From Haliotis cracherodii (lineage: Eukaryota): a stretch of 64,000 bases of DNA. The notes below the pieces were generated by a model, which saw nothing but the letters and a program-made list of their open reading frames with translations, did not search any database and had not been told where the DNA came from. Each line of letters starts with the position of its first letter. Within the stretch, counting starts at the first letter, position 1. The position numbers and the translations under genes were made by a program. Location of the stretch: positions 9,362,001 to 9,426,000 of the forward strand of contig NW_027266270.1 of the NCBI RefSeq assembly GCF_022045235.1, in the 5' to 3' direction. This document shows positions 1 through 64,000 of this stretch, in pieces.

Positions 1-120
1 ATATGTTATAAAGTAGTATAAACTTGATATTAAGTCACATGTGGTACATCAAAGGTAAACAGTTGTTGGTGAGATATAAATAAGAGTGCATGTTTAGACA
101 AATATTTTGCTCATAGAGCT

Positions 121-1499
121 AAAGGTTTCTAAAAGTTAACATTACCTTGTCCGGAAAAATGAAATTTGATGATAAAAAACAAAGCAGATGACAATAAAAC
201 CCGATGCACGTGAGTTCCGTGCAAATTGAAATGCACATGCGTTCCCAAATTTCTTGCCCTGTAAAAATCGGCCATGATCGGATAACATTCATTCGATATT
301 GAATTGCTACCACATGCGAAGATTGACAGGAAATCAGCGATATCAAGCCTTTGGACCGTTGCAAGCTGGACAAACCGCCCGGCAAGTAGCCAATGCATTT
401 CAAGTCCACGTAAGGACCATATACAGGCCCCAGCAACGGTACCAGACCACCAACACTACAGATCACCGACCACGTAGTGGAAGACCACGGGTCACAACCC
501 GACGTCAGGGTCGTCAGATTGTGCGACAACATCTTCAAGAGATTGTTATATTACTGCTGCGGAAACTGATCGACAGACCATGGGGACACACCAACGACAC
601 ATTAGAGCGGACACCGTGCGTAGACGATTGACGAGCAGACACCTCCACTGTCACAGGCCACACCGAGGACCCGTTCTGACACCACGTCATCGCCGGGGAC
701 CGTCTTCAGTGGGCAACACAGCACCAGCATTGGCGCCACCAGCAGTGGAGAAGAGTCCTCTTCTCAGACGAGAGCCGTTACTGTATCTCAACAGCAGATG
801 CCAGACTGAGAGTCTGACGCCGCCGTGGGGAACGTTATTCGGATGCTTGTGTTGTTGAGAGAGACTGGGGTGGTCCGAGAATCATGGTGTGGAGTGGAAT
901 TGGTCTTGCACAGAGGGTCGACCCTGCGGTCTTCAAGAACATCGGTACGTTGATCAAGTCTTGACACACGCCATACCTCTTTGGCACTTCGCCGCAACCA
1001 CGAGTTTCAGCATGATAACGCCCCTGCCCACAATGCGAGAGCAACAAGAGACTTCCTTCAGCAGAATGGCATCAGAACCATGCAGTGGCCTGCCCTCAGT
1101 CCCGATTTAAATCCCATTGAGCACCCCTGGGACGAGATTCAAAGACAACTGAATGACGTCCGACCAAGGCCGATAACTGCAGCTGACCTGCATCAAGCGT
1201 TCATCAGAGTGTGGGCTCAAGTGCCTATGGCCTTCATCAACCGCCTCATCCATTCCATGTAATGACGTTGCACGGCAGTCATCAATGCACATGGCGGACA
1301 CACGAGATACTGACTTGTGATGACATTTGCTCAGAGACTAGTGTTGTGTTTCACAAGAACATCACACACTTTAATTTCCACCTTTGTGATCAGTTTTGCC
1401 AAATATCATCTTTTTAATGTCTCAAAGTATGTTTACAGTGTTTGGATAAAAAAGGCTTCTCATATATCTATCCATGGTGATGTTTCTTTTGCGGTTCAG
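121..1499 (+). mobile_element. Tc1-family DNA transposon, family 1, 5'-truncated and decayed
   Basis: Colinear with the copy at 20362-21627 from about position 121. Right TIR (GGTGATGTTTCTTTTGCGGTTCAG) is followed by TA at 1500-1501. Left TIR not seen. Confidence 0.9.
314..1313 (+). pseudogene. Tc1 DD34E transposase pseudogene (frameshifted)
   Basis: Fragments across frames: MRRLT..GRPRVTT (HTH), VLFSDES, FQHDNAPAH...WPALSPDLNPIEHPW (34 residues between D and E), C-terminal GGHTRY*. Confidence 0.92.
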
Positions 1500-1923
1500 T
1501 AAATTATTCCGAATATTCAAAATATTTTTATAATGTCAACCCACTGATTTCTGCTTATACACGAAGCTGGGGAACGTGACTTAAGGAGTTCACGTCAGAG
1601 CAAACATTTCCCAGTTTCTGCGATTAAATGTATCAAGTAGATTTACAGCTAAAGACGCGTGGTGATAAAAACATTTCTCGCGACAAATTTCTCTGTATTT
1701 ATTACGAGCAAAGCCATGCTGACTCAAGAAGCTGACATCTCCCGTTGTTCTTAACTGATCTGATAATGAGTATTTATCTATTCCAGTGTTACATTCTGCA
1801 TCATGCCAAGCTTCAGTATTCATATTCATTCCTATATATGAAGTAACGTCCCAATAATTTACCAGCAGTAATCGACCATTATGAGAGGTTTCCTACTAAA
1901 GAAGTCAGGAATAAAGTGAATGA

Positions 1924-2046
1924 TACGGAAGCCTTTTATGAACATTGTTTTCTTCTTTTCTTGAAATTTCAACTTATTATCTTGAAATTTCAACTTAGTA
2001 TATTGAAATTTCAAGACAAAAAAAACGGCCCTGAAAGGCTTCCGTA
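1924..2046. mobile_element. MITE with TACGGAAGCCTT terminal inverted repeats and internal ~21-bp repeats
   Basis: TACGGAAGCCTT at the left end and AAGGCTTCCGTA at the right end. Three internal TTGAAATTTCAA-containing units. Confidence 0.75.
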
Positions 2047-2059
2047 GAATGATTGTCGT

Positions 2060-2204
2060 GTTACGCCGCTTTTGTAATATTCCAGCAATATCTCGGCAGG
2101 TGACACCAGAAATGGGTTTCACACATTTTACTCATGTGCGAAATCGAACCCTGACCTTCGGCGAAGCGACAGAACGCTTTAACCAGTTGCCTACCGTTCG
2201 CCCG
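2060..2204 (-). mobile_element. tRNA-derived SINE family A (diverged copy)
   Basis: Similar to the copy at 11554-11732 (B-box GGTTCGATT, CCCATTTCTGGTGTC, GCTGGAATATT tail). Confidence 0.75.
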
Positions 2205-2641
2205 CAGGAACAAAGGGCCAATCCAATACCTTTGAATGTATTTACACATGACACGAAACCTCTTTGGACTTTGAGTTCAGGGTGATTACATAAGCCCACA
2301 TCAACGCTGGTGTTTGCAGATTTGCATGTAAACACACCCGGCAACACATGTCTTTGATTATCGTGTTTACATATACCTAAATGTTTTAGTCTTGTGCTGT
2401 ATTGAGACAGATAGGGTTGATATAACAATACACAGAGGCATGCATGAAATGCAAACACCGCTTTTATCGTCTACATATCTTCGTGTCCTGAAGTAATCGA
2501 CGCGACTGATTGGTATACACAATACATACAGAGTCTCTTATACGTGGTATAAAGTTTATAGTCTCTTGTACCCAGCCTTTATTGCATTACGTGTGGTGGC
2601 GCGGGTGACCGAGTCGCCTGATGCGGCGCGATTCGCTGTCA

Positions 2642-2992
2642 TGTGGTGCATTTGCTGTAAAGTGGTGCAACTGCGGTAACGTGGTGCATTTGCTGTAAAG
2701 TGGTGCAACTGCGGTAACGTGGTGCATTTGCTGTAAAGTGATGCAACTGCGGTAATGTAGTGCAACTGCGGTAATGTGGTGCAATTGCTGTAAAGTGGTG
2801 CAACTGCGGTAATGTGGTGCAAATGTTGTAAAGAGGTGCAATTGTTGTAATGTGGTGCAATTGCTGTAAAGTGGTGCAATTGTTGTAATGTGGTGCAGTT
2901 GTTGTAATGTAGTGCAGTTGTTGTAATGTGGTGCAATTGGTGTAAAGTGGTGCAATTGTTGTAATGTGGTGCAATTGCTGTAAAGAGGTGCA
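2642..2992. repeat. 19-bp minisatellite (GTGGTGCAA[T/C]TG[C/T][T/G]GTAA[A/T/C]) with partial 38-bp dimer structure
   Basis: About 18 tandem units visible. The three overlapping repetitive ORFs derive from it. Confidence 0.92.
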
Positions 2993-3461
2993 AGCCCCTT
3001 ACACGAGCTCGTGGGTAAGTTGTGTATGTCTTATCATAAGACCTGCTTCCATTGGAACATTTCTCTCACATCAAGATGACGCGCGATGATATACTGTCCT
3101 AAACGGCGTTAAACTAAACTCGCCTGCTCACTTAAACTTAAATCACTCACTCAAACATTGATCAATGATTGATGTGCAACAATCTTTGGTTGAAGGGGTC
3201 AATTCATGTGTCAACCATCAATGTATTTCTGTAATATTGTTTAAAAAGCGGCGTTAAGCTATATTCACTCACTCACAAACCAATGATGGCATTTCGACTT
3301 AAGAAAGGAGAAAGGACCTCGATGAAGATTGATAGGGGCAGTGGGGGCTGGGGGTCGGGGTTTGAGGGGAGGAAATTTAAACTACGAACATAAATGATAA
3401 AACATAACAACTGTGTATTATATAAAATGAAATCAGTATCCCGCTGTCCTTGTTTAATGGA

Positions 3462-3739
3462 GGGGAAACGGGCGACCCAGTCGTCTAAGGCGACGCGATT
3501 CGCTGTGCAGAGTTGCGTCCCTTAGGCACGCCAGAAACCTATGATTGTGGGTTCGAATCCCGGTTCGCCCCGATTATGTTTCTAGGTTTGTCAGCACCAT
3601 ACCCGTGCTCGTGGGTTTCACCAAAGTGGTAAACGTCTGAAACCTCCATCACTTCGGGCTTCCTCCCACATTAAGCTGACACGCCGTGATATAACTGGAA
3701 TACTGTTAAAAGCGGCGTTAAACCCAACCCACTCGCTCA
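3462..3739 (+). mobile_element. tRNA-derived SINE family B, full length
   Basis: GTCTAAGGCG head, B-box GGGTTCGAATCCC, tail GGAATACTGTTAAAAGCGGCGTTAAACCC. Imperfect TSD TTGTTT[A/T]ATGGA. Near-copy at 9595-9872. Confidence 0.85.
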
Positions 3740-3784
3740 TTGTTTTATGGACTGTCCTGATCCACATCTGCTCGAAAGGTAATA

Positions 3785-3958
3785 CAGTAAACTACGGTTA
3801 TAAAGAACTCGAAATGACCACTTATTTTAGTTCGTAATAACCGTAGTTCGTTATAAGCATACATACAGCAAATATACAACAAATGGTCGGGACTTAAACA
3901 AAGTTCGTTTTATCGGTCAGTACGGTGTAAGCGTGTTCGTTATAAAGGTAGTTGACTG
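3785..3958. mobile_element. Tc1/mariner(pogo)-type MITE
   Basis: TA|CAGTAAACTACGGTTATAAAGAAC ... GTTCGTTATAAAGGTAGTTGACTG|TA: ~24-bp imperfect TIRs, TA flanks, internal GTTCGT(T/A)ATAA subrepeats. Confidence 0.8.
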
Positions 3959-4822
3959 TATATGTATGCTGTAGTTAATGACTATCAAAATTAAAATTGC
4001 ATTCGCTTTTTCATGTAACCGACATTGAACCATACTGTCATTATCCATGTACCATTTGATATAGACTGAACTGCTCAACTTCAAATCTTATTAAACATAA
4101 GACTCTCCTGATCCCAGCATGTGATATAGTTGTGTATTGATGAAGACGTGCCATGTCTTTATTCCACAGTTAACTCAGTGCTTATATTATCCTATTGATA
4201 CTTGAGACAATTGTCATTGCATCTTAAGAGTATGCTTACGGTGCGCTTGTGAAGGCAGAATTCTGAACATGAAAGGGGTATATGACTCGTTCAGTGATGT
4301 ACGGGGGCGAATATTCATGGGTAGATTATATTGTTTTCGGTTGGCTGGGTCGATTGAAGAATGAATTTATAAAGTATACTTCTTTTTGGTTAGGATGGTG
4401 CAAAGCAACGAGTTAAATAGCAGTAATGTTCTCTTGAAACCACACACTCCTCAAATAACTAAAAAATTACAACAAGGATCTGACAGTGGGATTCGTCAAA
4501 GCTGGAAAAACTCGAACTTGGTCCTGGATCATCGCTGAGAGGAGGGAATGCTCAACGATAATGGTAACTTGTTGGACGCAATTCCCTTTATTAAGTTTTG
4601 CCATATGCTGCTGTGTTTTTCAGGTGAACAACTGACTTGCCTTTGCATGTGTTTGTGCTCTGGAAAGTGTCTCTTTGTCATTCCAAATGACACATAAAAT
4701 TTGAGTGAGATATGTTGTAAGTCGCTATTAGCAATATGTCCGCGGTGTGTCCTACCAGAAATAGGCTTCACGCAATGTGGGAATTGAACCAGGGATTTAG
4801 GCGTGACGAGCGAACACTGTAA

Positions 4823-4984
4823 GTGAGTGAGTGAGTATGGTTTTACGCCGCTTATAGCAATATTCCAGCAAAATCACGGTGGGGTATACCAGAAATGGGC
4901 TTCACACATTATACCCATGTCGGAAATCAAACCCGGGTCTTCGGCGAGACGAGCGAAAGCCTTAACCACTAGGCTAACCGACCG
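4823..4984 (-). mobile_element. SINE family A nested in an older family A copy (outer copy from ~4724)
   Basis: 13-bp TSD GCGAAC[A/G]CTGTAA at 4810-4822 and 4985-4997; (GAGT)n tail. Confidence 0.85.
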
Positions 4985-5579
4985 GCGAACGCTGTAACCA
5001 ACAACATGACCGCCTATATCAAGAGTTGAAACGCATTGTACCCACGTTGGGAAGCAATATCAACGCTGTATCCACTAGATTACCCGGACGTCCCTCGTCA
5101 AAACACTTCATTATTAAAACATGCCATTGATTTTGTTCCTATCTCTTAACCTGTTATGGCATCCTTCTTCTGTGATATCATGTATGTGAACAAGTAATGA
5201 ACGGAACATTGAAAGGTAGATAAGAGCATTAAAAAATCAAATGCCAACTACAAAGAACTTTTCAGATGACACCTGTTCGCATGGGTTATCTCAAAACACA
5301 GTCATAGTGATGTGTTCAAGTGTCATCCTGTCTGAATAGCTACTTCTTCCTAAAGCCTCATTGGCTCACTTTACTGTGAGATATGCAAGTGCGCTACATC
5401 TTCCTGGTACATATAAGGCAGCTAAAGGTCAGGAAGATGTGGTTCAACAATCATTGCTCAATACAAAACGATTTTTTGGGGTTAAATGTATGTGTTGGTA
5501 TTGTCGGGAATGCAATAGGTTCAGGTTTTTGAATATATTGTTCGTTTTTTTTGTTAGGTTGAAACACGATTCTTTGATA

Positions 5580-5750
5580 GTGAGTCAGTGAATGACTATG
5601 GTTTTTACGCCGCTTTTCCCAATATTCCACCAATATCACGGCGGGGGACACCAAAAATTGTCTAAACAAATTGTACCCATGTCAGTATTCGAACCCGGGT
5701 CTTCGGCGTGACGAACGAACGCTATAACCACTAGGCAACCCGAACGCCCC
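5580..5750 (-). mobile_element. SINE family A
   Basis: Full-length similarity to other family A copies, with a degenerate TSD GATTCT..[G/T]ATA. Confidence 0.85.
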
Positions 5751-5824
5751 GATTCTGGTATAGGATTGTACACAACCATGTCGTTGACAGGCGTAACTGT
5801 AAGGTAAACATCACGATATTATAT

Positions 5825-6290
5825 TAGGTGAATAATTTGTTTAACGTCATCTTCAACAGTATCATATCACTTAATGGGAGATGAACGCCCACAGTGATGC
5901 AGGAATTAGACGTTAATTACTGAGGTGAAACTCGTCCAGTAGCAGCTGACAGACAATGAACCATAATCAACGCAAATATGGGATTCGAACTCACTACCGT
6001 AAGAGTATTGATCCTCTAAGGGGCGCAACTCTGCACTGCGAATTGGAGATGACTTGGATATCAGAGTCACCAATATAGAAAAAAAAAACGTATTCATAAT
6101 ATTGTGTTAAGATGAAAAGTGAGTGTGTTCGGTTTAAGGCTGCTTTGAACAGTATTCCGGTTTATCATGGTGTGTCAGCTTGGTGGGGGAGTAAAGCCCG
6201 AAGTGATGTAGGTCTTAGACGTTGGCAACTTTGGTGAAACCCTCAAGCACGGGTATGGTGCTGACAGTGCAAAAAACATAATAAGGGTGA
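5825..6290 (-). mobile_element. Two decayed SINE family B copies (~5825-6060 and ~6118-6290)
   Basis: GGGATTCGAAC, GCGCAACTCTGCAC and GCACGGGTATGGTGCTGACA segments match the copy at 9595-9872. Confidence 0.7.
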
Positions 6291-6955
6291 CAAGAGACGC
6301 AAAGGCAAGGCGAATTGTAGACGAGCTCCAATTTAGGAGAATCTTGTTCCTAACGTCGTGTTAAGATGGAGAAGAAATAGGAAACCTCATCATGGATTTA
6401 GGGCAACCCGAAAAAGCCCAAAGCTGGGACAGTATATCCCTTCGTTTCTAATCCCCTCAGGAAGTATAACAAAACGCCGACTTGACGAACAATCCTTTCT
6501 CATGGCACACATTACAAACTTTGTCAATGGTATGACATTATAGTTTCGCATGTGGTAACAGTGAGATACATGATCAAATGTAGATTGAAAAGGCTCTGCT
6601 TGAACGAATTGTCAACATACACATACACATAACATGAGGTAGTTAATCGCATGTCATGTTGTTTTTTGCTGAACGGGACAAAGGGATCACTCGGAGACAA
6701 ACTGCAATGGAGAGATGAACTCGTTCCTGAGCTGAACGATGAGGACCGCTTCTTTGGTTTAGTGGACAGAACGTCTGTCAGGGGAGCGGATGGTAGGTGA
6801 TTCGTTCCAGCCTCGTCAGATCAAAAGCGCTTTTCGTTTTCACCTGAGCTCAGCATTAAGGGATAAAATAAGGGATTGTTAGCTCAGTTTTTTATCCATG
6901 TTAAAATATCGCTTGGTAAATCAATGGCATTAGTACTTACTAGTTCAAGCAGCCG

Positions 6956-7200
6956 ACCCGGGAAGATTCGGGTAGAGAAAAGGTCTTCAGCAACCCATGC
7001 TTGCCGTGAGAGGCGACTATGCTCGTCGTGGGTGACGACTAACGGGATCGGGTGGTTTGATGCATGTCATCGATCCCAATTGCGTGGATCGATGCTCATG
7101 ATATCAATCACTGGATTGTCTGTTCCAGACTTGATTATTTACAGACAGCCGTCATATAAATGGAATATTGCTGAGTGTGGCATTAAACAACAAACAAAGA
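6956..7200 (+). mobile_element. SINE-like family C (no tRNA head; GTCGTAAGAGGCGACTAA-type core)
   Basis: Homologous to 8785-9025, 14665-14860, 21790-21993 and 23240-23475. Tail GGAATATTGCTGAGTGTGGCATTAAACAACAAAC. Confidence 0.75.
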
Positions 7201-7245
7201 AACAAGTAGAAGCATCCACACACGCACGTTGCTATAATATATATA

Positions 7246-8708
7246 CTCTTCAAAAACAGAGTAGCAAAGCCAGATTTGTGTGAGGTAGGAAAATGCATTT
7301 ATACGAGTAACCGTACAAGGTATTGAACCAAAATGTTGTGGAGAAAACACTTGGTGATTGTAGTCATCTCAGTTATCAATACATCGGAAAAGTCCAAGGT
7401 GAAGGTCAACAACCATCTATAACGCGTATGTTAGCGTATGACACCTCCTGCCGGTGGAAGAGACGAGTATGCGAATCACATCCTACGGAATGGTAGCCCA
7501 CTCGGCCTGAACGCAAAGGCCAACTGCTACAACGTCTGGGGCTATTGTTGACGTCGGCGTAGCCGTCTATCCAATTCATCCTACAGGTGCTCTATCGGGT
7601 TCAAATCCGGGGATCTGCAGGGCCAGGGGAGACCATCAACGTTGTTGTGTAGCCAGGCTCTTGTGATCCGTGCTGTATGCGGTCGAGCGTTGTCCTGCTG
7701 GAATGTACCGTTGCCGTTGGCTGCAATTGGGAGGACGTGTGGTAGGAGAATTTCGTTGAGCCGTAAGAGTGCTCTGGATATGGACCAAACCTGTCCTGTC
7801 ATGATGAGAGATAGCCGTCCACATCATAACGCTAACCTCACCAAACCTGTCCACTTCCTGTACGCACATTCCGTCGTAACGTTCTCCCCGACGTCTGTAG
7901 ACCCGTGCTCTTCCATCCCCTCGACGGAGGAGAAATCTTTATTTGTCGCTGAACGCGATACCTCTCCATCGCAGTTACCTGTTCGCCATACCCTGTGTTG
8001 ACGACACCAATGCAGTCGCTGTTGTCGATGTTATCGACTCAATATGAAGCGTCGAACAGGACGACTTCTGGCCTGCTGCTCTTAAACGGTTTCCTGCGGT
8101 CTATTCGGAGATTCTGCGCAGTCCGGGTATTTGGGATGCGGTTGAGGTGGCTGTGGTCGTCCTTTCACGTAAGGTGGCGCAGTCGGATATAGCGATCTTG
8201 GGCGGAACAGGTTACTCTTAGTCGTCCCGACCTTGGCCGATTACGTGTTGACCGCTGCTGCTAAAACCGATCCCATAGCCTTGTAATGGTGCTGGGCGCT
8301 ACAAAGAAAACCCTGGCTACAGGTGATCGGGATTCCCAAGCCTGCAAGCGGCCTATGACGTTGTTTCTTGGTACTTCTGATAATCTTGGCATGTTGTTGA
8401 TCTGTTACTGTTCGATTGACGCAGATGCCAGGCAATCAAAAAACCTGCACTTTAATACCCTTCATAGTGCTGCTGCACGTGCAGTACGGGCAGCTCCATG
8501 GCCCTTTTGTCAATGCACTGTGTGCGTTTTTTCGATTCGTACGCGTTTCCCGACTAATGGTTTGCATGTCCTTGTTGTCCTCATTTTGATCCGGGAAATT
8601 TGTCACTGACACTAGAGCACACTAAACCTCGTCATTTTGCACCTCATGGTCCGCTAAGTTTGCTTTTATGGCCAAAAATATCAGTATAGCGTTTCTTTTT
8701 TTGAAGAG
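7246..8708 (-). mobile_element. Tc1-family DNA transposon, family 2, with both TIRs and a dead transposase (ATG at 8392)
   Basis: TA|CTCTTCAAAAACAGA ... TTTCTTTTTTTGAAGAG|TA. Minus-strand MPRLSEVPRNNVIGRLQA, SVMMW, FQQDNARPHTAR...WPCRSPDLNPIEHL, with stops and frameshifts. Confidence 0.92.
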
Positions 8709-8784
8709 TATATAAGTGTAATAATCTTGAACCCCATTTCTCCTCGACCACCTATAACATACAGCAGTGTTAGTAGTGACGTTC

Positions 8785-9025
8785 CCGCGGGGATACTGGG
8801 TTACATTTGGTTTCCAGCTTGTCGTACGAGGTAACTTAAGGGACTATGCTTGTCGTCAGAGACGGGTAACGGGATCGGGTAGTCTGAGTCGGTGACCTAG
8901 TTAATTGTGAGAAGTCCAACCAAGCGTGACTGGTTGGTCATAATATGAAGCACTGGTTTGTCTGGACCAGACTCAATTATTTACAGGATCATTTATTGCT
9001 TGGCGCGGCGTTAAACAGCAAACCA
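8785..9025 (+). mobile_element. SINE-like family C, decayed
   Basis: TGCTTGTCGT..AACGGGATCGGGT core, CCAGACTCAATTATTTACAG, GCGGCGTTAAACAGCAAAC tail. Confidence 0.65.
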
Positions 9026-9594
9026 TCAAGCAGACTGCCATCTAGAGTGTCTGACATTTACCTGATCTTCGCGTGAAACGACAGAGATGGCATTGTAAGT
9101 TATTCTGTGTAGTAACACAAACGACAAAACACACACTAAAACCAAACTGCAATGGAATGTTGAGATCAGCAATGCATGTATGCATTCATGAACATCACAG
9201 GATGAATGGCGGCTGACATATTAATGCATTCCCTAGGAAAAGGATCTTTGTACTGGGGTTTTCAGTAAGGCTGCTGTTTTTACATCTGATGTATTCATTT
9301 CATAAAACGTATTTGTACATGCTTTATTTAACATGATGTCTTCCCTATTTCTAAGTTGTGGCACAAAGAAATATTTATTCAACGGGATTCCAAGACTGAC
9401 AATCCCACAGTGTTATCATTATAGTTGCTATTTAATGATAATATATTGTAGCACACGCTTGGTCGCACTAAATGCTCCTCCAGAAAATATGAATAACGTC
9501 AGTTTGTGTAAATTATAAACCCGGTCAAGTTCACAAAGGAGTGCTCGTGGGGCAGGGTACGCTTATCTTGTCGCTAACGCCTAGCATCATCAGT

Positions 9595-9872
9595 GAGTGA
9601 GTGAGTTGGGTTTAACGCCGCTTTTAACATTATTCCAGTTATATCACAGCGTGTCAGCTTAATGTTGGAGGAAAGCCCGAAGTCATGCAGGTCTCAGACG
9701 TTTACCACTTCGGTGAAACCCACGAGCACGGGTATGGTGCTGACAAACCTAGAGACATAATCGGGGCGAACCGGGATTCGAACCCACTATCGAAGGTTTC
9801 TGGCGTTCCCAAGGGACGCAACTCTGCACAGCGAATTGCGTCGCTTTAGACGACTGGGCCACCCGTGTCCCC
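9595..9872 (-). mobile_element. SINE family B, full length
   Basis: Reverse-complement near-copy of 3462-3739. TSD AGC[A/G]TCATCAGT; (GAGT)n tail. Confidence 0.88.
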
Positions 9873-10053
9873 AGCGTCATCAGTACTTCATAGTGATTCA
9901 GAAACGCAAGCTTATGGTATAGTCGGAATAACAATAAGCTCTTCATTTAGTGGAGATTTCTAACAATTATGGCATGATCACAAAGCTGTTTTACATCAGA
10001 ACTTCCTTCAGGCAAATAAAACAATGACATTAAAGGTGTTTTCATTTTTCAAT

Positions 10054-10218
10054 AGGGTGGTCGAGTAGCCTTGTGGTAAATGCGTTCACTCGTCACGCCG
10101 AAGATCCGGGTTCGATTCCCGACATGGGCACAATGTGTGAAGCCCATTTCTGGTGTCCCCCGCCGTGATATTGCTGGAATATTGCTAAAAGTGGCGTAAA
10201 ATCAAACTCACTCACTCA
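10054..10218 (+). mobile_element. SINE family A
   Basis: A-box TAGCCTTGTGG, B-box GGTTCGATTCCC, tail ending in (CTCA)n. Confidence 0.88.
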
Positions 10219-11553
10219 TTATTCAACATGAAAACGTTCAAATGAAAATACGCCACCTACAAACCAGGCAACGTTGCGTGTTTGTCACATATTGCATGAC
10301 TATTCGCCTGATATTAACATACAGAAACTCAAACTTACATAACTCCCAGTCTAGTTTGCCGTCTTCGTTGGAACATGTATTGAACAACACATGATGTGGT
10401 GGAATTCCCTTAGTTCTAACCCATTTAATCTGCTGTCCTATGGCTTCGGTTGGTAGCGTCCTGCATATAACATATACAAGGCGATGCGTACCAATGAGTC
10501 GTTAATCTGGATAGTAATAACTCATTTATCCGCTTAATTGTAAGGGGAGCGGGCGCATCATACAAAAAGATGTTAAAGGTGGTACTGTGTCTCAGTGTGG
10601 TATCCATGTTCAACTGCAGCATTGTATCTCAGTGCGGTTGCACTAAAAAACCGTCATGCGTCCGGGACCAAAACAAGCAGTCACACACGCACGCACGCGC
10701 GCGGGCGTCGGTACATAAGTACAATAATGTCGAACACAACGTTAAACCCCATTTCATCTTGCACCTGCCAATATATTCATGTTTCTACTTTCACGTGTGT
10801 GTCCTCATGCTCACTGGTAAACGCTACAAATACGAGTCGGCTCCTCTATGGGCGAGATGTTACTCTACCGTAGGTGGTGGTATCGTTTGTTAAGCACAGT
10901 GACACCCTGCCACCATACAGCCACGTGGATCAGCATGCAGCCACGTAACACCACACAAAAGTACTTCCTTTTTGTCAGCAGGTCAATCTCTTAGTAACCT
11001 AAGATACCACTCGAAATAATGCAAAAGCATGCCGATTCCACTTCTCTTTCACCTGTATGGCCCTTACCAAGTTTGAGATTACCATCACTCGTACAACAAA
11101 AGTAGATACATGCTTTTCGACATTCCCCTTGTATGGGCTTTTTGCTACCGCGCGAGATATTATTGCGATAATATCCCTTTTTTATCTATGAGAAGTCAGA
11201 AAAGATATTATGTTCATAACTGCGTCGTAAGCGTCAACTGACTTTACATTAAACAATGAATGACCGATTTCGCCTGGTTATTGACGATTATTCCGGATTT
11301 TAAATGCCTGTTATCCAATAACCGAAAGCCCAACGAGTACTTTAAAGGTAGCCCTCGATTTTATTGCAAGCGTTGTGTCAAAACGCTTATCAAAGCGAGG
11401 CTTATGCTATTGTACTGTTTATAGCCATAGCCATATTTCTGCCGACAAGACCTTGTTTTGTAAAACAATTCAATCGCTGTGTTGTGGTAGTTATAGTAGT
11501 GGGCCCCGTGCGTATTTATGTCACGTGTCACTTTAAGTATTTCAGTCTTTGTG

Positions 11554-11732
11554 AGTGAGTGAGTGAGTGAGTGAGTGAGTATGGTTTTACGCCGCTTTTA
11601 GCAATATTCCAGCAATATCACGGCGGGGGACACCAGAAATGGGCTTCACATATTGTACCCATGTCGGGAATCGAACCCGGATCTTCGGCGTGACGAGCGA
11701 ACGCTTTAACCACTAGGCTACCCGACCGCCAC
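11554..11732 (-). mobile_element. SINE family A, young copy
   Basis: Perfect 12-bp TSD TCAGTCTTTGTG at 11542-11553 and 11733-11744, long (GAGT)n tail, intact A and B boxes. Confidence 0.92.
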
Positions 11733-12499
11733 TCAGTCTTTGTGGCTCGATTGTTTCCCTGAATGGCTGGAATGTTCACAAACCTGGACATATTTGGCAT
11801 ACGTACGATAATACGAATGCATTTTCCGTTTGGAGAGTGCTTTTAGACCTACTTGCATTCTTATCGGGAGAGATCTCCTTTTTTTCACGGATGTGGTAAG
11901 AATATACCGGCAGATAGAAACGTTCATCCTTATCAAAGTTTCCCATCTGACAAATATGTCGCCTGCAAAATGAATTCTGTGATGTGTATGGGACAAGGGA
12001 CATTGGTCGCATTTTTGGAATATGCAAATCTAAGTTTCAATCTCATTAAAATCTGATGTTTGAAACCTCGCTGTGGGAAGATATGAGGATGCTTCCACAG
12101 GGGTTTCTTCCGGAGAACCCTGAGCGAACCTCCCGATTTAAATGGAGCATGCTTGAGTTATTCAGCCAATCAGATGTCAGCCTTCTCAAATCATTCGGCT
12201 TAATCTCGTTACCATCTCGATTGGGATATTTCGATCTTAACAAAGCAAAATTGCCCTTCACAATACACCCTTTAAGGTAGATTAGTCGTGACGCTCACAA
12301 ACGTTCTAAAACAATTATATAATATCACGTATTTACTGTTTGTATTCGTCTTTCCCCAATTACATTCGTTTTACGAGATTCAGAAAACAGTTCTTGTCTG
12401 AGTGCTCCGTTCAATCGTACAGAGATTTTGGAATCCTGGACGTTGAATGGCCTCTTGAAAGTGCATCTGACGCGACTGATGGGAGTGTCTTTGTATTTG

Positions 12500-12770
12500 G
12501 GTCATTTGCTGCGCATGAGTGTTGAGTGGCGGATGGAGTGGCAACAGGAGCAGAGACGGTCACCTATTTCGCCTGCAAAGCGCCATCTGGTGGCGGGTCG
12601 ATTTTGCACGTACTCCCGCTTGACACTCACTGCGCAGGCGCACAATCTTAAACTGTGACCTTGACGCGCGCACATGATATAGATAACCAGCTAGAAAACG
12701 GACGGATATGAAATGTTTGACGGAAGATGGGTGGTTATGAAGGAAATAAACAGAAGAAGTCGGAAGGCCG
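12500..12770. promoter_or_regulatory. CpG-rich promoter/insulator-like motif cluster (CTCF-, NRF1-, ETS-like)
   Basis: GCGCCATCTGGTGG at 12580-12593, TGCGCAGGCGCA at 12631-12642, TGACCTTGA at ~12656, CGGAAG at 12721 and 12761. No linked gene identified. Confidence 0.35.
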
Positions 12771-13234
12771 TGTCAATAAGATATGGAAATACACTGTCAG
12801 ATAAATTGATTCAGAATCGGAAAAAGACGGCATCATGTCACATGTACAGACAACAACCAAAAGGTTACAGTTAAAAAACCGGGACAAACATCTCCACGTC
12901 TCAGGGTCAATGTCAAAGACTGGGCAAAGTTTCATGCCGGCAAATATTTTGGTCGTGTGTAATTCGGTCTGTTCAAATTATCCTTCTGTTAACTCAGGGC
13001 ACCCGTAGGATGAGATGGTAATGTGATTGTTAACTTCATATCGCCTAACATGCTGCTTGAGGGGCTGAAAATTGAATGCACACTGATCCCGAGAAATACT
13101 GTTGAGTGGTAATAACTTGGAAAATGCTTTATACAAATCCATTATTTATTAAATTAATTTAATGTGTGAGGAGCCACCAACACCGACAGTGTACACACGA
13201 TCACACATTATACAAACCACAGGTTTACAGACCA

Positions 13235-13398
13235 GGGGGCGGTCGGGTAGCCTTGCAATTAAGGCGTTTGGTCGTCACACCGAAGCCCGGGCTCGATTCC
13301 CGACATGGGAACAATGTGTGAAGCCCATTTCTGGTGTCCGCCGCCGTGATATTGCTGGAATATTGATAAACGCGGCGTAAAACCATACTCTCACTCAC
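13235..13398 (+). mobile_element. SINE family A
   Basis: Perfect 11-bp TSD TTTACAGACCA at 13224-13234 and 13399-13409. Confidence 0.9.
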
Positions 13399-14664
13399 TT
13401 TACAGACCAATGTGCATTCAAATGCACTTTTATCTTCCTGGGGAATATATGTCCACTTGGCTGATTCTGATAATACTATTTCAATATATGTTTTCAAATC
13501 AACATTAAAACACACATTTATTCACAACTTTTTTTCCAAAACATCCAGTATCTTGTCCAGAGAACAATGTAGTTTTACTAAAACCTGAGTAAAAATATTT
13601 TCCCTGTGTTTTTCCGGAACAAAATATTATTTTATAAGGTTACGAGATCGAGCGTAAAGTTAGTCCCTTTCGGTACCAATCAATTAACAGATAAAGATCA
13701 TTGCACTTGGCCTATTGATACGATACCAAACCATTGACAGATGAAGCTAAAAGTTGAAATGTTGATTTAATGTCAAACCATTAGCGGAAAGAGCTTGCAT
13801 TGGCCTATTGTTATAATACCAAACCATAAGCCTGTTGATAAAATACCCAGCCATATCATGGATTAAGCTTGAAAGCAAATACCATACCATGAACAGATAA
13901 ATCTTGCTGTACCCAACCATAAACAGATAAATCTTACGACGCTGAACAATTTACAGACAAAGGTTGACGTTAGTCTCTTAATTTGTGAAGTTTGCATTTG
14001 TCTTGCCACAAAAGGGCATCAATATTGATCATCTGATGATAACCCCTTCCGTTTTCAATGCAGTAATATATATATCATCTGCAGTTACTTCAGAGTGAAA
14101 TATTCTTCACGACAATATTTCTTCGTACTTTATCTTGTGCGGACAACTTGAGGAAAGAATGCATGTTTTTAGGTTGGAGGATTCAGACAGTTATACACAT
14201 GGATAAGGGGATTTCCCATGATATCCCCCTCGTCTTCTTGACACAACTAATTTCCGAGAATCAACGCATGAGTGATCTTCTGCGAAGTTTCAAACTTCCC
14301 CAGGATAGAACGAGCCTTTGTGTCAAGCAGTGTCAAACAAGGTCAAGGTCATATGATGACAACTGAGACAGACAGTCGGTGTCCTGTTCACAATTGTTTT
14401 GTTTCTAAAATGACACTTCCTTGCGTTACAGGCCGTTGATCACAGCATATTATTTCTTTAGTACGGAATTGTAATAATGCCTTATTTATGCGAATAAAGT
14501 AGTAATATCTGTTTTAACAGGACAGACGATTAGTCTCGATCAATGAGAGTATTGGGGAAATAAACACTTGTTGAGCGTGGATAAACGTAAATACAAGATT
14601 CAAGATAGCATTTCATAAATAAAACTAAGATCAAATAAATTCAAGAACCCGAAGAGATCAAGTG

Positions 14665-14860
14665 TTCACTTTTTTAGTTAAAGCCACACACAACTATATT
14701 CCAGCTACTTTTCAACGACCTGTAAATAATCGAGTCTGGACCATACAATTCAGTGGTTGATATAATCAACATGGTTCTGCATCGTCTGGGTACGATGTTA
14801 TGCAGCCACCGGGCCTCTTACGATAAACATAGGTTGCTGTCAATTGTTACCCAGAATCCC
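14665..14860 (-). mobile_element. SINE-like family C, decayed
   Basis: CTGTAAATAATCGAGTCTGGACCA and CCTCTTACGATAAACATAGGTTGCTG match family C in reverse. Confidence 0.6.
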
Positions 14861-15039
14861 CAAAAGAACAAGACAGTTACTCTATCATATGACCAAGTCA
14901 GTGAATAACTTTGGAAAGAGTTTGATAGCAAAAATAGTGTAAACCTATCTAAATGAAGGAATGTATTTGTCAGAATCAAGATTAATTCCATTCTTGTGTT
15001 ATTTCGTTACTTTGTACACGGAGGTAAAATTTCCAGGGA

Positions 15040-16715
15040 AGCGAGTCGTGAAGAGGGAAGTTCTTGGAGAGTATGGAGTCGTGAGGAGGGATGGTTCTGG
15101 GAGAGTACAGAGTTGTGAGGAGTGATGGTTTGGGAGTGTAGAGAGCCGTGAAGAGGGAGTGAGTGAGTGAGTGAGTGAGTATAGAGTCGTGAAGAAGGAT
15201 GTTCTGGGAGAGTATAGACTTGTGAGGAGGGATGGTTCTGTGAGAGAAGAGAGTCGTGAGGAAGGATGTTCTGGGAGAGTAGAGAGTTGTGGAGGAAGGA
15301 TGTTCTGGGAGAGTAGAGAGTCATGAAGAGTGATGGTTCTGGGAGAGTACAGAGTTGTGAGGAGAGTTGGTTCTGGGAGAGTAGAGAGTCGTGAAGGAAG
15401 GATGTTCTGGTAGAGCAGAGAGTCGTGAAGAGGGATGTTCTGGGAGAGTATAGAGTCGTGAGGAGGGATGTTCTGGGAGAGTATAGAGTCGTGAGGAGGG
15501 ATGGTTCTGGGAGAGTAGAAAATCATGAAGGGTGATGAATCGGGGAGAGTAGAGAGTCGTGAAGAGAGATGGTTATGGGAGAGTAGAGAGTCGTGAAGAG
15601 GGATGGTTCTGAGAGACTAGAGAGTCGTGAAGGAAGGATGTTCTGGCAGAGCAGAGAGTCGTGAAGAGGGATGTTCTGGAAGAGTATAGAGTCGTGAGGA
15701 GGGATGGTTCTGGGAGAGTAGAAAATCGTGAGTCGTGAAGAGTCGTGAAGAGAGATGGTTATGGGAGAGTATAGACTTGTGAGGAGGGATGGTTCTGTGA
15801 GAGAAGAGAGTCGTGAGGAAGGATGTTCTGGTAGAGTAGAGAGTTGTGGAGGAAGGATGTTCTGGGAGAGAGTCATGAAGAGTGATGGTTCTGGGAGATT
15901 ATAGAGTTGGGAGGAGAGTTGGTTCTGGGAGAGTAGAGAGTCGTGAAGGAAGGATGTTCTGGTAGAGCAGAGAGTCGTGAAGAGGGATGTTCTGGGATGT
16001 TCTGGGAGAGTATAGACTTGTGAGGAGGGATGGTTCTGTGAGAGAAGAGAGTCGTGAGGAAGGATGTTCTGGTAGAGTAGAGAGTTGTGGAGGAAGGATA
16101 TTCTGGGAGAGTAGAGAGTCATGAAGAGTGATGGTTCTGGGAGAGTAGAGAGTCGTGAGGAGGGATGGTTCTGGGAGAGTAGAGAGTCGTGAAGGAAGGA
16201 TGTTCTGGTAGAGCAGAGAGTCGTGAAGAGGGATGTTCTGGAAGAGTATAGAGTCGTGAGGAGGGATGGTTCTGGGAGAGTAGAAAATCGTGAAGAGTGA
16301 TGAATCGGGGAGAGTAGAGAGTCGTGAAGAGAGATGGTTATGGGAGAGTAGAGAGTTGTGAGGAGGGGTGGTTCTGGGAGAGTAGAGAGTCGTGAAGGAA
16401 AGATGCTCTGATTGAGTAGCGAGATGTGAAGTGGGATGGTTCTGGGAGAGCAGCGAGACGTGAAGGAATGATGTTCTGGTAGAGTAGAGAGTCGTGAAGG
16501 AAGGATGTTCTGAGAGAGTAGAGAGTCGTGAAGGAAGGATGTTCTGAGAGAGTAGAGAGACGTGAAGGAAGGATGTTCTGAGAGTGTAGAGAGTCGTGAA
16601 CGAAGGATGTTCCTGGAGAGTAGAGAGTCGTGAAGGAAGGATGTTCTGAGAGAGTAGAGAGTCGTGAAGAAGGATGGTTCTGGGAGAGTAGAGAGTCGTG
16701 AAGAAGGATGTTCTG
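15040..16715. repeat. ~34-bp purine-rich minisatellite (GAGTCGTGAAGGAAGGATGTTCTGGGAGAGTAGA) with higher-order blocks
   Basis: Roughly 45-50 tandem variant units. The repetitive minus-strand ORFs come from it. Confidence 0.95.
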
Positions 16716-17311
16716 ATCAAATAGGGACTGGTCGGCTATACCGTCAGTATACTGTGTTGGGTATCCATGTTAAACTGCGGCAATATGAGACTGATTGCAG
16801 CCCTCAAACCGGGATCAATAACGTAGTTTACCCAATGCTCTATCACAATTAGACGTGTGTTTGGCGCGAACAACCAGTTGTTTTGTCAGTGTGCGGTGGT
16901 GTGTAACAACCAACTGAGAACAGGTCACAATCCGCGCAAAGGGGTCGACATGCTTCCGATCGGATTAAAGCCATTTAGGATAACACCCCCAATAAATCAA
17001 ATTACCCAATCATGCACAAACGGTTCTAAATTAACTCCCAATTATATTCGCTGATATTGACACAGATAAAGACAGTGCGTGAGACGCGCTCAACTTTAAT
17101 TACAAGATACCGTTTCATGAATTATTGTTCACACGAACGATTTTTAATTTCATTGTCATACCTGTATTTTTTTTGTTTTAGTTTTTTTTCTGTTTAGAAA
17201 AATAAAAAAGGTACATATCCTTTTGGATGGAATGCTAAAGTGTTGCCAGTTGCAGAGTAGATCATTTACAGGTCGCCTTGTATAGCTTGACTATTGCTGA
17301 CTGTGGCGTTA

Positions 17312-17381
<70 letters not shown>

Positions 17382-17400
17382 GGTGATTATAATAATAATA
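17312..17400. repeat. Compound (AAT)n(GAT)n microsatellite
   Basis: Directly visible in the sequence. Confidence 0.95.
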
Positions 17401-17915
17401 CCATATGCTGTGCCCGTCCTTTCGTATTCTTCTGGTGTTGTTGATTGGACGAAACAGGAAATTCAGGGTATTGACAGCCTCACACGAAGAATCATGTCAG
17501 ACAATAGATCCCACCACCCTCGCTCTTCCCTCAATCGCTTATATTTACCAATTATGATGGGAGGGCGTGGTTTGATTAATGTGGAGGCTCTTCATGATAG
17601 AATTGTTTTGTGCACTTTTGCACACATTAATTTTCTAATGATCCTATAGTGAAGCATGTCAAGACTCATAATGAAAACAAGGCATTCCACAGTTTTCGTA
17701 AACGAGCTAAGGTACGGTACAGCAATGAGTGTTCATGTGAAGTGCCATATCAAATCGGCGCAAGGAGAGGCTTTCTGAAAATCGAGTTTATGTGCAGTGT
17801 GTTGAGAAGATCAGCAACCCTAAAGAGTCCTTCGCTTGGATGAGGTCTGCTGGCCTGAAAAGTGAAACAGAAGGCTTTCCGTTTGCTGCTCAGGACCAGT
17901 CACTTCCTACTCGAA
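17400..17915 (+). mobile_element. 5'-truncated non-LTR retrotransposon fragment, R4/Dong-like
   Basis: YAVPVLSYSSGVVDWT...HHPRSSLNRLYLPIMMGGRGLINVE and SFAWMRSAGLKSETEGFPFAAQDQSLPTR match post-RT motifs typical of R4-clade elements; broken by stops and frameshifts. Confidence 0.75.
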
Positions 17916-18185
17916 TGATGGGCCCTGAGCTGATGATGAGCCTAACCAGCCAGACTGTGCCAGGATCACCCAAACCCTCTTTGCTGCATTTTTTNNNNNN
18001 NNNNNNNNNNNNNNNNNNNNNNNNNNNNNNNNNNNNNNNNNNNNNNNNNNNNNNNNNNNNNNNNNNNNNNNNNNNNNNNNNNNNNNNNNNNNNNNNNNNN
18101 NNNNNNNNNNNNNNNNNNNNNNNNNNNNNNNNNNNNNNNNNNNNNNNNNNNNNNNNNNNNNNNNNNNNNNNNNNNNNNNNNNNNN

Positions 18186-19700
18186 TTAACATATTTCGCA
18201 CTTGCCTCCATACACGCAGCGCGTACCCAAAGCGCTGACATTATTACCCCGCTCAATGGATCAGTCTGTACTCCCTGGGAAGTATACAACTCACGCTGCT
18301 TTGTCGCTTTACTTTCACAATTTAAAATCATGAATATTACCATGACAGTTGTGAACATACACAAAGACATATCATTGTTGTTTATGAGTTGTTATGACAC
18401 ATGTGTACCCTGAGGATAAACGTGCTCAATTCTGGTTGTGGTGTAACCCCTGACCCTGGCCATGTCAAGGTCACACAGTGTTTATGGCGTTTCAGATAGT
18501 TGACTTGATGTTGTGACCAGGAGCCCAATGTCCTGAAAACTTGCCTCCAGCTACCTGCAGAGGTGACACGATGGCGGCAACTGATATAAGGGAGGTAACT
18601 CTAATCCGGCTGTCAACACACAACAACTTTCAGTGATTGGGGTCACCTCTGGATACCGCTTGACACACACGGGAATCACGCTTGTGCTAGCGACATACCA
18701 GCTGCCTTGATAACTACTGCTGCTACTGCTACTGCTGCTACCACTACTTCTTCTTCTTCTTCTTCTACTACTACCACCTCTACCATTTCTACTTCTACTT
18801 CTACTACCGCAACTACTTCTACTACTACTACAACTACTTCTCCTACTACTGCTACTACTATTATTACATCTACTGCTACTTCTACTACTGCTACTACTTC
18901 TANNNNNNNNNNNNNNNNNNNNNNNNNNNNNNNNNNNNNNNNNNNNNNNNNNNNNNNNNNNNNNNNNNNNNNNNNNNNNNNNNNNNNNNNNNNNNNNNNN
19001 NNNNNNNNNNNNNNNNNNNNNNNNNNNNNNNNNNNNNNNNNNNNNNNNNNNNNNNNNNNNNNNNNNNNNNNNNNNTTAACATCTTTCGCACTTGCCTCCA
19101 TACACGCGGCGCACACCCAAAGCGCTGACATTATTAACCTGCTCAATGGATCAGTCTGTACTCCCTGGGAAGTATACAACTCACGCTGCTTTGTCGCTTT
19201 ATTTCACAATTTAAAATCATGAATATTACCATGACAGTTGTGAACATGCACAAAGACATATCATTGTTGTTTATGAGTTGTTATGACACATGTGTACCCT
19301 GAGGATAAACGTGCTCATTTCCGAGGGTGGTGTAACCTCTAACCCTGGCCATGTCAAGGTCACACAGTGTTTATGTCGTTTCAGATAGTTGACTTGATGT
19401 TGTGACCAGGAGCCCAATGTCCTGAAAACTGGCCTCCAGCTACCTGCAAGAGGTGACACGATGGCGGCAACTGATGTAAGGGAGGTAACTCTAATCCAGC
19501 TGTCAACACACAACAACTTTCAGTGATTGGGGTCACCTCTGGATACCGCTTGACACACACGGGAATCACGCTTGTGCTAGCGACATATCAGCCTTGATAA
19601 CTACTACTGCTACTACCACTACTCCTTCTTCTTCTTCTACTACTACCACCGCTACCATTACTACTACTTCTACTAGCACAACTACTAGTAGCAGTACTAC
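18186..19700. repeat. Two ~95%-identical copies of a ~520-bp segment plus ACT-rich repeat, each starting right after an N gap (gaps 17995-18185 and 18903-19075)
   Basis: Both copies begin TTAACAT[A/C]TTTCGCACTTGCC (18186 and 19076) and are colinear into the (ACT)n tract. Confidence 0.88.
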
Positions 19701-19714
19701 TACTACAACTACCT

Positions 19715-19772
<58 letters not shown>

Positions 19773-19834
19773 TACTGCTACTTATACTACTATCACCGAA
19801 ACCACTACAACTATCACTATTACTACTACTGCTG

Positions 19835-19870
<36 letters not shown>

Positions 19871-20150
19871 TTACAACTACTACTACTACTATTACCACTA
19901 ATATTGGTGATGCTGCTACTGCTACAACTACTACTACTGCTAGTGCTGCCATTACCACAACTTCTACCACTACTACTACTACTTCTAGTAGAACTACTAC
20001 CACTACTACTGCTACTATCACAGCCGCTGCTGCTACTGCTTCTGCTACTAACACTACCTCTACTCCTACTGCAACTTCTGCTACTACTACTAATACCACC
20101 GTTACCACCACTACCACTACAACTTCTACTTCTACCACTACAACTACGAT
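19597..20150. repeat. Degenerate (ACT)n trinucleotide tract
   Basis: Directly visible; gives poly-Thr, poly-Leu and poly-Val ORFs. Confidence 0.9.
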
Positions 20151-20204
20151 GCCTGCACCTTTTACTTTAAGACCGCCTGCCTGGGCCTGTGGATAGAGTG
20201 AGTA

Positions 20205-20347
20205 AGAGAGTGAATGAGTGAGTAGGGTTTAACGCCGCCTTTAACAATATTCGAATTATATCACGGCGTGTCCGCTTAATGCGGGAGGAAAGCCTCGAAG
20301 TGGTGCAGGTCTTAGACGTTTACCACTTCGGTGAAACCCACTAGCAC
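20205..20347 (-). mobile_element. SINE family B, 3' half
   Basis: Matches 9595-9730. Confidence 0.8.
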
Positions 20348-20361
20348 CCCAACCATCATTA

Positions 20362-21627
20362 CTGAACCGAAAAAGAAACGTCACCCAAAGTTACATTGCA
20401 TGAAAAGTTGTCATTTAAATATCTGGGTAATTTTTGTCAAAGTTTCTACAATTTAACAATACCTTGTCCGGAAAAATGAAATTTGATGATCGCATCAGGG
20501 CAACGGCCATGGTAACCCGATGCACGTGAGTTCCGTGCAAATTGATATGCACATGCGTTCTCCCATTTCTTGCCCTATACAAATCCACCCAGATCGGTTA
20601 ACATTCTTCCGTTATTGGATTGCTACCACATGCCAAAATTGACTAGAAATCCGCGACACCAAGCCCTTGGACGATTGCAAGCTGAACAAACCGCCCGGCA
20701 AGTAGCCAATGTTTTTCGAGTCCACGTAAGGACCATATACATGCTCCAGCAACTGTACCAGACCACCAACACTACAGATGACCGACCACGTAGTGGAAGA
20801 CCAAGGGTCACAACCCGACGTTAGGATCGTCAGATTGTGCTACAGCATTTCAAGATCACATTGTTACTGCTGCGGAAACTGCTCGACAGACCATGGGGAC
20901 ACACCAGCGACACATTATTGCGGACATCGTGCGTCGGCGATTTACGAGCAAACACCTCCACTGTCACAGGCCACACCGAGGACCTATTCTGACACCACGT
21001 CATCGCCGGGACCGTCTTCAGTGGGCAACACAGCACCAGCATTGGCGCCACCAGCAGTGGAGAAGAGTCCTCTTCTCAGACGAGAGCCGTTACTGTATCT
21101 CAACAGCAGATGGCAGAGAGAGAGAGAGAGAGAGAGAGAGTCTGGCGACGCCGTGGGGAACGTTATTCGGATGCATGTGTTGTTGAGAGAGACTCGTGGG
21201 GTGGTCAGAGCATCATGGTGTGGGGTGGAATTGATCCCATTGAGCACCCCTGGGACGAGATTCAAAGACGGCTGAATGACGTCCGACCAAGGCCGACAAC
21301 TGCAGCTGAACTGCGTCAGGCGGTCCTCAGAGTGTGGGCTCAAGTGCCTATGGCCTTCATCACCCGCCTCATCCATTCCATGTAACGACGTTGCACGGCA
21401 ATCATCAGTGCACATGGCGGACACACGAGATACTGACTTGTGATGCCATTTTCTCAGAGGCTAGTGTTGTGTTTCACTTTAAGAACATTTGACACTTTAA
21501 TTTCAACCTTGATCATCAGTTTCGCCAAGTTTCATCTTTTTATTATGTCTCAAAATATGTTTACATTGTTTGGACAAATAAGGTTTCTCATATATCTATC
21601 CATGGTGACGTATCTCTTGCTGTTCAG
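20362..21627 (+). mobile_element. Tc1-family DNA transposon, family 1, both TIRs, internally deleted transposase
   Basis: TA|CTGAACCGAAAAAGAAACGTCACC ... GGTGACGTATCTCTTGCTGTTCAG|TA. MPKLTRN..., VLFSDES, WGGI fused directly to PIEHPW, GGHTRY*. Internal (GA)n expansion. Confidence 0.93.
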
Positions 21628-21789
21628 TATATTTCAAGGAACAGACACCAAGTCCTCGCGCTCACACATGTACTACCACTATTGATACGGAAACTCCGCC
21701 CCTCTATCCCCATCCCCCCTTTTGAAAACCAAATGTAGTATGTTGTAGGCAAAAAACGTATCTGAAGTTTGAACGTTACTTGTAAGTGT

Positions 21790-21993
21790 TCGTTTGTTTG
21801 GGGTTTACCTGACCATCCCGAGATTTGGCATCATGATCATCGATCCAAGCAATTGGGAGACGATAGCATGCATTAACCAAGTCAGCGAGCCTGACCTTCT
21901 GATCTCTTTGGTCGCCTCATACGACAAGCATTGTCGCCTTTTATGGCAAGCAGGGGTTGCTGAAGACCTATTCTACCCCGGATCTTCACGGGT
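21790..21993 (-). mobile_element. SINE-like family C with intact 5' head
   Basis: Reverse complement reads ACCCGTGAAGATCCGGGGTAGAATAGGTCTTCAGCAACCCCTGCTTG... Confidence 0.75.
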
Positions 21994-22364
21994 TACATGT
22001 AACAAAACTGGTGCGTGTAAATCTGGATAGTTCAATTCTGGCACAAAACAAAGTGTATCGGAAAATAGAACAAGAGAACACAAAATATGCGGTTCTTCTT
22101 ATGTTTTTGTATGCTGTATACCCAAGACAAGAAGTATTTTTTTATAAGTTTAGTCACTATGCGACAGATGTATATTTATGGTGAATCCTATGAAGACAAG
22201 TATCATGTGCGCACCACACAGGTAAAACAAACAGAGGAAGTTAAGCACCGATGGTCGCGAAGTGTTCCTGGATAGGTGACCGTATTCGTCAAGCTGAGAG
22301 TTTTCCAGGGTCCAACACTGAAACACGTGTTATACAGAAGGTCTCCTATACAAGTGTTCGATGT

Positions 22365-23191
22365 AGTTATGTCTCTGTGCATCCAGCAGTGACTGCGTAC
22401 CTGATGGGATGAGGTTGTCGTGTGACTAACTTTGAACCTTCTAGCCACTTTAGGATAGCTTGGGTTTTAAACTCAGTGCAATTCGAGTGAGCACTGACCA
22501 ACTGACCGGGGTAATAATAATCCAGCGTGATGTGGATACATTATGAGTTACCAATAAATAATTATATACTGGCGTATTAACATTAACAGTTCATTACACG
22601 GTTGTGTGTTCTGTTCGTATTTTAGTAACTAACATTTTACGTAAGCTTCGTTTACATATGCTTTTATATCAGTCTGTCAAGATATGTTAGTATAAGATCA
22701 AGTAATGAACACAATCTCAGGAAACTAGCCTCTGGAGCAGTATGACCATTTAAAGAATATTGCAAGACTTGTATTCTATGGATCAGCTGAAATTGTCTCT
22801 AGAGAATGCTATTGTAAAACTGTTGCCAGTAATATTGTAAAGCACGTGTTTATGTCTTGCACGATCAATATGAATGACCGAAATGTACTTTTTAACACCA
22901 TAAGTGATATCCTGGATGTAAATGTTTTTGTTAAGATCTGGGAGAAAGATGATGATGTTATTCTTGCGTTTATACTTGGTGGATGTCCAATAGAATGTAT
23001 TATGGAACTAGAAAGAGATGTGTGGGCAGAAGTAATAATTAATCAAAGCCGCTTTATAAGGAAATGACGATACCTGCTAAAAAACTTGTATGTTTATGAA
23101 CATGTGTAAATATATCCCCAATTCATGTTAAACATGCAACATAATTATATCTGCATATTGTAACCTTCATGCAATTGCAGGAAATAAAGAA

Positions 23192-23230
<39 letters not shown>

Positions 23231-24798
23231 TCATTTGTAGCCCGTGACGATCCGGGAAAGAATCTGTCTTCAGCAACCCATGCTTGTCGTAAGAGGCGAC
23301 CAACGGGATCGGGTTGTCAAGCTCGCTGACTTGGTTGATGCATGTCATCGTATCCCCAGTTGCGTGAATCGATTGTCAAGATATCAATCACTTAATTGTC
23401 TGGTCATTGATTATTTGGAAATCGACATCATACAGCTAAAATATTGTTGAGTGTGTCGCTAAACAACAAACAACATATTTTTTTGATGGTATTCATTTAA
23501 CGTGATATGAGTGAAATATGAGGCACCGAGGACAGTATTTGGTATGAAGGATATATAATTATAGCATCCGTATTTCAATAATATCAGTTGAACATGTATA
23601 GTTGTTTAATCAACACCAGGGTGAGTAAAGGGAAGATGGTTACAATAGATATTAATCACGTACGTTCAATTCGGTATTCCCACTTGTCTGACAACCGCTG
23701 TCATGTTGAAGTAACGTTCAGTCGACTGACCTTAGTTAATCATGGAAGCACAACCACGGGAGTTGACACTTTCATGGAAGCTTTATAATTTAATATGAAA
23801 AAATCAAATAGCTAGGAGAAATTGGACAATTGGTTTTGTTTTGGAGCAGCCATTTACATGTACGACGACTCAAATGATTTCCTGTTTTGTGGAAGAAGAA
23901 GTGTATTCCTCACGGTTTATAAAGAAATGTATGTGTCGATGGAATTATAAGAACAAGTATGAATTAGTCTTTAACAAATATGTCATTCCGGCCCATGAGA
24001 GTCAGCCTTTTAATCATTGCCTTTTATGTCTTTGGGGAGCAATTGCTCCTGTCCTCTTGATTCGTAAAATATGTCTCTGTCGGAAGAATAATAGAAAAAG
24101 AAAATTAATTCATTAACTTGATCGAAAATGTCAATCGCGTCACAAGGAGGCCCCACTCCTTAAAGTACACATATTGTGTCTGAAAACATATACTTCAATG
24201 GTCTGGACGCGGACAGAGAAACTAACCCCCACAGAGTAATGAGAGAAGACGAAATATGTCTCTTGCATGTAGCGTTTATTCAGTTATATCAATTTCCAAT
24301 ATTTCAAATATCAACGTTCATACATTAACATGGTTCATCAAAAAGCGGAAGTAGATTTTATTACGAGGATAGGGGATTCACAAAACCTTAAAGATAGGTT
24401 TTACGCTCTTTGCAAAACCGCAAATGGCATCCCGCACTCACAAACGTTTTGTAATCTAAAAATAACTATTAGTCGTTGCTTTAAACTTTCTGTAACTTCA
24501 AAAAGCAATCTGAATGCTAGTGTTTCTTTCTTCATTTTACTCTTAAGGAGGTCAGGTGTACTTGTTAAGCAACTGCACTGCCTTTCTTGTTGAGGACGTC
24601 GTCCTGGTCCACAAGAAGAGAAGCTTCGTTTGTCGTCACCGTTGTGGACGTAGGAAAACATGGAGTCTTGATATGTTTCTTCAGGAGTACCCCGGTTTCC
24701 TATGACGATTGTTCTTCTTCTGGAAACACTTAAAAACTGGGCGAAATAGGGATACTTAAACTCCAGAACACATTGAGATTCAAGTTCCATACCATCCA
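22365..24798 (-). pseudogene. Ancient decayed paralog of the array BTB gene (remnants of exons 2-4 and possibly BACK)
   Basis: LLFEVTESLKQRLIVIFRLQNVCE aligns ungapped to MMLRSTGDLQDSLSLILNMPDMCD. Acceptors at 24798 (phase 1, VDG vs AEG), 23073 (phase 2, RY) and 22798 mirror the array gene. ISA-SIEY vs LCASVEF; SLLDLILTY vs ALLDLAWTY. Many stops and frameshifts. Confidence 0.6.
23240..23475 (+). mobile_element. SINE-like family C, preceded by (CTAT)n
   Basis: CCCGTGACGATCCGGG...GTCTTCAGCAACCCATGCTTGTCGTAAGAGGCGACC...TAAACAACAAAC. Confidence 0.78.
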
Positions 24799-25558
24799 CT
24801 GAATAAAACAATAATGTTGATACCAAATATTGCCAAAATTAAACATGATATTGATCTTAAAACAACTCGTGGCGAATTCCTCTTTCAGAAAAGCAGATCG
24901 ATGCAATGTTGATCCATAACTACATTGACACTTTTCCTGTAAGTATGCTAATTTTATGAAGGACATAAGGGACGCAAGTGTGCATTAAGAAATTGGGTCC
25001 TCTCGGCCACACCTGTCAACGATGAAAATGAACGGAAATATATTTGATAATATTGAAATATTTTATTTTCTGGAAAAGTAGCAATTCAGATTAAATAACA
25101 GTTCCTGTAATATGAAAATACACGTTCTTGCAGGTATTGTATCTGTTTCATTGTTACAACATGAACGGTCACCTTGCAAGCAAGGTGAAAATGTTAAACT
25201 TAACCAGGTTCATATTTTCTGCCAATATTGTTTAATGAACATAGTAATGCATAACTTGTGTCGCAATGTTTACACACAAGCACACTGACACTGACAAGTA
25301 ACATTAGTACAATGCTATCGTCTTCACACAGAGAGTGTCTTGATGACTTTATCTTCGTCTTCGTCAACCCCAACCTTGTGACGCTCTAAACGTTATGGGA
25401 CTGAGCGACAGTGACTTATGTCTTCCTCTTGGCGTCGTCTTCGTCGTCTTGGACAACAGGCTTGCTGCTGTTGGTTCATCTTCTTGTTGGGAACTGTGAG
25501 TATAGTATGGATATTGATCCTACTGTTTGGAACCTTCTTGTAAGTTCGTTTGCGCTTT

Positions 25559-27054
25559 TCATCTGGTTACACCTGACAGCTGGAAAAGAGTACATTTGCA
25601 AAAATTAGAACCGCAGTAGAGAGTATTTTAATCATGTAATATTCGAAGGTTGTTTTTGGAGTCAAAATTTATCAATCACATTAAGAATCATTTGGGTCCT
25701 TGAAATGTTTCCCAAACGAAATCAATTAATTTTAGCATGCGTGTGGCCCAAGTGAGATCATGGCCAAGAGAACCTGAAGGAAAGTATGTTACATACCTGA
25801 CAGATGAGCTTCTGTGCTGGTCGTTTGTGTTGGTAGGTCCAGGCTAAATCCAGAAGGGCTGGACCATGTCCCTGATTTTGACATCTCTGGACAAACTGCG
25901 TACAGGCCGTTTGTAGGTCGGTGAATCCAAATTCCACAGATGCACAGAGTAATCCTGAAAGATCCGAGGACATATTGTAATGTGTTTGATCAAATATCAT
26001 CAAAAGGGTGAAGTTCATATTATGGATAATTGTCTGTGTTTCGCTCATGTGTCATCAAGATTAGTGGTATGGGGAAATGTTTGTTTTGAAATGAATATCC
26101 CATTTAAACAATTAAAGATAGTGCTTACCAACCACATTGTTAAAATCGAAGTTAGCTTTCCCTGAGTGGACGAATTTGAGGAACGCCCGAAAGTCTCCAA
26201 TCTGGTAGTCAGGAATGCTGATGGTGAGTTTCTGTGCAAAGGCTGAGTCTTTGATCTTTTTGCTCTTTGATCGTTCCAAGGAGGAGTGTTTCTGATGTTG
26301 AAGCAAAAGCTGATATAGGTACCTAGAGAAAAGAAAGAAACAAGTTAAAGACGACATGCATACACAACTAGTAAATGGTCCAAATATTGTTCTCATGTTG
26401 AGTACATTCACAGAGTATAAGAGCCAAACAGGCTCTACTTAAACATGCACTTATTATTGTCCTGACCTTTGTAATGGATTTGATTGTTTTCGAGAATATC
26501 TTACCTGCTTCGTGTAGCCATTATGGCTTTGACTCCATGAACAGGAGCCTTCTCCTTCCCAACGAGAAAGGTGACGTCACACATATCTGGCATGTTGAGG
26601 ATGAGGGAGAGGCTGTCCTGTAAGTCCCCTGTGCTTCTAAGCATCATGACGTCACCCCGACCGGAGGACTGTGAGGGGTGAGAGCGGCCTTGTGATGGGT
26701 TGGAACTGGATTGGCTGAACGATCTTGATTTTGAGGTCGTGCTCACGCCTTCATCAGAGGAGTAGTCGCTTGAGTCATAGCCTGACGAGGTACCTTCAGC
26801 TGGAATAAGAAAAGAAATCAGTTATGAAACAATATTCAGTTTGTTGCAAATGTTATTAAAGCTGAGTGGTGTTTGATGAACAGAACGGGTAGTTGAAATA
26901 TACTTTGAATAAAAACAACACCAATGAATTATTATCCTGATGTGATAAAAGTGAATAGTGCAAATGTCTCACCGTCTGCGTCATGACCACTGTGGTCAAT
27001 AGTTTCCATGGCCGAAGAGTCCAGAAGACAAAGTCGGGAATCGTAATGATTCAT
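25559..27054 (-). CDS. BTB/POZ protein, serine-enriched protein (gprs)-like, copy 1; 249 aa, 5 exons (27054-26973, 26799-26505, 26322-26129, 25954-25797, 25579-25559)
   Basis: All introns GT-AG with consistent phases (1,2,1,0); total 750 nt. BTB motifs LNMPDMCDVTFLVG..VHGVKAIMATRSRY, IPDY..FRAFLKFVHSG, LLCASVEFGFTDLQTAC. Upstream TATA box. Exon 5 (LSGVTR*) is the least certain. Confidence 0.85.
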
Positions 27055-27192
27055 GTTACTTGTTGTTAGATCTAATTAAGAATGAAAGACAGAACTGATA
27101 TTTGGCTAAATTCGACGAATCTAAAGAGCTAAGTATGTATCTCGATGTAATGTTTCCAAGAGTGGAATGCCTTCTTCCTGTAACAGAACAGC

Positions 27193-27345
27193 TTTATACC
27201 TTTGCGTATCACAACACAAACGACAGGGTCATTACTACAACTACATGTCACGATTAATTCAATGTTGACATGAAGGCTTTTGCTTAGCACACTTAGCTAG
27301 TGGCACGTGCTGCACTTGTGAATGAGATGACATCACGTGACCAAT
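27193..27345 (-). promoter_or_regulatory. Core promoter of the BTB gene (repeated in each unit)
   Basis: Minus-strand TATAAA at 27198-27193, ~140 bp above the ATG. CACGTG E-boxes at 27304-27309 and 27334-27339 (GGTCACGTGA context). CCAAT at 27341-27345. Confidence 0.6.
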
Positions 27346-28589
27346 CTAGCCGTAAGTGTTCTAGGGTAATGTCGTTAGTTGTCAAAACATCGACATAATA
27401 TAATTAGGATGATAATGTGTTTCAGGCGTTTGATTATTTAAGGATTTACGATATCCGTGTTCATTTGCCGGTGTTAATTGGTATCTTGTTATAAAGCATC
27501 CATTTGTACACAAGTTAGATTTGATATGAGTGGAACTTTTATATGCTCGTGATGTAGATGTAGTTACAGAATGTTGGTGGAATTATACACTATATATCTG
27601 TATAAATATGTGAAACTTACTTGCACTTGAAATATAGATGTTTAGGGTTATAGTTTCCACTGACTAAAGACAGTCATTGTGATTTCCTTATTGATGTATA
27701 ATTGAACTAAAATAGTTCTGTTATTGAACTGTGTATAAACATAACTGATAGTTTTTTGTTTCACTTTTCCTAAGTGCAAGTGTGACAACCAAAAGTTAGA
27801 GTGTCAAATGTTGAAAGGGAGTGTTTTTATTTCTGGTGTGTGTATATGACACCCTGCTGTTTCCTTACAATTTGTGTCAGCCAAAGTCAATTCACCGTGT
27901 CACTCTTCAGGCAAAGAGTTTGCTAAACTGAACTTTATTGTACTCGGGATTACTCGTGACACATGACCACATGATTTGAAACTGAGCGGAGGCGCAACGA
28001 TTTGTTGATTAGAGGGCTTGGCTATAGATGATATACTCAGCGATGTGTATTTGTTTAATCATAATGGAATGTGTGATTGTACGGTTGCTGACAGACGTTG
28101 TAGACAGGCTAGTCAAGTGGTACATGTTTGCATTTGAATTGACTGGCAATCAAGGCAGTTTGAGGAACAAACTTGCAACATATCACTAGAACCTATGCGC
28201 TCACTGCTTCTGCACTTATATCCCATGCTGTATAGCTTGTAATGGATTGGCATCAACATAAGATATAGGCTTGTTTGCCAATCCAGTTGGATTTCAAGAA
28301 ATAACTTTGTTTCAACTACTCTTAACTAAGCATTAACATCAAGCCTAATGAAGGCTTTAACTTTCCACAATTTCTAATTATGGTTACATGCACGCTCACA
28401 AAAAATCTTTTGTGTTGTATTGTCTCATTCGAACAGTTGAAACATTAGAGTTCATTGCAATTTACATGTGAGACATACATCACACCTAATTATATACAAA
28501 TGAGCTAATGAGTTCTTTTGATGAAGGAAGCTCTTTGCAGGTACAATTGGCACCAATATGTTCTTTATTTATAAGATAAAATATGCAGT

Positions 28590-28790
28590 ATGTCATGTAA
28601 ATGTGGGAGGAAAGCCGATAATGGTGCACAACTTTGGTGAAACCGATGTGCAGGGTTTATTGCTGGCAAAATGAGAATCATAATCAGAGCTGATCTAGAT
28701 TCAAACCAACAACCACAGGATTCTGGGCCGTCTAAAGGACGCAAGTGTGCATTAAGGAATGCGGCTCTCTAGGCCACACTTGTTAACGAT
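28590..28790 (-). mobile_element. Old SINE family B relic inside the repeat-unit spacer (present in every unit)
   Basis: ATGTGGGAGGAAAGCC, CTTTGGTGAAACC, GATTCAAACC and GGACGCAAGTGTGCA follow the same order as the SINE B at 9660-9850. Confidence 0.65.
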
Positions 28791-29431
28791 GAAACTGAAC
28801 GGAAACATATTTTGTATTGTTGAAATATTTTATTTTCTGGACAAATCGCAATTCAGATAAAACCGCAGTTCCTGTAATGCTCAGTGTAATCTATTATATG
28901 ATAATACACGTTCTTGCAGGTATTGTATCTGTTTCATTGTTACAACATGAACGGTCACCTTGCAAGCAAGGTGAAAATGTTAAACTTAACCAGGTTCATA
29001 TTTTCTGCCAATATTGTTTAATGAACATAGTAATGTATAACTTGTGTCGCAATGTTTACACACAAGCACACTGACACTGACAAGTAAGATTAGTACAATG
29101 ACACTGTTAAGTACGTGTCGGTATGCTTTGTTCCTTCACATAAACAACAACGTACAATGTGCAAGTCAAGCATCATGTCTGACAATGCTATCGTCTTCAC
29201 ACAGAGAGTGTCTTGATGACTTTATCTTCGTCTTCGTCAACCCCAACCTTGTGACGCTCTAAACGTTATGGGACTGAGCGACAGTGACTTATGTCTTCTT
29301 CTTGGCGTCGTCTTCGTCGTCTTGGACAACAGGCTTGCTGCTGTTGGTTCATCCTCTTGTTGGGAACTGTGAGTATAGTATGGATATTGATCCTACTGTT
29401 TGGAACCTTCTTGTAAGTTCGTTTGCGCTTT

Positions 29432-30927
29432 TCATCTGGTTACACCTGACAGCTGGAAAAGAGTACATTTGCAAAAATTAGAACCGCAGTAGAGAGTATT
29501 TTAATCATGTAATATTCGAAGGTTGTTTTTGGAGTCAAAATTTATCAATCACATTAAGAATCATTTGGGTCCTTGAAATGTTTCCCAAACGAAATCAATT
29601 AATTTTAGCATGCGTGTGGCCCAAGTGAGATCATGGCCAAGAGAACCTGAAGGAAAGTATGTTACATACCTGACAGATGAGCTTCTGTGCTGGTCGTTTG
29701 TGTTGGTAGGTCCAGGCTAAATCCAGAAGGGCTGGACCATGTCCCTGATTTTGACATCTCTGGACAAACTGCGTACAGGCCGTTTGTAGGTCGGTGAATC
29801 CAAATTCCACAGATGCACAGAGTAATCCTGAAAGATCCGAGGACATATTGTAATGTGTTTGATCAAATATCATCAAAAGGGTGAAGTTCATATTATGGAT
29901 AATTGTCTGTGTTTCGCTCATGTGTCATCAAGATTAGTGGTATGGGGAAATTTTTGTGTTGAAATGAATATCCCATTTAAACAATTAAAGATAGTACTTA
30001 CCAACCACATTGTTAAAATCGATGTTAGCTTTCCCTGAGTGGACGAATTTGAGGAACGCCCGAAAGTCTCCAATCTGGTAGTCAGGAATGCTGATGGTGA
30101 GTTTCTGTGCAAAGGCTGAGTCTTTGATCTTTTTGCTCTTTGATCGTTCCAAGGAGGAGTGTTTCTGATGTTGAAGCAAAAGCTGATATAGGTACCTAGA
30201 GAAAAGAAAGAAACAAGTTAAAGACGACATGCATACACAACTAGTAAATGGTCCAAATATTGTTCTCATGTTGAGTACATTCACAGAGTATAAGAGCCAA
30301 ACAGGCTCTACTTAAACATGCACTTATTATTGTCCTGACCTTTGTAATGGATTTGATTGTTTTCGAGAATATCTTACCTGCTTCGTGTAGCCATTATGGC
30401 TTTGACTCCATGAACAGGAGCCTTCTCCTTCCCAACGAGAAAGGTGACGTCACACATCTCTGGCATGTTGAGGATGAGGGAGAGGCTGTCCTGTAAGTCC
30501 CCTGTGCTTCTAAGCATCATGACGTCACCCCGACCGGAGGACTGTGAGGGGTGAGAGCGGCCTTGTGATGGGTTGGAACTGGATTGGCTGAACGATCTTG
30601 ATTTTGAGGTCGTGCTCACGCCTTCATCAGAGGAGTAGTCGCTTGAGTCATAGCCTGACGAGGTACCTTCAGCTGGAATAAGAAAAGAAATCAGTTATGA
30701 AACAATATTCAGTTTGTTGCAAATGTTATTAAAGCTGAGTGGTGTTTGATGAACAGAACGGGTAGTTGAAATATACTTTGAATAAAAACAACACCAATGA
30801 ATTATTATCCTGATGTGATAAAAGTGAATAGTGCAAATGTCTCACCGTCTGCGTCATGACCACTGTGGTCAATAGTTTCCATGGCCGAAGAGTCCAGAAG
30901 ACAAAGTCGGGAATCGTAATGATTCAT
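29432..30927 (-). CDS. BTB/POZ gprs-like protein, copy 2 (249 aa; PEMCD variant)
   Basis: Same 5-exon structure and splice sites as copy 1; no disruption seen. Confidence 0.85.
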
Positions 30928-33324
30928 GTTACTTGTTGTTAGATCTAATTAAGAATGAAAGACAGAACTGATATTTGGCTAAATTCGACGAATCTAAAGA
31001 GCTAAGTATGTACCTCGATGTAATGTTTCCAAGAGTGGAATGCCTTCTTCCTGTAACAGAACAGCTTTATACCTTTGCGTATCACAACACAAACGACAGG
31101 GTCATTACTACAACTACATGTCACGATTAATTCAATGTTGACATGAAGGCTTCAGCTTAGCACATTTAGCTAGTGGCACGTGCTGCACTTGTGAATGAGA
31201 TGACATCACGTGACCAATCTAGCCGTAAGTGTGCTACGGTAATGTCGTTTGTTGTCAAAACATCGACACAATATAATTAGGATGATAATGTGTTTCAGGT
31301 GTTTGATTATTTAAGGATTTACGATATCTGTGTTCATTTGCCGGTGTTAATTGGTATCTTGTTATAAAGCATCCATTTGTACACAAGTTAGATTTGATAT
31401 GAGTGGAACTTTTATATGCCCGTGATGTAGATGTAGTTACAGAATGTTGGTGGAATTATACACTATATATCTGTATAAATATGTGAAACTTACTTGCACT
31501 TGAAATATAGATGTTTAGGGTTATAGTTTCCACTGACTGAAGACAGTCATTATGATTTCCTTATTGATGTATAATTGAACTAAAATAGTTCTGTTATTGA
31601 ACTGTGTATAAACATAACTGATAGTTTTTTGTTTCACTTTTCCTAAGTGCAAGTGTGACAACACAAAGTTAGAGTGTCAAATGTTGAAAGAGAGTGTTTT
31701 TATTTCTGGTGTGTGTATATGACACCCTGCTGTTTCCTTACAATTTGTGTCAGTCAAAGTCAATTCACCGTGTCACTCTTCAGGCAAAGAGTTTGCTAAA
31801 CTGAACTTTATTGTACTCGGGATTACTCGTGACACATGACCACATGATTTGAAACTGAGCGGAGGCGCAACGATTTGTTGATTAGAGGGCTTGGCTATAG
31901 ATGATATACTCAGCGATGTGTATTTGTTTAATCATAATGGAATGTGTGATTGTACGGTTGCTGATAGACGTTGTAGACAGGCTAGTCAAGTGGTACATGT
32001 TTGCATTTGAATTGACTGGCAATCAAGGCAGTTTGAGGAACAAACTTGCAACATATCACTAGAACCTTTGCGCTCACTGCTTCTGCACTTATATCCCATG
32101 CTGTATAGCTTTTAATGGATTGGCATCAACATAAGACATGGGCTTGTTTGCCAATCCAGTTGGATTTCAAGAAATAACTTTGTTTCAACTACTCTTAACT
32201 AAGCATTAACATCAAGCCTAATGAAGGCTTTAACTTTCCACAATTTCTAATTATGGTTACATGCACGCTCACAAAAAAATCTTTTGTGTTGTATTGTCTC
32301 ATTCGAACAGTTGAAACATTAAAGTTCATTGCAATTTACATGTGAGACATACATCACACCTAATTATATACAAATGAGCTAATGACATTAACATGCGTGT
32401 TCAAGTTCTTTTGATGAAGGAAGCTCTTTGCAGGTACAATTGGCACCAATATGTTCTTTATTTATAAGATAAAATATGCAGTATGTCATGTAAATGTGGG
32501 AGGAAAGCCGATAATGGTGCACAACTTTGGTGAAACCGATGTGCAGGGTTTATTGCTGGCAAACTGAGAATCATAATCAGAGCTGATCTAGATTCAAACC
32601 AACAACCACAGGATTCTGGGCCGTCTAAAGGACGCAAGTGTGCATTAAGAAATGCGGCGCTCTAGGCCACACTTGTTAACGATGAAACTGAACGGAAACA
32701 TATTTTGTATTGTTGAAATATTTTATTTTCTGGACAAATCGCAATTCAGATAAAATCGCAGTTCCTGTAATGCTCAGTGTAATCTATTATATGATAATAC
32801 ACGTTCTTGCAGGTATTGTATATGTTTCATTGTTACAACATGAACGGTCACCTTGCAAGCAAGGTGAAAATGTTAAACTTAACCAGGTTCATATTTTCTG
32901 CCAATATTGTTTAATGAACATAGTAATGTATAACTTGTGTCGCAATGTTTACACACAAGCACACTGACACTGACGAGTAACATTAGTACAATGACACTGT
33001 TAAGTACGTGTCGGTATGCTTTGTTCCTTCACATAAACAACAACGTACAATGTGCAAGTCAAGCATCATGTCTGACAATGCTATCGTCTTCACACAGAGA
33101 GTGTCTTGATGACTTTATCTTCGTCTTCGTCAACCCCAACCTTGTGACGCTCTAAACGTTATGGGACTGAGCGACAGTGACTTATGTCTTCTTTTTGGCG
33201 TCGTCTTCGTCGTCTTGGACAACAGGCTTGCTGCTGTTGGTTCATCCTCTTGTTGGGAACTGTGAGTATAGTATGGATATTGATCCTACTGTTTGGAACC
33301 TTCTAGTGAGTTCGGTTGCGCTTT

Positions 33325-34820
33325 TCATCTGGTTACACCTGACAGCTGGAAAAGAGTACATTTGCAAAAATTAGAACCGCAGTAGAGAGTATTTTAATCA
33401 TGTAATATTCGAAGGTTGTTTTTGGAGTCAAAATTTATCAATCACATTAAGAATCATTTGGGTCCTTGAAATGTTTCCCAAACGAAATCAATTAATTTTA
33501 GCATGCGTGTGGCCCAAGTGAGATCATGGCCAAGAGAACCTGAAGGAAAGTATGTTACATACCTGACAGATGAGCTTCTGTGCTGGTCGTTTGTGTTGGT
33601 AGGTCCAGGCTAAATCCAGAAGGGCTGGACCATGTCCCTGATTTTGACATCTCTGGACAAACTGCGTACAGGCCGTTTGTAGGTCGGTGAATCCAAATTC
33701 CACAGATGCACAGAGTAATCCTGAAAGATCCGAGGACATATTGTAATGTGTTTGATCAAATATCATCAAAAGGGTGAAGTTCATATTATGGATAATTGTC
33801 TGTGTTTCGCTCATGTGTCATCAAGATTAGTGGTATGGGGAAATTTTTGTGTTGAAATGAATATGCCATTTAAACAATTAAAGATAGTACTTACCAACCA
33901 CATTGTTAAAATCGATGTTAGCTTTCCCTGAGTGGACGAATTTGAGGAACGCCCGAAAGTCTCCAATCTGGTAGTCAGGAATGCTGATGGTGAGTTTCTG
34001 TGCAAAGGCTGAGTCTTTGATCTTTTTGCTCTTTGATCGTTCCAAGGAGGAGTGTTTCTGATGTTGAAGCAAAAGCTGATATAGGTACCTAGAGAAAAGA
34101 AAGAAACAAGTTAAAGACGACATGCATACACAACTAGTAAATGGTCCAAATATTGTTCTCATGTTGAGTAAATTCACAGAGTATAAGAGCCAAACAGGCT
34201 CTACTTAAACATGCACTTATTATTGTCCTGACCTTTGTAATGGATTTGATTGTTTTCGAGAATATCTTACCTGCTTCGTGTAGCCATTATGGCTTTGACT
34301 CCATGAACAGGAGCCTTCTCCTTCCCAACGAGAAAGGTGACGTCACACATATCTGGCATGTTGAGGATGAGGGAGAGGCTGTCCTGTAAGTCCCCTGTGC
34401 TTCTAAGCATCATGACGTCTCCCCGACCGGAGGACTGTGTAGGGTGAGTGCGGCCTTGTGATGGGTTGGAACTGGATTGGCTGAACGATCTTGATTTTGA
34501 GGTCGCGCTCACGCCTTCATCAGAGGAGTAGTCGCTTGAGTCATAGCCTGACGAGGTACCTTCAGCTGGAATAAGAAAAGAAATCAGTTATGAAACAATA
34601 TTCAGTTTGTTGCAAATGTTATTAATGCTGAGTGGTGTTTGATGAACAGAACGGGTAGTTGAAATATACTTTGAATAAAAACAACACCAATGAATTATTA
34701 TCCTGATGTGATAAAAGTGAATAGTGCAAATGACTCACCGTCTGCGTCATGACCACTGTGGTCAATAGTTTCCATGGCCGAAGAGTCCAGAAGACAAAGT
34801 CGGGAATCGTAATGATTCAT
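33325..34820 (-). CDS. BTB/POZ gprs-like protein, copy 3 (249 aa)
   Basis: Same structure; SATSK and GRTHPTQ variant. Confidence 0.85.
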
Positions 34821-37216
34821 GTTACTTGTTGTTAGATCTAATTAAGAATGAAAGACAGAACTGATATTTGGCTAAATTCGACGAATCTAAAGAGCTAAGT
34901 ATGTACCTCGATGTAATGTTTCCAAGAGTGGAATGCCTTCTTCCTGTAACAGAACAGCTTTATACCTTTGCGTATCACAACACAAACGACAGGGTCATTA
35001 CTACAACTACATGTCACGATTAATTCAATGTTGACATGAAGGCTTTTGCTTAGCACATTTAGCTAGTGGCACGTGCTGCACTTGTGAATGAGATGACATC
35101 ACGTGACCAATCTAGCCGTAAGTGTTCTACGGTAATGTCGTTTGTTGTCAAAACATCGACACAATGTAATTAGGATGATAATGTGTTTCAGGTGTTTGAT
35201 TATTTAAGGATTTACGATATCCGTGTTCATTTGCCGGTGTTAATTGGTATCTTGTTATAAAGCATCCATTTGTACACAAGTTAGATTTGATATGAGTGGA
35301 ACTTTTATATGCTCGTGATGTAGATGTAGTTACAGAATGTTGGTGGAATTATACACTATATATCTGTATAAATATGTGAAACTTACTTGCACTTGAAATA
35401 TAGATGTTTAGGGTTATAGTTTCCACTGACTAAAGACAGTCATTGTGATTTCCTTATTGATGTATAATTGAACTAAAATAGTTCTGTTATTGAACTGTGT
35501 ATAAACATAACTGATAGTTTTTTGTTTCATTTTTCCTAAGTGCAAGTGTGACAACACAAAGTTAGAGTGTCAAATGTTGAAAGAGAGTGTTTTTATTTCT
35601 GGTGTGTGTATATGACACCCTGCTGTTTCCTTACAATTTGTGTCAGCCAAAGTCAATTCACCGTGTCACTCTTCAGGCAAAGAGTTTGCTAAACTGAACT
35701 TTATTGTACTCGGGATTACTCGTGACACATGACCACATGATTTGAAACTGAGCGGAGGCGCAACGATTTGTTGATTAGAGGGCTTGGCTATAGATGATAT
35801 ACTCAGCGATGTGTATTTGTTTAATCATAATGGAATGTGTGATTGTACGGTTGCTGACAGACGTTGTAGACAGGCTAGTCAAGTGGTACATGTTTGCATT
35901 TGAATTGACTGGCAATAAAGGCAGTTTGAGGAACAAACTTGCAACATATAACTAGAACCTATGCGCTCACTGCTTCTGCACTTATATCCCATGCTGTATA
36001 GCTTGTAATGGATTGGCATCAACATAAGACATGGGCTTGTTTGCCAATCCAGTTGGATTTCAAGAAATAACTTTGTTTCAACTACTCTTAACTAAGCATT
36101 AACATCAAGCCTAATGAAGGCTTTAACTTTCCACAATTTCTAATTATGGTTACATGCACGCTCACAAAAAATCTTTTGTGTTGTATTGTCTCATTCGAAC
36201 AGTTGAAACATTAAAGTTCATTGCAATTTACATGTGAGACATACATCACACCTAATTATATACAAATGAGCTAATGACATTAACATGCGTGTTCAAGTTC
36301 TTTTGATGAAGGAAGCTCTTTGCAGGTACAATTGGCACCAATATGTTCTTTATTTATAAGATAAAATATGCAGTATGTCATGTAAATGTGGGAGGAAAGC
36401 CGATAATGGTGCACAACTTTGGTGAAACCGATGTGCAGGGTTTATTGCTGGCAAACTGAGAATCATAATCAGAGCTGATCTAGATTCAAACCAACAACCA
36501 CAGGATTCTGGGCCGTCGAAGGGACGCAAGTGTGCATTAAGAAATGCGGCGCTCTAGGCCACACTTGTTAACGATGAAACTGAACGGAAACATATTTTGT
36601 ATTGTTGAAATATTTTATTTTCTGGACAAATCGCAATTCAGATAAAATCGCAGTTCCTGTAACGCTCAGTGTAATCTATTATATGATAATACACGTTCTT
36701 GCAGGTATTGTATCTGTTTCATTGTTACAACATGAGCAGTCACCTTGCAAGCAAGGTGAAAATGTTAAACTTAACCAGGTTCATATATTCTGCCAATATT
36801 GTTTAATGAACATAGTAATGTATAACTTGTGTCGCAATGTTTACACACAAGCACACTGACACTGATGAGTAACATTAGTACAATGACACTGTTAAGTACG
36901 TGTCGGTATGCTTTGTTCCTTCACATAAACAACAACGTACAATGTGCAAGTCAAGCATCATGTCTGACAATGCTATCGTCTTCACACAGAGAGTGTCTTG
37001 ATGACTTTATCTTCGTCTTCGTCAACCCCAACCTTGTGACGCTCTAAACGTTATGGGACTGAGCGACAGTGACTTGTGTCTTCTTCTTGGCGTCGTCTTC
37101 GTCGTCTTGGACAACAGGCTTGCTGCTGTTGGTTCATCCTCTTGTTGGGAACTGTGAGTATAGTATGGATATTGATCCTACTGTTTGGAACCTTCTTGTA
37201 AGTTCGTTTGCGCTTT

Positions 37217-38712
37217 TCATCTGGTTACACCTGACAGCTGGAAAAGAGTACATTTGCAAAAATTAGAACCGCAGTAGAGAGTATTTTAATCATGTAATAT
37301 TCGAAGGTTGTTTTTGGTGTCAAAATTTATCAATCACATTAAGAATCATTTGGGTCCTTGAAATGTTTCCCAAACGAAATCAATTAATTTTAGCATGCGT
37401 GTGGCCCAAGTGAGATCATGGCCAAGAGAACCTGAAGGAAAGTATGTTACATACCTGACAGATGAGCTTCTGTGCTGGTCGTTTGTGTTGGTAGGTCCAG
37501 GCTAAATCCAGAAGGGCTGGACCATGTCCCTGATTTTGACATCTCTGGACAAACTGCGTACAGGCCGTTTGTAGGTCGGTGAATCCAAATTCCACAGATG
37601 CACAGAGTAATCCTGAAAGATCCGAGGACATATTGTAATGTGTTTGATCAAATATCATCAAAAGGGTGAAGTTCATATTATGGATAATTGTCTGTGTTTC
37701 GCTCATGTGTCATCAAGATTAGTGGTATGGGGAAATTTTTGTGTTGAAATGAATATGCCATTTAAACAATTAAAGATAGTACTTACCAACCACATTGTTA
37801 AAATCGATGTTAGCTTTCCCTGAGTGGACGAATTTGAGGAACGCCCGAAAGTCTCCAATCTGGTAGTCAGGAATGCTGATGGTGAGTTTCTGTGCAAAGG
37901 CTGAGTCTTTGATCTTTTTGCTCTTTGATCGTTCCAAGGAGGAGTGTTTCTGATGTTGAAGCAAAAGCTGATATAGGTACCTAGAGAAAAGAAAGAAACA
38001 AGTTAAAGACGACATGCATACACAACTAGTAAATGGTCCAAATATTGTTCTCATGTTGAGTAAATTCACAGAGTATAAGAGCCAAACAGGCTCTACTTAA
38101 ACATGCACTTATTATTGTCCTGACCTTTGTAATGGATTTGATTGTTTTCGAGAATATCTTACCTGCTTCGTGTAGCCATTATGGCTTTGACTCCATGAAC
38201 AGGAGCCTTCTCCTTCCCAACGAGAAAGGTGACGTCACACATATCTGGCATGTTGAGGATGAGGGAGAGGCTGTCCTGTAAGTCCCCTGTGCTTCTAAGC
38301 ATCATGACGTCTCCCCGACCGGAGGACTGTGTAGGGTGAGTGCGGCCTTGTGATGGGTTGGAACTGGATTGGCTGAACGATCTTGATTTTGAGGTCGCGC
38401 TCACGCCTTCATCAGAGGAGTAGTCGCTTGAGTCATAGCCTGACGAGGTACCTTCAGCTGGAATAAGAAAAGAAATCAGTTATGAAACAATATTCAGTTT
38501 GTTGCAAATGTTATTAATGCTGAGTGGTGTTTGATGAACAGAACGGGTAGTTGAAATATACTTTGAATAAAAACAACACCAATGAATTATTATCCTGATG
38601 TGATAAAAGTGAATAGTGCAAATGACTCACCGTCTGCGTCATGACCACTGTGGTCAATAGTTTCCATGGCCGAAGAGTCCAGAAGACAAAGTCGGGAATC
38701 GTAATGATTCAT
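37217..38712 (-). CDS. BTB/POZ gprs-like protein, copy 4 (249 aa)
   Basis: Same structure; translated exons identical to copy 3. Confidence 0.85.
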
Positions 38713-41108
38713 GTTACTTGTTGTTAGATCTAATTAAGAATGAAAGACAGAACTGATATTTGGCTAAATTCGACGAATCTAAAGAGCTAAGTATGTACCT
38801 CGATGTAATGTTTCCAAGAGTGGAATGCCTTCTTCCTGTAACAGAACAGCTTTATACCTTTGCGTATCACAACACAAACGACAGGGTCATTACTACAACT
38901 ACATGTCACGATTAATTCAATGTTGACATGAAGGCTTTTGCTTAGCACATTTAGCTAGTGGCACGTGCTGCACTTGTGAATGAGATGACATCACGTGACC
39001 AATCTAGCCGTAAGTGTTCTACGGTAATGTCGTTTGTTGTCAAAACATCGACACAATGTAATTAGGATGATAATGTGTTTCAGGTGTTTGATTATTTAAG
39101 GATTTACGATATCCGTGTTCATTTGCCGGTGTTAATTGGTATCTTGTTATAAAGCATCCATTTGTACACAAGTTAGATTTGATATGAGTGGAACTTTTAT
39201 ATGCTCGTGATGTAGATGTAGTTACAGAATGTTGGTGGAATTATACACTATATATCTGTATAAATATGTGAAACTTACTTGCACTTGAAATATAGATGTT
39301 TAGGGTTATAGTTTCCACTGACTAAAGACAGTCATTGTGATTTCCTTATTGATGTATAATTGAACTAAAATAGTTCTGTTATTGAACTGTGTATAAACAT
39401 AACTGATAGTTTTTTGTTTCACTTTTCCTAAGTGCAAGTGTGACAACACAAAGTTAGAGTGTCAAATGTTGAAAGAGAGTGTTTTTATTTCTGGTGTGTG
39501 TATATGACACCCTGCTGTTTCCTTACAATTTGTGTCAGCCAAAGTCAATTCACCGTGTCACTCTTCAGGCAAAGAGTTTGCTAAACTGAACTTTATTGTA
39601 CTCGGGATTACTCGTGACACATGACCACATGATTTGAAACTGAGCGGAGGCGCAACGATTTGTTGATTAGAGGGCTTGGCTATAGATGATATACTCAGCG
39701 ATGTGTATTTGTTTAATCATAATGGAATGTGTGATTGTACGGTTGCTGACAGACGTTGTAGACAGGCTAGTCAAGTGGTACATGTTTGCATTTGAATTGA
39801 CTGGCAATAAAGGCAGTTTGAGGAACAAACTTGCAACATATAACTAGAACCTATGCGCTCACTGCTTCTGCACTTATATCCCATGCTGTATAGCTTGTAA
39901 TGGATTGGCATCAACATAAGACATGGGCTTGTTTGCCAATCCAGTTGGATTTCAAGAAATAACTTTGTTTCAACTACTCTTAACTAAGCATTAACATCAA
40001 GCCTAATGAAGGCTTTAACTTTCCACAATTTCTAATTATGGTTACATGCACGCTCACAAAAAATCTTTTGTGTTGTATTGTCTCATTCGAACAGTTGAAA
40101 CATTAAAGTTCATTGCAATTTACATGTGAGACATACATCACACCTAATTATATACAAATGAGCTAATGACATTAACATGCGTGTTCAAGTTCTTTTGATG
40201 AAGGAAGCTCTTTGCAGGTACAATTGGCACCAATATGTTCTTTATTTATAAGATAAAATATGCAGTATGTCATGTAAATGTGGGAGGAAAGCCGATAATG
40301 GTGCACAACTTTGGTGAAACCGATGTGCAGGGTTTATTGCTGGCAAACTGAGAATCATAATCAGAGCTGATCTAGATTCAAACCAACAACCACAGGATTC
40401 TGGGCCGTCGAAGGGACGCAAGTGTGCATTAAGAAATGCGGCGCTCTAGGCCACACTTGTTAACGATGAAACTGAACGGAAACATATTTTGTATTGTTGA
40501 AATATTTTATTTTCTGGACAAATCGCAATTCAGATAAAATCGCAGTTCCTGTAACGCTCAGTGTAATCTATTATATGATAATACACGTTCTTGCAGGTAT
40601 TGTATCTGTTTCATTGTTACAACATGAGCAGTCACCTTGCAAGCAAGGTGAAAATGTTAAACTTAACCAGGTTCATATATTCTGCCAATATTGTTTAATG
40701 AACATAGTAATGTATAACTTGTGTCGCAATGTTTACACACAAGCACACTGACACTGATGAGTAACATTAGTACAATGACACTGTTAAGTACGTGTCGGTA
40801 TGCTTTGTTCCTTCACATAAACAACAACGTACAATGTGCAAGTCAAGCATCATGTCTGACAATGCTATCGTCTTCACACAGAGAGTGTCTTGATGACTTT
40901 ATCTTCGTCTTCGTCAACCCCAACCTTGTGACGCTCTAAACGTTATGGGACTGAGCGACAGTGACTTGTGTCTTCTTCTTGGCGTCGTCTTCGTCGTCTT
41001 GGACAACAGGCTTGCTGCTGTTGGTTCATCCTCTTGTTGGGAACTGTGAGTATAGTATGGATATTGATCCTACTGTTTGGAACCTTCTTGTAAGTTCGTT
41101 TGCGCTTT

Positions 41109-42604
41109 TCATCTGGTTACACCTGACAGCTGGAAAAGAGTACATTTGCAAAAATTAGAACCGCAGTAGAGAGTATTTTAATCATGTAATATTCGAAGGT
41201 TGTTTTTGGTGTCAAAATTTATCAATCACATTAAGAATCATTTGGGTCCTTGAAATGTTTCCCAAACGAAATCAATTAATTTTAGCATGCGTGTGGCCCA
41301 AGTGAGATCATGGCCAAGAGAACCTGAAGGAAAGTATGTTACATACCTGACAGATGAGCTTCTGTGCTGGTCGTTTGTGTTGGTAGGTCCAGGCTAAATC
41401 CAGAAGGGCTGGACCATGTCCCTGATTTTGACATCTCTGGACAAACTGCGTACAGGCCGTTTGTAGGTCGGTGAATCCAAATTCCACAGATGCACAGAGT
41501 AATCCTGAAAGATCCGAGGACATATTGTAATGTGTTTGATCAAATATCATCAAAAGGGTGAAGTTCATATTATGGATAATTGTCTGTGTTTCGCTCATGT
41601 GTCATCAAGATTAGTGGTATGGGGAAATTTTTGTGTTGAAATGAATATGCCATTTAAACAATTAAAGATAGTACTTACCAACCACATTGTTAAAATCGAT
41701 GTTAGCTTTCCCTGAGTGGACGAATTTGAGGAACGCCCGAAAGTCTCCAATCTGGTAGTCAGGAATGCTGATGGTGAGTTTCTGTGCAAAGGCTGAGTCT
41801 TTGATCTTTTTGCTCTTTGATCGTTCCAAGGAGGAGTGTTTCTGATGTTGAAGCAAAAGCTGATATAGGTACCTAGAGAAAAGAAAGAAACAAGTTAAAG
41901 ACGACATGCATACACAACTAGTAAATGGTCCAAATATTGTTCTCATGTTGAGTACATTCACAGAGTATAAGAGCCAAACAGGCTCTACTTAAACATGCAC
42001 TTATTATTGTCCTGACCTGTGTAATGGATTTGATTGTTTTCGAGAATATCTTACCTGCTTCGTGTAGCCATTATGGCTTTGACTCCATGAACAGGAGCCT
42101 TCTCCTTCCCAACGAGAAAGGTGACGTCACACATATCTGGCATGTTGAGGATGAGGGAGAGGCTGTCCTGTAAGTCCCCTGTGCTTCTAAGCATCATGAC
42201 GTCACCCCGACCGGAGGACTGTGAGGGGTGAGAGCGGCCTTGTGATGGGTTGGAACTGGATTGGCTGAACGATCTTGATTTTGAGGTCGTGCTCACGCCT
42301 TCATCAGAGGAGTAGTCGCTTGAGTCATAGCCTGACGAGGTACCTTCAGCTGGAATAAGAAAAGAAATCAGTTATGAAACAATATTCAGTTTGTTGCAAA
42401 TGTTATTAAAGCTGAGTGGTGTTTGATGAACAGAACGGGTAGTTGAAATATACTTTGAATAAAAACAACACCAATGAATTATTATCCTGATGTGATAAAA
42501 GTGAATAGTGCAAATGACTCACCGTCTGCGTCATGACCACTGTGGTCAATAGTTTCCATGGCCGAAGAGTCCAGAAGACAAAGTCGGGAATCGTAATGAT
42601 TCAT
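41109..42604 (-). CDS. BTB/POZ gprs-like protein, copy 5 (249 aa)
   Basis: Same structure; STTSK and GRSHPSQ variant. Confidence 0.85.
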
Positions 42605-45009
42605 GTTACTTGTTGTTAGATCTAATTAAGAATGAAAGACAGAACTGATATTTGGCTAAATTCGACGAATCTAAAGAGCTAAGTATGTACCTCGATGTAA
42701 TGTTTCCAAGAGTGGAATGCCTTCTTCCTGTAACAGAACAGCTTTATACCTTTGCGTATCACAACACAAACGACAGGGTCATTACTACAACTACATGTCA
42801 CGATTAATTCAATGTTGACATGAAGGCTTCAGCTTAGCACATTTAGCTAGTGGCACGTGCTGCACTTGTGAATGAGATGACATCACGTGACCAATCTAGC
42901 CGTAAGTGTGCTACGGTAATGTCGTTTGTTGTCAAAACATCGACATAATATAATTAGGATGATAATGTGTTTCAGGTGTTTGATTATTTAAGGATTTACG
43001 ATATCTGTGTTCATTTGCCGGTGTTAATTGGTATCTTGTTATAAAGCATCCATTTGTACACAAGTTAGATTTGATATGAGTGGAACTTTTATATGCCCGT
43101 GATGTAGATGTAGTTACAGAATGTTGGTGGAATTATACACTATATATCTGTATAAATATGTGAAACTTACTTGCACTTGAAATATAGATGTTTAGGGTTA
43201 TAGTTTCCACTGACTGAAGACAGTCATTATGATTTCCTTATTGATGTATAATTGAACTAAAATAGTTCTGTTATTGAACTGTGTATAAACATAACTGATA
43301 GTTTTTTGTTTCAATTTTCCTAAGTGCAAGTGTGACAACACAAAGTTAGAGTGTCAAATGTTGAAAGGGAGTGTTTTTATTTCTGGTGTGTGTATATGAC
43401 ACCCTGCTGTTTCCTTACAATTTGTGTCAGTCAAAGTCAATTCACCGTGTCACTCTTCAGGCAAAGAGTTTGCTAAACTGAACTTTATTGTACTCGGGAT
43501 TACTCGTGACACATGACCACATGATTTGAAACTGAGCGGAGGCGCAACGATTTGTTGATTAGAGGGCTTGGCTATAGATGATATACTCAGCGATGTGTAT
43601 TTGTTTAATCATAATGGAATGTGTGATTGTACGGTTGCTGATAGACGTTGTAGACAGGCTAGTCAAGTGGTACATGTTTGCATTTGAATTGACTGGCAAT
43701 CAAGGCAGTTTGAGGAACAAACTTGCAACATATAACTAGAACCTTTGCGCTCACTGCTTCTGCACTTATATCCCATGCTGTATAGCTTTTAATGGATTGG
43801 CATCAACATAAGACATGGGCTTGTTTGCCAATCCAGTTGGATTTCAAGAAATAACTTTGTTTCAACTACTCTTAACTAAGCATTAACATCAAGCCTAATG
43901 AAGTCTTTAACTTTCCACAATTTCTAATTATGGTTACATGCACGCTCACAAAAAAATCTTTTGTGTTGTATTGTCTCATTCGAACAGTTGAAACATTAAA
44001 GTTCATTGCAATTTACATGTGAGACATACATCACACCTAATTATATACAAATGAGCTAATGACATTAACATGCGTGTTCAAGTTCTTTTGATGAAGGAAG
44101 CTCTTTGCAGGTACAATTGGCACCAATATGTTCTTTATTTATAAGATAAAATATGCAGTATGTCATGTAAATGTGGGAGGAAAGCCGATAATGGTGCACA
44201 ACTTTGGTGAAACCGATGTGCAGGGTTTATTGCTGGCAAACTGAGAATCATAATCAGAGCTGATCTAGATTCAAACCAACAACCACAGGATTCTGGGCCG
44301 TCTAAAGGACGCAAGTGTGCATTAAGAAATGCGGCGCTCTAGGCCACACTTGTTAACGATGAAACTGAACGGAAACATATTTTGTATTGTTGAAATATTT
44401 TATTTTCTGGACAAATCGCAATTCAGATAAAACCGCAGTTCCTGTAATGCTCAGTGTAATCTATTATATGATAATACACGTTCTTGCAGGTATTGTATAT
44501 GTTTCATTGTTACAACATGAACGGTCACCTTGCAAGCAAGGTGAAAATGTTAAACTTAACCAGGTTCATATTTTCTGCCAATATTGTTTAATGAACATAG
44601 TAATGTATAACTTGTGTCGCAATGTTTACACACAAGCACACTGACACTGACGAGTAACATTAGTACAATGACACTGTTAAGTACGTGTCGGTATGCTTTG
44701 TTCCTTCACATAAACAACAACGTACAATGTGCAAGTCAAGCATCATGTCTGACAATGCTATCGTCTTCACACAGAGAGTGTCTTGATGACTTTATCTTCG
44801 TCTTCGTCAACCCCAACCTTGTGACGCTCTAAACGTTATGGGACTGAGCGACAGTGACTTATGTCTTCTTTTTGGCGTCGTCTTCGTCGTCTTGGACAAC
44901 AGGCTTGCTGCTGTTGGTTCATCCTCTTGTTGGGAACTGTGAGTATAGTATGGATATTGATCCTACTGTTTGGAACCTTCTTGTGAGTTCGGTTGCGCTT
45001 TTCATCTGG

Positions 45010-46499
45010 TTACACCTGACAGCTGGAAAAGAGTACATTTGCAAAAATTAGAACCGCAGTAGAGAGTATTTTAATCATGTAATATTCGAAGGTTGTTTTT
45101 GGTGTCACAATTTATCAATCACATTAAGAATCATTTGGGTCCTTGAAATGTTTCCCAATCGAAATCAATTAATTTTAGCATGCGTGTGGCCCAAGTGAGA
45201 TCATGGCCAAGAGAACCTGAAGGAAAGTATGTTACATACCTGACAGATGAGCTTCTGTGCTGGTCGTTTGTGTTGGTAGGTCCAGGCTTGATGTCCAGAA
45301 GGGCTGGACCATGTCCCTGATTTTGACATCTCTGGACAAACTGCGTACAGGCCGTTTGTAGGTCGGTGAATCCAAATTCCACAGATGCACAGAGTAATCC
45401 TGAAAGATCCGAGGACATATTGTAATGTGTTTGATCAAATATCATCAAAAGGGTGAAGTTCATATTATGGATAATTGTCTGTGTTTCGCTCATGTGTCAT
45501 CAAGATTAGTGGTATGGGGAAATTTTTGTGTTGAAATGAATATCCCATTTAAACAATTAAAGATAGTACTTACCAACCACATTGTTAAAATCGATGTTAG
45601 CTTTCCCTGAGTGGACGAATTTGAGGAACGCCCGAAAGTCTCCAATCTGGTAGTCAGGAATGCTGATGGTGAGTTTCTGTGCAAAGGCTGAGTCTTTGAT
45701 CTTTTTGCTCTTTGATCGTTCCAAGGAGGAGTGTTTCTGATGTTGAAGCAAAAGCTGATATAGGTACCTAGAGAAAAGAAAGAAACAAGTTAAAGACGAC
45801 ATGCATACACAACTAGTAAATGGTCCAAATATTGTTCTCATGTTGAGTACATTCACAGAGTATAAGAGCCAAACAGGCTCTACTTAAACATGCACTTATT
45901 ATTGTCCTGACCTTTGTAATGGATTTGATTGTTTTCGAGAATATCTTACCTGCTTCGTGTAGCCATTATGGCTTTGACTCCATGAACAGGAGCCTTCTCC
46001 TTCCCAACGAGAAAGGTGACGTCACACATATCTGGCATGTTGAGGATGAGGGAGAGGCTGTCCTGTAAGTCCCCTGTGCTTCTAAGCATCATGACGTCTC
46101 CCCGACCGGAGGACTGTGAGGGGTGAGTGCGGCCTTGTGATGGGTTGGAACTGGATTGGCTGAACGATCTTGATTTTGAGGTCGCGCTCACGCCTTCATC
46201 AGAGGAGTAGTCGCTTGAGTCATAGCCTGACGAGGTACCTTCAGCTGGAATAAGAAAAGAAATCAGTTATGAAACAATATTCAGTTTGTTGCAAATGTTA
46301 TTAAAGCTGAGTGGTGTTTGATGAACAGAACGGGTAGTTGAAATATACTTTGAATAAAAACAACACCAATGAATTATTATCCTGATGTGATAAAAGTGAA
46401 TAGTGCAAATGACTCACCGTCTGCGTCATGACCACTGTGGTCAATAGTTTCCATGGCCGAAGAGTCCAGAAGACAAAGTCGGGAATCGTAATGATTCAT
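45010..46499 (-). CDS. BTB/POZ gprs-like protein, copy 6; +2 indel in exon 4 gives an alternative C-terminus (247 aa), possibly a pseudogene
   Basis: TAAA replaced by TTGATG at 45288-45293. Spliced reading ends LDIKPGPTNTNDQHRSSSVSCQV* in exon 5. Confidence 0.65.
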
Positions 46500-48903
46500 G
46501 TTACTTGTTGTTAGATCTAATTAAGAATGAAAGAAAGAACTGATATTTGGCTAAATTTGACGAATCTAAAGAGCTAAGTATGTACCTCGATGTAATGTTT
46601 CCAAGAGTGGAATGCCTTCTTCCTGTAACAGAACAGCTTTATACCTTTGCGTATCACAACACAAACGACAGGGTCATTACTACAACTACATGTCACGATT
46701 AATTCAATGTTGACATTAAGGCTTTTGCTTAGCACATTTAGCTAGTGGCACGTGCTGCACTTGTGAATGAGATGACATCACGTGACCAATCTAGCCGTAA
46801 GTGTGCTACGGTAATGTCGTTTGTTGTCAAAACATCGACACAATATCATTAGGATGATAATGTGTTTCAGGTGTTTGATTATTTAAGGATTTACGATATC
46901 CGTGTTCATTTGCCGGTGTTAATTGGTATCTTGTTATAAAGCATCCATTTGTACACAAGTTAGATTTGATATGAGTGGAACTTTTATATGCTCGTGATGT
47001 AGATGTAGTTACAGAATGTTGGTGGAATTATACACTATATATCTGTATAAATATGTGAAACTTACTTGCACTTGAAATATAGATGTTTAGGGTTATAGTT
47101 TCCACTGACTAAAGACAGTCATTGTGATTTCCTTATTGATGTATAATTGAACTAAAATAGTTCTGTTATTGAACTGTGTATAAACATAACTGATAGTTTT
47201 TTGTTTCACTTTTCCTAAGTGCAAGTGTGACAACACAAAGTTAGAGTGTCAAATGTTGAAAGGGAGTGTTTTTATTTCTGGTGTGTGTATATGACACCCT
47301 GCTGTTTCCTTACAATTTGTGTCAGTCAAAGTCAATTCACCGTGTCACTCTTCAGGCAAAGAGTTTGCTAAACTGAACTTTATTGTACTCGGGATTACTC
47401 GTGACACATGACCACATGATTTGAAACTGAGCGGAGGCGCAACGATTTGTTGATTAGAGGGCTTGGCTATAGATGATATACTCAGCGATGTGTATTTGTT
47501 TAATCATAATGGAATGTGTGATTGTACGGTTGCTGACAGACGTTGTAGACAGGCTAGTCAAGTGGTACATGTTTGCATTTGAATTGACTGGCAATAAAGG
47601 CAGTTTGAGGAACAAACTTGCAACATATAACTAGAACCTATGCGCTCACTGCTTCTGCACTTATATCCCATGCTGTATAGCTTGTAATGGATTGGCATCA
47701 ACATAAGACATGGGCTTGTTTGCCAATCCAGTTGGATTTCAAGAAATAACTTTGTTTCAACTACTCTTAACTAAGCATTAACATCAAGCCTAATGAAGGC
47801 TTTAACTTTCCACAATTTCTAATTATGGTTACATGCACGCTCACAAAAAATCTTTTGTGTTGTATTGTCTCATTCGAACAGTTGAAACATTAAAGTTCAT
47901 TGCAATTTACATGTGAGACATACATCACACCTAATTATATACAAATGAGCTAATGACATTAACATGCGTGTTCAAGTTCTTTTGATGAAGGAAGCTCTTT
48001 GCAGGTACAATTGGCACCAATATGTTCTTTATTTATAAGATAAAATATGCAGTATGTCATGTAAATGTGGGAGGAAAGCCGATAATGGTGCACAACTTTG
48101 GTGAAACCGATGTGCAGGGTTTATTGCTGGCAAACTGAGAATCATAATCAGAGCTGATCTAGATTCAAACCAACAACCACAGGATTCTGGGCCGTCGAAG
48201 GGACGCAAGTGTGCATTAAGAAATGCGGCGCTCTAGGCCACACTTGTTAACGATGAAACTGAACGGAAACATATTTTGTATTGTTGAAATAATTTATTTT
48301 CTGGACAAATCGCAATTCAGATAAAATCGCAGTTCCTGTAATGCTCAGTGTAATCTATTATATGATAATACACGTTCTTGCAGGTATTGTATCTGTTTCA
48401 TTGTTACAACATGAGCAGTCACCTTGCAAGCAAGGTGAAAATGTTAAACTTAACCAGGTTCATATATTCTGCCAATATTGTTTAATGAACATAGTAATGC
48501 ATAACTTGTGTCGCAATGTTTACACACAAGCACACTGACACTGACGAGTAACATTAGTACAATGACACTGTTAAGTACGTGTCGGTATGCTTTGTTCCTT
48601 CACATAAACAACAACGTACAATGTGCAAGTCAAGCATCATGTCTGACAATGCTATCGTCTTCACACAGAGAGTGTCTTGATGACTTTATCTTCGTCTTCG
48701 TCAACCCCAACCTTGTGACGCTCTAAACGTTATGGGACTGAGCGACAGTGACTTGTGTCTTCTTCTTGGCGTCGTCTTCGTCGTCTTGGACAACAGGCTT
48801 GCTGCTGTTGGTTCATCCTCTTGTTGGGAACTGTGAGTATAGTATGGATATTGATCCTACTGTTTGGAACCTTCTTGTAAGTTCGTTTGCGCTTTTCATC
48901 TGG

Positions 48904-50393
48904 TTACACCTGACAGCTGGAAAAGAGTACATTTGCAAAAATTAGAACCGCAGTAGAGAGTATTTTAATCATGTAATATTCGAAGGTTGTTTTTGGAGTC
49001 AAAATTTATCAATCACATTAAGAATCATTTGGGTCCTTGAAATGTTTCCCAAACGAAATCAATTAATTTTAGCATGCGTGTGGCCCAAGTGAGATCATGG
49101 CCAAGAGAACCTGAAGGAAAGTATGTTACATACCTGACAGATGAGCTTCTGTGCTGGTCGTTTGTGTTGGTAGGTCCAGGCTTGATGTCCAGAAGGGCTG
49201 GACCATGTCCCTGATTTTGACATCTCTGGACAAACTGCGTACAGGCCGTTTGTAGGTCGGTGAATCCAAATTCCACAGATGCACAGAGTAATCCTGAAAG
49301 ATCCGAGGACATATTGTAATGTGTTTGATCAAATATCATCAAAAGGGTGAAGTTCATATTATGGATAATTGTCTGTGTTTCGCTCATGTGTCATCAAGAT
49401 TAGTGGTATGGGGAAATTTTTGTGTTGAAATGAATATCCCATTTAAACAATTAAAGATAGTACTTACCAACCACATTGTTAAAATCGATGTTAGCTTTCC
49501 CTGAGTGGACGAATTTGAGGAACGCCCGAAAGTCTCCAATCTGGTAGTCAGGAATGCTGATGGTGAGTTTCTGTGCAAAGGCTGAGTCTTTGATCTTTTT
49601 GCTCTTTGATCGTTCCAAGGAGGAGTGTTTCTGATGTTGAAGCAAAAGCTGATATAGGTACCTAGAGAAAAGAAAGAAACAAGTTAAAGACGACATGCAT
49701 ACACAACTAGTAAATGGTCCAAATATTGTTCTCATGTTGAGTACATTCACAGAGTATAAGAGCCAAACAGGCTCTACTTAAACATGCACTTATTATTGTC
49801 CTGACCTTTGTAATGGATTTGATTGTTTTCGAGAATATCTTACCTGCTTCGTGTAGCCATTATGGCTTTGACTCCATGAACAGGAGCCTTCTCCTTCCCA
49901 ACGAGAAAGGTGACGTCACACATATCTGGCATGTTGAGGATGAGGGAGAGGCTGTCCTGTAAGTCCCCTGTGCTTCTAAGCATCATGACGTCTCCCCGAC
50001 CGGAGGACTGTGAGGGGTGAGTGCGGCCTTGTGATGGGTTGGAACTGGATTGGCTGAACGATCTTGATTTTGAGGTCGCGCTCACGCCTTCATCAGAGGA
50101 GTAGTCGCTTGAGTCATAGCCTGACGAGGTACCTTCAGCTGGAATAAGAAAAGAAATCAGTTATGAAACAATATTCAGTTTGTTGCAAATGTTATTAAAG
50201 CTGAGTGGTGTTTGATGAACAGAACGGGTAGTTGAAATATACTTTGAATAAAAACAACACCAATGAATTATTATCCTGATGTGATAAAAGTGAATAGTGC
50301 AAATGACTCACCGTCTGCGTCATGACCACTGTGGTCAATAGTTTCCATGGCCGAAGAGTCCAGAAGACAAAGTCGGGAATCGTAATGATTCAT
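48904..50393 (-). CDS. BTB/POZ gprs-like protein, copy 7; same +2 indel (247 aa), possibly a pseudogene
   Basis: Identical indel at 49182-49187. Confidence 0.65.
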
Positions 50394-52789
50394 GTTACTT
50401 GTTGTTAGATCTAATTAAGAATGAAAGACAGAACTGATATTTGGCTAAATTCGACGAATCTAAAGAGCTAAGTATGTACCTCGATGTAATGTTTCCAAGA
50501 GTGGAATGCCTTCTTCCTGTAACAGAACAGCTTTATACCTTTGCGTATCACAACACAAACGACAGGGTCATTACTACAACTACATGTCACGATTAATTCA
50601 ATGTTGACATGAAGGCTTCAGCTTAGCACATTTAGCTAGTGGCACGTGCTGCACTTGTGAATGAGATGACATCACGTGACCAATCTAGCCGTAAGTGTGC
50701 TACGGTAATGTCGTTTGTTGTCAAAACATCGACACAATATAATTAGGATGATAATGTGTTTCAGGTGTTTGATTATTTAAGGATTTACGATATCCGTGTT
50801 CATTTGCCGGTGTTAATTGGTATCTTGTTATAAAGCATCCATTTGTACACAAGTTAGATTTGATATGAGTGGAACTTTTATATGCTCGTGATGTAGATGT
50901 AGTTACAGAATGTTGGTGGAATTATACACTATATATCTGTATAAATATGTGAAACTTACTTGCACTTGAAATATAGATGTTTAGGGTTATAGTTTCCACT
51001 GACTAAAGACAGTCATTGTGATTTCCTTATTGATGTATAATTGAACTAAAATAGTTCTGTTATTGAACTGTGTATAAACATAACTGATAGTTTTTTGTTT
51101 CACTTTTCCTAAGTGCAAGTGTGACAACACAAAGTTAGAGTGTCAAATGTTGAAAGAGAGTGTTTTTATTTCTGGTGTGTGTATGTGACACCCTGCTGTT
51201 TCCTTACAATTTGTGTCAGCCAAAGTCAATTCACCGTGTCACTCTTCAGGCAAAGAGTTTGCTAAACTGAACTTTATTGTACTCGGGATTACTCGTGACA
51301 CATGACCACATGATTTGAAACTGAGCGGAGGCGCAACGATTTGTTGATTAGAGGGCTTGGCTATAGATGATATACTCAGCGATGTGTATTTGTTTAATCA
51401 TAATGGAATGTGTGATTGTACGGTTGCTGACAGACGTTGTAGACAGGCTAGTCAAGTGGTACATGTTTGCATTTGAATTGACTGGCAATAAAGGCAGTTT
51501 GAGGAACAAACTTGCAACATATAACTAGAACCTATGCGCTCACTGCTTCTGCACTTATATCCCATGCTGTATAGCTTGTAATGGATTGGCATCAACATAA
51601 GACATGGGCTTGTTTGCCAATCCAGTTGGATTTCAAGAAATAACTTTGTTTCAACTACTCTTAACTAAGCATTAACATCAAGCCTAATGAAGGCTTTAAC
51701 TTTCCACAATTTCTAATTATGGTTACATGCACGCTCACAAAAAATCTTTTGTGTTGTATTGTCTCATTCGAACAGTTGAAACATTAAAGTTCATTGCAAT
51801 TTACATGTGAGACATACATCACACCTAATTATATACAAATGAGCTAATGACATTAACATGCGTGTTCAAGTTCTTTTGATGAAGGAAGCTCTTTGCAGGT
51901 ACAATTGGCACCAATATGTTCTTTATTTATAAGATAAAATATGCAGTATGTCATGTAAATGTGGGAGGAAAGCCGATAATGGTGCACAACTTTGGTGAAA
52001 CCGATGTGCAGGGTTTATTGCTGGCAAACTGAGAATCATAATCAGAGCTGATCTAGATTCAAACCAACAACCACAGGATTCTGGGCCGTCGAAGGGACGC
52101 AAGTGTGCATTAAGAAATGCGGCGCTCTAGGCCACACTTGTTAACGATGAAACTGAACGGAAACATATTTTGTATTGTTGAAATATTTTATTTTCTGGAC
52201 AAATCGCAATTCAGATAAAATCGCAGTTCCTGTAATGCTCAGTGTAATCTATTATATGATAATACACGTTCTTGCAGGTATTGTATCTGTTTCATTGTTA
52301 CAACATGAGCAGTCACCTTGCAAGCAAGGTGAAAATGTTAAACTTAACCAGGTTCATATATTCTGCCAATATTGTTTAATGAACATAGTAATGCATAACT
52401 TGTGTCGCAATGTTTACACACAAGCACACTGACACTGACGAGTAACATTAGTACAATGACACTGTTAAGTACGTGTCGGTATGCTTTGTTCCTTCACATA
52501 AACAACAACGTACAATGTGCAAGTCAAGCATCATGTCTGACAATGCTATCGTCTTCACACAGAGAGTGTCTTGATGACTTTATCTTCGTCTTCGTCAACC
52601 CCAACCTTGTGACGCTCTAAACGTTATGGGACTGAGCGACAGTGACTTGTGTCTTCTTCTTGGCGTCGTCTTCGTCGTCTTGGACAACAGGCTTGCTGCT
52701 GTTGGTTCATCCTCTTGTTGGGAACTGTGAGTATAGTATGGATATTGATCCTACTGTTTGGAACCTTCTTGTAAGTTCGTTTGCGCTTT

Positions 52790-54285
52790 TCATCTGGTTA
52801 CACCTGACAGCTGGAAAAGAGTACATTTGCAAAAATTAGAACCGCAGTAGAGAGTATTTTAATCATGTAATATTCGAAGGTTGTTTTTGGAGTCAAAATT
52901 TATCAATCACATTAAGAATCATTTGGGTCCTTGAAATGTTTCCCAATCGAAATCAATTAATTTTAGCATGCGTGTGGCCCAAGTGAGATCATGGCCAAGA
53001 GAACCTGAAGGAAAGTATGTTACATACCTGACAGATGAGCTTCTGTGCTGGTCGTTTGTGTTGGTAGGTCCAGGCTAAATCCAGAAGGGCTGGACCATGT
53101 CCCTGATTTTGACATCTCTGGACAAACTGCGTACAGGCCGTTTGTAGGTCGGTGAATCCAAATTCCACAGATGCACAGAGTAATCCTGAAAGATCCGAGG
53201 ACATATTGTAATGTGTTTGATCAAATATCATCAAAAGGGTGAAGTTCATATTATGGATAATTGTCTGTGTTTCGCTCATGTGTCATCAAGATTAGTGGTA
53301 TGGGGAAATTTTTGTGTTGAAATGAATATCCCATTTAAACAATTAAAGATAGTACTTACCAACCACATTGTTAAAATCGATGTTAGCTTTCCCTGAGTGG
53401 ACGAATTTGAGGAACGCCCGAAAGTCTCCAATCTGGTAGTCAGGAATGCTGATGGTGAGTTTCTGTGCAAAGGCTGAGTCTTTGATCTTTTTGCTCTTTG
53501 ATCGTTCCAAGGAGGAGTGTTTCTGATGTTGAAGCAAAAGCTGATATAGGTACCTAGAGAAAAGAAAGAAACAAGTTAAAGACGACATGCATACACAACT
53601 AGTAAATGGTCCAAATATTGTTCTCATGTTGAGTACATTCACAGAGTATTAGAGCCAAACAGGCTCTACTTAAACATGCACTTATTATTGTCCTGACCTT
53701 TGTAATGGATTTGATTGTTTTCGAGAATATCTTACCTGCTTCGTGTAGCCATTATGGCTTTGACTCCATGAACAGGAGCCTTCTCCTTCCCAACGAGAAA
53801 GGTGACGTCACACATATCTGGCATGTTGAGGATGAGGGAGAGGCTGTCCTGTAAGTCCCCTGTGCTTCTAAGCATCATGACGTCTCCCCGACCGGAGGAC
53901 TGTGAGGGGTGAGTGCGGCCTTGTGATGGGTTGGAACTGGATTGGCTGAACGATCTTGATTTTGAGGTCGCGCTCACGCCTTCATCAGAGGAGTAGTCGC
54001 TTGAGTCATAGCCTGACGAGGTACCTTCAGCTGGAATAAGAAAAGAAATCAGTTATGAAACAATATTCAGTTTGTTGCAAATGTTATTAAAGCTGAGTGG
54101 TGTTTGATGAACAGAACGGGTAGTTGAAATATACTTTGAATAAAAACAACACCAATGAATTATTATCCTGATGTGATAAAAGTGAATAGTGCAAATGACT
54201 CACCGTCTGCGTCATGACCACTGTGGTCAATAGTTTCCATGGCCGAAGAGTCCAGAAGACAAAGTCGGGAATCGTAATGATTCAT
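52790..54285 (-). CDS. BTB/POZ gprs-like protein, copy 8 (249 aa)
   Basis: Same structure, reference frame. Confidence 0.85.
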
Positions 54286-56682
54286 GTTACTTGTTGTTAG
54301 ATCTAATTAAGAATGAAAGACAGAACTGATATTTGGCTAAATTCGACGAATCTAAAGAGCTAAGTATGTACCTCGATGTAATGTTTCCAAGAGTGGAATG
54401 CCTTCTTCCTGTAACAGAACAGCTTTATACCTTTGCGTATCACAACACAAACGACAGGGTCATTACTACAACTACATGTCACGATTAATTCAATGTTGAC
54501 ATTAAGGCTTTTGCTTAGCACATTTAGCTAGTGGCACGTGCTGCACTTGTGAATGAGATGACATCACGTGACCAATCTAGCCGTAAGTGTGCTACGGTAA
54601 TGTCGTTTGTTGTCAAAACATCGACACAATATAATTAGGATGATAATGTGTTTCAGGTGTTTGATTATTTAAGGATTTACGATATCCGTGTTCATTTGCC
54701 GGTGTTAATTGGTATCTTGTTATAAAGCATCCATTTGTACACAAGTTAGATTTGATATGAGTGGAACTTTTATATGCTCGTGATGTAGATGTAGTTACAG
54801 AATGTTGGTGGAATTATACACTATATATCTGTATAAATATGTGAAACTTACTTGCACTTGAAATATAGATGTTTAGGGTTATAGTTTCCACTGACTAAAG
54901 ACAGTCATTGTGATTTCCTTATTGATGTATAATTGAACTAAAATAGTTCTGTTATTGAACTGTGTATAAACATAACTGATAGTTTTTTGTTTCACTTTTC
55001 CTAAGTGCAAGTGTGACAACACAAAGTTAGAGTGTCAAATGTTGAAAGAGAGTGTTTTTATTTCTGGTGTGTGTATATGACACCCTGCTGTTTCCTTACA
55101 ATTTGTGTCAGCCAAAGTCAATTCACCGTGTCACTCTTCAGGCAAAGAGTTTGCTAAACTGAACTTTATTGTACTCGGGATTACTCGTGACACATGACCA
55201 CATGATTTGAAACTGAGCGGAGGCGCAACGATTTGTTGATTAGAGGGCTTGGCTATAGATGATATACTCAGCGATGTGTATTTGTTTAATCATAATGGAA
55301 TGTGTGATTGTACGGTTGCTGACAGACGTTGTAGACAGGCTAGTCAAGTGGTACATGTTTGCATTTGAATTGACTGGCAATAAAGGCAGTTTGAGGAACA
55401 AACTTGCAACATATAACTAGAACCTATGCGCTCACTGCTTCTGCACTTATATCCCATGCTGTATAGCTTGTAATGGATTGGCATCAACATAAGACATGGG
55501 CTTGTTTGCCAATCCAGTTGGATTTCAAGAAATAACTTTGTTTCAACTACTCTTAACTAAGCATTAACATCAAGCCTAATGAAGGCTTTAACTTTCCACA
55601 ATTTCTAATTATGGTTACATGCACGCTCACAAAAAAATCTTTTGTGTTGTATTGTCTCATTCGAACAGTTGAAACATTAAAGTTCATTGCAATTTACATG
55701 TGAGACATACATCACACCTAATTATATACAAATGAGCTAATGACATTAACATGCGTGTTCAAGTTCTTTTGATGAAGGAAGCTCTTTGCAGGTACAATTG
55801 GCACCAATATGTTCTTTATTTATAAGATAAAATATGCAGTATGTCATGTAAATGTGAGAGGAAAGCCGATAATGGTGCACAACTTTGGTGAAACCGATGT
55901 GCAGGGTTTATTGCTGGCAAACTGAGAATCATAATCAGAGCTGATCTAGATTCAAACCAACAACCACAGGATTCTGGGCCGTCGAAGGTACGCAAGTGTG
56001 CATTAAGAAATGCGGCGCTCTAGGCCACACTTGTTAACGATGAAACTGAACGGAAACATATTTTGTATTGTTGAAATATTTTATTTTCTGGACAAATCGC
56101 AATTCAGATAAAATCGCAGTTCCTGTAATGCTCAGTGTAATCTATTATATGATAATACACGTTCTTGCAGGTATTGTATCTGTTTCATTGTTACAACATG
56201 AGCGGTCACCTTGCAAGCAAGGTGAAAATGTTAAACTTAACCAGGTTCATATATTCTGCCAATATTGTTTAATGAACATAGTAATGCATAACTTGTGTCG
56301 CAATGTTTACACACAAGCACACTGACACTGACGAGTAACATTAGTACAATGACACTGTTAAGTACGTGTCGGTATGCTTTGTTCCTTCACATAAACAACA
56401 ACGTACAATGTGCAAGTCAAGCATCATGTCTGACAATGCTATCGTCTTCACACAGAGAGTGTCTTGATGACTTTATCTTCGTCTTCGTCAACCCCAACCT
56501 TGTGACGCTCTAAACGTTATGGGACTGAGCGACAGTGACTTGTGTCTTCTTCTTGGCGTCGTCTTCGTCGTCTTGGACAACAGGCTTGCTGCTGTTGGTT
56601 CATCCTCTTGTTGGGAACTGTGAGTATAGTATGGATATTGATCCTACTGTTTGGAACCTTCTTGTAAGTTCGTTTGCGCTTT

Positions 56683-58178
56683 TCATCTGGTTACACCTGA
56701 CAGCTGGAAAAGAGTACATTTGCAAAAATTAGAACCGCAGTAGAGAGTATTTTAATCATGTAATATTCGAAGGTTGTTTTTGGAGTCAAAATTTATCAAT
56801 CACATTAAGAATCATTTGGGTCCTTGAAATGTTTCCCAAACGAAATCAATTAATTTTAGCATGCGTGTGGCCCAAGTGAGATCATGGCCAAGAGAACCTG
56901 AAGGAAAGTATGTTACATACCTGACAGATGAGCTTCTGTGCTGGCCGTTTGTGTTGGTAGGTCCAGGCTAAATCCAGAAGGGCTGGACCATGTCCCTGAT
57001 TTTGACATCTCTGGACAAACTGCGTACAGGCCGTTTGTAGGTCGGTGAATCCAAATTCCACAGATGCACAGAGTAATCCTGAAAGATCCGAGGACATATT
57101 GTAATGTGTTTGATCAAATATCATCAAAAGGGTGAAGTTCATATTATGGATAATTGTCTGTGTTTCGCTCATGTGTCATCAAGATTAGTGGTATGGGGAA
57201 ATTTTTGTGTTGAAATGAATATCCCATTTAAACAATTAAAGATAGTACTTACCAACCACATTGTTAAAATCGATGTTAGCTTTCCCTGAGTGGACGAATT
57301 TGAGGAACGCCCGAAAGTCTCCAATCTGGTAGTCAGGAATGCTGATGGTGAGTTTCTGTGCAAAGGCTGAGTCTTTGATCTTTTTGCTCTTTGATCGTTC
57401 CAAGGAGGAGTGTTTCTGATGTTGAAGCAAAAGCTGATATAGGTACCTAGAGAAAAGAAAGAAACAAGTTAAAGACGACATGCATACACAACTAGTAAAT
57501 GGTCCAAATATTGTTCTCATGTTGAGTACATTCACAGAGTATAAGAGCCAAACAGGCTCTACTTAAACATGCACTTATTATTGTCCTGACCTTTGTAATG
57601 GATTTGATTGTTTTCGAGAATATCTTACCTGCTTCGTGTAGCCATTATGGCTTTGACTCCATGAACAGGAGCCTTCTCCTTCCCAACGAGAAAGGTGACG
57701 TCACACATATCTGGCATGTTGAGGATGAGGGAGAGGCTGTCCTGTAAGTCCCCTGTGCTTCTAAGCATCATGACGTCTCCCCGACCGGAGGACTGTGTGG
57801 GGTGAGTGCGGCCTTGTGATGGGTTGGAACTGGATTGGCTGAACGATCTTGATTTTGAGGTCGCGCTCACGCCTTCATCAGAGGAGTAGTCGCTTGAGTC
57901 ATAGCCTGAAGAGGTACCTTCAGCTGGAATAAGAAAAGAAATCAGTTATGAAACAATATTCAGTTTGTTGCAAATGTTATTAAAGCTGAGTGGTGTTTGA
58001 TGAACAGAACGGGTAGTTGAAATATACTTTGAATAAAAACAACACCAATGAATTATTATCCTGATGTGATAAAAGTGAATAGTGCAAATGACTCACCGTC
58101 TGCGTCATGACCACTGTGGTCAATAGTTTCCATGGCCGAAGAGTCCAGAAGACAAAGTCGGGAATCGTAATGATTCAT
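56683..58178 (-). CDS. BTB/POZ gprs-like protein, copy 9 (249 aa)
   Basis: Same structure, reference frame. Confidence 0.85.
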
Positions 58179-59499
58179 GTTACTTGTTGTTAGATCTAAT
58201 TAAGAATGAAAGACAGAACTGATATTTGGCTAAATTCGACGAATCTAAAGAGCTAAGTATGTACCTCGATGTAATGTTTCCAAGAGTGGAATGCCTTCTT
58301 CCTGTAACAGAACAGCTTTATACCTTTGCGTATCACAACACAAACGACAGGGTCATTACTACAACTACATGTCACGATTAATTCAATGTTGACATGAAGG
58401 CTTTTGCTTAGCACATTTAGCTAGTGGCACGTGCTGCACTTGTGAATGAGATGACATCACGTGACCAATCTAAGAATAAGTGTGCTACGGTAATGTCGTC
58501 TGTTGTCAAAACACCGAGGTAATAGAGTTTGGGTGATGATGTGTTTCGGGTGTTTGATTATTTAAGGATTTACGATATACGTGTTCATTTGTCGGTGATA
58601 AATGGTATTATGTTATTAAGGATCCATTTGGAGTCAAGTTATGTTTAATGCGAGTGGAACTTTTAGATGCTGATGATGTAAATGTAGTAACGATATGTTG
58701 ATGGAATTATACATTATCTACCTGTATACGTACGTGAATTATTTGCACTTGAAATATAGATGCTAGGGTTACAGTTTCCACTCACTGAAAACAGCCATTG
58801 TGATTTCCTTATTGAAATAAAATTAAACTAAAATAGTTCTGTTATTGAACAGTGTATAAATATATAACTGATCTTTTTTGTTTCAATTTTTTCAAGTGCA
58901 AGTGTGATATGACAACAAAGTTAGAGTGTCAAATGATTTTTTATTGTTCGTGTGTGCAAATGACACCCTGCTATTTCAATAAAATTTGTGTCAGCCAAAG
59001 TCATTTCATCGTGTCATTCGTCAAACAAACAGTTTGCTGAACTGAACTTTATTGTACTCCGGATTACTCGTGACACATAACCACATCATTTGGGATTGAG
59101 CGGAGGCGCAGCGATTTGTTGAGTTGAGGGCTTGGCTATAGATGATATGCACAATGAGGAGTATTGTTTAATCATTAATTGAATGTGTGATTGTACGATT
59201 GCTGATAGATGTTGTAGACAAGCTAGTCAAGTGGTACATGTTTTTTTTAAAAATTGATTGGCAATCAAGGCGCTTTGATGAACAATCTTCCAACGTGTCA
59301 CATATAACTAGAACCTTTGAAAACACAAAGACCACGTGCACATTATCAGGAAATGGCACATGAGACTTGTAGTGATGACATTATTGATACACATGGTCCG
59401 CTCTGACTTCCGAAAAGCCAGAGACAGTTGCCAGTGACATGAAATGGTTCTGAGACAATAATGTCAATACATGTTTCCTTTGTTATTTCCAGCATTTGC

Positions 59500-59700
59500 T
59501 ATAATAGATTCTGCCACGCAATGCATTCGCGACTACGATTAGCTTGTAGTGATCTCAGCTTACACAAAGCTCATAGAATGATTTCAAATAAGTCATCCTG
59601 CTCTTGTGGCGCTACTTGCGAAACTACAACTCATTATTTATTTGGATGTCAATATTAGTACACACATAGAAATAATATGTTTGTTATCCAATACGATACG
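59500..59700 (+). mobile_element. Non-LTR retrotransposon 3' fragment (CR1/L2-group-like C-terminal zinc-finger region)
   Basis: HSRLRLACSDL...CSCGATCETTTHYLFGCQY matches the CxC..E..HY..C motif at LINE ORF2 ends. Confidence 0.6.
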
Positions 59701-61117
59701 ATCTTGTGACCGTAAGATCCTAAGTGGAATATGGAAATGTTGCAAAAATCGGTAAGTAAAAGGGTAGATTTCATTCAGTTTGTGCATCGTTACATCTGTC
59801 ACATTAAATGAAGCAATTAGGGTTCATTGTTCAAACACATACTAGTATCTTATAAGCAAAACCTTCCATTGTTGAGTCGTGTTATTGAATTAACATCTGA
59901 ATGCCAGGCTATATGTGCTTCCTATGAAATCACAGCTCATACACTGATGTCCCGTGAAGAATAGCTTGTAATGGATTGGCATCAACATAAGACTTGGGCT
60001 TGTTTTCCAATCCATTTTGATTTCAAGCAATAATTTTGTTTCAACCATTCTCAAATAATCATTTACGTAAAGCCTAAGAAAAGCTTCAACTTTCCACACT
60101 TTCTAATTATGGTTACATGCACTCTCAGAAAAAAAACCTCTTTAGTGTTGTATTGTCTCAGACGTACGTTTGAAATATCAAAGATCATTAAAATTTACAT
60201 GTGCAACATACGTTACACCTAATTATATACAAATGAGCTAATGACATTAACATGCGTGTTCAAGTTCTTTTTACCAAGAAAGCTCTTTGCAGATACAGTT
60301 GACAACAATGTGTCCTTTATTAATGAGATAAAATATGCAGTATTTCAGCTAAATATGGAAGGAAAGCCGCAAATGGCGTACAACTTCTAAATCTAGATTC
60401 AAACCAACAAACACTGGATTCAGGACGCAACTGTGCATACAGAAATGCGGTGGTCGAGGCCACACATGTCAACAATGAAAATGAACGGATATGTATTTGG
60501 TATTTTTGTAACATTTTATTTTCTAAAAAAAATCGTAAATCTGATTAAATCGCAGTTCCTGTAATGCTCAGTTGAAATAATATATGATAATACATGTTCT
60601 TGAATGTATTGTATCTGTTCATTGTTACAACATAAACTGTCACCATGCAAGCAATGTGGAAATGTAAAACTTAAACAGGTTCATATTTTCTGCCAATACT
60701 GTTTAATGAACATAGTAATACATAACATGTGTCGCTATTTTTATACATTCACACTGACACTGGCAAGGAACATAAGTACGATGACACTGTTAAGTACTTG
60801 TCGGTATGCTTTGTTCCTTCACATTAACAACAACGTACAATGTGCAAGTCAAGAATCATGTTTGACAATGCTAGTGTCTTCACACACAGAGTGTCTTGGT
60901 GACTTTATCTTCGTCTTCGTCAACCACAGCTTTGTGACGCTCTAAACGTTATGGGACTGAGCGACAGTGACTGGTGTCTTCTTCTTCATTTCGTCGTCTT
61001 CGTCATCTTGAACAACAGGCTTGCTGCTGTTGGTTCATCCTCTCGTTGGGAACAGAGAATGTAGTATGGATATTGATCCTACTGTTGGGAACCTTCATGT
61101 AAGCTCGGTTGCGGTTT

Positions 61118-61795
61118 TCATCTGGTTACACACGACAGCTGGAAAAGAGTAAAGTATCCAAAATTAGAACAGCAATAAAGACTATTTGATCATCTAATAT
61201 TCGAGAAGTTCTTTGCAGTCTATATTTATCAATCCCTTAAAAATCATTCGGTTCCTTGAAATGTTCCTCAACCAAATCAATTACATATACGTTTATCATG
61301 CGTGTGGCCCAAGTGTGGTCAATGCCAAGAGCATCTCAAGCTACATACCTGGCAGATGAGTTTCTGTGCTGGTCGTTTATGTTGGTAGGTCCAGGCTAAA
61401 TCCAGAAGGGCTAGACCATGTCCCTGACTTTGACATCTCTGGATAAACTGCATACAGGCCGTTCGTAGGTCGGAGAATCCAAATTCCACAGATGCACAGA
61501 GTAATCCTGAAAGAACCGAGGACATATTGTAATGTGTTTGATAAAATATTATCATGAGTAGTCAGGAATGGTGATGGTGAGTTTCTGTGAAAAGGGTGAG
61601 TCTTTGATCTTTTTGGTCTTGGGTCGCTCAACGGAGGACTGTTTCTGATGTTGAAGCAAAAGCTGATACATGTACCTAGAGAAAAGAAAGAAAAAATTGA
61701 AGACGATATTTAAACACAAACAGTCCAAAAAATGTTCCCATGTTGAGTACATTCACAGGGTATAAGAGCCAAATGTACTCTACTTAAACATTTAC
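61118..61795 (-). pseudogene. Diverged BTB gene copy 10: exon 5 (61138-61118), exon 4 (61506-61349) and partial exon 3 (from 61675)
   Basis: A ~200-bp deletion at ~61556 removes the 3' part of exon 3 and its donor site. Intron 2 is interrupted by a retrotransposon. Exon 5 reads LSCVTR*. Confidence 0.85.
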
Positions 61796-62258
61796 ATTTA
61801 GTACTAACTACTAAATGACTTTATCGCGCGTATCCAAACCATGGGCTAATTACGTCTGTAACCCAATCACCCCTCGTAACTCAATCACCCCGGGCCACCA
61901 CTCGGCACCGTGCCCGGGGAATAATCCCGCGCAAGCATCATCCCGCCCTTTGTTAGTCCGTCATTCGCGAGCAGCCCTTCCCCAAGTACACACGTGTGTC
62001 ACTGTATCTAATCGCTTTCCCATTTTATGTTTCCTTTGTACCCAGTCGCGAACGTTTCGCCGATTACGCTTTGAATACCATCTATTCCAACACTCGCCGT
62101 ATCGCATTTACACAATCGCGACCGTTTCGCCGATTACGCTTTGAATACCATCTATTTCAGCACTCGCCGTATCGCATTTATTCCGCTCTACTCCCGAACT
62201 TCACCCTCGGGACAATTTACGCTTGTGGAATACCAACTCACCACCCCGACTTTTCGTG

Positions 62259-63404
62259 ATGCCTCCCAAGAGAAGAGCAACCGTCAACCACAAGCTTGTG
62301 AGGGGAGCCAAGCAGGCCAGGACAACCAGAAGACAAACCCCGGGAGTACACATTGTACAGGAGACAACAGCTGATGGTGAGTCTGCCAATTACGGAAATA
62401 TCGAAGGTGGCAACAGAATTAACGTACAATCGGCGCAGCTTGTAAATGCCGCGCAGGTTGCCAACTCGGCTACCCAGGTAAACGAGCAACTGGGAAAAAT
62501 ACTCCAGTTGCTGGAACATTCAGCGCCCGGCCCGGTTAGCGCAAACCAACAGGTAAGGCTTGGTTTTAGTTCTCCCGCCATTTCGCCCAACATAGGGAGA
62601 ATCCCCGATGCGCACAACGAGGCCGACGGTGACGCGGCCCCAGCCAATCACATCGCTGGATACGGGGATTCCCTTTCCTTCCGTGCGGACGGAATAGACG
62701 CGCACGTCAAACAACAGGTGAGGGAAAAAATCTGGCGTGGCGAGTATGTTGACCTCGGCACAATACTACCAAACACCGAGGGAAGTCACGAGGACGGTAC
62801 GATTACCATGGCGTATGACTCCTCAGGTAAGGTAATTTTTAAACCAATAAAACAGCAAGCAAAGCGCCTGTCCCTGGCAAGCTGGACTTCAGCTTTCCAC
62901 ATTTTCATGTGTACTTACGTTAGTAGGCACTCCGAGGTCCGCACAACCCAGGGGTTGCTGTCCTACATGGAAACCATAAGAACGGCGGCACTTCGATTCG
63001 GGGGGGATGCCTGGTCAACCTACGACCAACAATTCCGACACAGAATGTCAAGGGACCCCTCACGACGCTGGGACAACATCGACGGGGAGTTGTGGCTGAA
63101 GTACATGGTAACACAGCCGGTACTACAACCAGAATCAGGCGGACGGGGCGCAATGACACGCGTACAGGGGGACATCGCCAGTCAGGTATGCTGGGATTTC
63201 AATAAATTTGGCTGTAGCAGGGTCAACTGTAAGTACACTCACAAATGCGGTAAGTGTTGCAAACATTCCCATAGCTCTAGGACCTGCTTTCGAGGGAATG
63301 GGGTCCAACCGACCCCATACAAGCCCAATCAGCCCTTTCCTAACAGAAAACCAGCCGGCAAGGCAGGTAAATTCAATGGCCCCTTCCCCCGTGGATCTCA
63401 ATGA
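62259..63404 (+). CDS. Ngaro/DIRS ORF1 (gag-like, 381 aa) with C-terminal Cys/His zinc finger
   Basis: KIWRGEYVDLGTIL, WTSAFHIFM, WSTYDQQFR, CWDFNKFGCSRVNCKYTHKCGKCCKHSHSSRTC; uninterrupted ORF. Confidence 0.85.
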   Translation: MPPKRRATVNHKLVRGAKQARTTRRQTPGVHIVQETTADGESANYGNIEGGNRINVQSAQLVNAAQVANSATQVNEQLGKILQLLEHSAPGPVSANQQVRLGFSSPAISPNIGRIPDAHNEADGDAAPANHIAGYGDSLSFRADGIDAHVKQQVREKIWRGEYVDLGTILPNTEGSHEDGTITMAYDSSGKVIFKPIKQQAKRLSLASWTSAFHIFMCTYVSRHSEVRTTQGLLSYMETIRTAALRFGGDAWSTYDQQFRHRMSRDPSRRWDNIDGELWLKYMVTQPVLQPESGGRGAMTRVQGDIASQVCWDFNKFGCSRVNCKYTHKCGKCCKHSHSSRTCFRGNGVQPTPYKPNQPFPNRKPAGKAGKFNGPFPRGSQ

Positions 63405-64000
63405 AATGGCACCCTGGTTACGCCAATATGCTAGGGTCAATTACAGAGATGCAAATTATTTATGGGTAGGTTTTAGCTTTGGCTTTAAGCTCGAGTTCCA
63501 GGGAAGCCGCACGGGTCGCCTGGCACGAAACTTGCGATCAGCCACACACCAAGATACGGCAGGCTACGTGAAACAAAAACTACAAAAGGAAGTCGACCTT
63601 GGCAGGATGGCGGGCCCCTTCAAGGACACCCCCCTAGACAACCTCCAAGTATCCCCAATAGGCCTGGTGCCCAAGAAGCAGCCAGGATATGGTCAGCACC
63701 TGGGTAAGCATGCGGAGGAATTCCGTCTAATTCACCATCTATCCTATCCCAGGGGTAAATCTATAAATGACTCCATAGACACAGAGGCCTGCTCCGTTGT
63801 GTACGCCAGATTTGATGAAGCTACCCAGATGGTGCAACAACTGGGAAAGGGAGCATTACTAGCAAAATTCGACATTCAGTCGGCCTTTAGAATTATACCA
63901 GTCCACCCATCCGATTTCGAGCTGCTAGGCATCAGATTCGAAGGTGAGTTCTATTTCGATAAATGCTTACCATTTGGCTGCTCCATATCTTGCGCCATAT
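63376..64000 (+). CDS. Ngaro/DIRS reverse transcriptase ORF (partial, open at the window end; absent from the ORF track)
   Basis: MAPSPVD..GRMAGPF..SPIGLVPKK..FRLIHHLSYPRGKSIND..GKGALLAKFDIQSAFRIIPV..LLG..FDKCLPFGCSISC. Frame is open from 63157; an alternative ATG lies at 63298. Confidence 0.92.
   Translation, partial: MAPSPVDLNEMAPWLRQYARVNYRDANYLWVGFSFGFKLEFQGSRTGRLARNLRSATHQDTAGYVKQKLQKEVDLGRMAGPFKDTPLDNLQVSPIGLVPKKQPGYGQHLGKHAEEFRLIHHLSYPRGKSINDSIDTEACSVVYARFDEATQMVQQLGKGALLAKFDIQSAFRIIPVHPSDFELLGIRFEGEFYFDKCLPFGCSISCAI

What the first reader, a model, noticed from the sequence alone, without database searches (positions are those of the whole stretch)
24967..61795. Recent nine-fold tandem amplification of a complete BTB/POZ gene with its promoter
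Nine head-to-tail ~3.89-kb units, about 99% identical by eye, each contain a TATA/E-box promoter, five exons with intact splice sites and a candidate polyA signal (AATAAA, e.g. ~28830 on the minus strand). Diverged relatives bracket the array on both sides. Three age layers (ancient pseudogene, diverged copy 10, fresh array) sit at one locus, which is birth-and-death evolution in progress. BTB proteins commonly dimerise and act as Cullin-3 adaptors. Such amplification suggests dosage selection or a conflict, immune or germline role (inference; function unknown).
Basis: partly seen in the sequence, partly recalled or inferred. Interest (0 to 1): 0.8.

Follow-up and report, generated by a model that had tools for sequence, protein, structure and literature searches.

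The report
Abalone tandem array of BTB genes
Nine almost identical copies of a small BTB-domain gene sit head to tail in the black abalone genome, and they are only the first third of a 25-copy double array of a gene family that keeps amplifying in molluscs and whose function is unknown.

Summary
Window 24967-58450 carries nine head-to-tail minus-strand copies of a five-exon BTB gene. The period is 3,893 bp and the eight full units are 98.9-99.97% identical. All nine copies keep their splice sites, a TATA box and two E-boxes. Copies 6 and 7 share a +2 frameshift in exon 4.

The "three age layers" reading does not hold. "Copy 10" is the first unit of a second, younger and larger array just beyond the window (about 15 units of 4,392 bp, 99.6-100% identical), cut by a retrotransposon. 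I found no old pseudogene to the left.

The genome is Haliotis cracherodii. RefSeq already annotates these copies as "serine-enriched protein-like". Red abalone has at least eight accessions of the same type, separated by species-fixed substitutions. This fits either separate amplifications or concerted evolution.

RNA-like contigs of a related organism confirm three of the four predicted introns. The protein has a disordered acidic Ser-rich head, then a BTB fold and two 3-box-like helices. It has no BACK or target-binding domain. A cullin-3 role is inferred, not shown.

Read depth could not confirm copy number. The scan noted similar BTB-only arrays elsewhere in this genome (s1-829634, s1-823190).

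Verdict: real, ordinary in kind, moderately interesting.

The parts
24967..25314 (-). Left edge of the array: the 3' end region of copy 1. It is 88% identical to the same part of the inner units and lacks 81 nt that they have.
   Evidence: An X16 RNA-like contig carries the 81 nt (record 2).
25309..58450 (-). Young A-type array: 8.5 periods of 3,893 bp carrying nine gene copies.
   Evidence: the switch from A to B type is at about 58450.
25062..27198 (-). Gene copy 1, TATA box to AATAAA. Exons: 27054-26973, 26799-26505, 26322-26129, 25954-25797, 25579 onward. It corresponds to RefSeq protein P0181, identified by its I-to-F variant.
   Evidence: Introns 2-4 are confirmed by X16 joints.
28829..31071 (-). 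Gene copy 2, the reference model. Exons: 30927-30846, 30672-30378, 30195-30002, 29827-29670, and 29452 onward with a stop after LSGVTR. It corresponds to RefSeq protein P0179, identified by its D-to-E variant.
32722..34964 (-). Gene copy 3.
36614..38856 (-). Gene copy 4. Its unit is 99.97% identical to that of copy 3.
40506..42748 (-). Gene copy 5.
44399..46643 (-). Gene copy 6, with a +2 insertion in exon 4 (45399-45240). The last conserved helix is replaced, and a stop follows 3 full codons into exon 5.
48293..50537 (-). Gene copy 7, with the same +2 insertion in exon 4 (49293-49134).
52187..54429 (-). Gene copy 8.
56080..58322 (-). Gene copy 9, the last A-type copy. The A/B switch lies about 270 bp upstream of its ATG.
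58450..61803 (-). First, partial unit of the neighbouring B-type array, 97-100% identical to B units. It holds exon 5, exon 4 (61504-61349) and a truncated exon 3 (61674-61558). A deletion of about 200 bp lies at 61557/61558.
61804..64000 (.). It runs past the window end to about C7:9430456 and splits the first B gene between exon 2 and exon 3.
   Evidence: the B unit breaks at unit position about 251 and resumes at about 242.
32484..32660 (.). Dispersed short repeat inside every unit, in the intergenic part, with many copies on other contigs at 70-78% identity. The left edge of the array (unit position 2626) falls inside it.

Best explanation
Structure (shown). Window 24967-58450 is a genuine tandem gene array in the black abalone, Haliotis cracherodii. 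It holds nine same-strand copies of a 2.2-kb, five-exon gene, each with its own promoter, at a 3,893-bp period. It directly abuts a second array of a 13%-diverged sister gene (about 15 units of 4,392 bp). Together they make a 109-kb block of 25 copies: 9 A, 14 intact B and 2 broken B. Four older paralogues follow it.

Origin (inferred). The arrays grow and stay uniform by unequal crossing-over and gene conversion between units. The marks of this are:
- edge units are the most diverged;
- neighbouring units share private variants, including a frameshift;
- two variant types are interleaved along the array;
- all copies within a species share residues that differ between species.

Product. Each intact copy encodes a protein of about 249 aa. 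It has a disordered acidic Ser-rich head with a conserved SSGYDSSD motif, a BTB domain with a Lys-rich insert, and two 3-box-like helices. It has no BACK domain and no target-binding domain (shown by Pfam and a confident model).

Function (inferred, not shown). It most likely dimerises through the BTB domain and docks on cullin-3. There it would act either as a minimal adaptor that uses its head to bind targets, or as a competitor of the long BTB-BACK members of the same family. High copy number would serve dosage.
For: Array:
- Constant period and 98.9-99.97% unit identity.
- Nine full exon sets with intact splice sites.
- 96 variable alignment columns among the 8 full units. These form structured groups, {U1,U2,U5} against {U3,U4,U6,U7,U8}, which an assembler would not invent.
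- No N inside the array.
- The assembly is 37x PacBio HiFi with hifiasm and a read N50 of 16 kb (PMC9709981, passages).

Second array and switch point.

Independent annotation:
- RefSeq proteins XP_071100593-601 (A type) and XP_071100602-611 (B type) sit on a contig of 36,859,700 bases, the length of this contig.
- The variants private to copies 1 and 2 are found in P0181 and P0179.
- Red abalone has at least 8 accessions in the same 90% cluster on one scaffold.

Promoter:
- TATA box and E-boxes are present in 9 of 9 copies.
- The two E-boxes, a TGTCAACATTGA block and the TATA box are kept at the same spacing in B, D2 and D3, while the sequence around them has diverged.
- X16 depth falls to 0 upstream of about 27225 and downstream of about 25092.

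Splicing: X16 joints at 25579|25797, 25954|26129 and 26322|26505 have GT..AG ends on the minus strand and depth 160-240. They match introns 4, 3 and 2 exactly.

Constraint:
- A against B: pN/pS 0.38 (20 non-synonymous and 15 synonymous changes).
- Within A: 5 non-synonymous and 4 synonymous variable codons.

Protein:
- Pfam BTB at 54.9 bits.
- AlphaFold model with pLDDT above 90 over the BTB part (about residues 90-240, dipping to about 75 in the 141-160 loop), plus helices 221-231 and 235-245.
- Best Foldseek matches are SPOP BTB/3-box, KEAP1 and KLHL11 BTB-BACK.
- Long relatives carry BTB plus BACK and hit KLHL11, gigaxonin and SPOP by sequence.
Against: - Copy number is not confirmed by reads. 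In the one raw DNA run (X21, about 1.6x of the genome read) the array bins average about 0.8, against about 15 expected for nine copies. The unique flank averages only about 0.13, and 5,251 of 5,253 laid reads fit only in part. The run is therefore uninformative, but it does not help.
- Heterozygosity of the sequenced animal (1.56%) exceeds unit divergence, so some haplotype mixing in the array path cannot be excluded.
- The RNA evidence comes from another organism label (D), whose contigs differ by 2-4% from copy 1. It comes from runs whose RNA status is the tool's guess. Three RNA-like runs under the window's own species label hold almost none of the unit's words.
- Intron 1 is not among the 15 joints shown; 33 more were not shown.
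- 2 of 9 copies are frameshifted, and that frameshift was itself duplicated.
- RefSeq models end in three different ways, two of them by splicing into the next unit, so the 3' end and the independence of the units are not settled.
- Cullin-3 binding is untested, and the loop that usually contacts cullin-3 carries a family-specific Lys-rich insert.
Confidence: 0.75

Rival explanations
1. The array is old and shared with other abalones. Its 99% uniformity would then come from continuing concerted evolution (unequal exchange and conversion), not from a recent nine-fold burst in the black abalone lineage.
For: - Red abalone has at least 8 accessions of the same A type on one scaffold.
- All 7 distinct black-abalone A proteins differ from all 4 distinct red-abalone A proteins at the same 5 of 145 residues. 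Of these, 3 are derived in black abalone and 2 in red.
- The A/B split predates the species split, because red-abalone A sides with black-abalone A wherever B differs from both.
- Edge units are more diverged than inner ones.
- DNA contigs of two other organism labels hold about 0.46-0.48 of the unit's words.
Against: The same pattern arises if one A gene amplified separately in each species. U3/U4 differ at about 1 site in 3.9 kb, and copies 6 and 7 share a fresh frameshift, so very recent unit duplications did happen.
Confidence: 0.4
2. The copy number is an assembly artefact: a shorter array inflated by mis-joining of the two haplotypes or by repeat mis-resolution.
For: Heterozygosity of 1.56% is higher than unit divergence. 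The two interleaved variant types could in principle be alleles. X21 depth shows no nine-fold excess in absolute terms.
Against: - The region is a contiguous HiFi contig without N.
- Reads with N50 16 kb span about 4 units, and diagnostic differences occur about every 100 bp.
- A second array (B), a third on contig 8 (4,889-bp period, 6 units at 99.3-100%) and a red-abalone array in an independent assembly show the same habit.
- In X21 the array bins are still about 6-fold above the unique flank, though on only about 13 against 2 reads.
Confidence: 0.07
3. The copies are decaying or functionless: a satellite-like gene array that is carried along, perhaps transcribed, but no longer makes a useful protein.
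For: - 2 of 9 copies are frameshifted, and the broken unit was duplicated.
- The first and last B copies are broken.
- Exons 3 and 4 evolve almost neutrally between A and B (pN/pS 0.57-0.85).
- Runs under the window's own species label gave no RNA support.
Against: - 7 of 9 A copies and 14 of 16 B copies keep open frames and all splice sites.
- Exon 2 is under strong constraint: 1 non-synonymous against 8 synonymous changes.
- Promoter blocks are conserved in paralogues whose proteins are only 50-65% identical.
- Spliced contigs reach depth 160-240 in one run.
- Short forms of 226-264 aa with the same head motif and the same end point exist in limpet, clam and oyster.
Confidence: 0.12

Closest known systems
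'Serine-enriched protein-like' / GPRS-like BTB proteins of molluscs (NCBI and UniProt names; named after Drosophila gprs, a link I only recall)
   Same: The window's genes are these proteins: RefSeq XP_071100593-601. The family shares an N-terminal SSGY(D/E)SS motif, a BTB domain with a Lys-rich insert, and an end shortly after two post-BTB helices in Haliotis, Lottia, Mya, Mercenaria and Saccostrea. The Mya arenaria members have consecutive accessions, some identical, on one contig, which suggests tandem copies there too (inference).
   Different: Long members (341-503 aa, for example from the chiton Liolophura sinensis) carry a BACK domain and a further conserved C-terminal region that the window's genes lack. 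I found no paper on the family: 'serine-enriched protein' occurs in 1 paper of the library, an unrelated yeast study, and in none together with 'abalone'.
SPOP-type BTB/3-box cullin-3 adaptors (also KLHL11, KEAP1, gigaxonin)
   Same: The predicted fold is a BTB domain followed by two helices where the 3-box sits. Best structural matches are SPOP BTB/3-box (3htm, 3hqi), KEAP1 BTB and KLHL11 BTB-BACK. Long relatives match KLHL11, gigaxonin and SPOP by sequence.
   Different: There is no MATH, Kelch or other target-binding domain. Sequence identity is only 13-23%. A family-specific basic insert sits between helix 126-145 and strand 158-162. Cullin-3 binding was not tested.
Lineage-specific tandem expansions of BTB adaptor genes: MATH-BTB in grasses and nematodes, TDPOZ in rodents (the nematode and rodent cases are recalled)
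   Same: These are clusters of many young BTB genes made by tandem duplication in one lineage. Stogios et al. 2005 (PMC1257465) and the grass MATH-BTB paper (PMC4091423) were seen as search listings and abstract starts only.
   Different: Those families keep a target-binding MATH domain that diversifies. Here the copies are nearly identical and have no such domain, which points to dosage or homogenisation more than to diversification.

Membership tests
BTB/POZ domain (Pfam PF00651) | Profile match above Pfam's gathering score | tested here: met
   The RefSeq protein of an A copy (P0174) scores 54.9 bits against a cut-off of 20.5, E 1.2e-14, residues 99-214. Single exons alone fall below the cut-off (14.6 and 16.9 bits) but hit the profile in the right order.
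BTB/POZ domain (Pfam PF00651) | BTB fold | tested here: met
   AlphaFold model with pLDDT above 90 over the BTB part (about residues 90-240, dipping to about 75 in the 141-160 loop). Of the Foldseek PDB matches, 203 have E <= 0.001, led by BTB domains. This is a model, not a solved structure.
Mollusc GPRS-like ('serine-enriched protein-like') short BTB family | Shared head motif, Lys-rich insert in the BTB domain, and an end after two post-BTB helices | tested here: met
   Alignment of 28 proteins. A profile of exon 2 finds 331 proteins at E <= 0.001. Names come from NCBI and UniProt.
Mollusc GPRS-like ('serine-enriched protein-like') short BTB family | Orthology to Drosophila gprs | not tested
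   No Drosophila sequence was fetched. The name is an automatic annotation.
Cullin-3 substrate adaptor (BTB plus 3-box) | Two-helix 3-box directly after the BTB domain | tested here: met
   Helices 221-231 and 235-245 in the model align with the first BACK helices of the long relatives. The match to SPOP BTB/3-box is rank 2. Copies 6 and 7 lose the second helix.
Cullin-3 substrate adaptor (BTB plus 3-box) | Cullin-3 contact residues and binding | not testable with these tools
   This needs a binding assay or a complex model. The contact loop carries a family-specific insert.
Cullin-3 substrate adaptor (BTB plus 3-box) | A separate target-binding domain (MATH, Kelch, PHR and the like) | tested here: not met
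   Pfam finds only BTB in P0174, P0185, P0005 and P0007. The frame stops 6 codons into exon 5. I therefore do not file it as a classical adaptor.
BTB-BACK proteins (KLHL/BTBD type) | BACK domain (PF07707) | tested here: not met
   BACK is absent in 4 of 4 short forms and present in 4 of 4 long relatives.
Tandem gene array maintained by unequal exchange | Same orientation, constant period, more diverged edges, and private variants shared by neighbours | tested here: met
Tandem gene array maintained by unequal exchange | Copy number confirmed by reads, and variable between individuals | tested here: inconclusive
   X21 raw reads were too thin and fitted poorly. The other DNA runs are contigs only.

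The most novel reading that the evidence does not exclude
The short GPRS-like genes (BTB plus 3-box only) may be a mollusc-wide family under recurrent runaway tandem amplification with concerted evolution. Black abalone alone has at least four young arrays: 9 x 3.9 kb, 15 x 4.4 kb, 6-11 x 4.9 kb and 5 x 9.6 kb. Red abalone and the clam Mya arenaria appear to hold further ones. The proteins would act as dose-dependent cullin-3 sponges, or as poison subunits of the long family members. This would be a copy-number-tuned brake on a ubiquitin ligase, driven by a conflict (virus, germline or embryo) and not by target diversification.
Probability: 0.12. Interest if true: 0.65.

Novelty: new member of a known kind. 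Interest (0 to 1): 0.4.

Why it matters
The black abalone is critically endangered and its genome is used for population and immune-gene studies. A 109-kb block of 25 near-identical genes will collapse or mis-map in short-read work. It already yields chimeric gene models that splice one unit into the next, and it may vary in copy number between animals.

Biologically, it is a clean example of two sister arrays kept uniform side by side, in a family of BTB proteins without a target-binding domain whose function nobody has studied. If the copies are cullin-3 binders, copy number would set the dose of a ligase competitor, which is testable. As a kind of feature (a young tandem gene cluster, a lineage-specific BTB expansion) it is well known.

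Tried and rejected
- Per-exon searches of solved structures gave nothing useful: exon 2 had 0 hits, and exons 3 and 4 only chance-level hits with E >= 0.067.
Whole-protein steps used RefSeq proteins that the tools returned.
- An ancient pseudogene to the left of the array was looked for and not found.
- IRF-type promoter motifs were a lead from another BTB-only array of this genome. GAAANNGAAA occurs 3 times in the window, none inside the array, and no more often than in shuffles.
- TCACGTGA occurs once per unit (9 matches against 1.2 expected). The nine are copies of one site, so only its conservation in B and D2 counts; D3 has a one-base variant.
- Copy number by read depth was inconclusive.
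- Genomic context in other abalones could not be fetched.
- The ancient-DNA paper on black abalone immune adaptation (PMC13229213) has no occurrence of BTB, serine-enriched, copy number, tandem or ubiquitin in its main text.
- TRF does not report the array because its longest period is 500.

Full report
**What is there**

A 4,000-base probe from the array (window 30001-34000) hits the window full-length eight times at 98.6-100%, spaced 3,892-3,895 bases apart (3,873 for the first). Partial, more diverged hits lie at both ends. The eight full units are 98.90-99.97% identical pairwise, and units 3 and 4 are 99.97% identical. TRF does not list the array because its longest period is 500. The only N runs in the window, 17995-18185 and 18903-19075, lie outside the array. 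I left them alone.

**The gene**

The gene lies on the minus strand and I read it as five exons. In copy 2 they are:
- exon 1: 30927-30846
- exon 2: 30672-30378
- exon 3: 30195-30002
- exon 4: 29827-29670
- exon 5: from 29452, with a stop after six codons (LSGVTR)

Each exon, taken with 15-nt flanks, occurs nine times at 97.9-100%. All nine copies keep AG acceptors, GT donors and open frames. The exception is copies 6 and 7, which share a +2 insertion plus two substitutions in exon 4. That change replaces the last 17 residues of the exon, and the frame then stops after three full codons of exon 5.

Exons were searched and translated one by one. Whole-protein steps used RefSeq proteins that the tools returned.

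**Promoter and ends**

All nine copies have TATAAA at -144 from the ATG, CACGTG at -285 and -255, and AATAAA 618 nt after the start of exon 5 (512 nt in copy 1).

Nine copies of one site are not nine observations. The better evidence comes from the paralogues. Both E-boxes, a TGTCAACATTGA block and the TATA box are kept at the same spacing in the B-type gene and in paralogues D2 and D3. The proteins of D2 and D3 are only about 50-65% identical to A, and their surrounding DNA no longer aligns well.

**Reads**

One call of the look-up of sequencing runs found 20 of its 24 listed runs holding the unit or part of it, from 9 studies:
- DNA contigs of organism A hold 0.59-0.80 of the words.
- Organisms B and C hold 0.46-0.48.
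- Organism D, whose runs the tool guesses to be RNA, holds 0.05-0.13.
- Three RNA-like runs with organism A's label hold about 0.00.

I laid four runs on window 21600-27399, which covers the left flank plus copy 1, at 90% likeness. In X16 three joints have CT..AC ends on the plus strand, that is GT..AG on the gene strand, at depth 160-240:
- 25579|25797, which is intron 4;
- 25953|26128 (cut +1), which is intron 3;
- 26319|26502 (cut +3), which is intron 2.

They match the predicted exon borders of copy 1 exactly. Intron 1 is not among the 15 joints shown; 33 more were not shown.

X16 depth is 68-406 across the gene bins. It is 0 in bin 24898-25091 and 0 in bin 27226-27399, which fits a transcript running from just below the TATA box to the AATAAA. 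The contigs differ from copy 1 by 2-4%, so they come from a related organism's gene and not from this animal.

X17 and X20 give thin contigs (depth 2-9). Some still hold intron sequence. One (X17 record 13) has an odd internal skip that I cannot explain.

**Read depth**

The raw DNA run X21 was read to 1,938 million letters, about 1.6x of the genome.
- The twelve array bins (25092-27399) average about 0.83.
- Ten unique flank bins (22182-22569 and 23540-25091) average about 0.13.
- 5,251 of 5,253 laid reads fit only in part.

That corresponds to about 13 reads against 2. The ratio leans towards many copies, but both values are far below the single-copy expectation.

Other bins are dominated by repeats. 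One is a MITE-like inverted pair at about 21807-21997 and 23236-23473. The other is an expressed repeat at 22669-23177.

**Beyond the window**

The window is C7:9362001-9426000 of a 1.18-Gb genome. A search of the whole genome with exon 2 gives 51 matches:
- the 9 A copies;
- 15 copies at a 4,392-bp spacing from C7:9430515 to 9492286;
- 1 partial copy at 9495783;
- 4 older paralogues at 9.505-9.527 Mb;
- 4 on contig 67;
- 11 on contig 8;
- 2 on contig 11;
- 5 at C7:13.23-13.27 Mb.

I fetched C7:9426001-9536000. The B array runs from 9430457 to 9495789. It has 13 full and 2 near-full units at 99.56-100% identity to the probe unit. A and B units are 85-87% identical over most of their length, and B has about 600 extra bases.

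Fourteen B genes have exons 1-4 intact. The last copy is rearranged.

A three-way sliding comparison shows a sharp switch at window position about 58450. To the left the sequence is 99-100% A type. To the right it is 97-100% B type.

Its exons 1-2 lie at C7:9430515-9431037, beyond a retrotransposon that starts at window 61804. A deletion of about 200 bp has removed the end of its exon 3.

On the left, only 24967-25314 is related, at 88% to A units and 80% to B units. tblastn with nine family proteins finds no BTB remnant in window 1-25000 or in the preceding 10 kb (best E 0.45).

**History**

Among the eight full A units, 96 alignment columns vary, 19 of them from one deletion in unit 1. The commonest shared patterns group {U2,U5}, {U1,U2,U5} and {U3,U4}, so two variant types are interleaved along the array. 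Together with the diverged edges and the duplicated frameshift, this is what unequal exchange between units produces. It is also not what an assembler would invent.

Between A and B I count 15 synonymous and 20 non-synonymous differences (pS 0.098, pN 0.037, ratio 0.38). Constraint is strong in exon 2 (8 synonymous against 1 non-synonymous, plus a 7-codon gap) and weak in exons 3 and 4 (ratio 0.57-0.85). Within A there are 4 synonymous and 5 non-synonymous variable codons.

**Identity of the genome and prior annotation**

A profile of exon 2 from six paralogues found 331 proteins at E <= 0.001 in the representative library. The cluster look-ups name them "serine-enriched protein-like" or "GPRS-like". 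They come from Haliotis cracherodii, H. rufescens, H. rubra, H. asinina, Lottia, Mya, Mercenaria, Saccostrea and Liolophura.

The H. cracherodii proteins sit on a contig of 36,859,700 bases, exactly the length of contig 7. P0181 carries the I-to-F change private to copy 1, and P0179 the D-to-E change private to copy 2. The window is therefore black abalone, and its nine copies are already RefSeq genes (XP_071100593-601). The B copies are XP_071100602 onward.

The genome paper describes 37x PacBio HiFi reads with N50 16 kb, hifiasm, 1.18 Gb and 1.56% heterozygosity. I read these as passages of PMC9709981; the word "tandem" does not occur in its main text.

The RefSeq models end in three ways:
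- Two splice exon 4 into the next unit downstream. One tail is the next copy's exon 2 read out of frame. The other matches that copy's leader by eye (my translation was one base off frame).
- The third uses a distal acceptor.

The X16 contigs support the proximal acceptor, as do the ...LSSVTR-type ends of paralogues and of H. asinina.

**Comparison with red abalone**

The same 90% cluster holds at least eight H. rufescens accessions on one 61-Mb scaffold. Over 145 residues, all 7 distinct black-abalone A proteins differ from all 4 distinct red-abalone A proteins at the same 5 positions. At 3 of these B agrees with red abalone, and at 2 with black. Wherever B differs from both, the two A sets agree.

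So A and B were already separate genes before the species split. Each species' A copies have since been made uniform, either by separate amplifications or by concerted evolution.

**The protein**

- Pfam finds BTB in the RefSeq A protein P0174 (54.9 bits, residues 99-214) and nothing else. Four long relatives have BTB plus BACK.
- The AlphaFold model was built on an alignment of 28 proteins and has mean pLDDT 78. Residues 1-80 are disordered. A confident BTB fold covers 84-217, followed by two further helices at 221-231 and 235-245.
- The best Foldseek matches in the PDB are SPOP BTB/3-box, KEAP1 BTB and KLHL11 BTB-BACK.
- By sequence, P0174 has one marginal PDB hit. A long relative matches KLHL11, gigaxonin, SPOP, KBTBD4 and KEAP1.
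- The short forms of several molluscs share the head motif SSGY(D/E)SS and stop at the same place.

The product is therefore a BTB plus 3-box protein without a target-binding domain. That it binds cullin-3 is an inference from the fold.

**Other arrays and earlier notes**

The contig-8 array has a 4,889-bp period with six units at 99.3-100% and older units around them. The C7:13.2-Mb array has units of about 9.6 kb at about 95-99%.

The scan holds notes on an "8-copy tandem amplification of a short BTB-only gene" and on a 115-kb BTB-only array with IRF-type promoter motifs, both on other pieces of this genome. I do not know whether either is one of the arrays I saw. The IRF-type core GAAANNGAAA is absent from the present array.

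**Literature**

"Serine-enriched protein" together with "abalone" gives 0 papers. "Serine-enriched protein" alone gives 1 paper, an unrelated yeast study. A six-term search requiring any two of the terms listed only general mollusc papers, with no occurrence of the phrase among those listed. BTB family expansions in other lineages are well described; I saw these as search listings only.

**Verdict**

The feature is real and was read correctly as a young tandem gene array. In kind it is ordinary: a lineage-specific tandem gene cluster that RefSeq has already annotated. The double array, the repeated amplification of this family and its unknown function give it moderate interest.

Noticed in passing
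L001-L007 (C7:9430457-9495789), just beyond the window: A second tandem array of a sister BTB gene: 13 full and 2 near-full units of 4,392-4,394 bp at 99.56-100% identity. 14 genes have exons 1-4 intact. The first is split by a retrotransposon and the last is rearranged.
   Followed up: yes
L008-L011 (C7:9504426-9527747): Four older paralogues (D1-D3 on the minus strand, D4 on the plus strand), 50-69% identical to A per exon. D2 and D3 keep the promoter blocks.
   Followed up: partly
L013-L018 (C8:14038416-14090793): Another array of the same family: 4,889-bp period, six units at 99.3-100%, flanked by units at 84-97%.
   Followed up: partly
L019-L023 (C7:13229380-13271984): An older array of the family with units of about 9.6 kb at roughly 95-99% identity and several internal rearrangements.
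   Followed up: partly
window 21807-21997 and 23236-23473: An inverted pair of short repeats (MITE-like, 72% identical to each other). It has very high depth in the DNA run (about 500-580 where single copy is about 1.6) and summed contig depths of tens of thousands in all three RNA-like runs. Many loose ends lie at its borders.
   Followed up: no
window 22669-23177: A stretch matched at about 93% identity by one contig in each of the three RNA-like runs (depth 9-153). X21 reads carry some of the same variant letters. It looks like an expressed repeat or gene fragment with other copies elsewhere.
   Followed up: no
window 20360-21645: A dispersed element with at least 40 copies at 83-93% identity on many contigs.
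   Followed up: no
window 15043-16715; 2635-2993; 19600-20147: A 34-bp minisatellite (about 50 copies, strong G over C skew), a 19-bp minisatellite (19 copies) and an (ACT)n run of 183 copies.
   Followed up: no
RefSeq proteins P0174, P0176, P0179, P0175 against window 30613-30672 and about 31050: RefSeq gene models of the A copies splice exon 4 into the next unit's exon 2 (read out of frame) or into its leader. This is either real read-through between units or an annotation artefact of near-identical copies.
   Followed up: partly
Mya arenaria proteins WAQ94851-WAQ94859 (cluster of P0007): Consecutive accessions on one 63-Mb contig, several with identical 264-aa sequences. A clam appears to have its own tandem cluster of the short GPRS-like genes.
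   Followed up: no
window 26009-26610 (X17 record 13): A thin contig that keeps intron 3 but skips from 26241 to 26494, losing the 5' part of exon 3 and most of intron 2. It could be a deleted copy in the other organism or a graph artefact.
   Followed up: no
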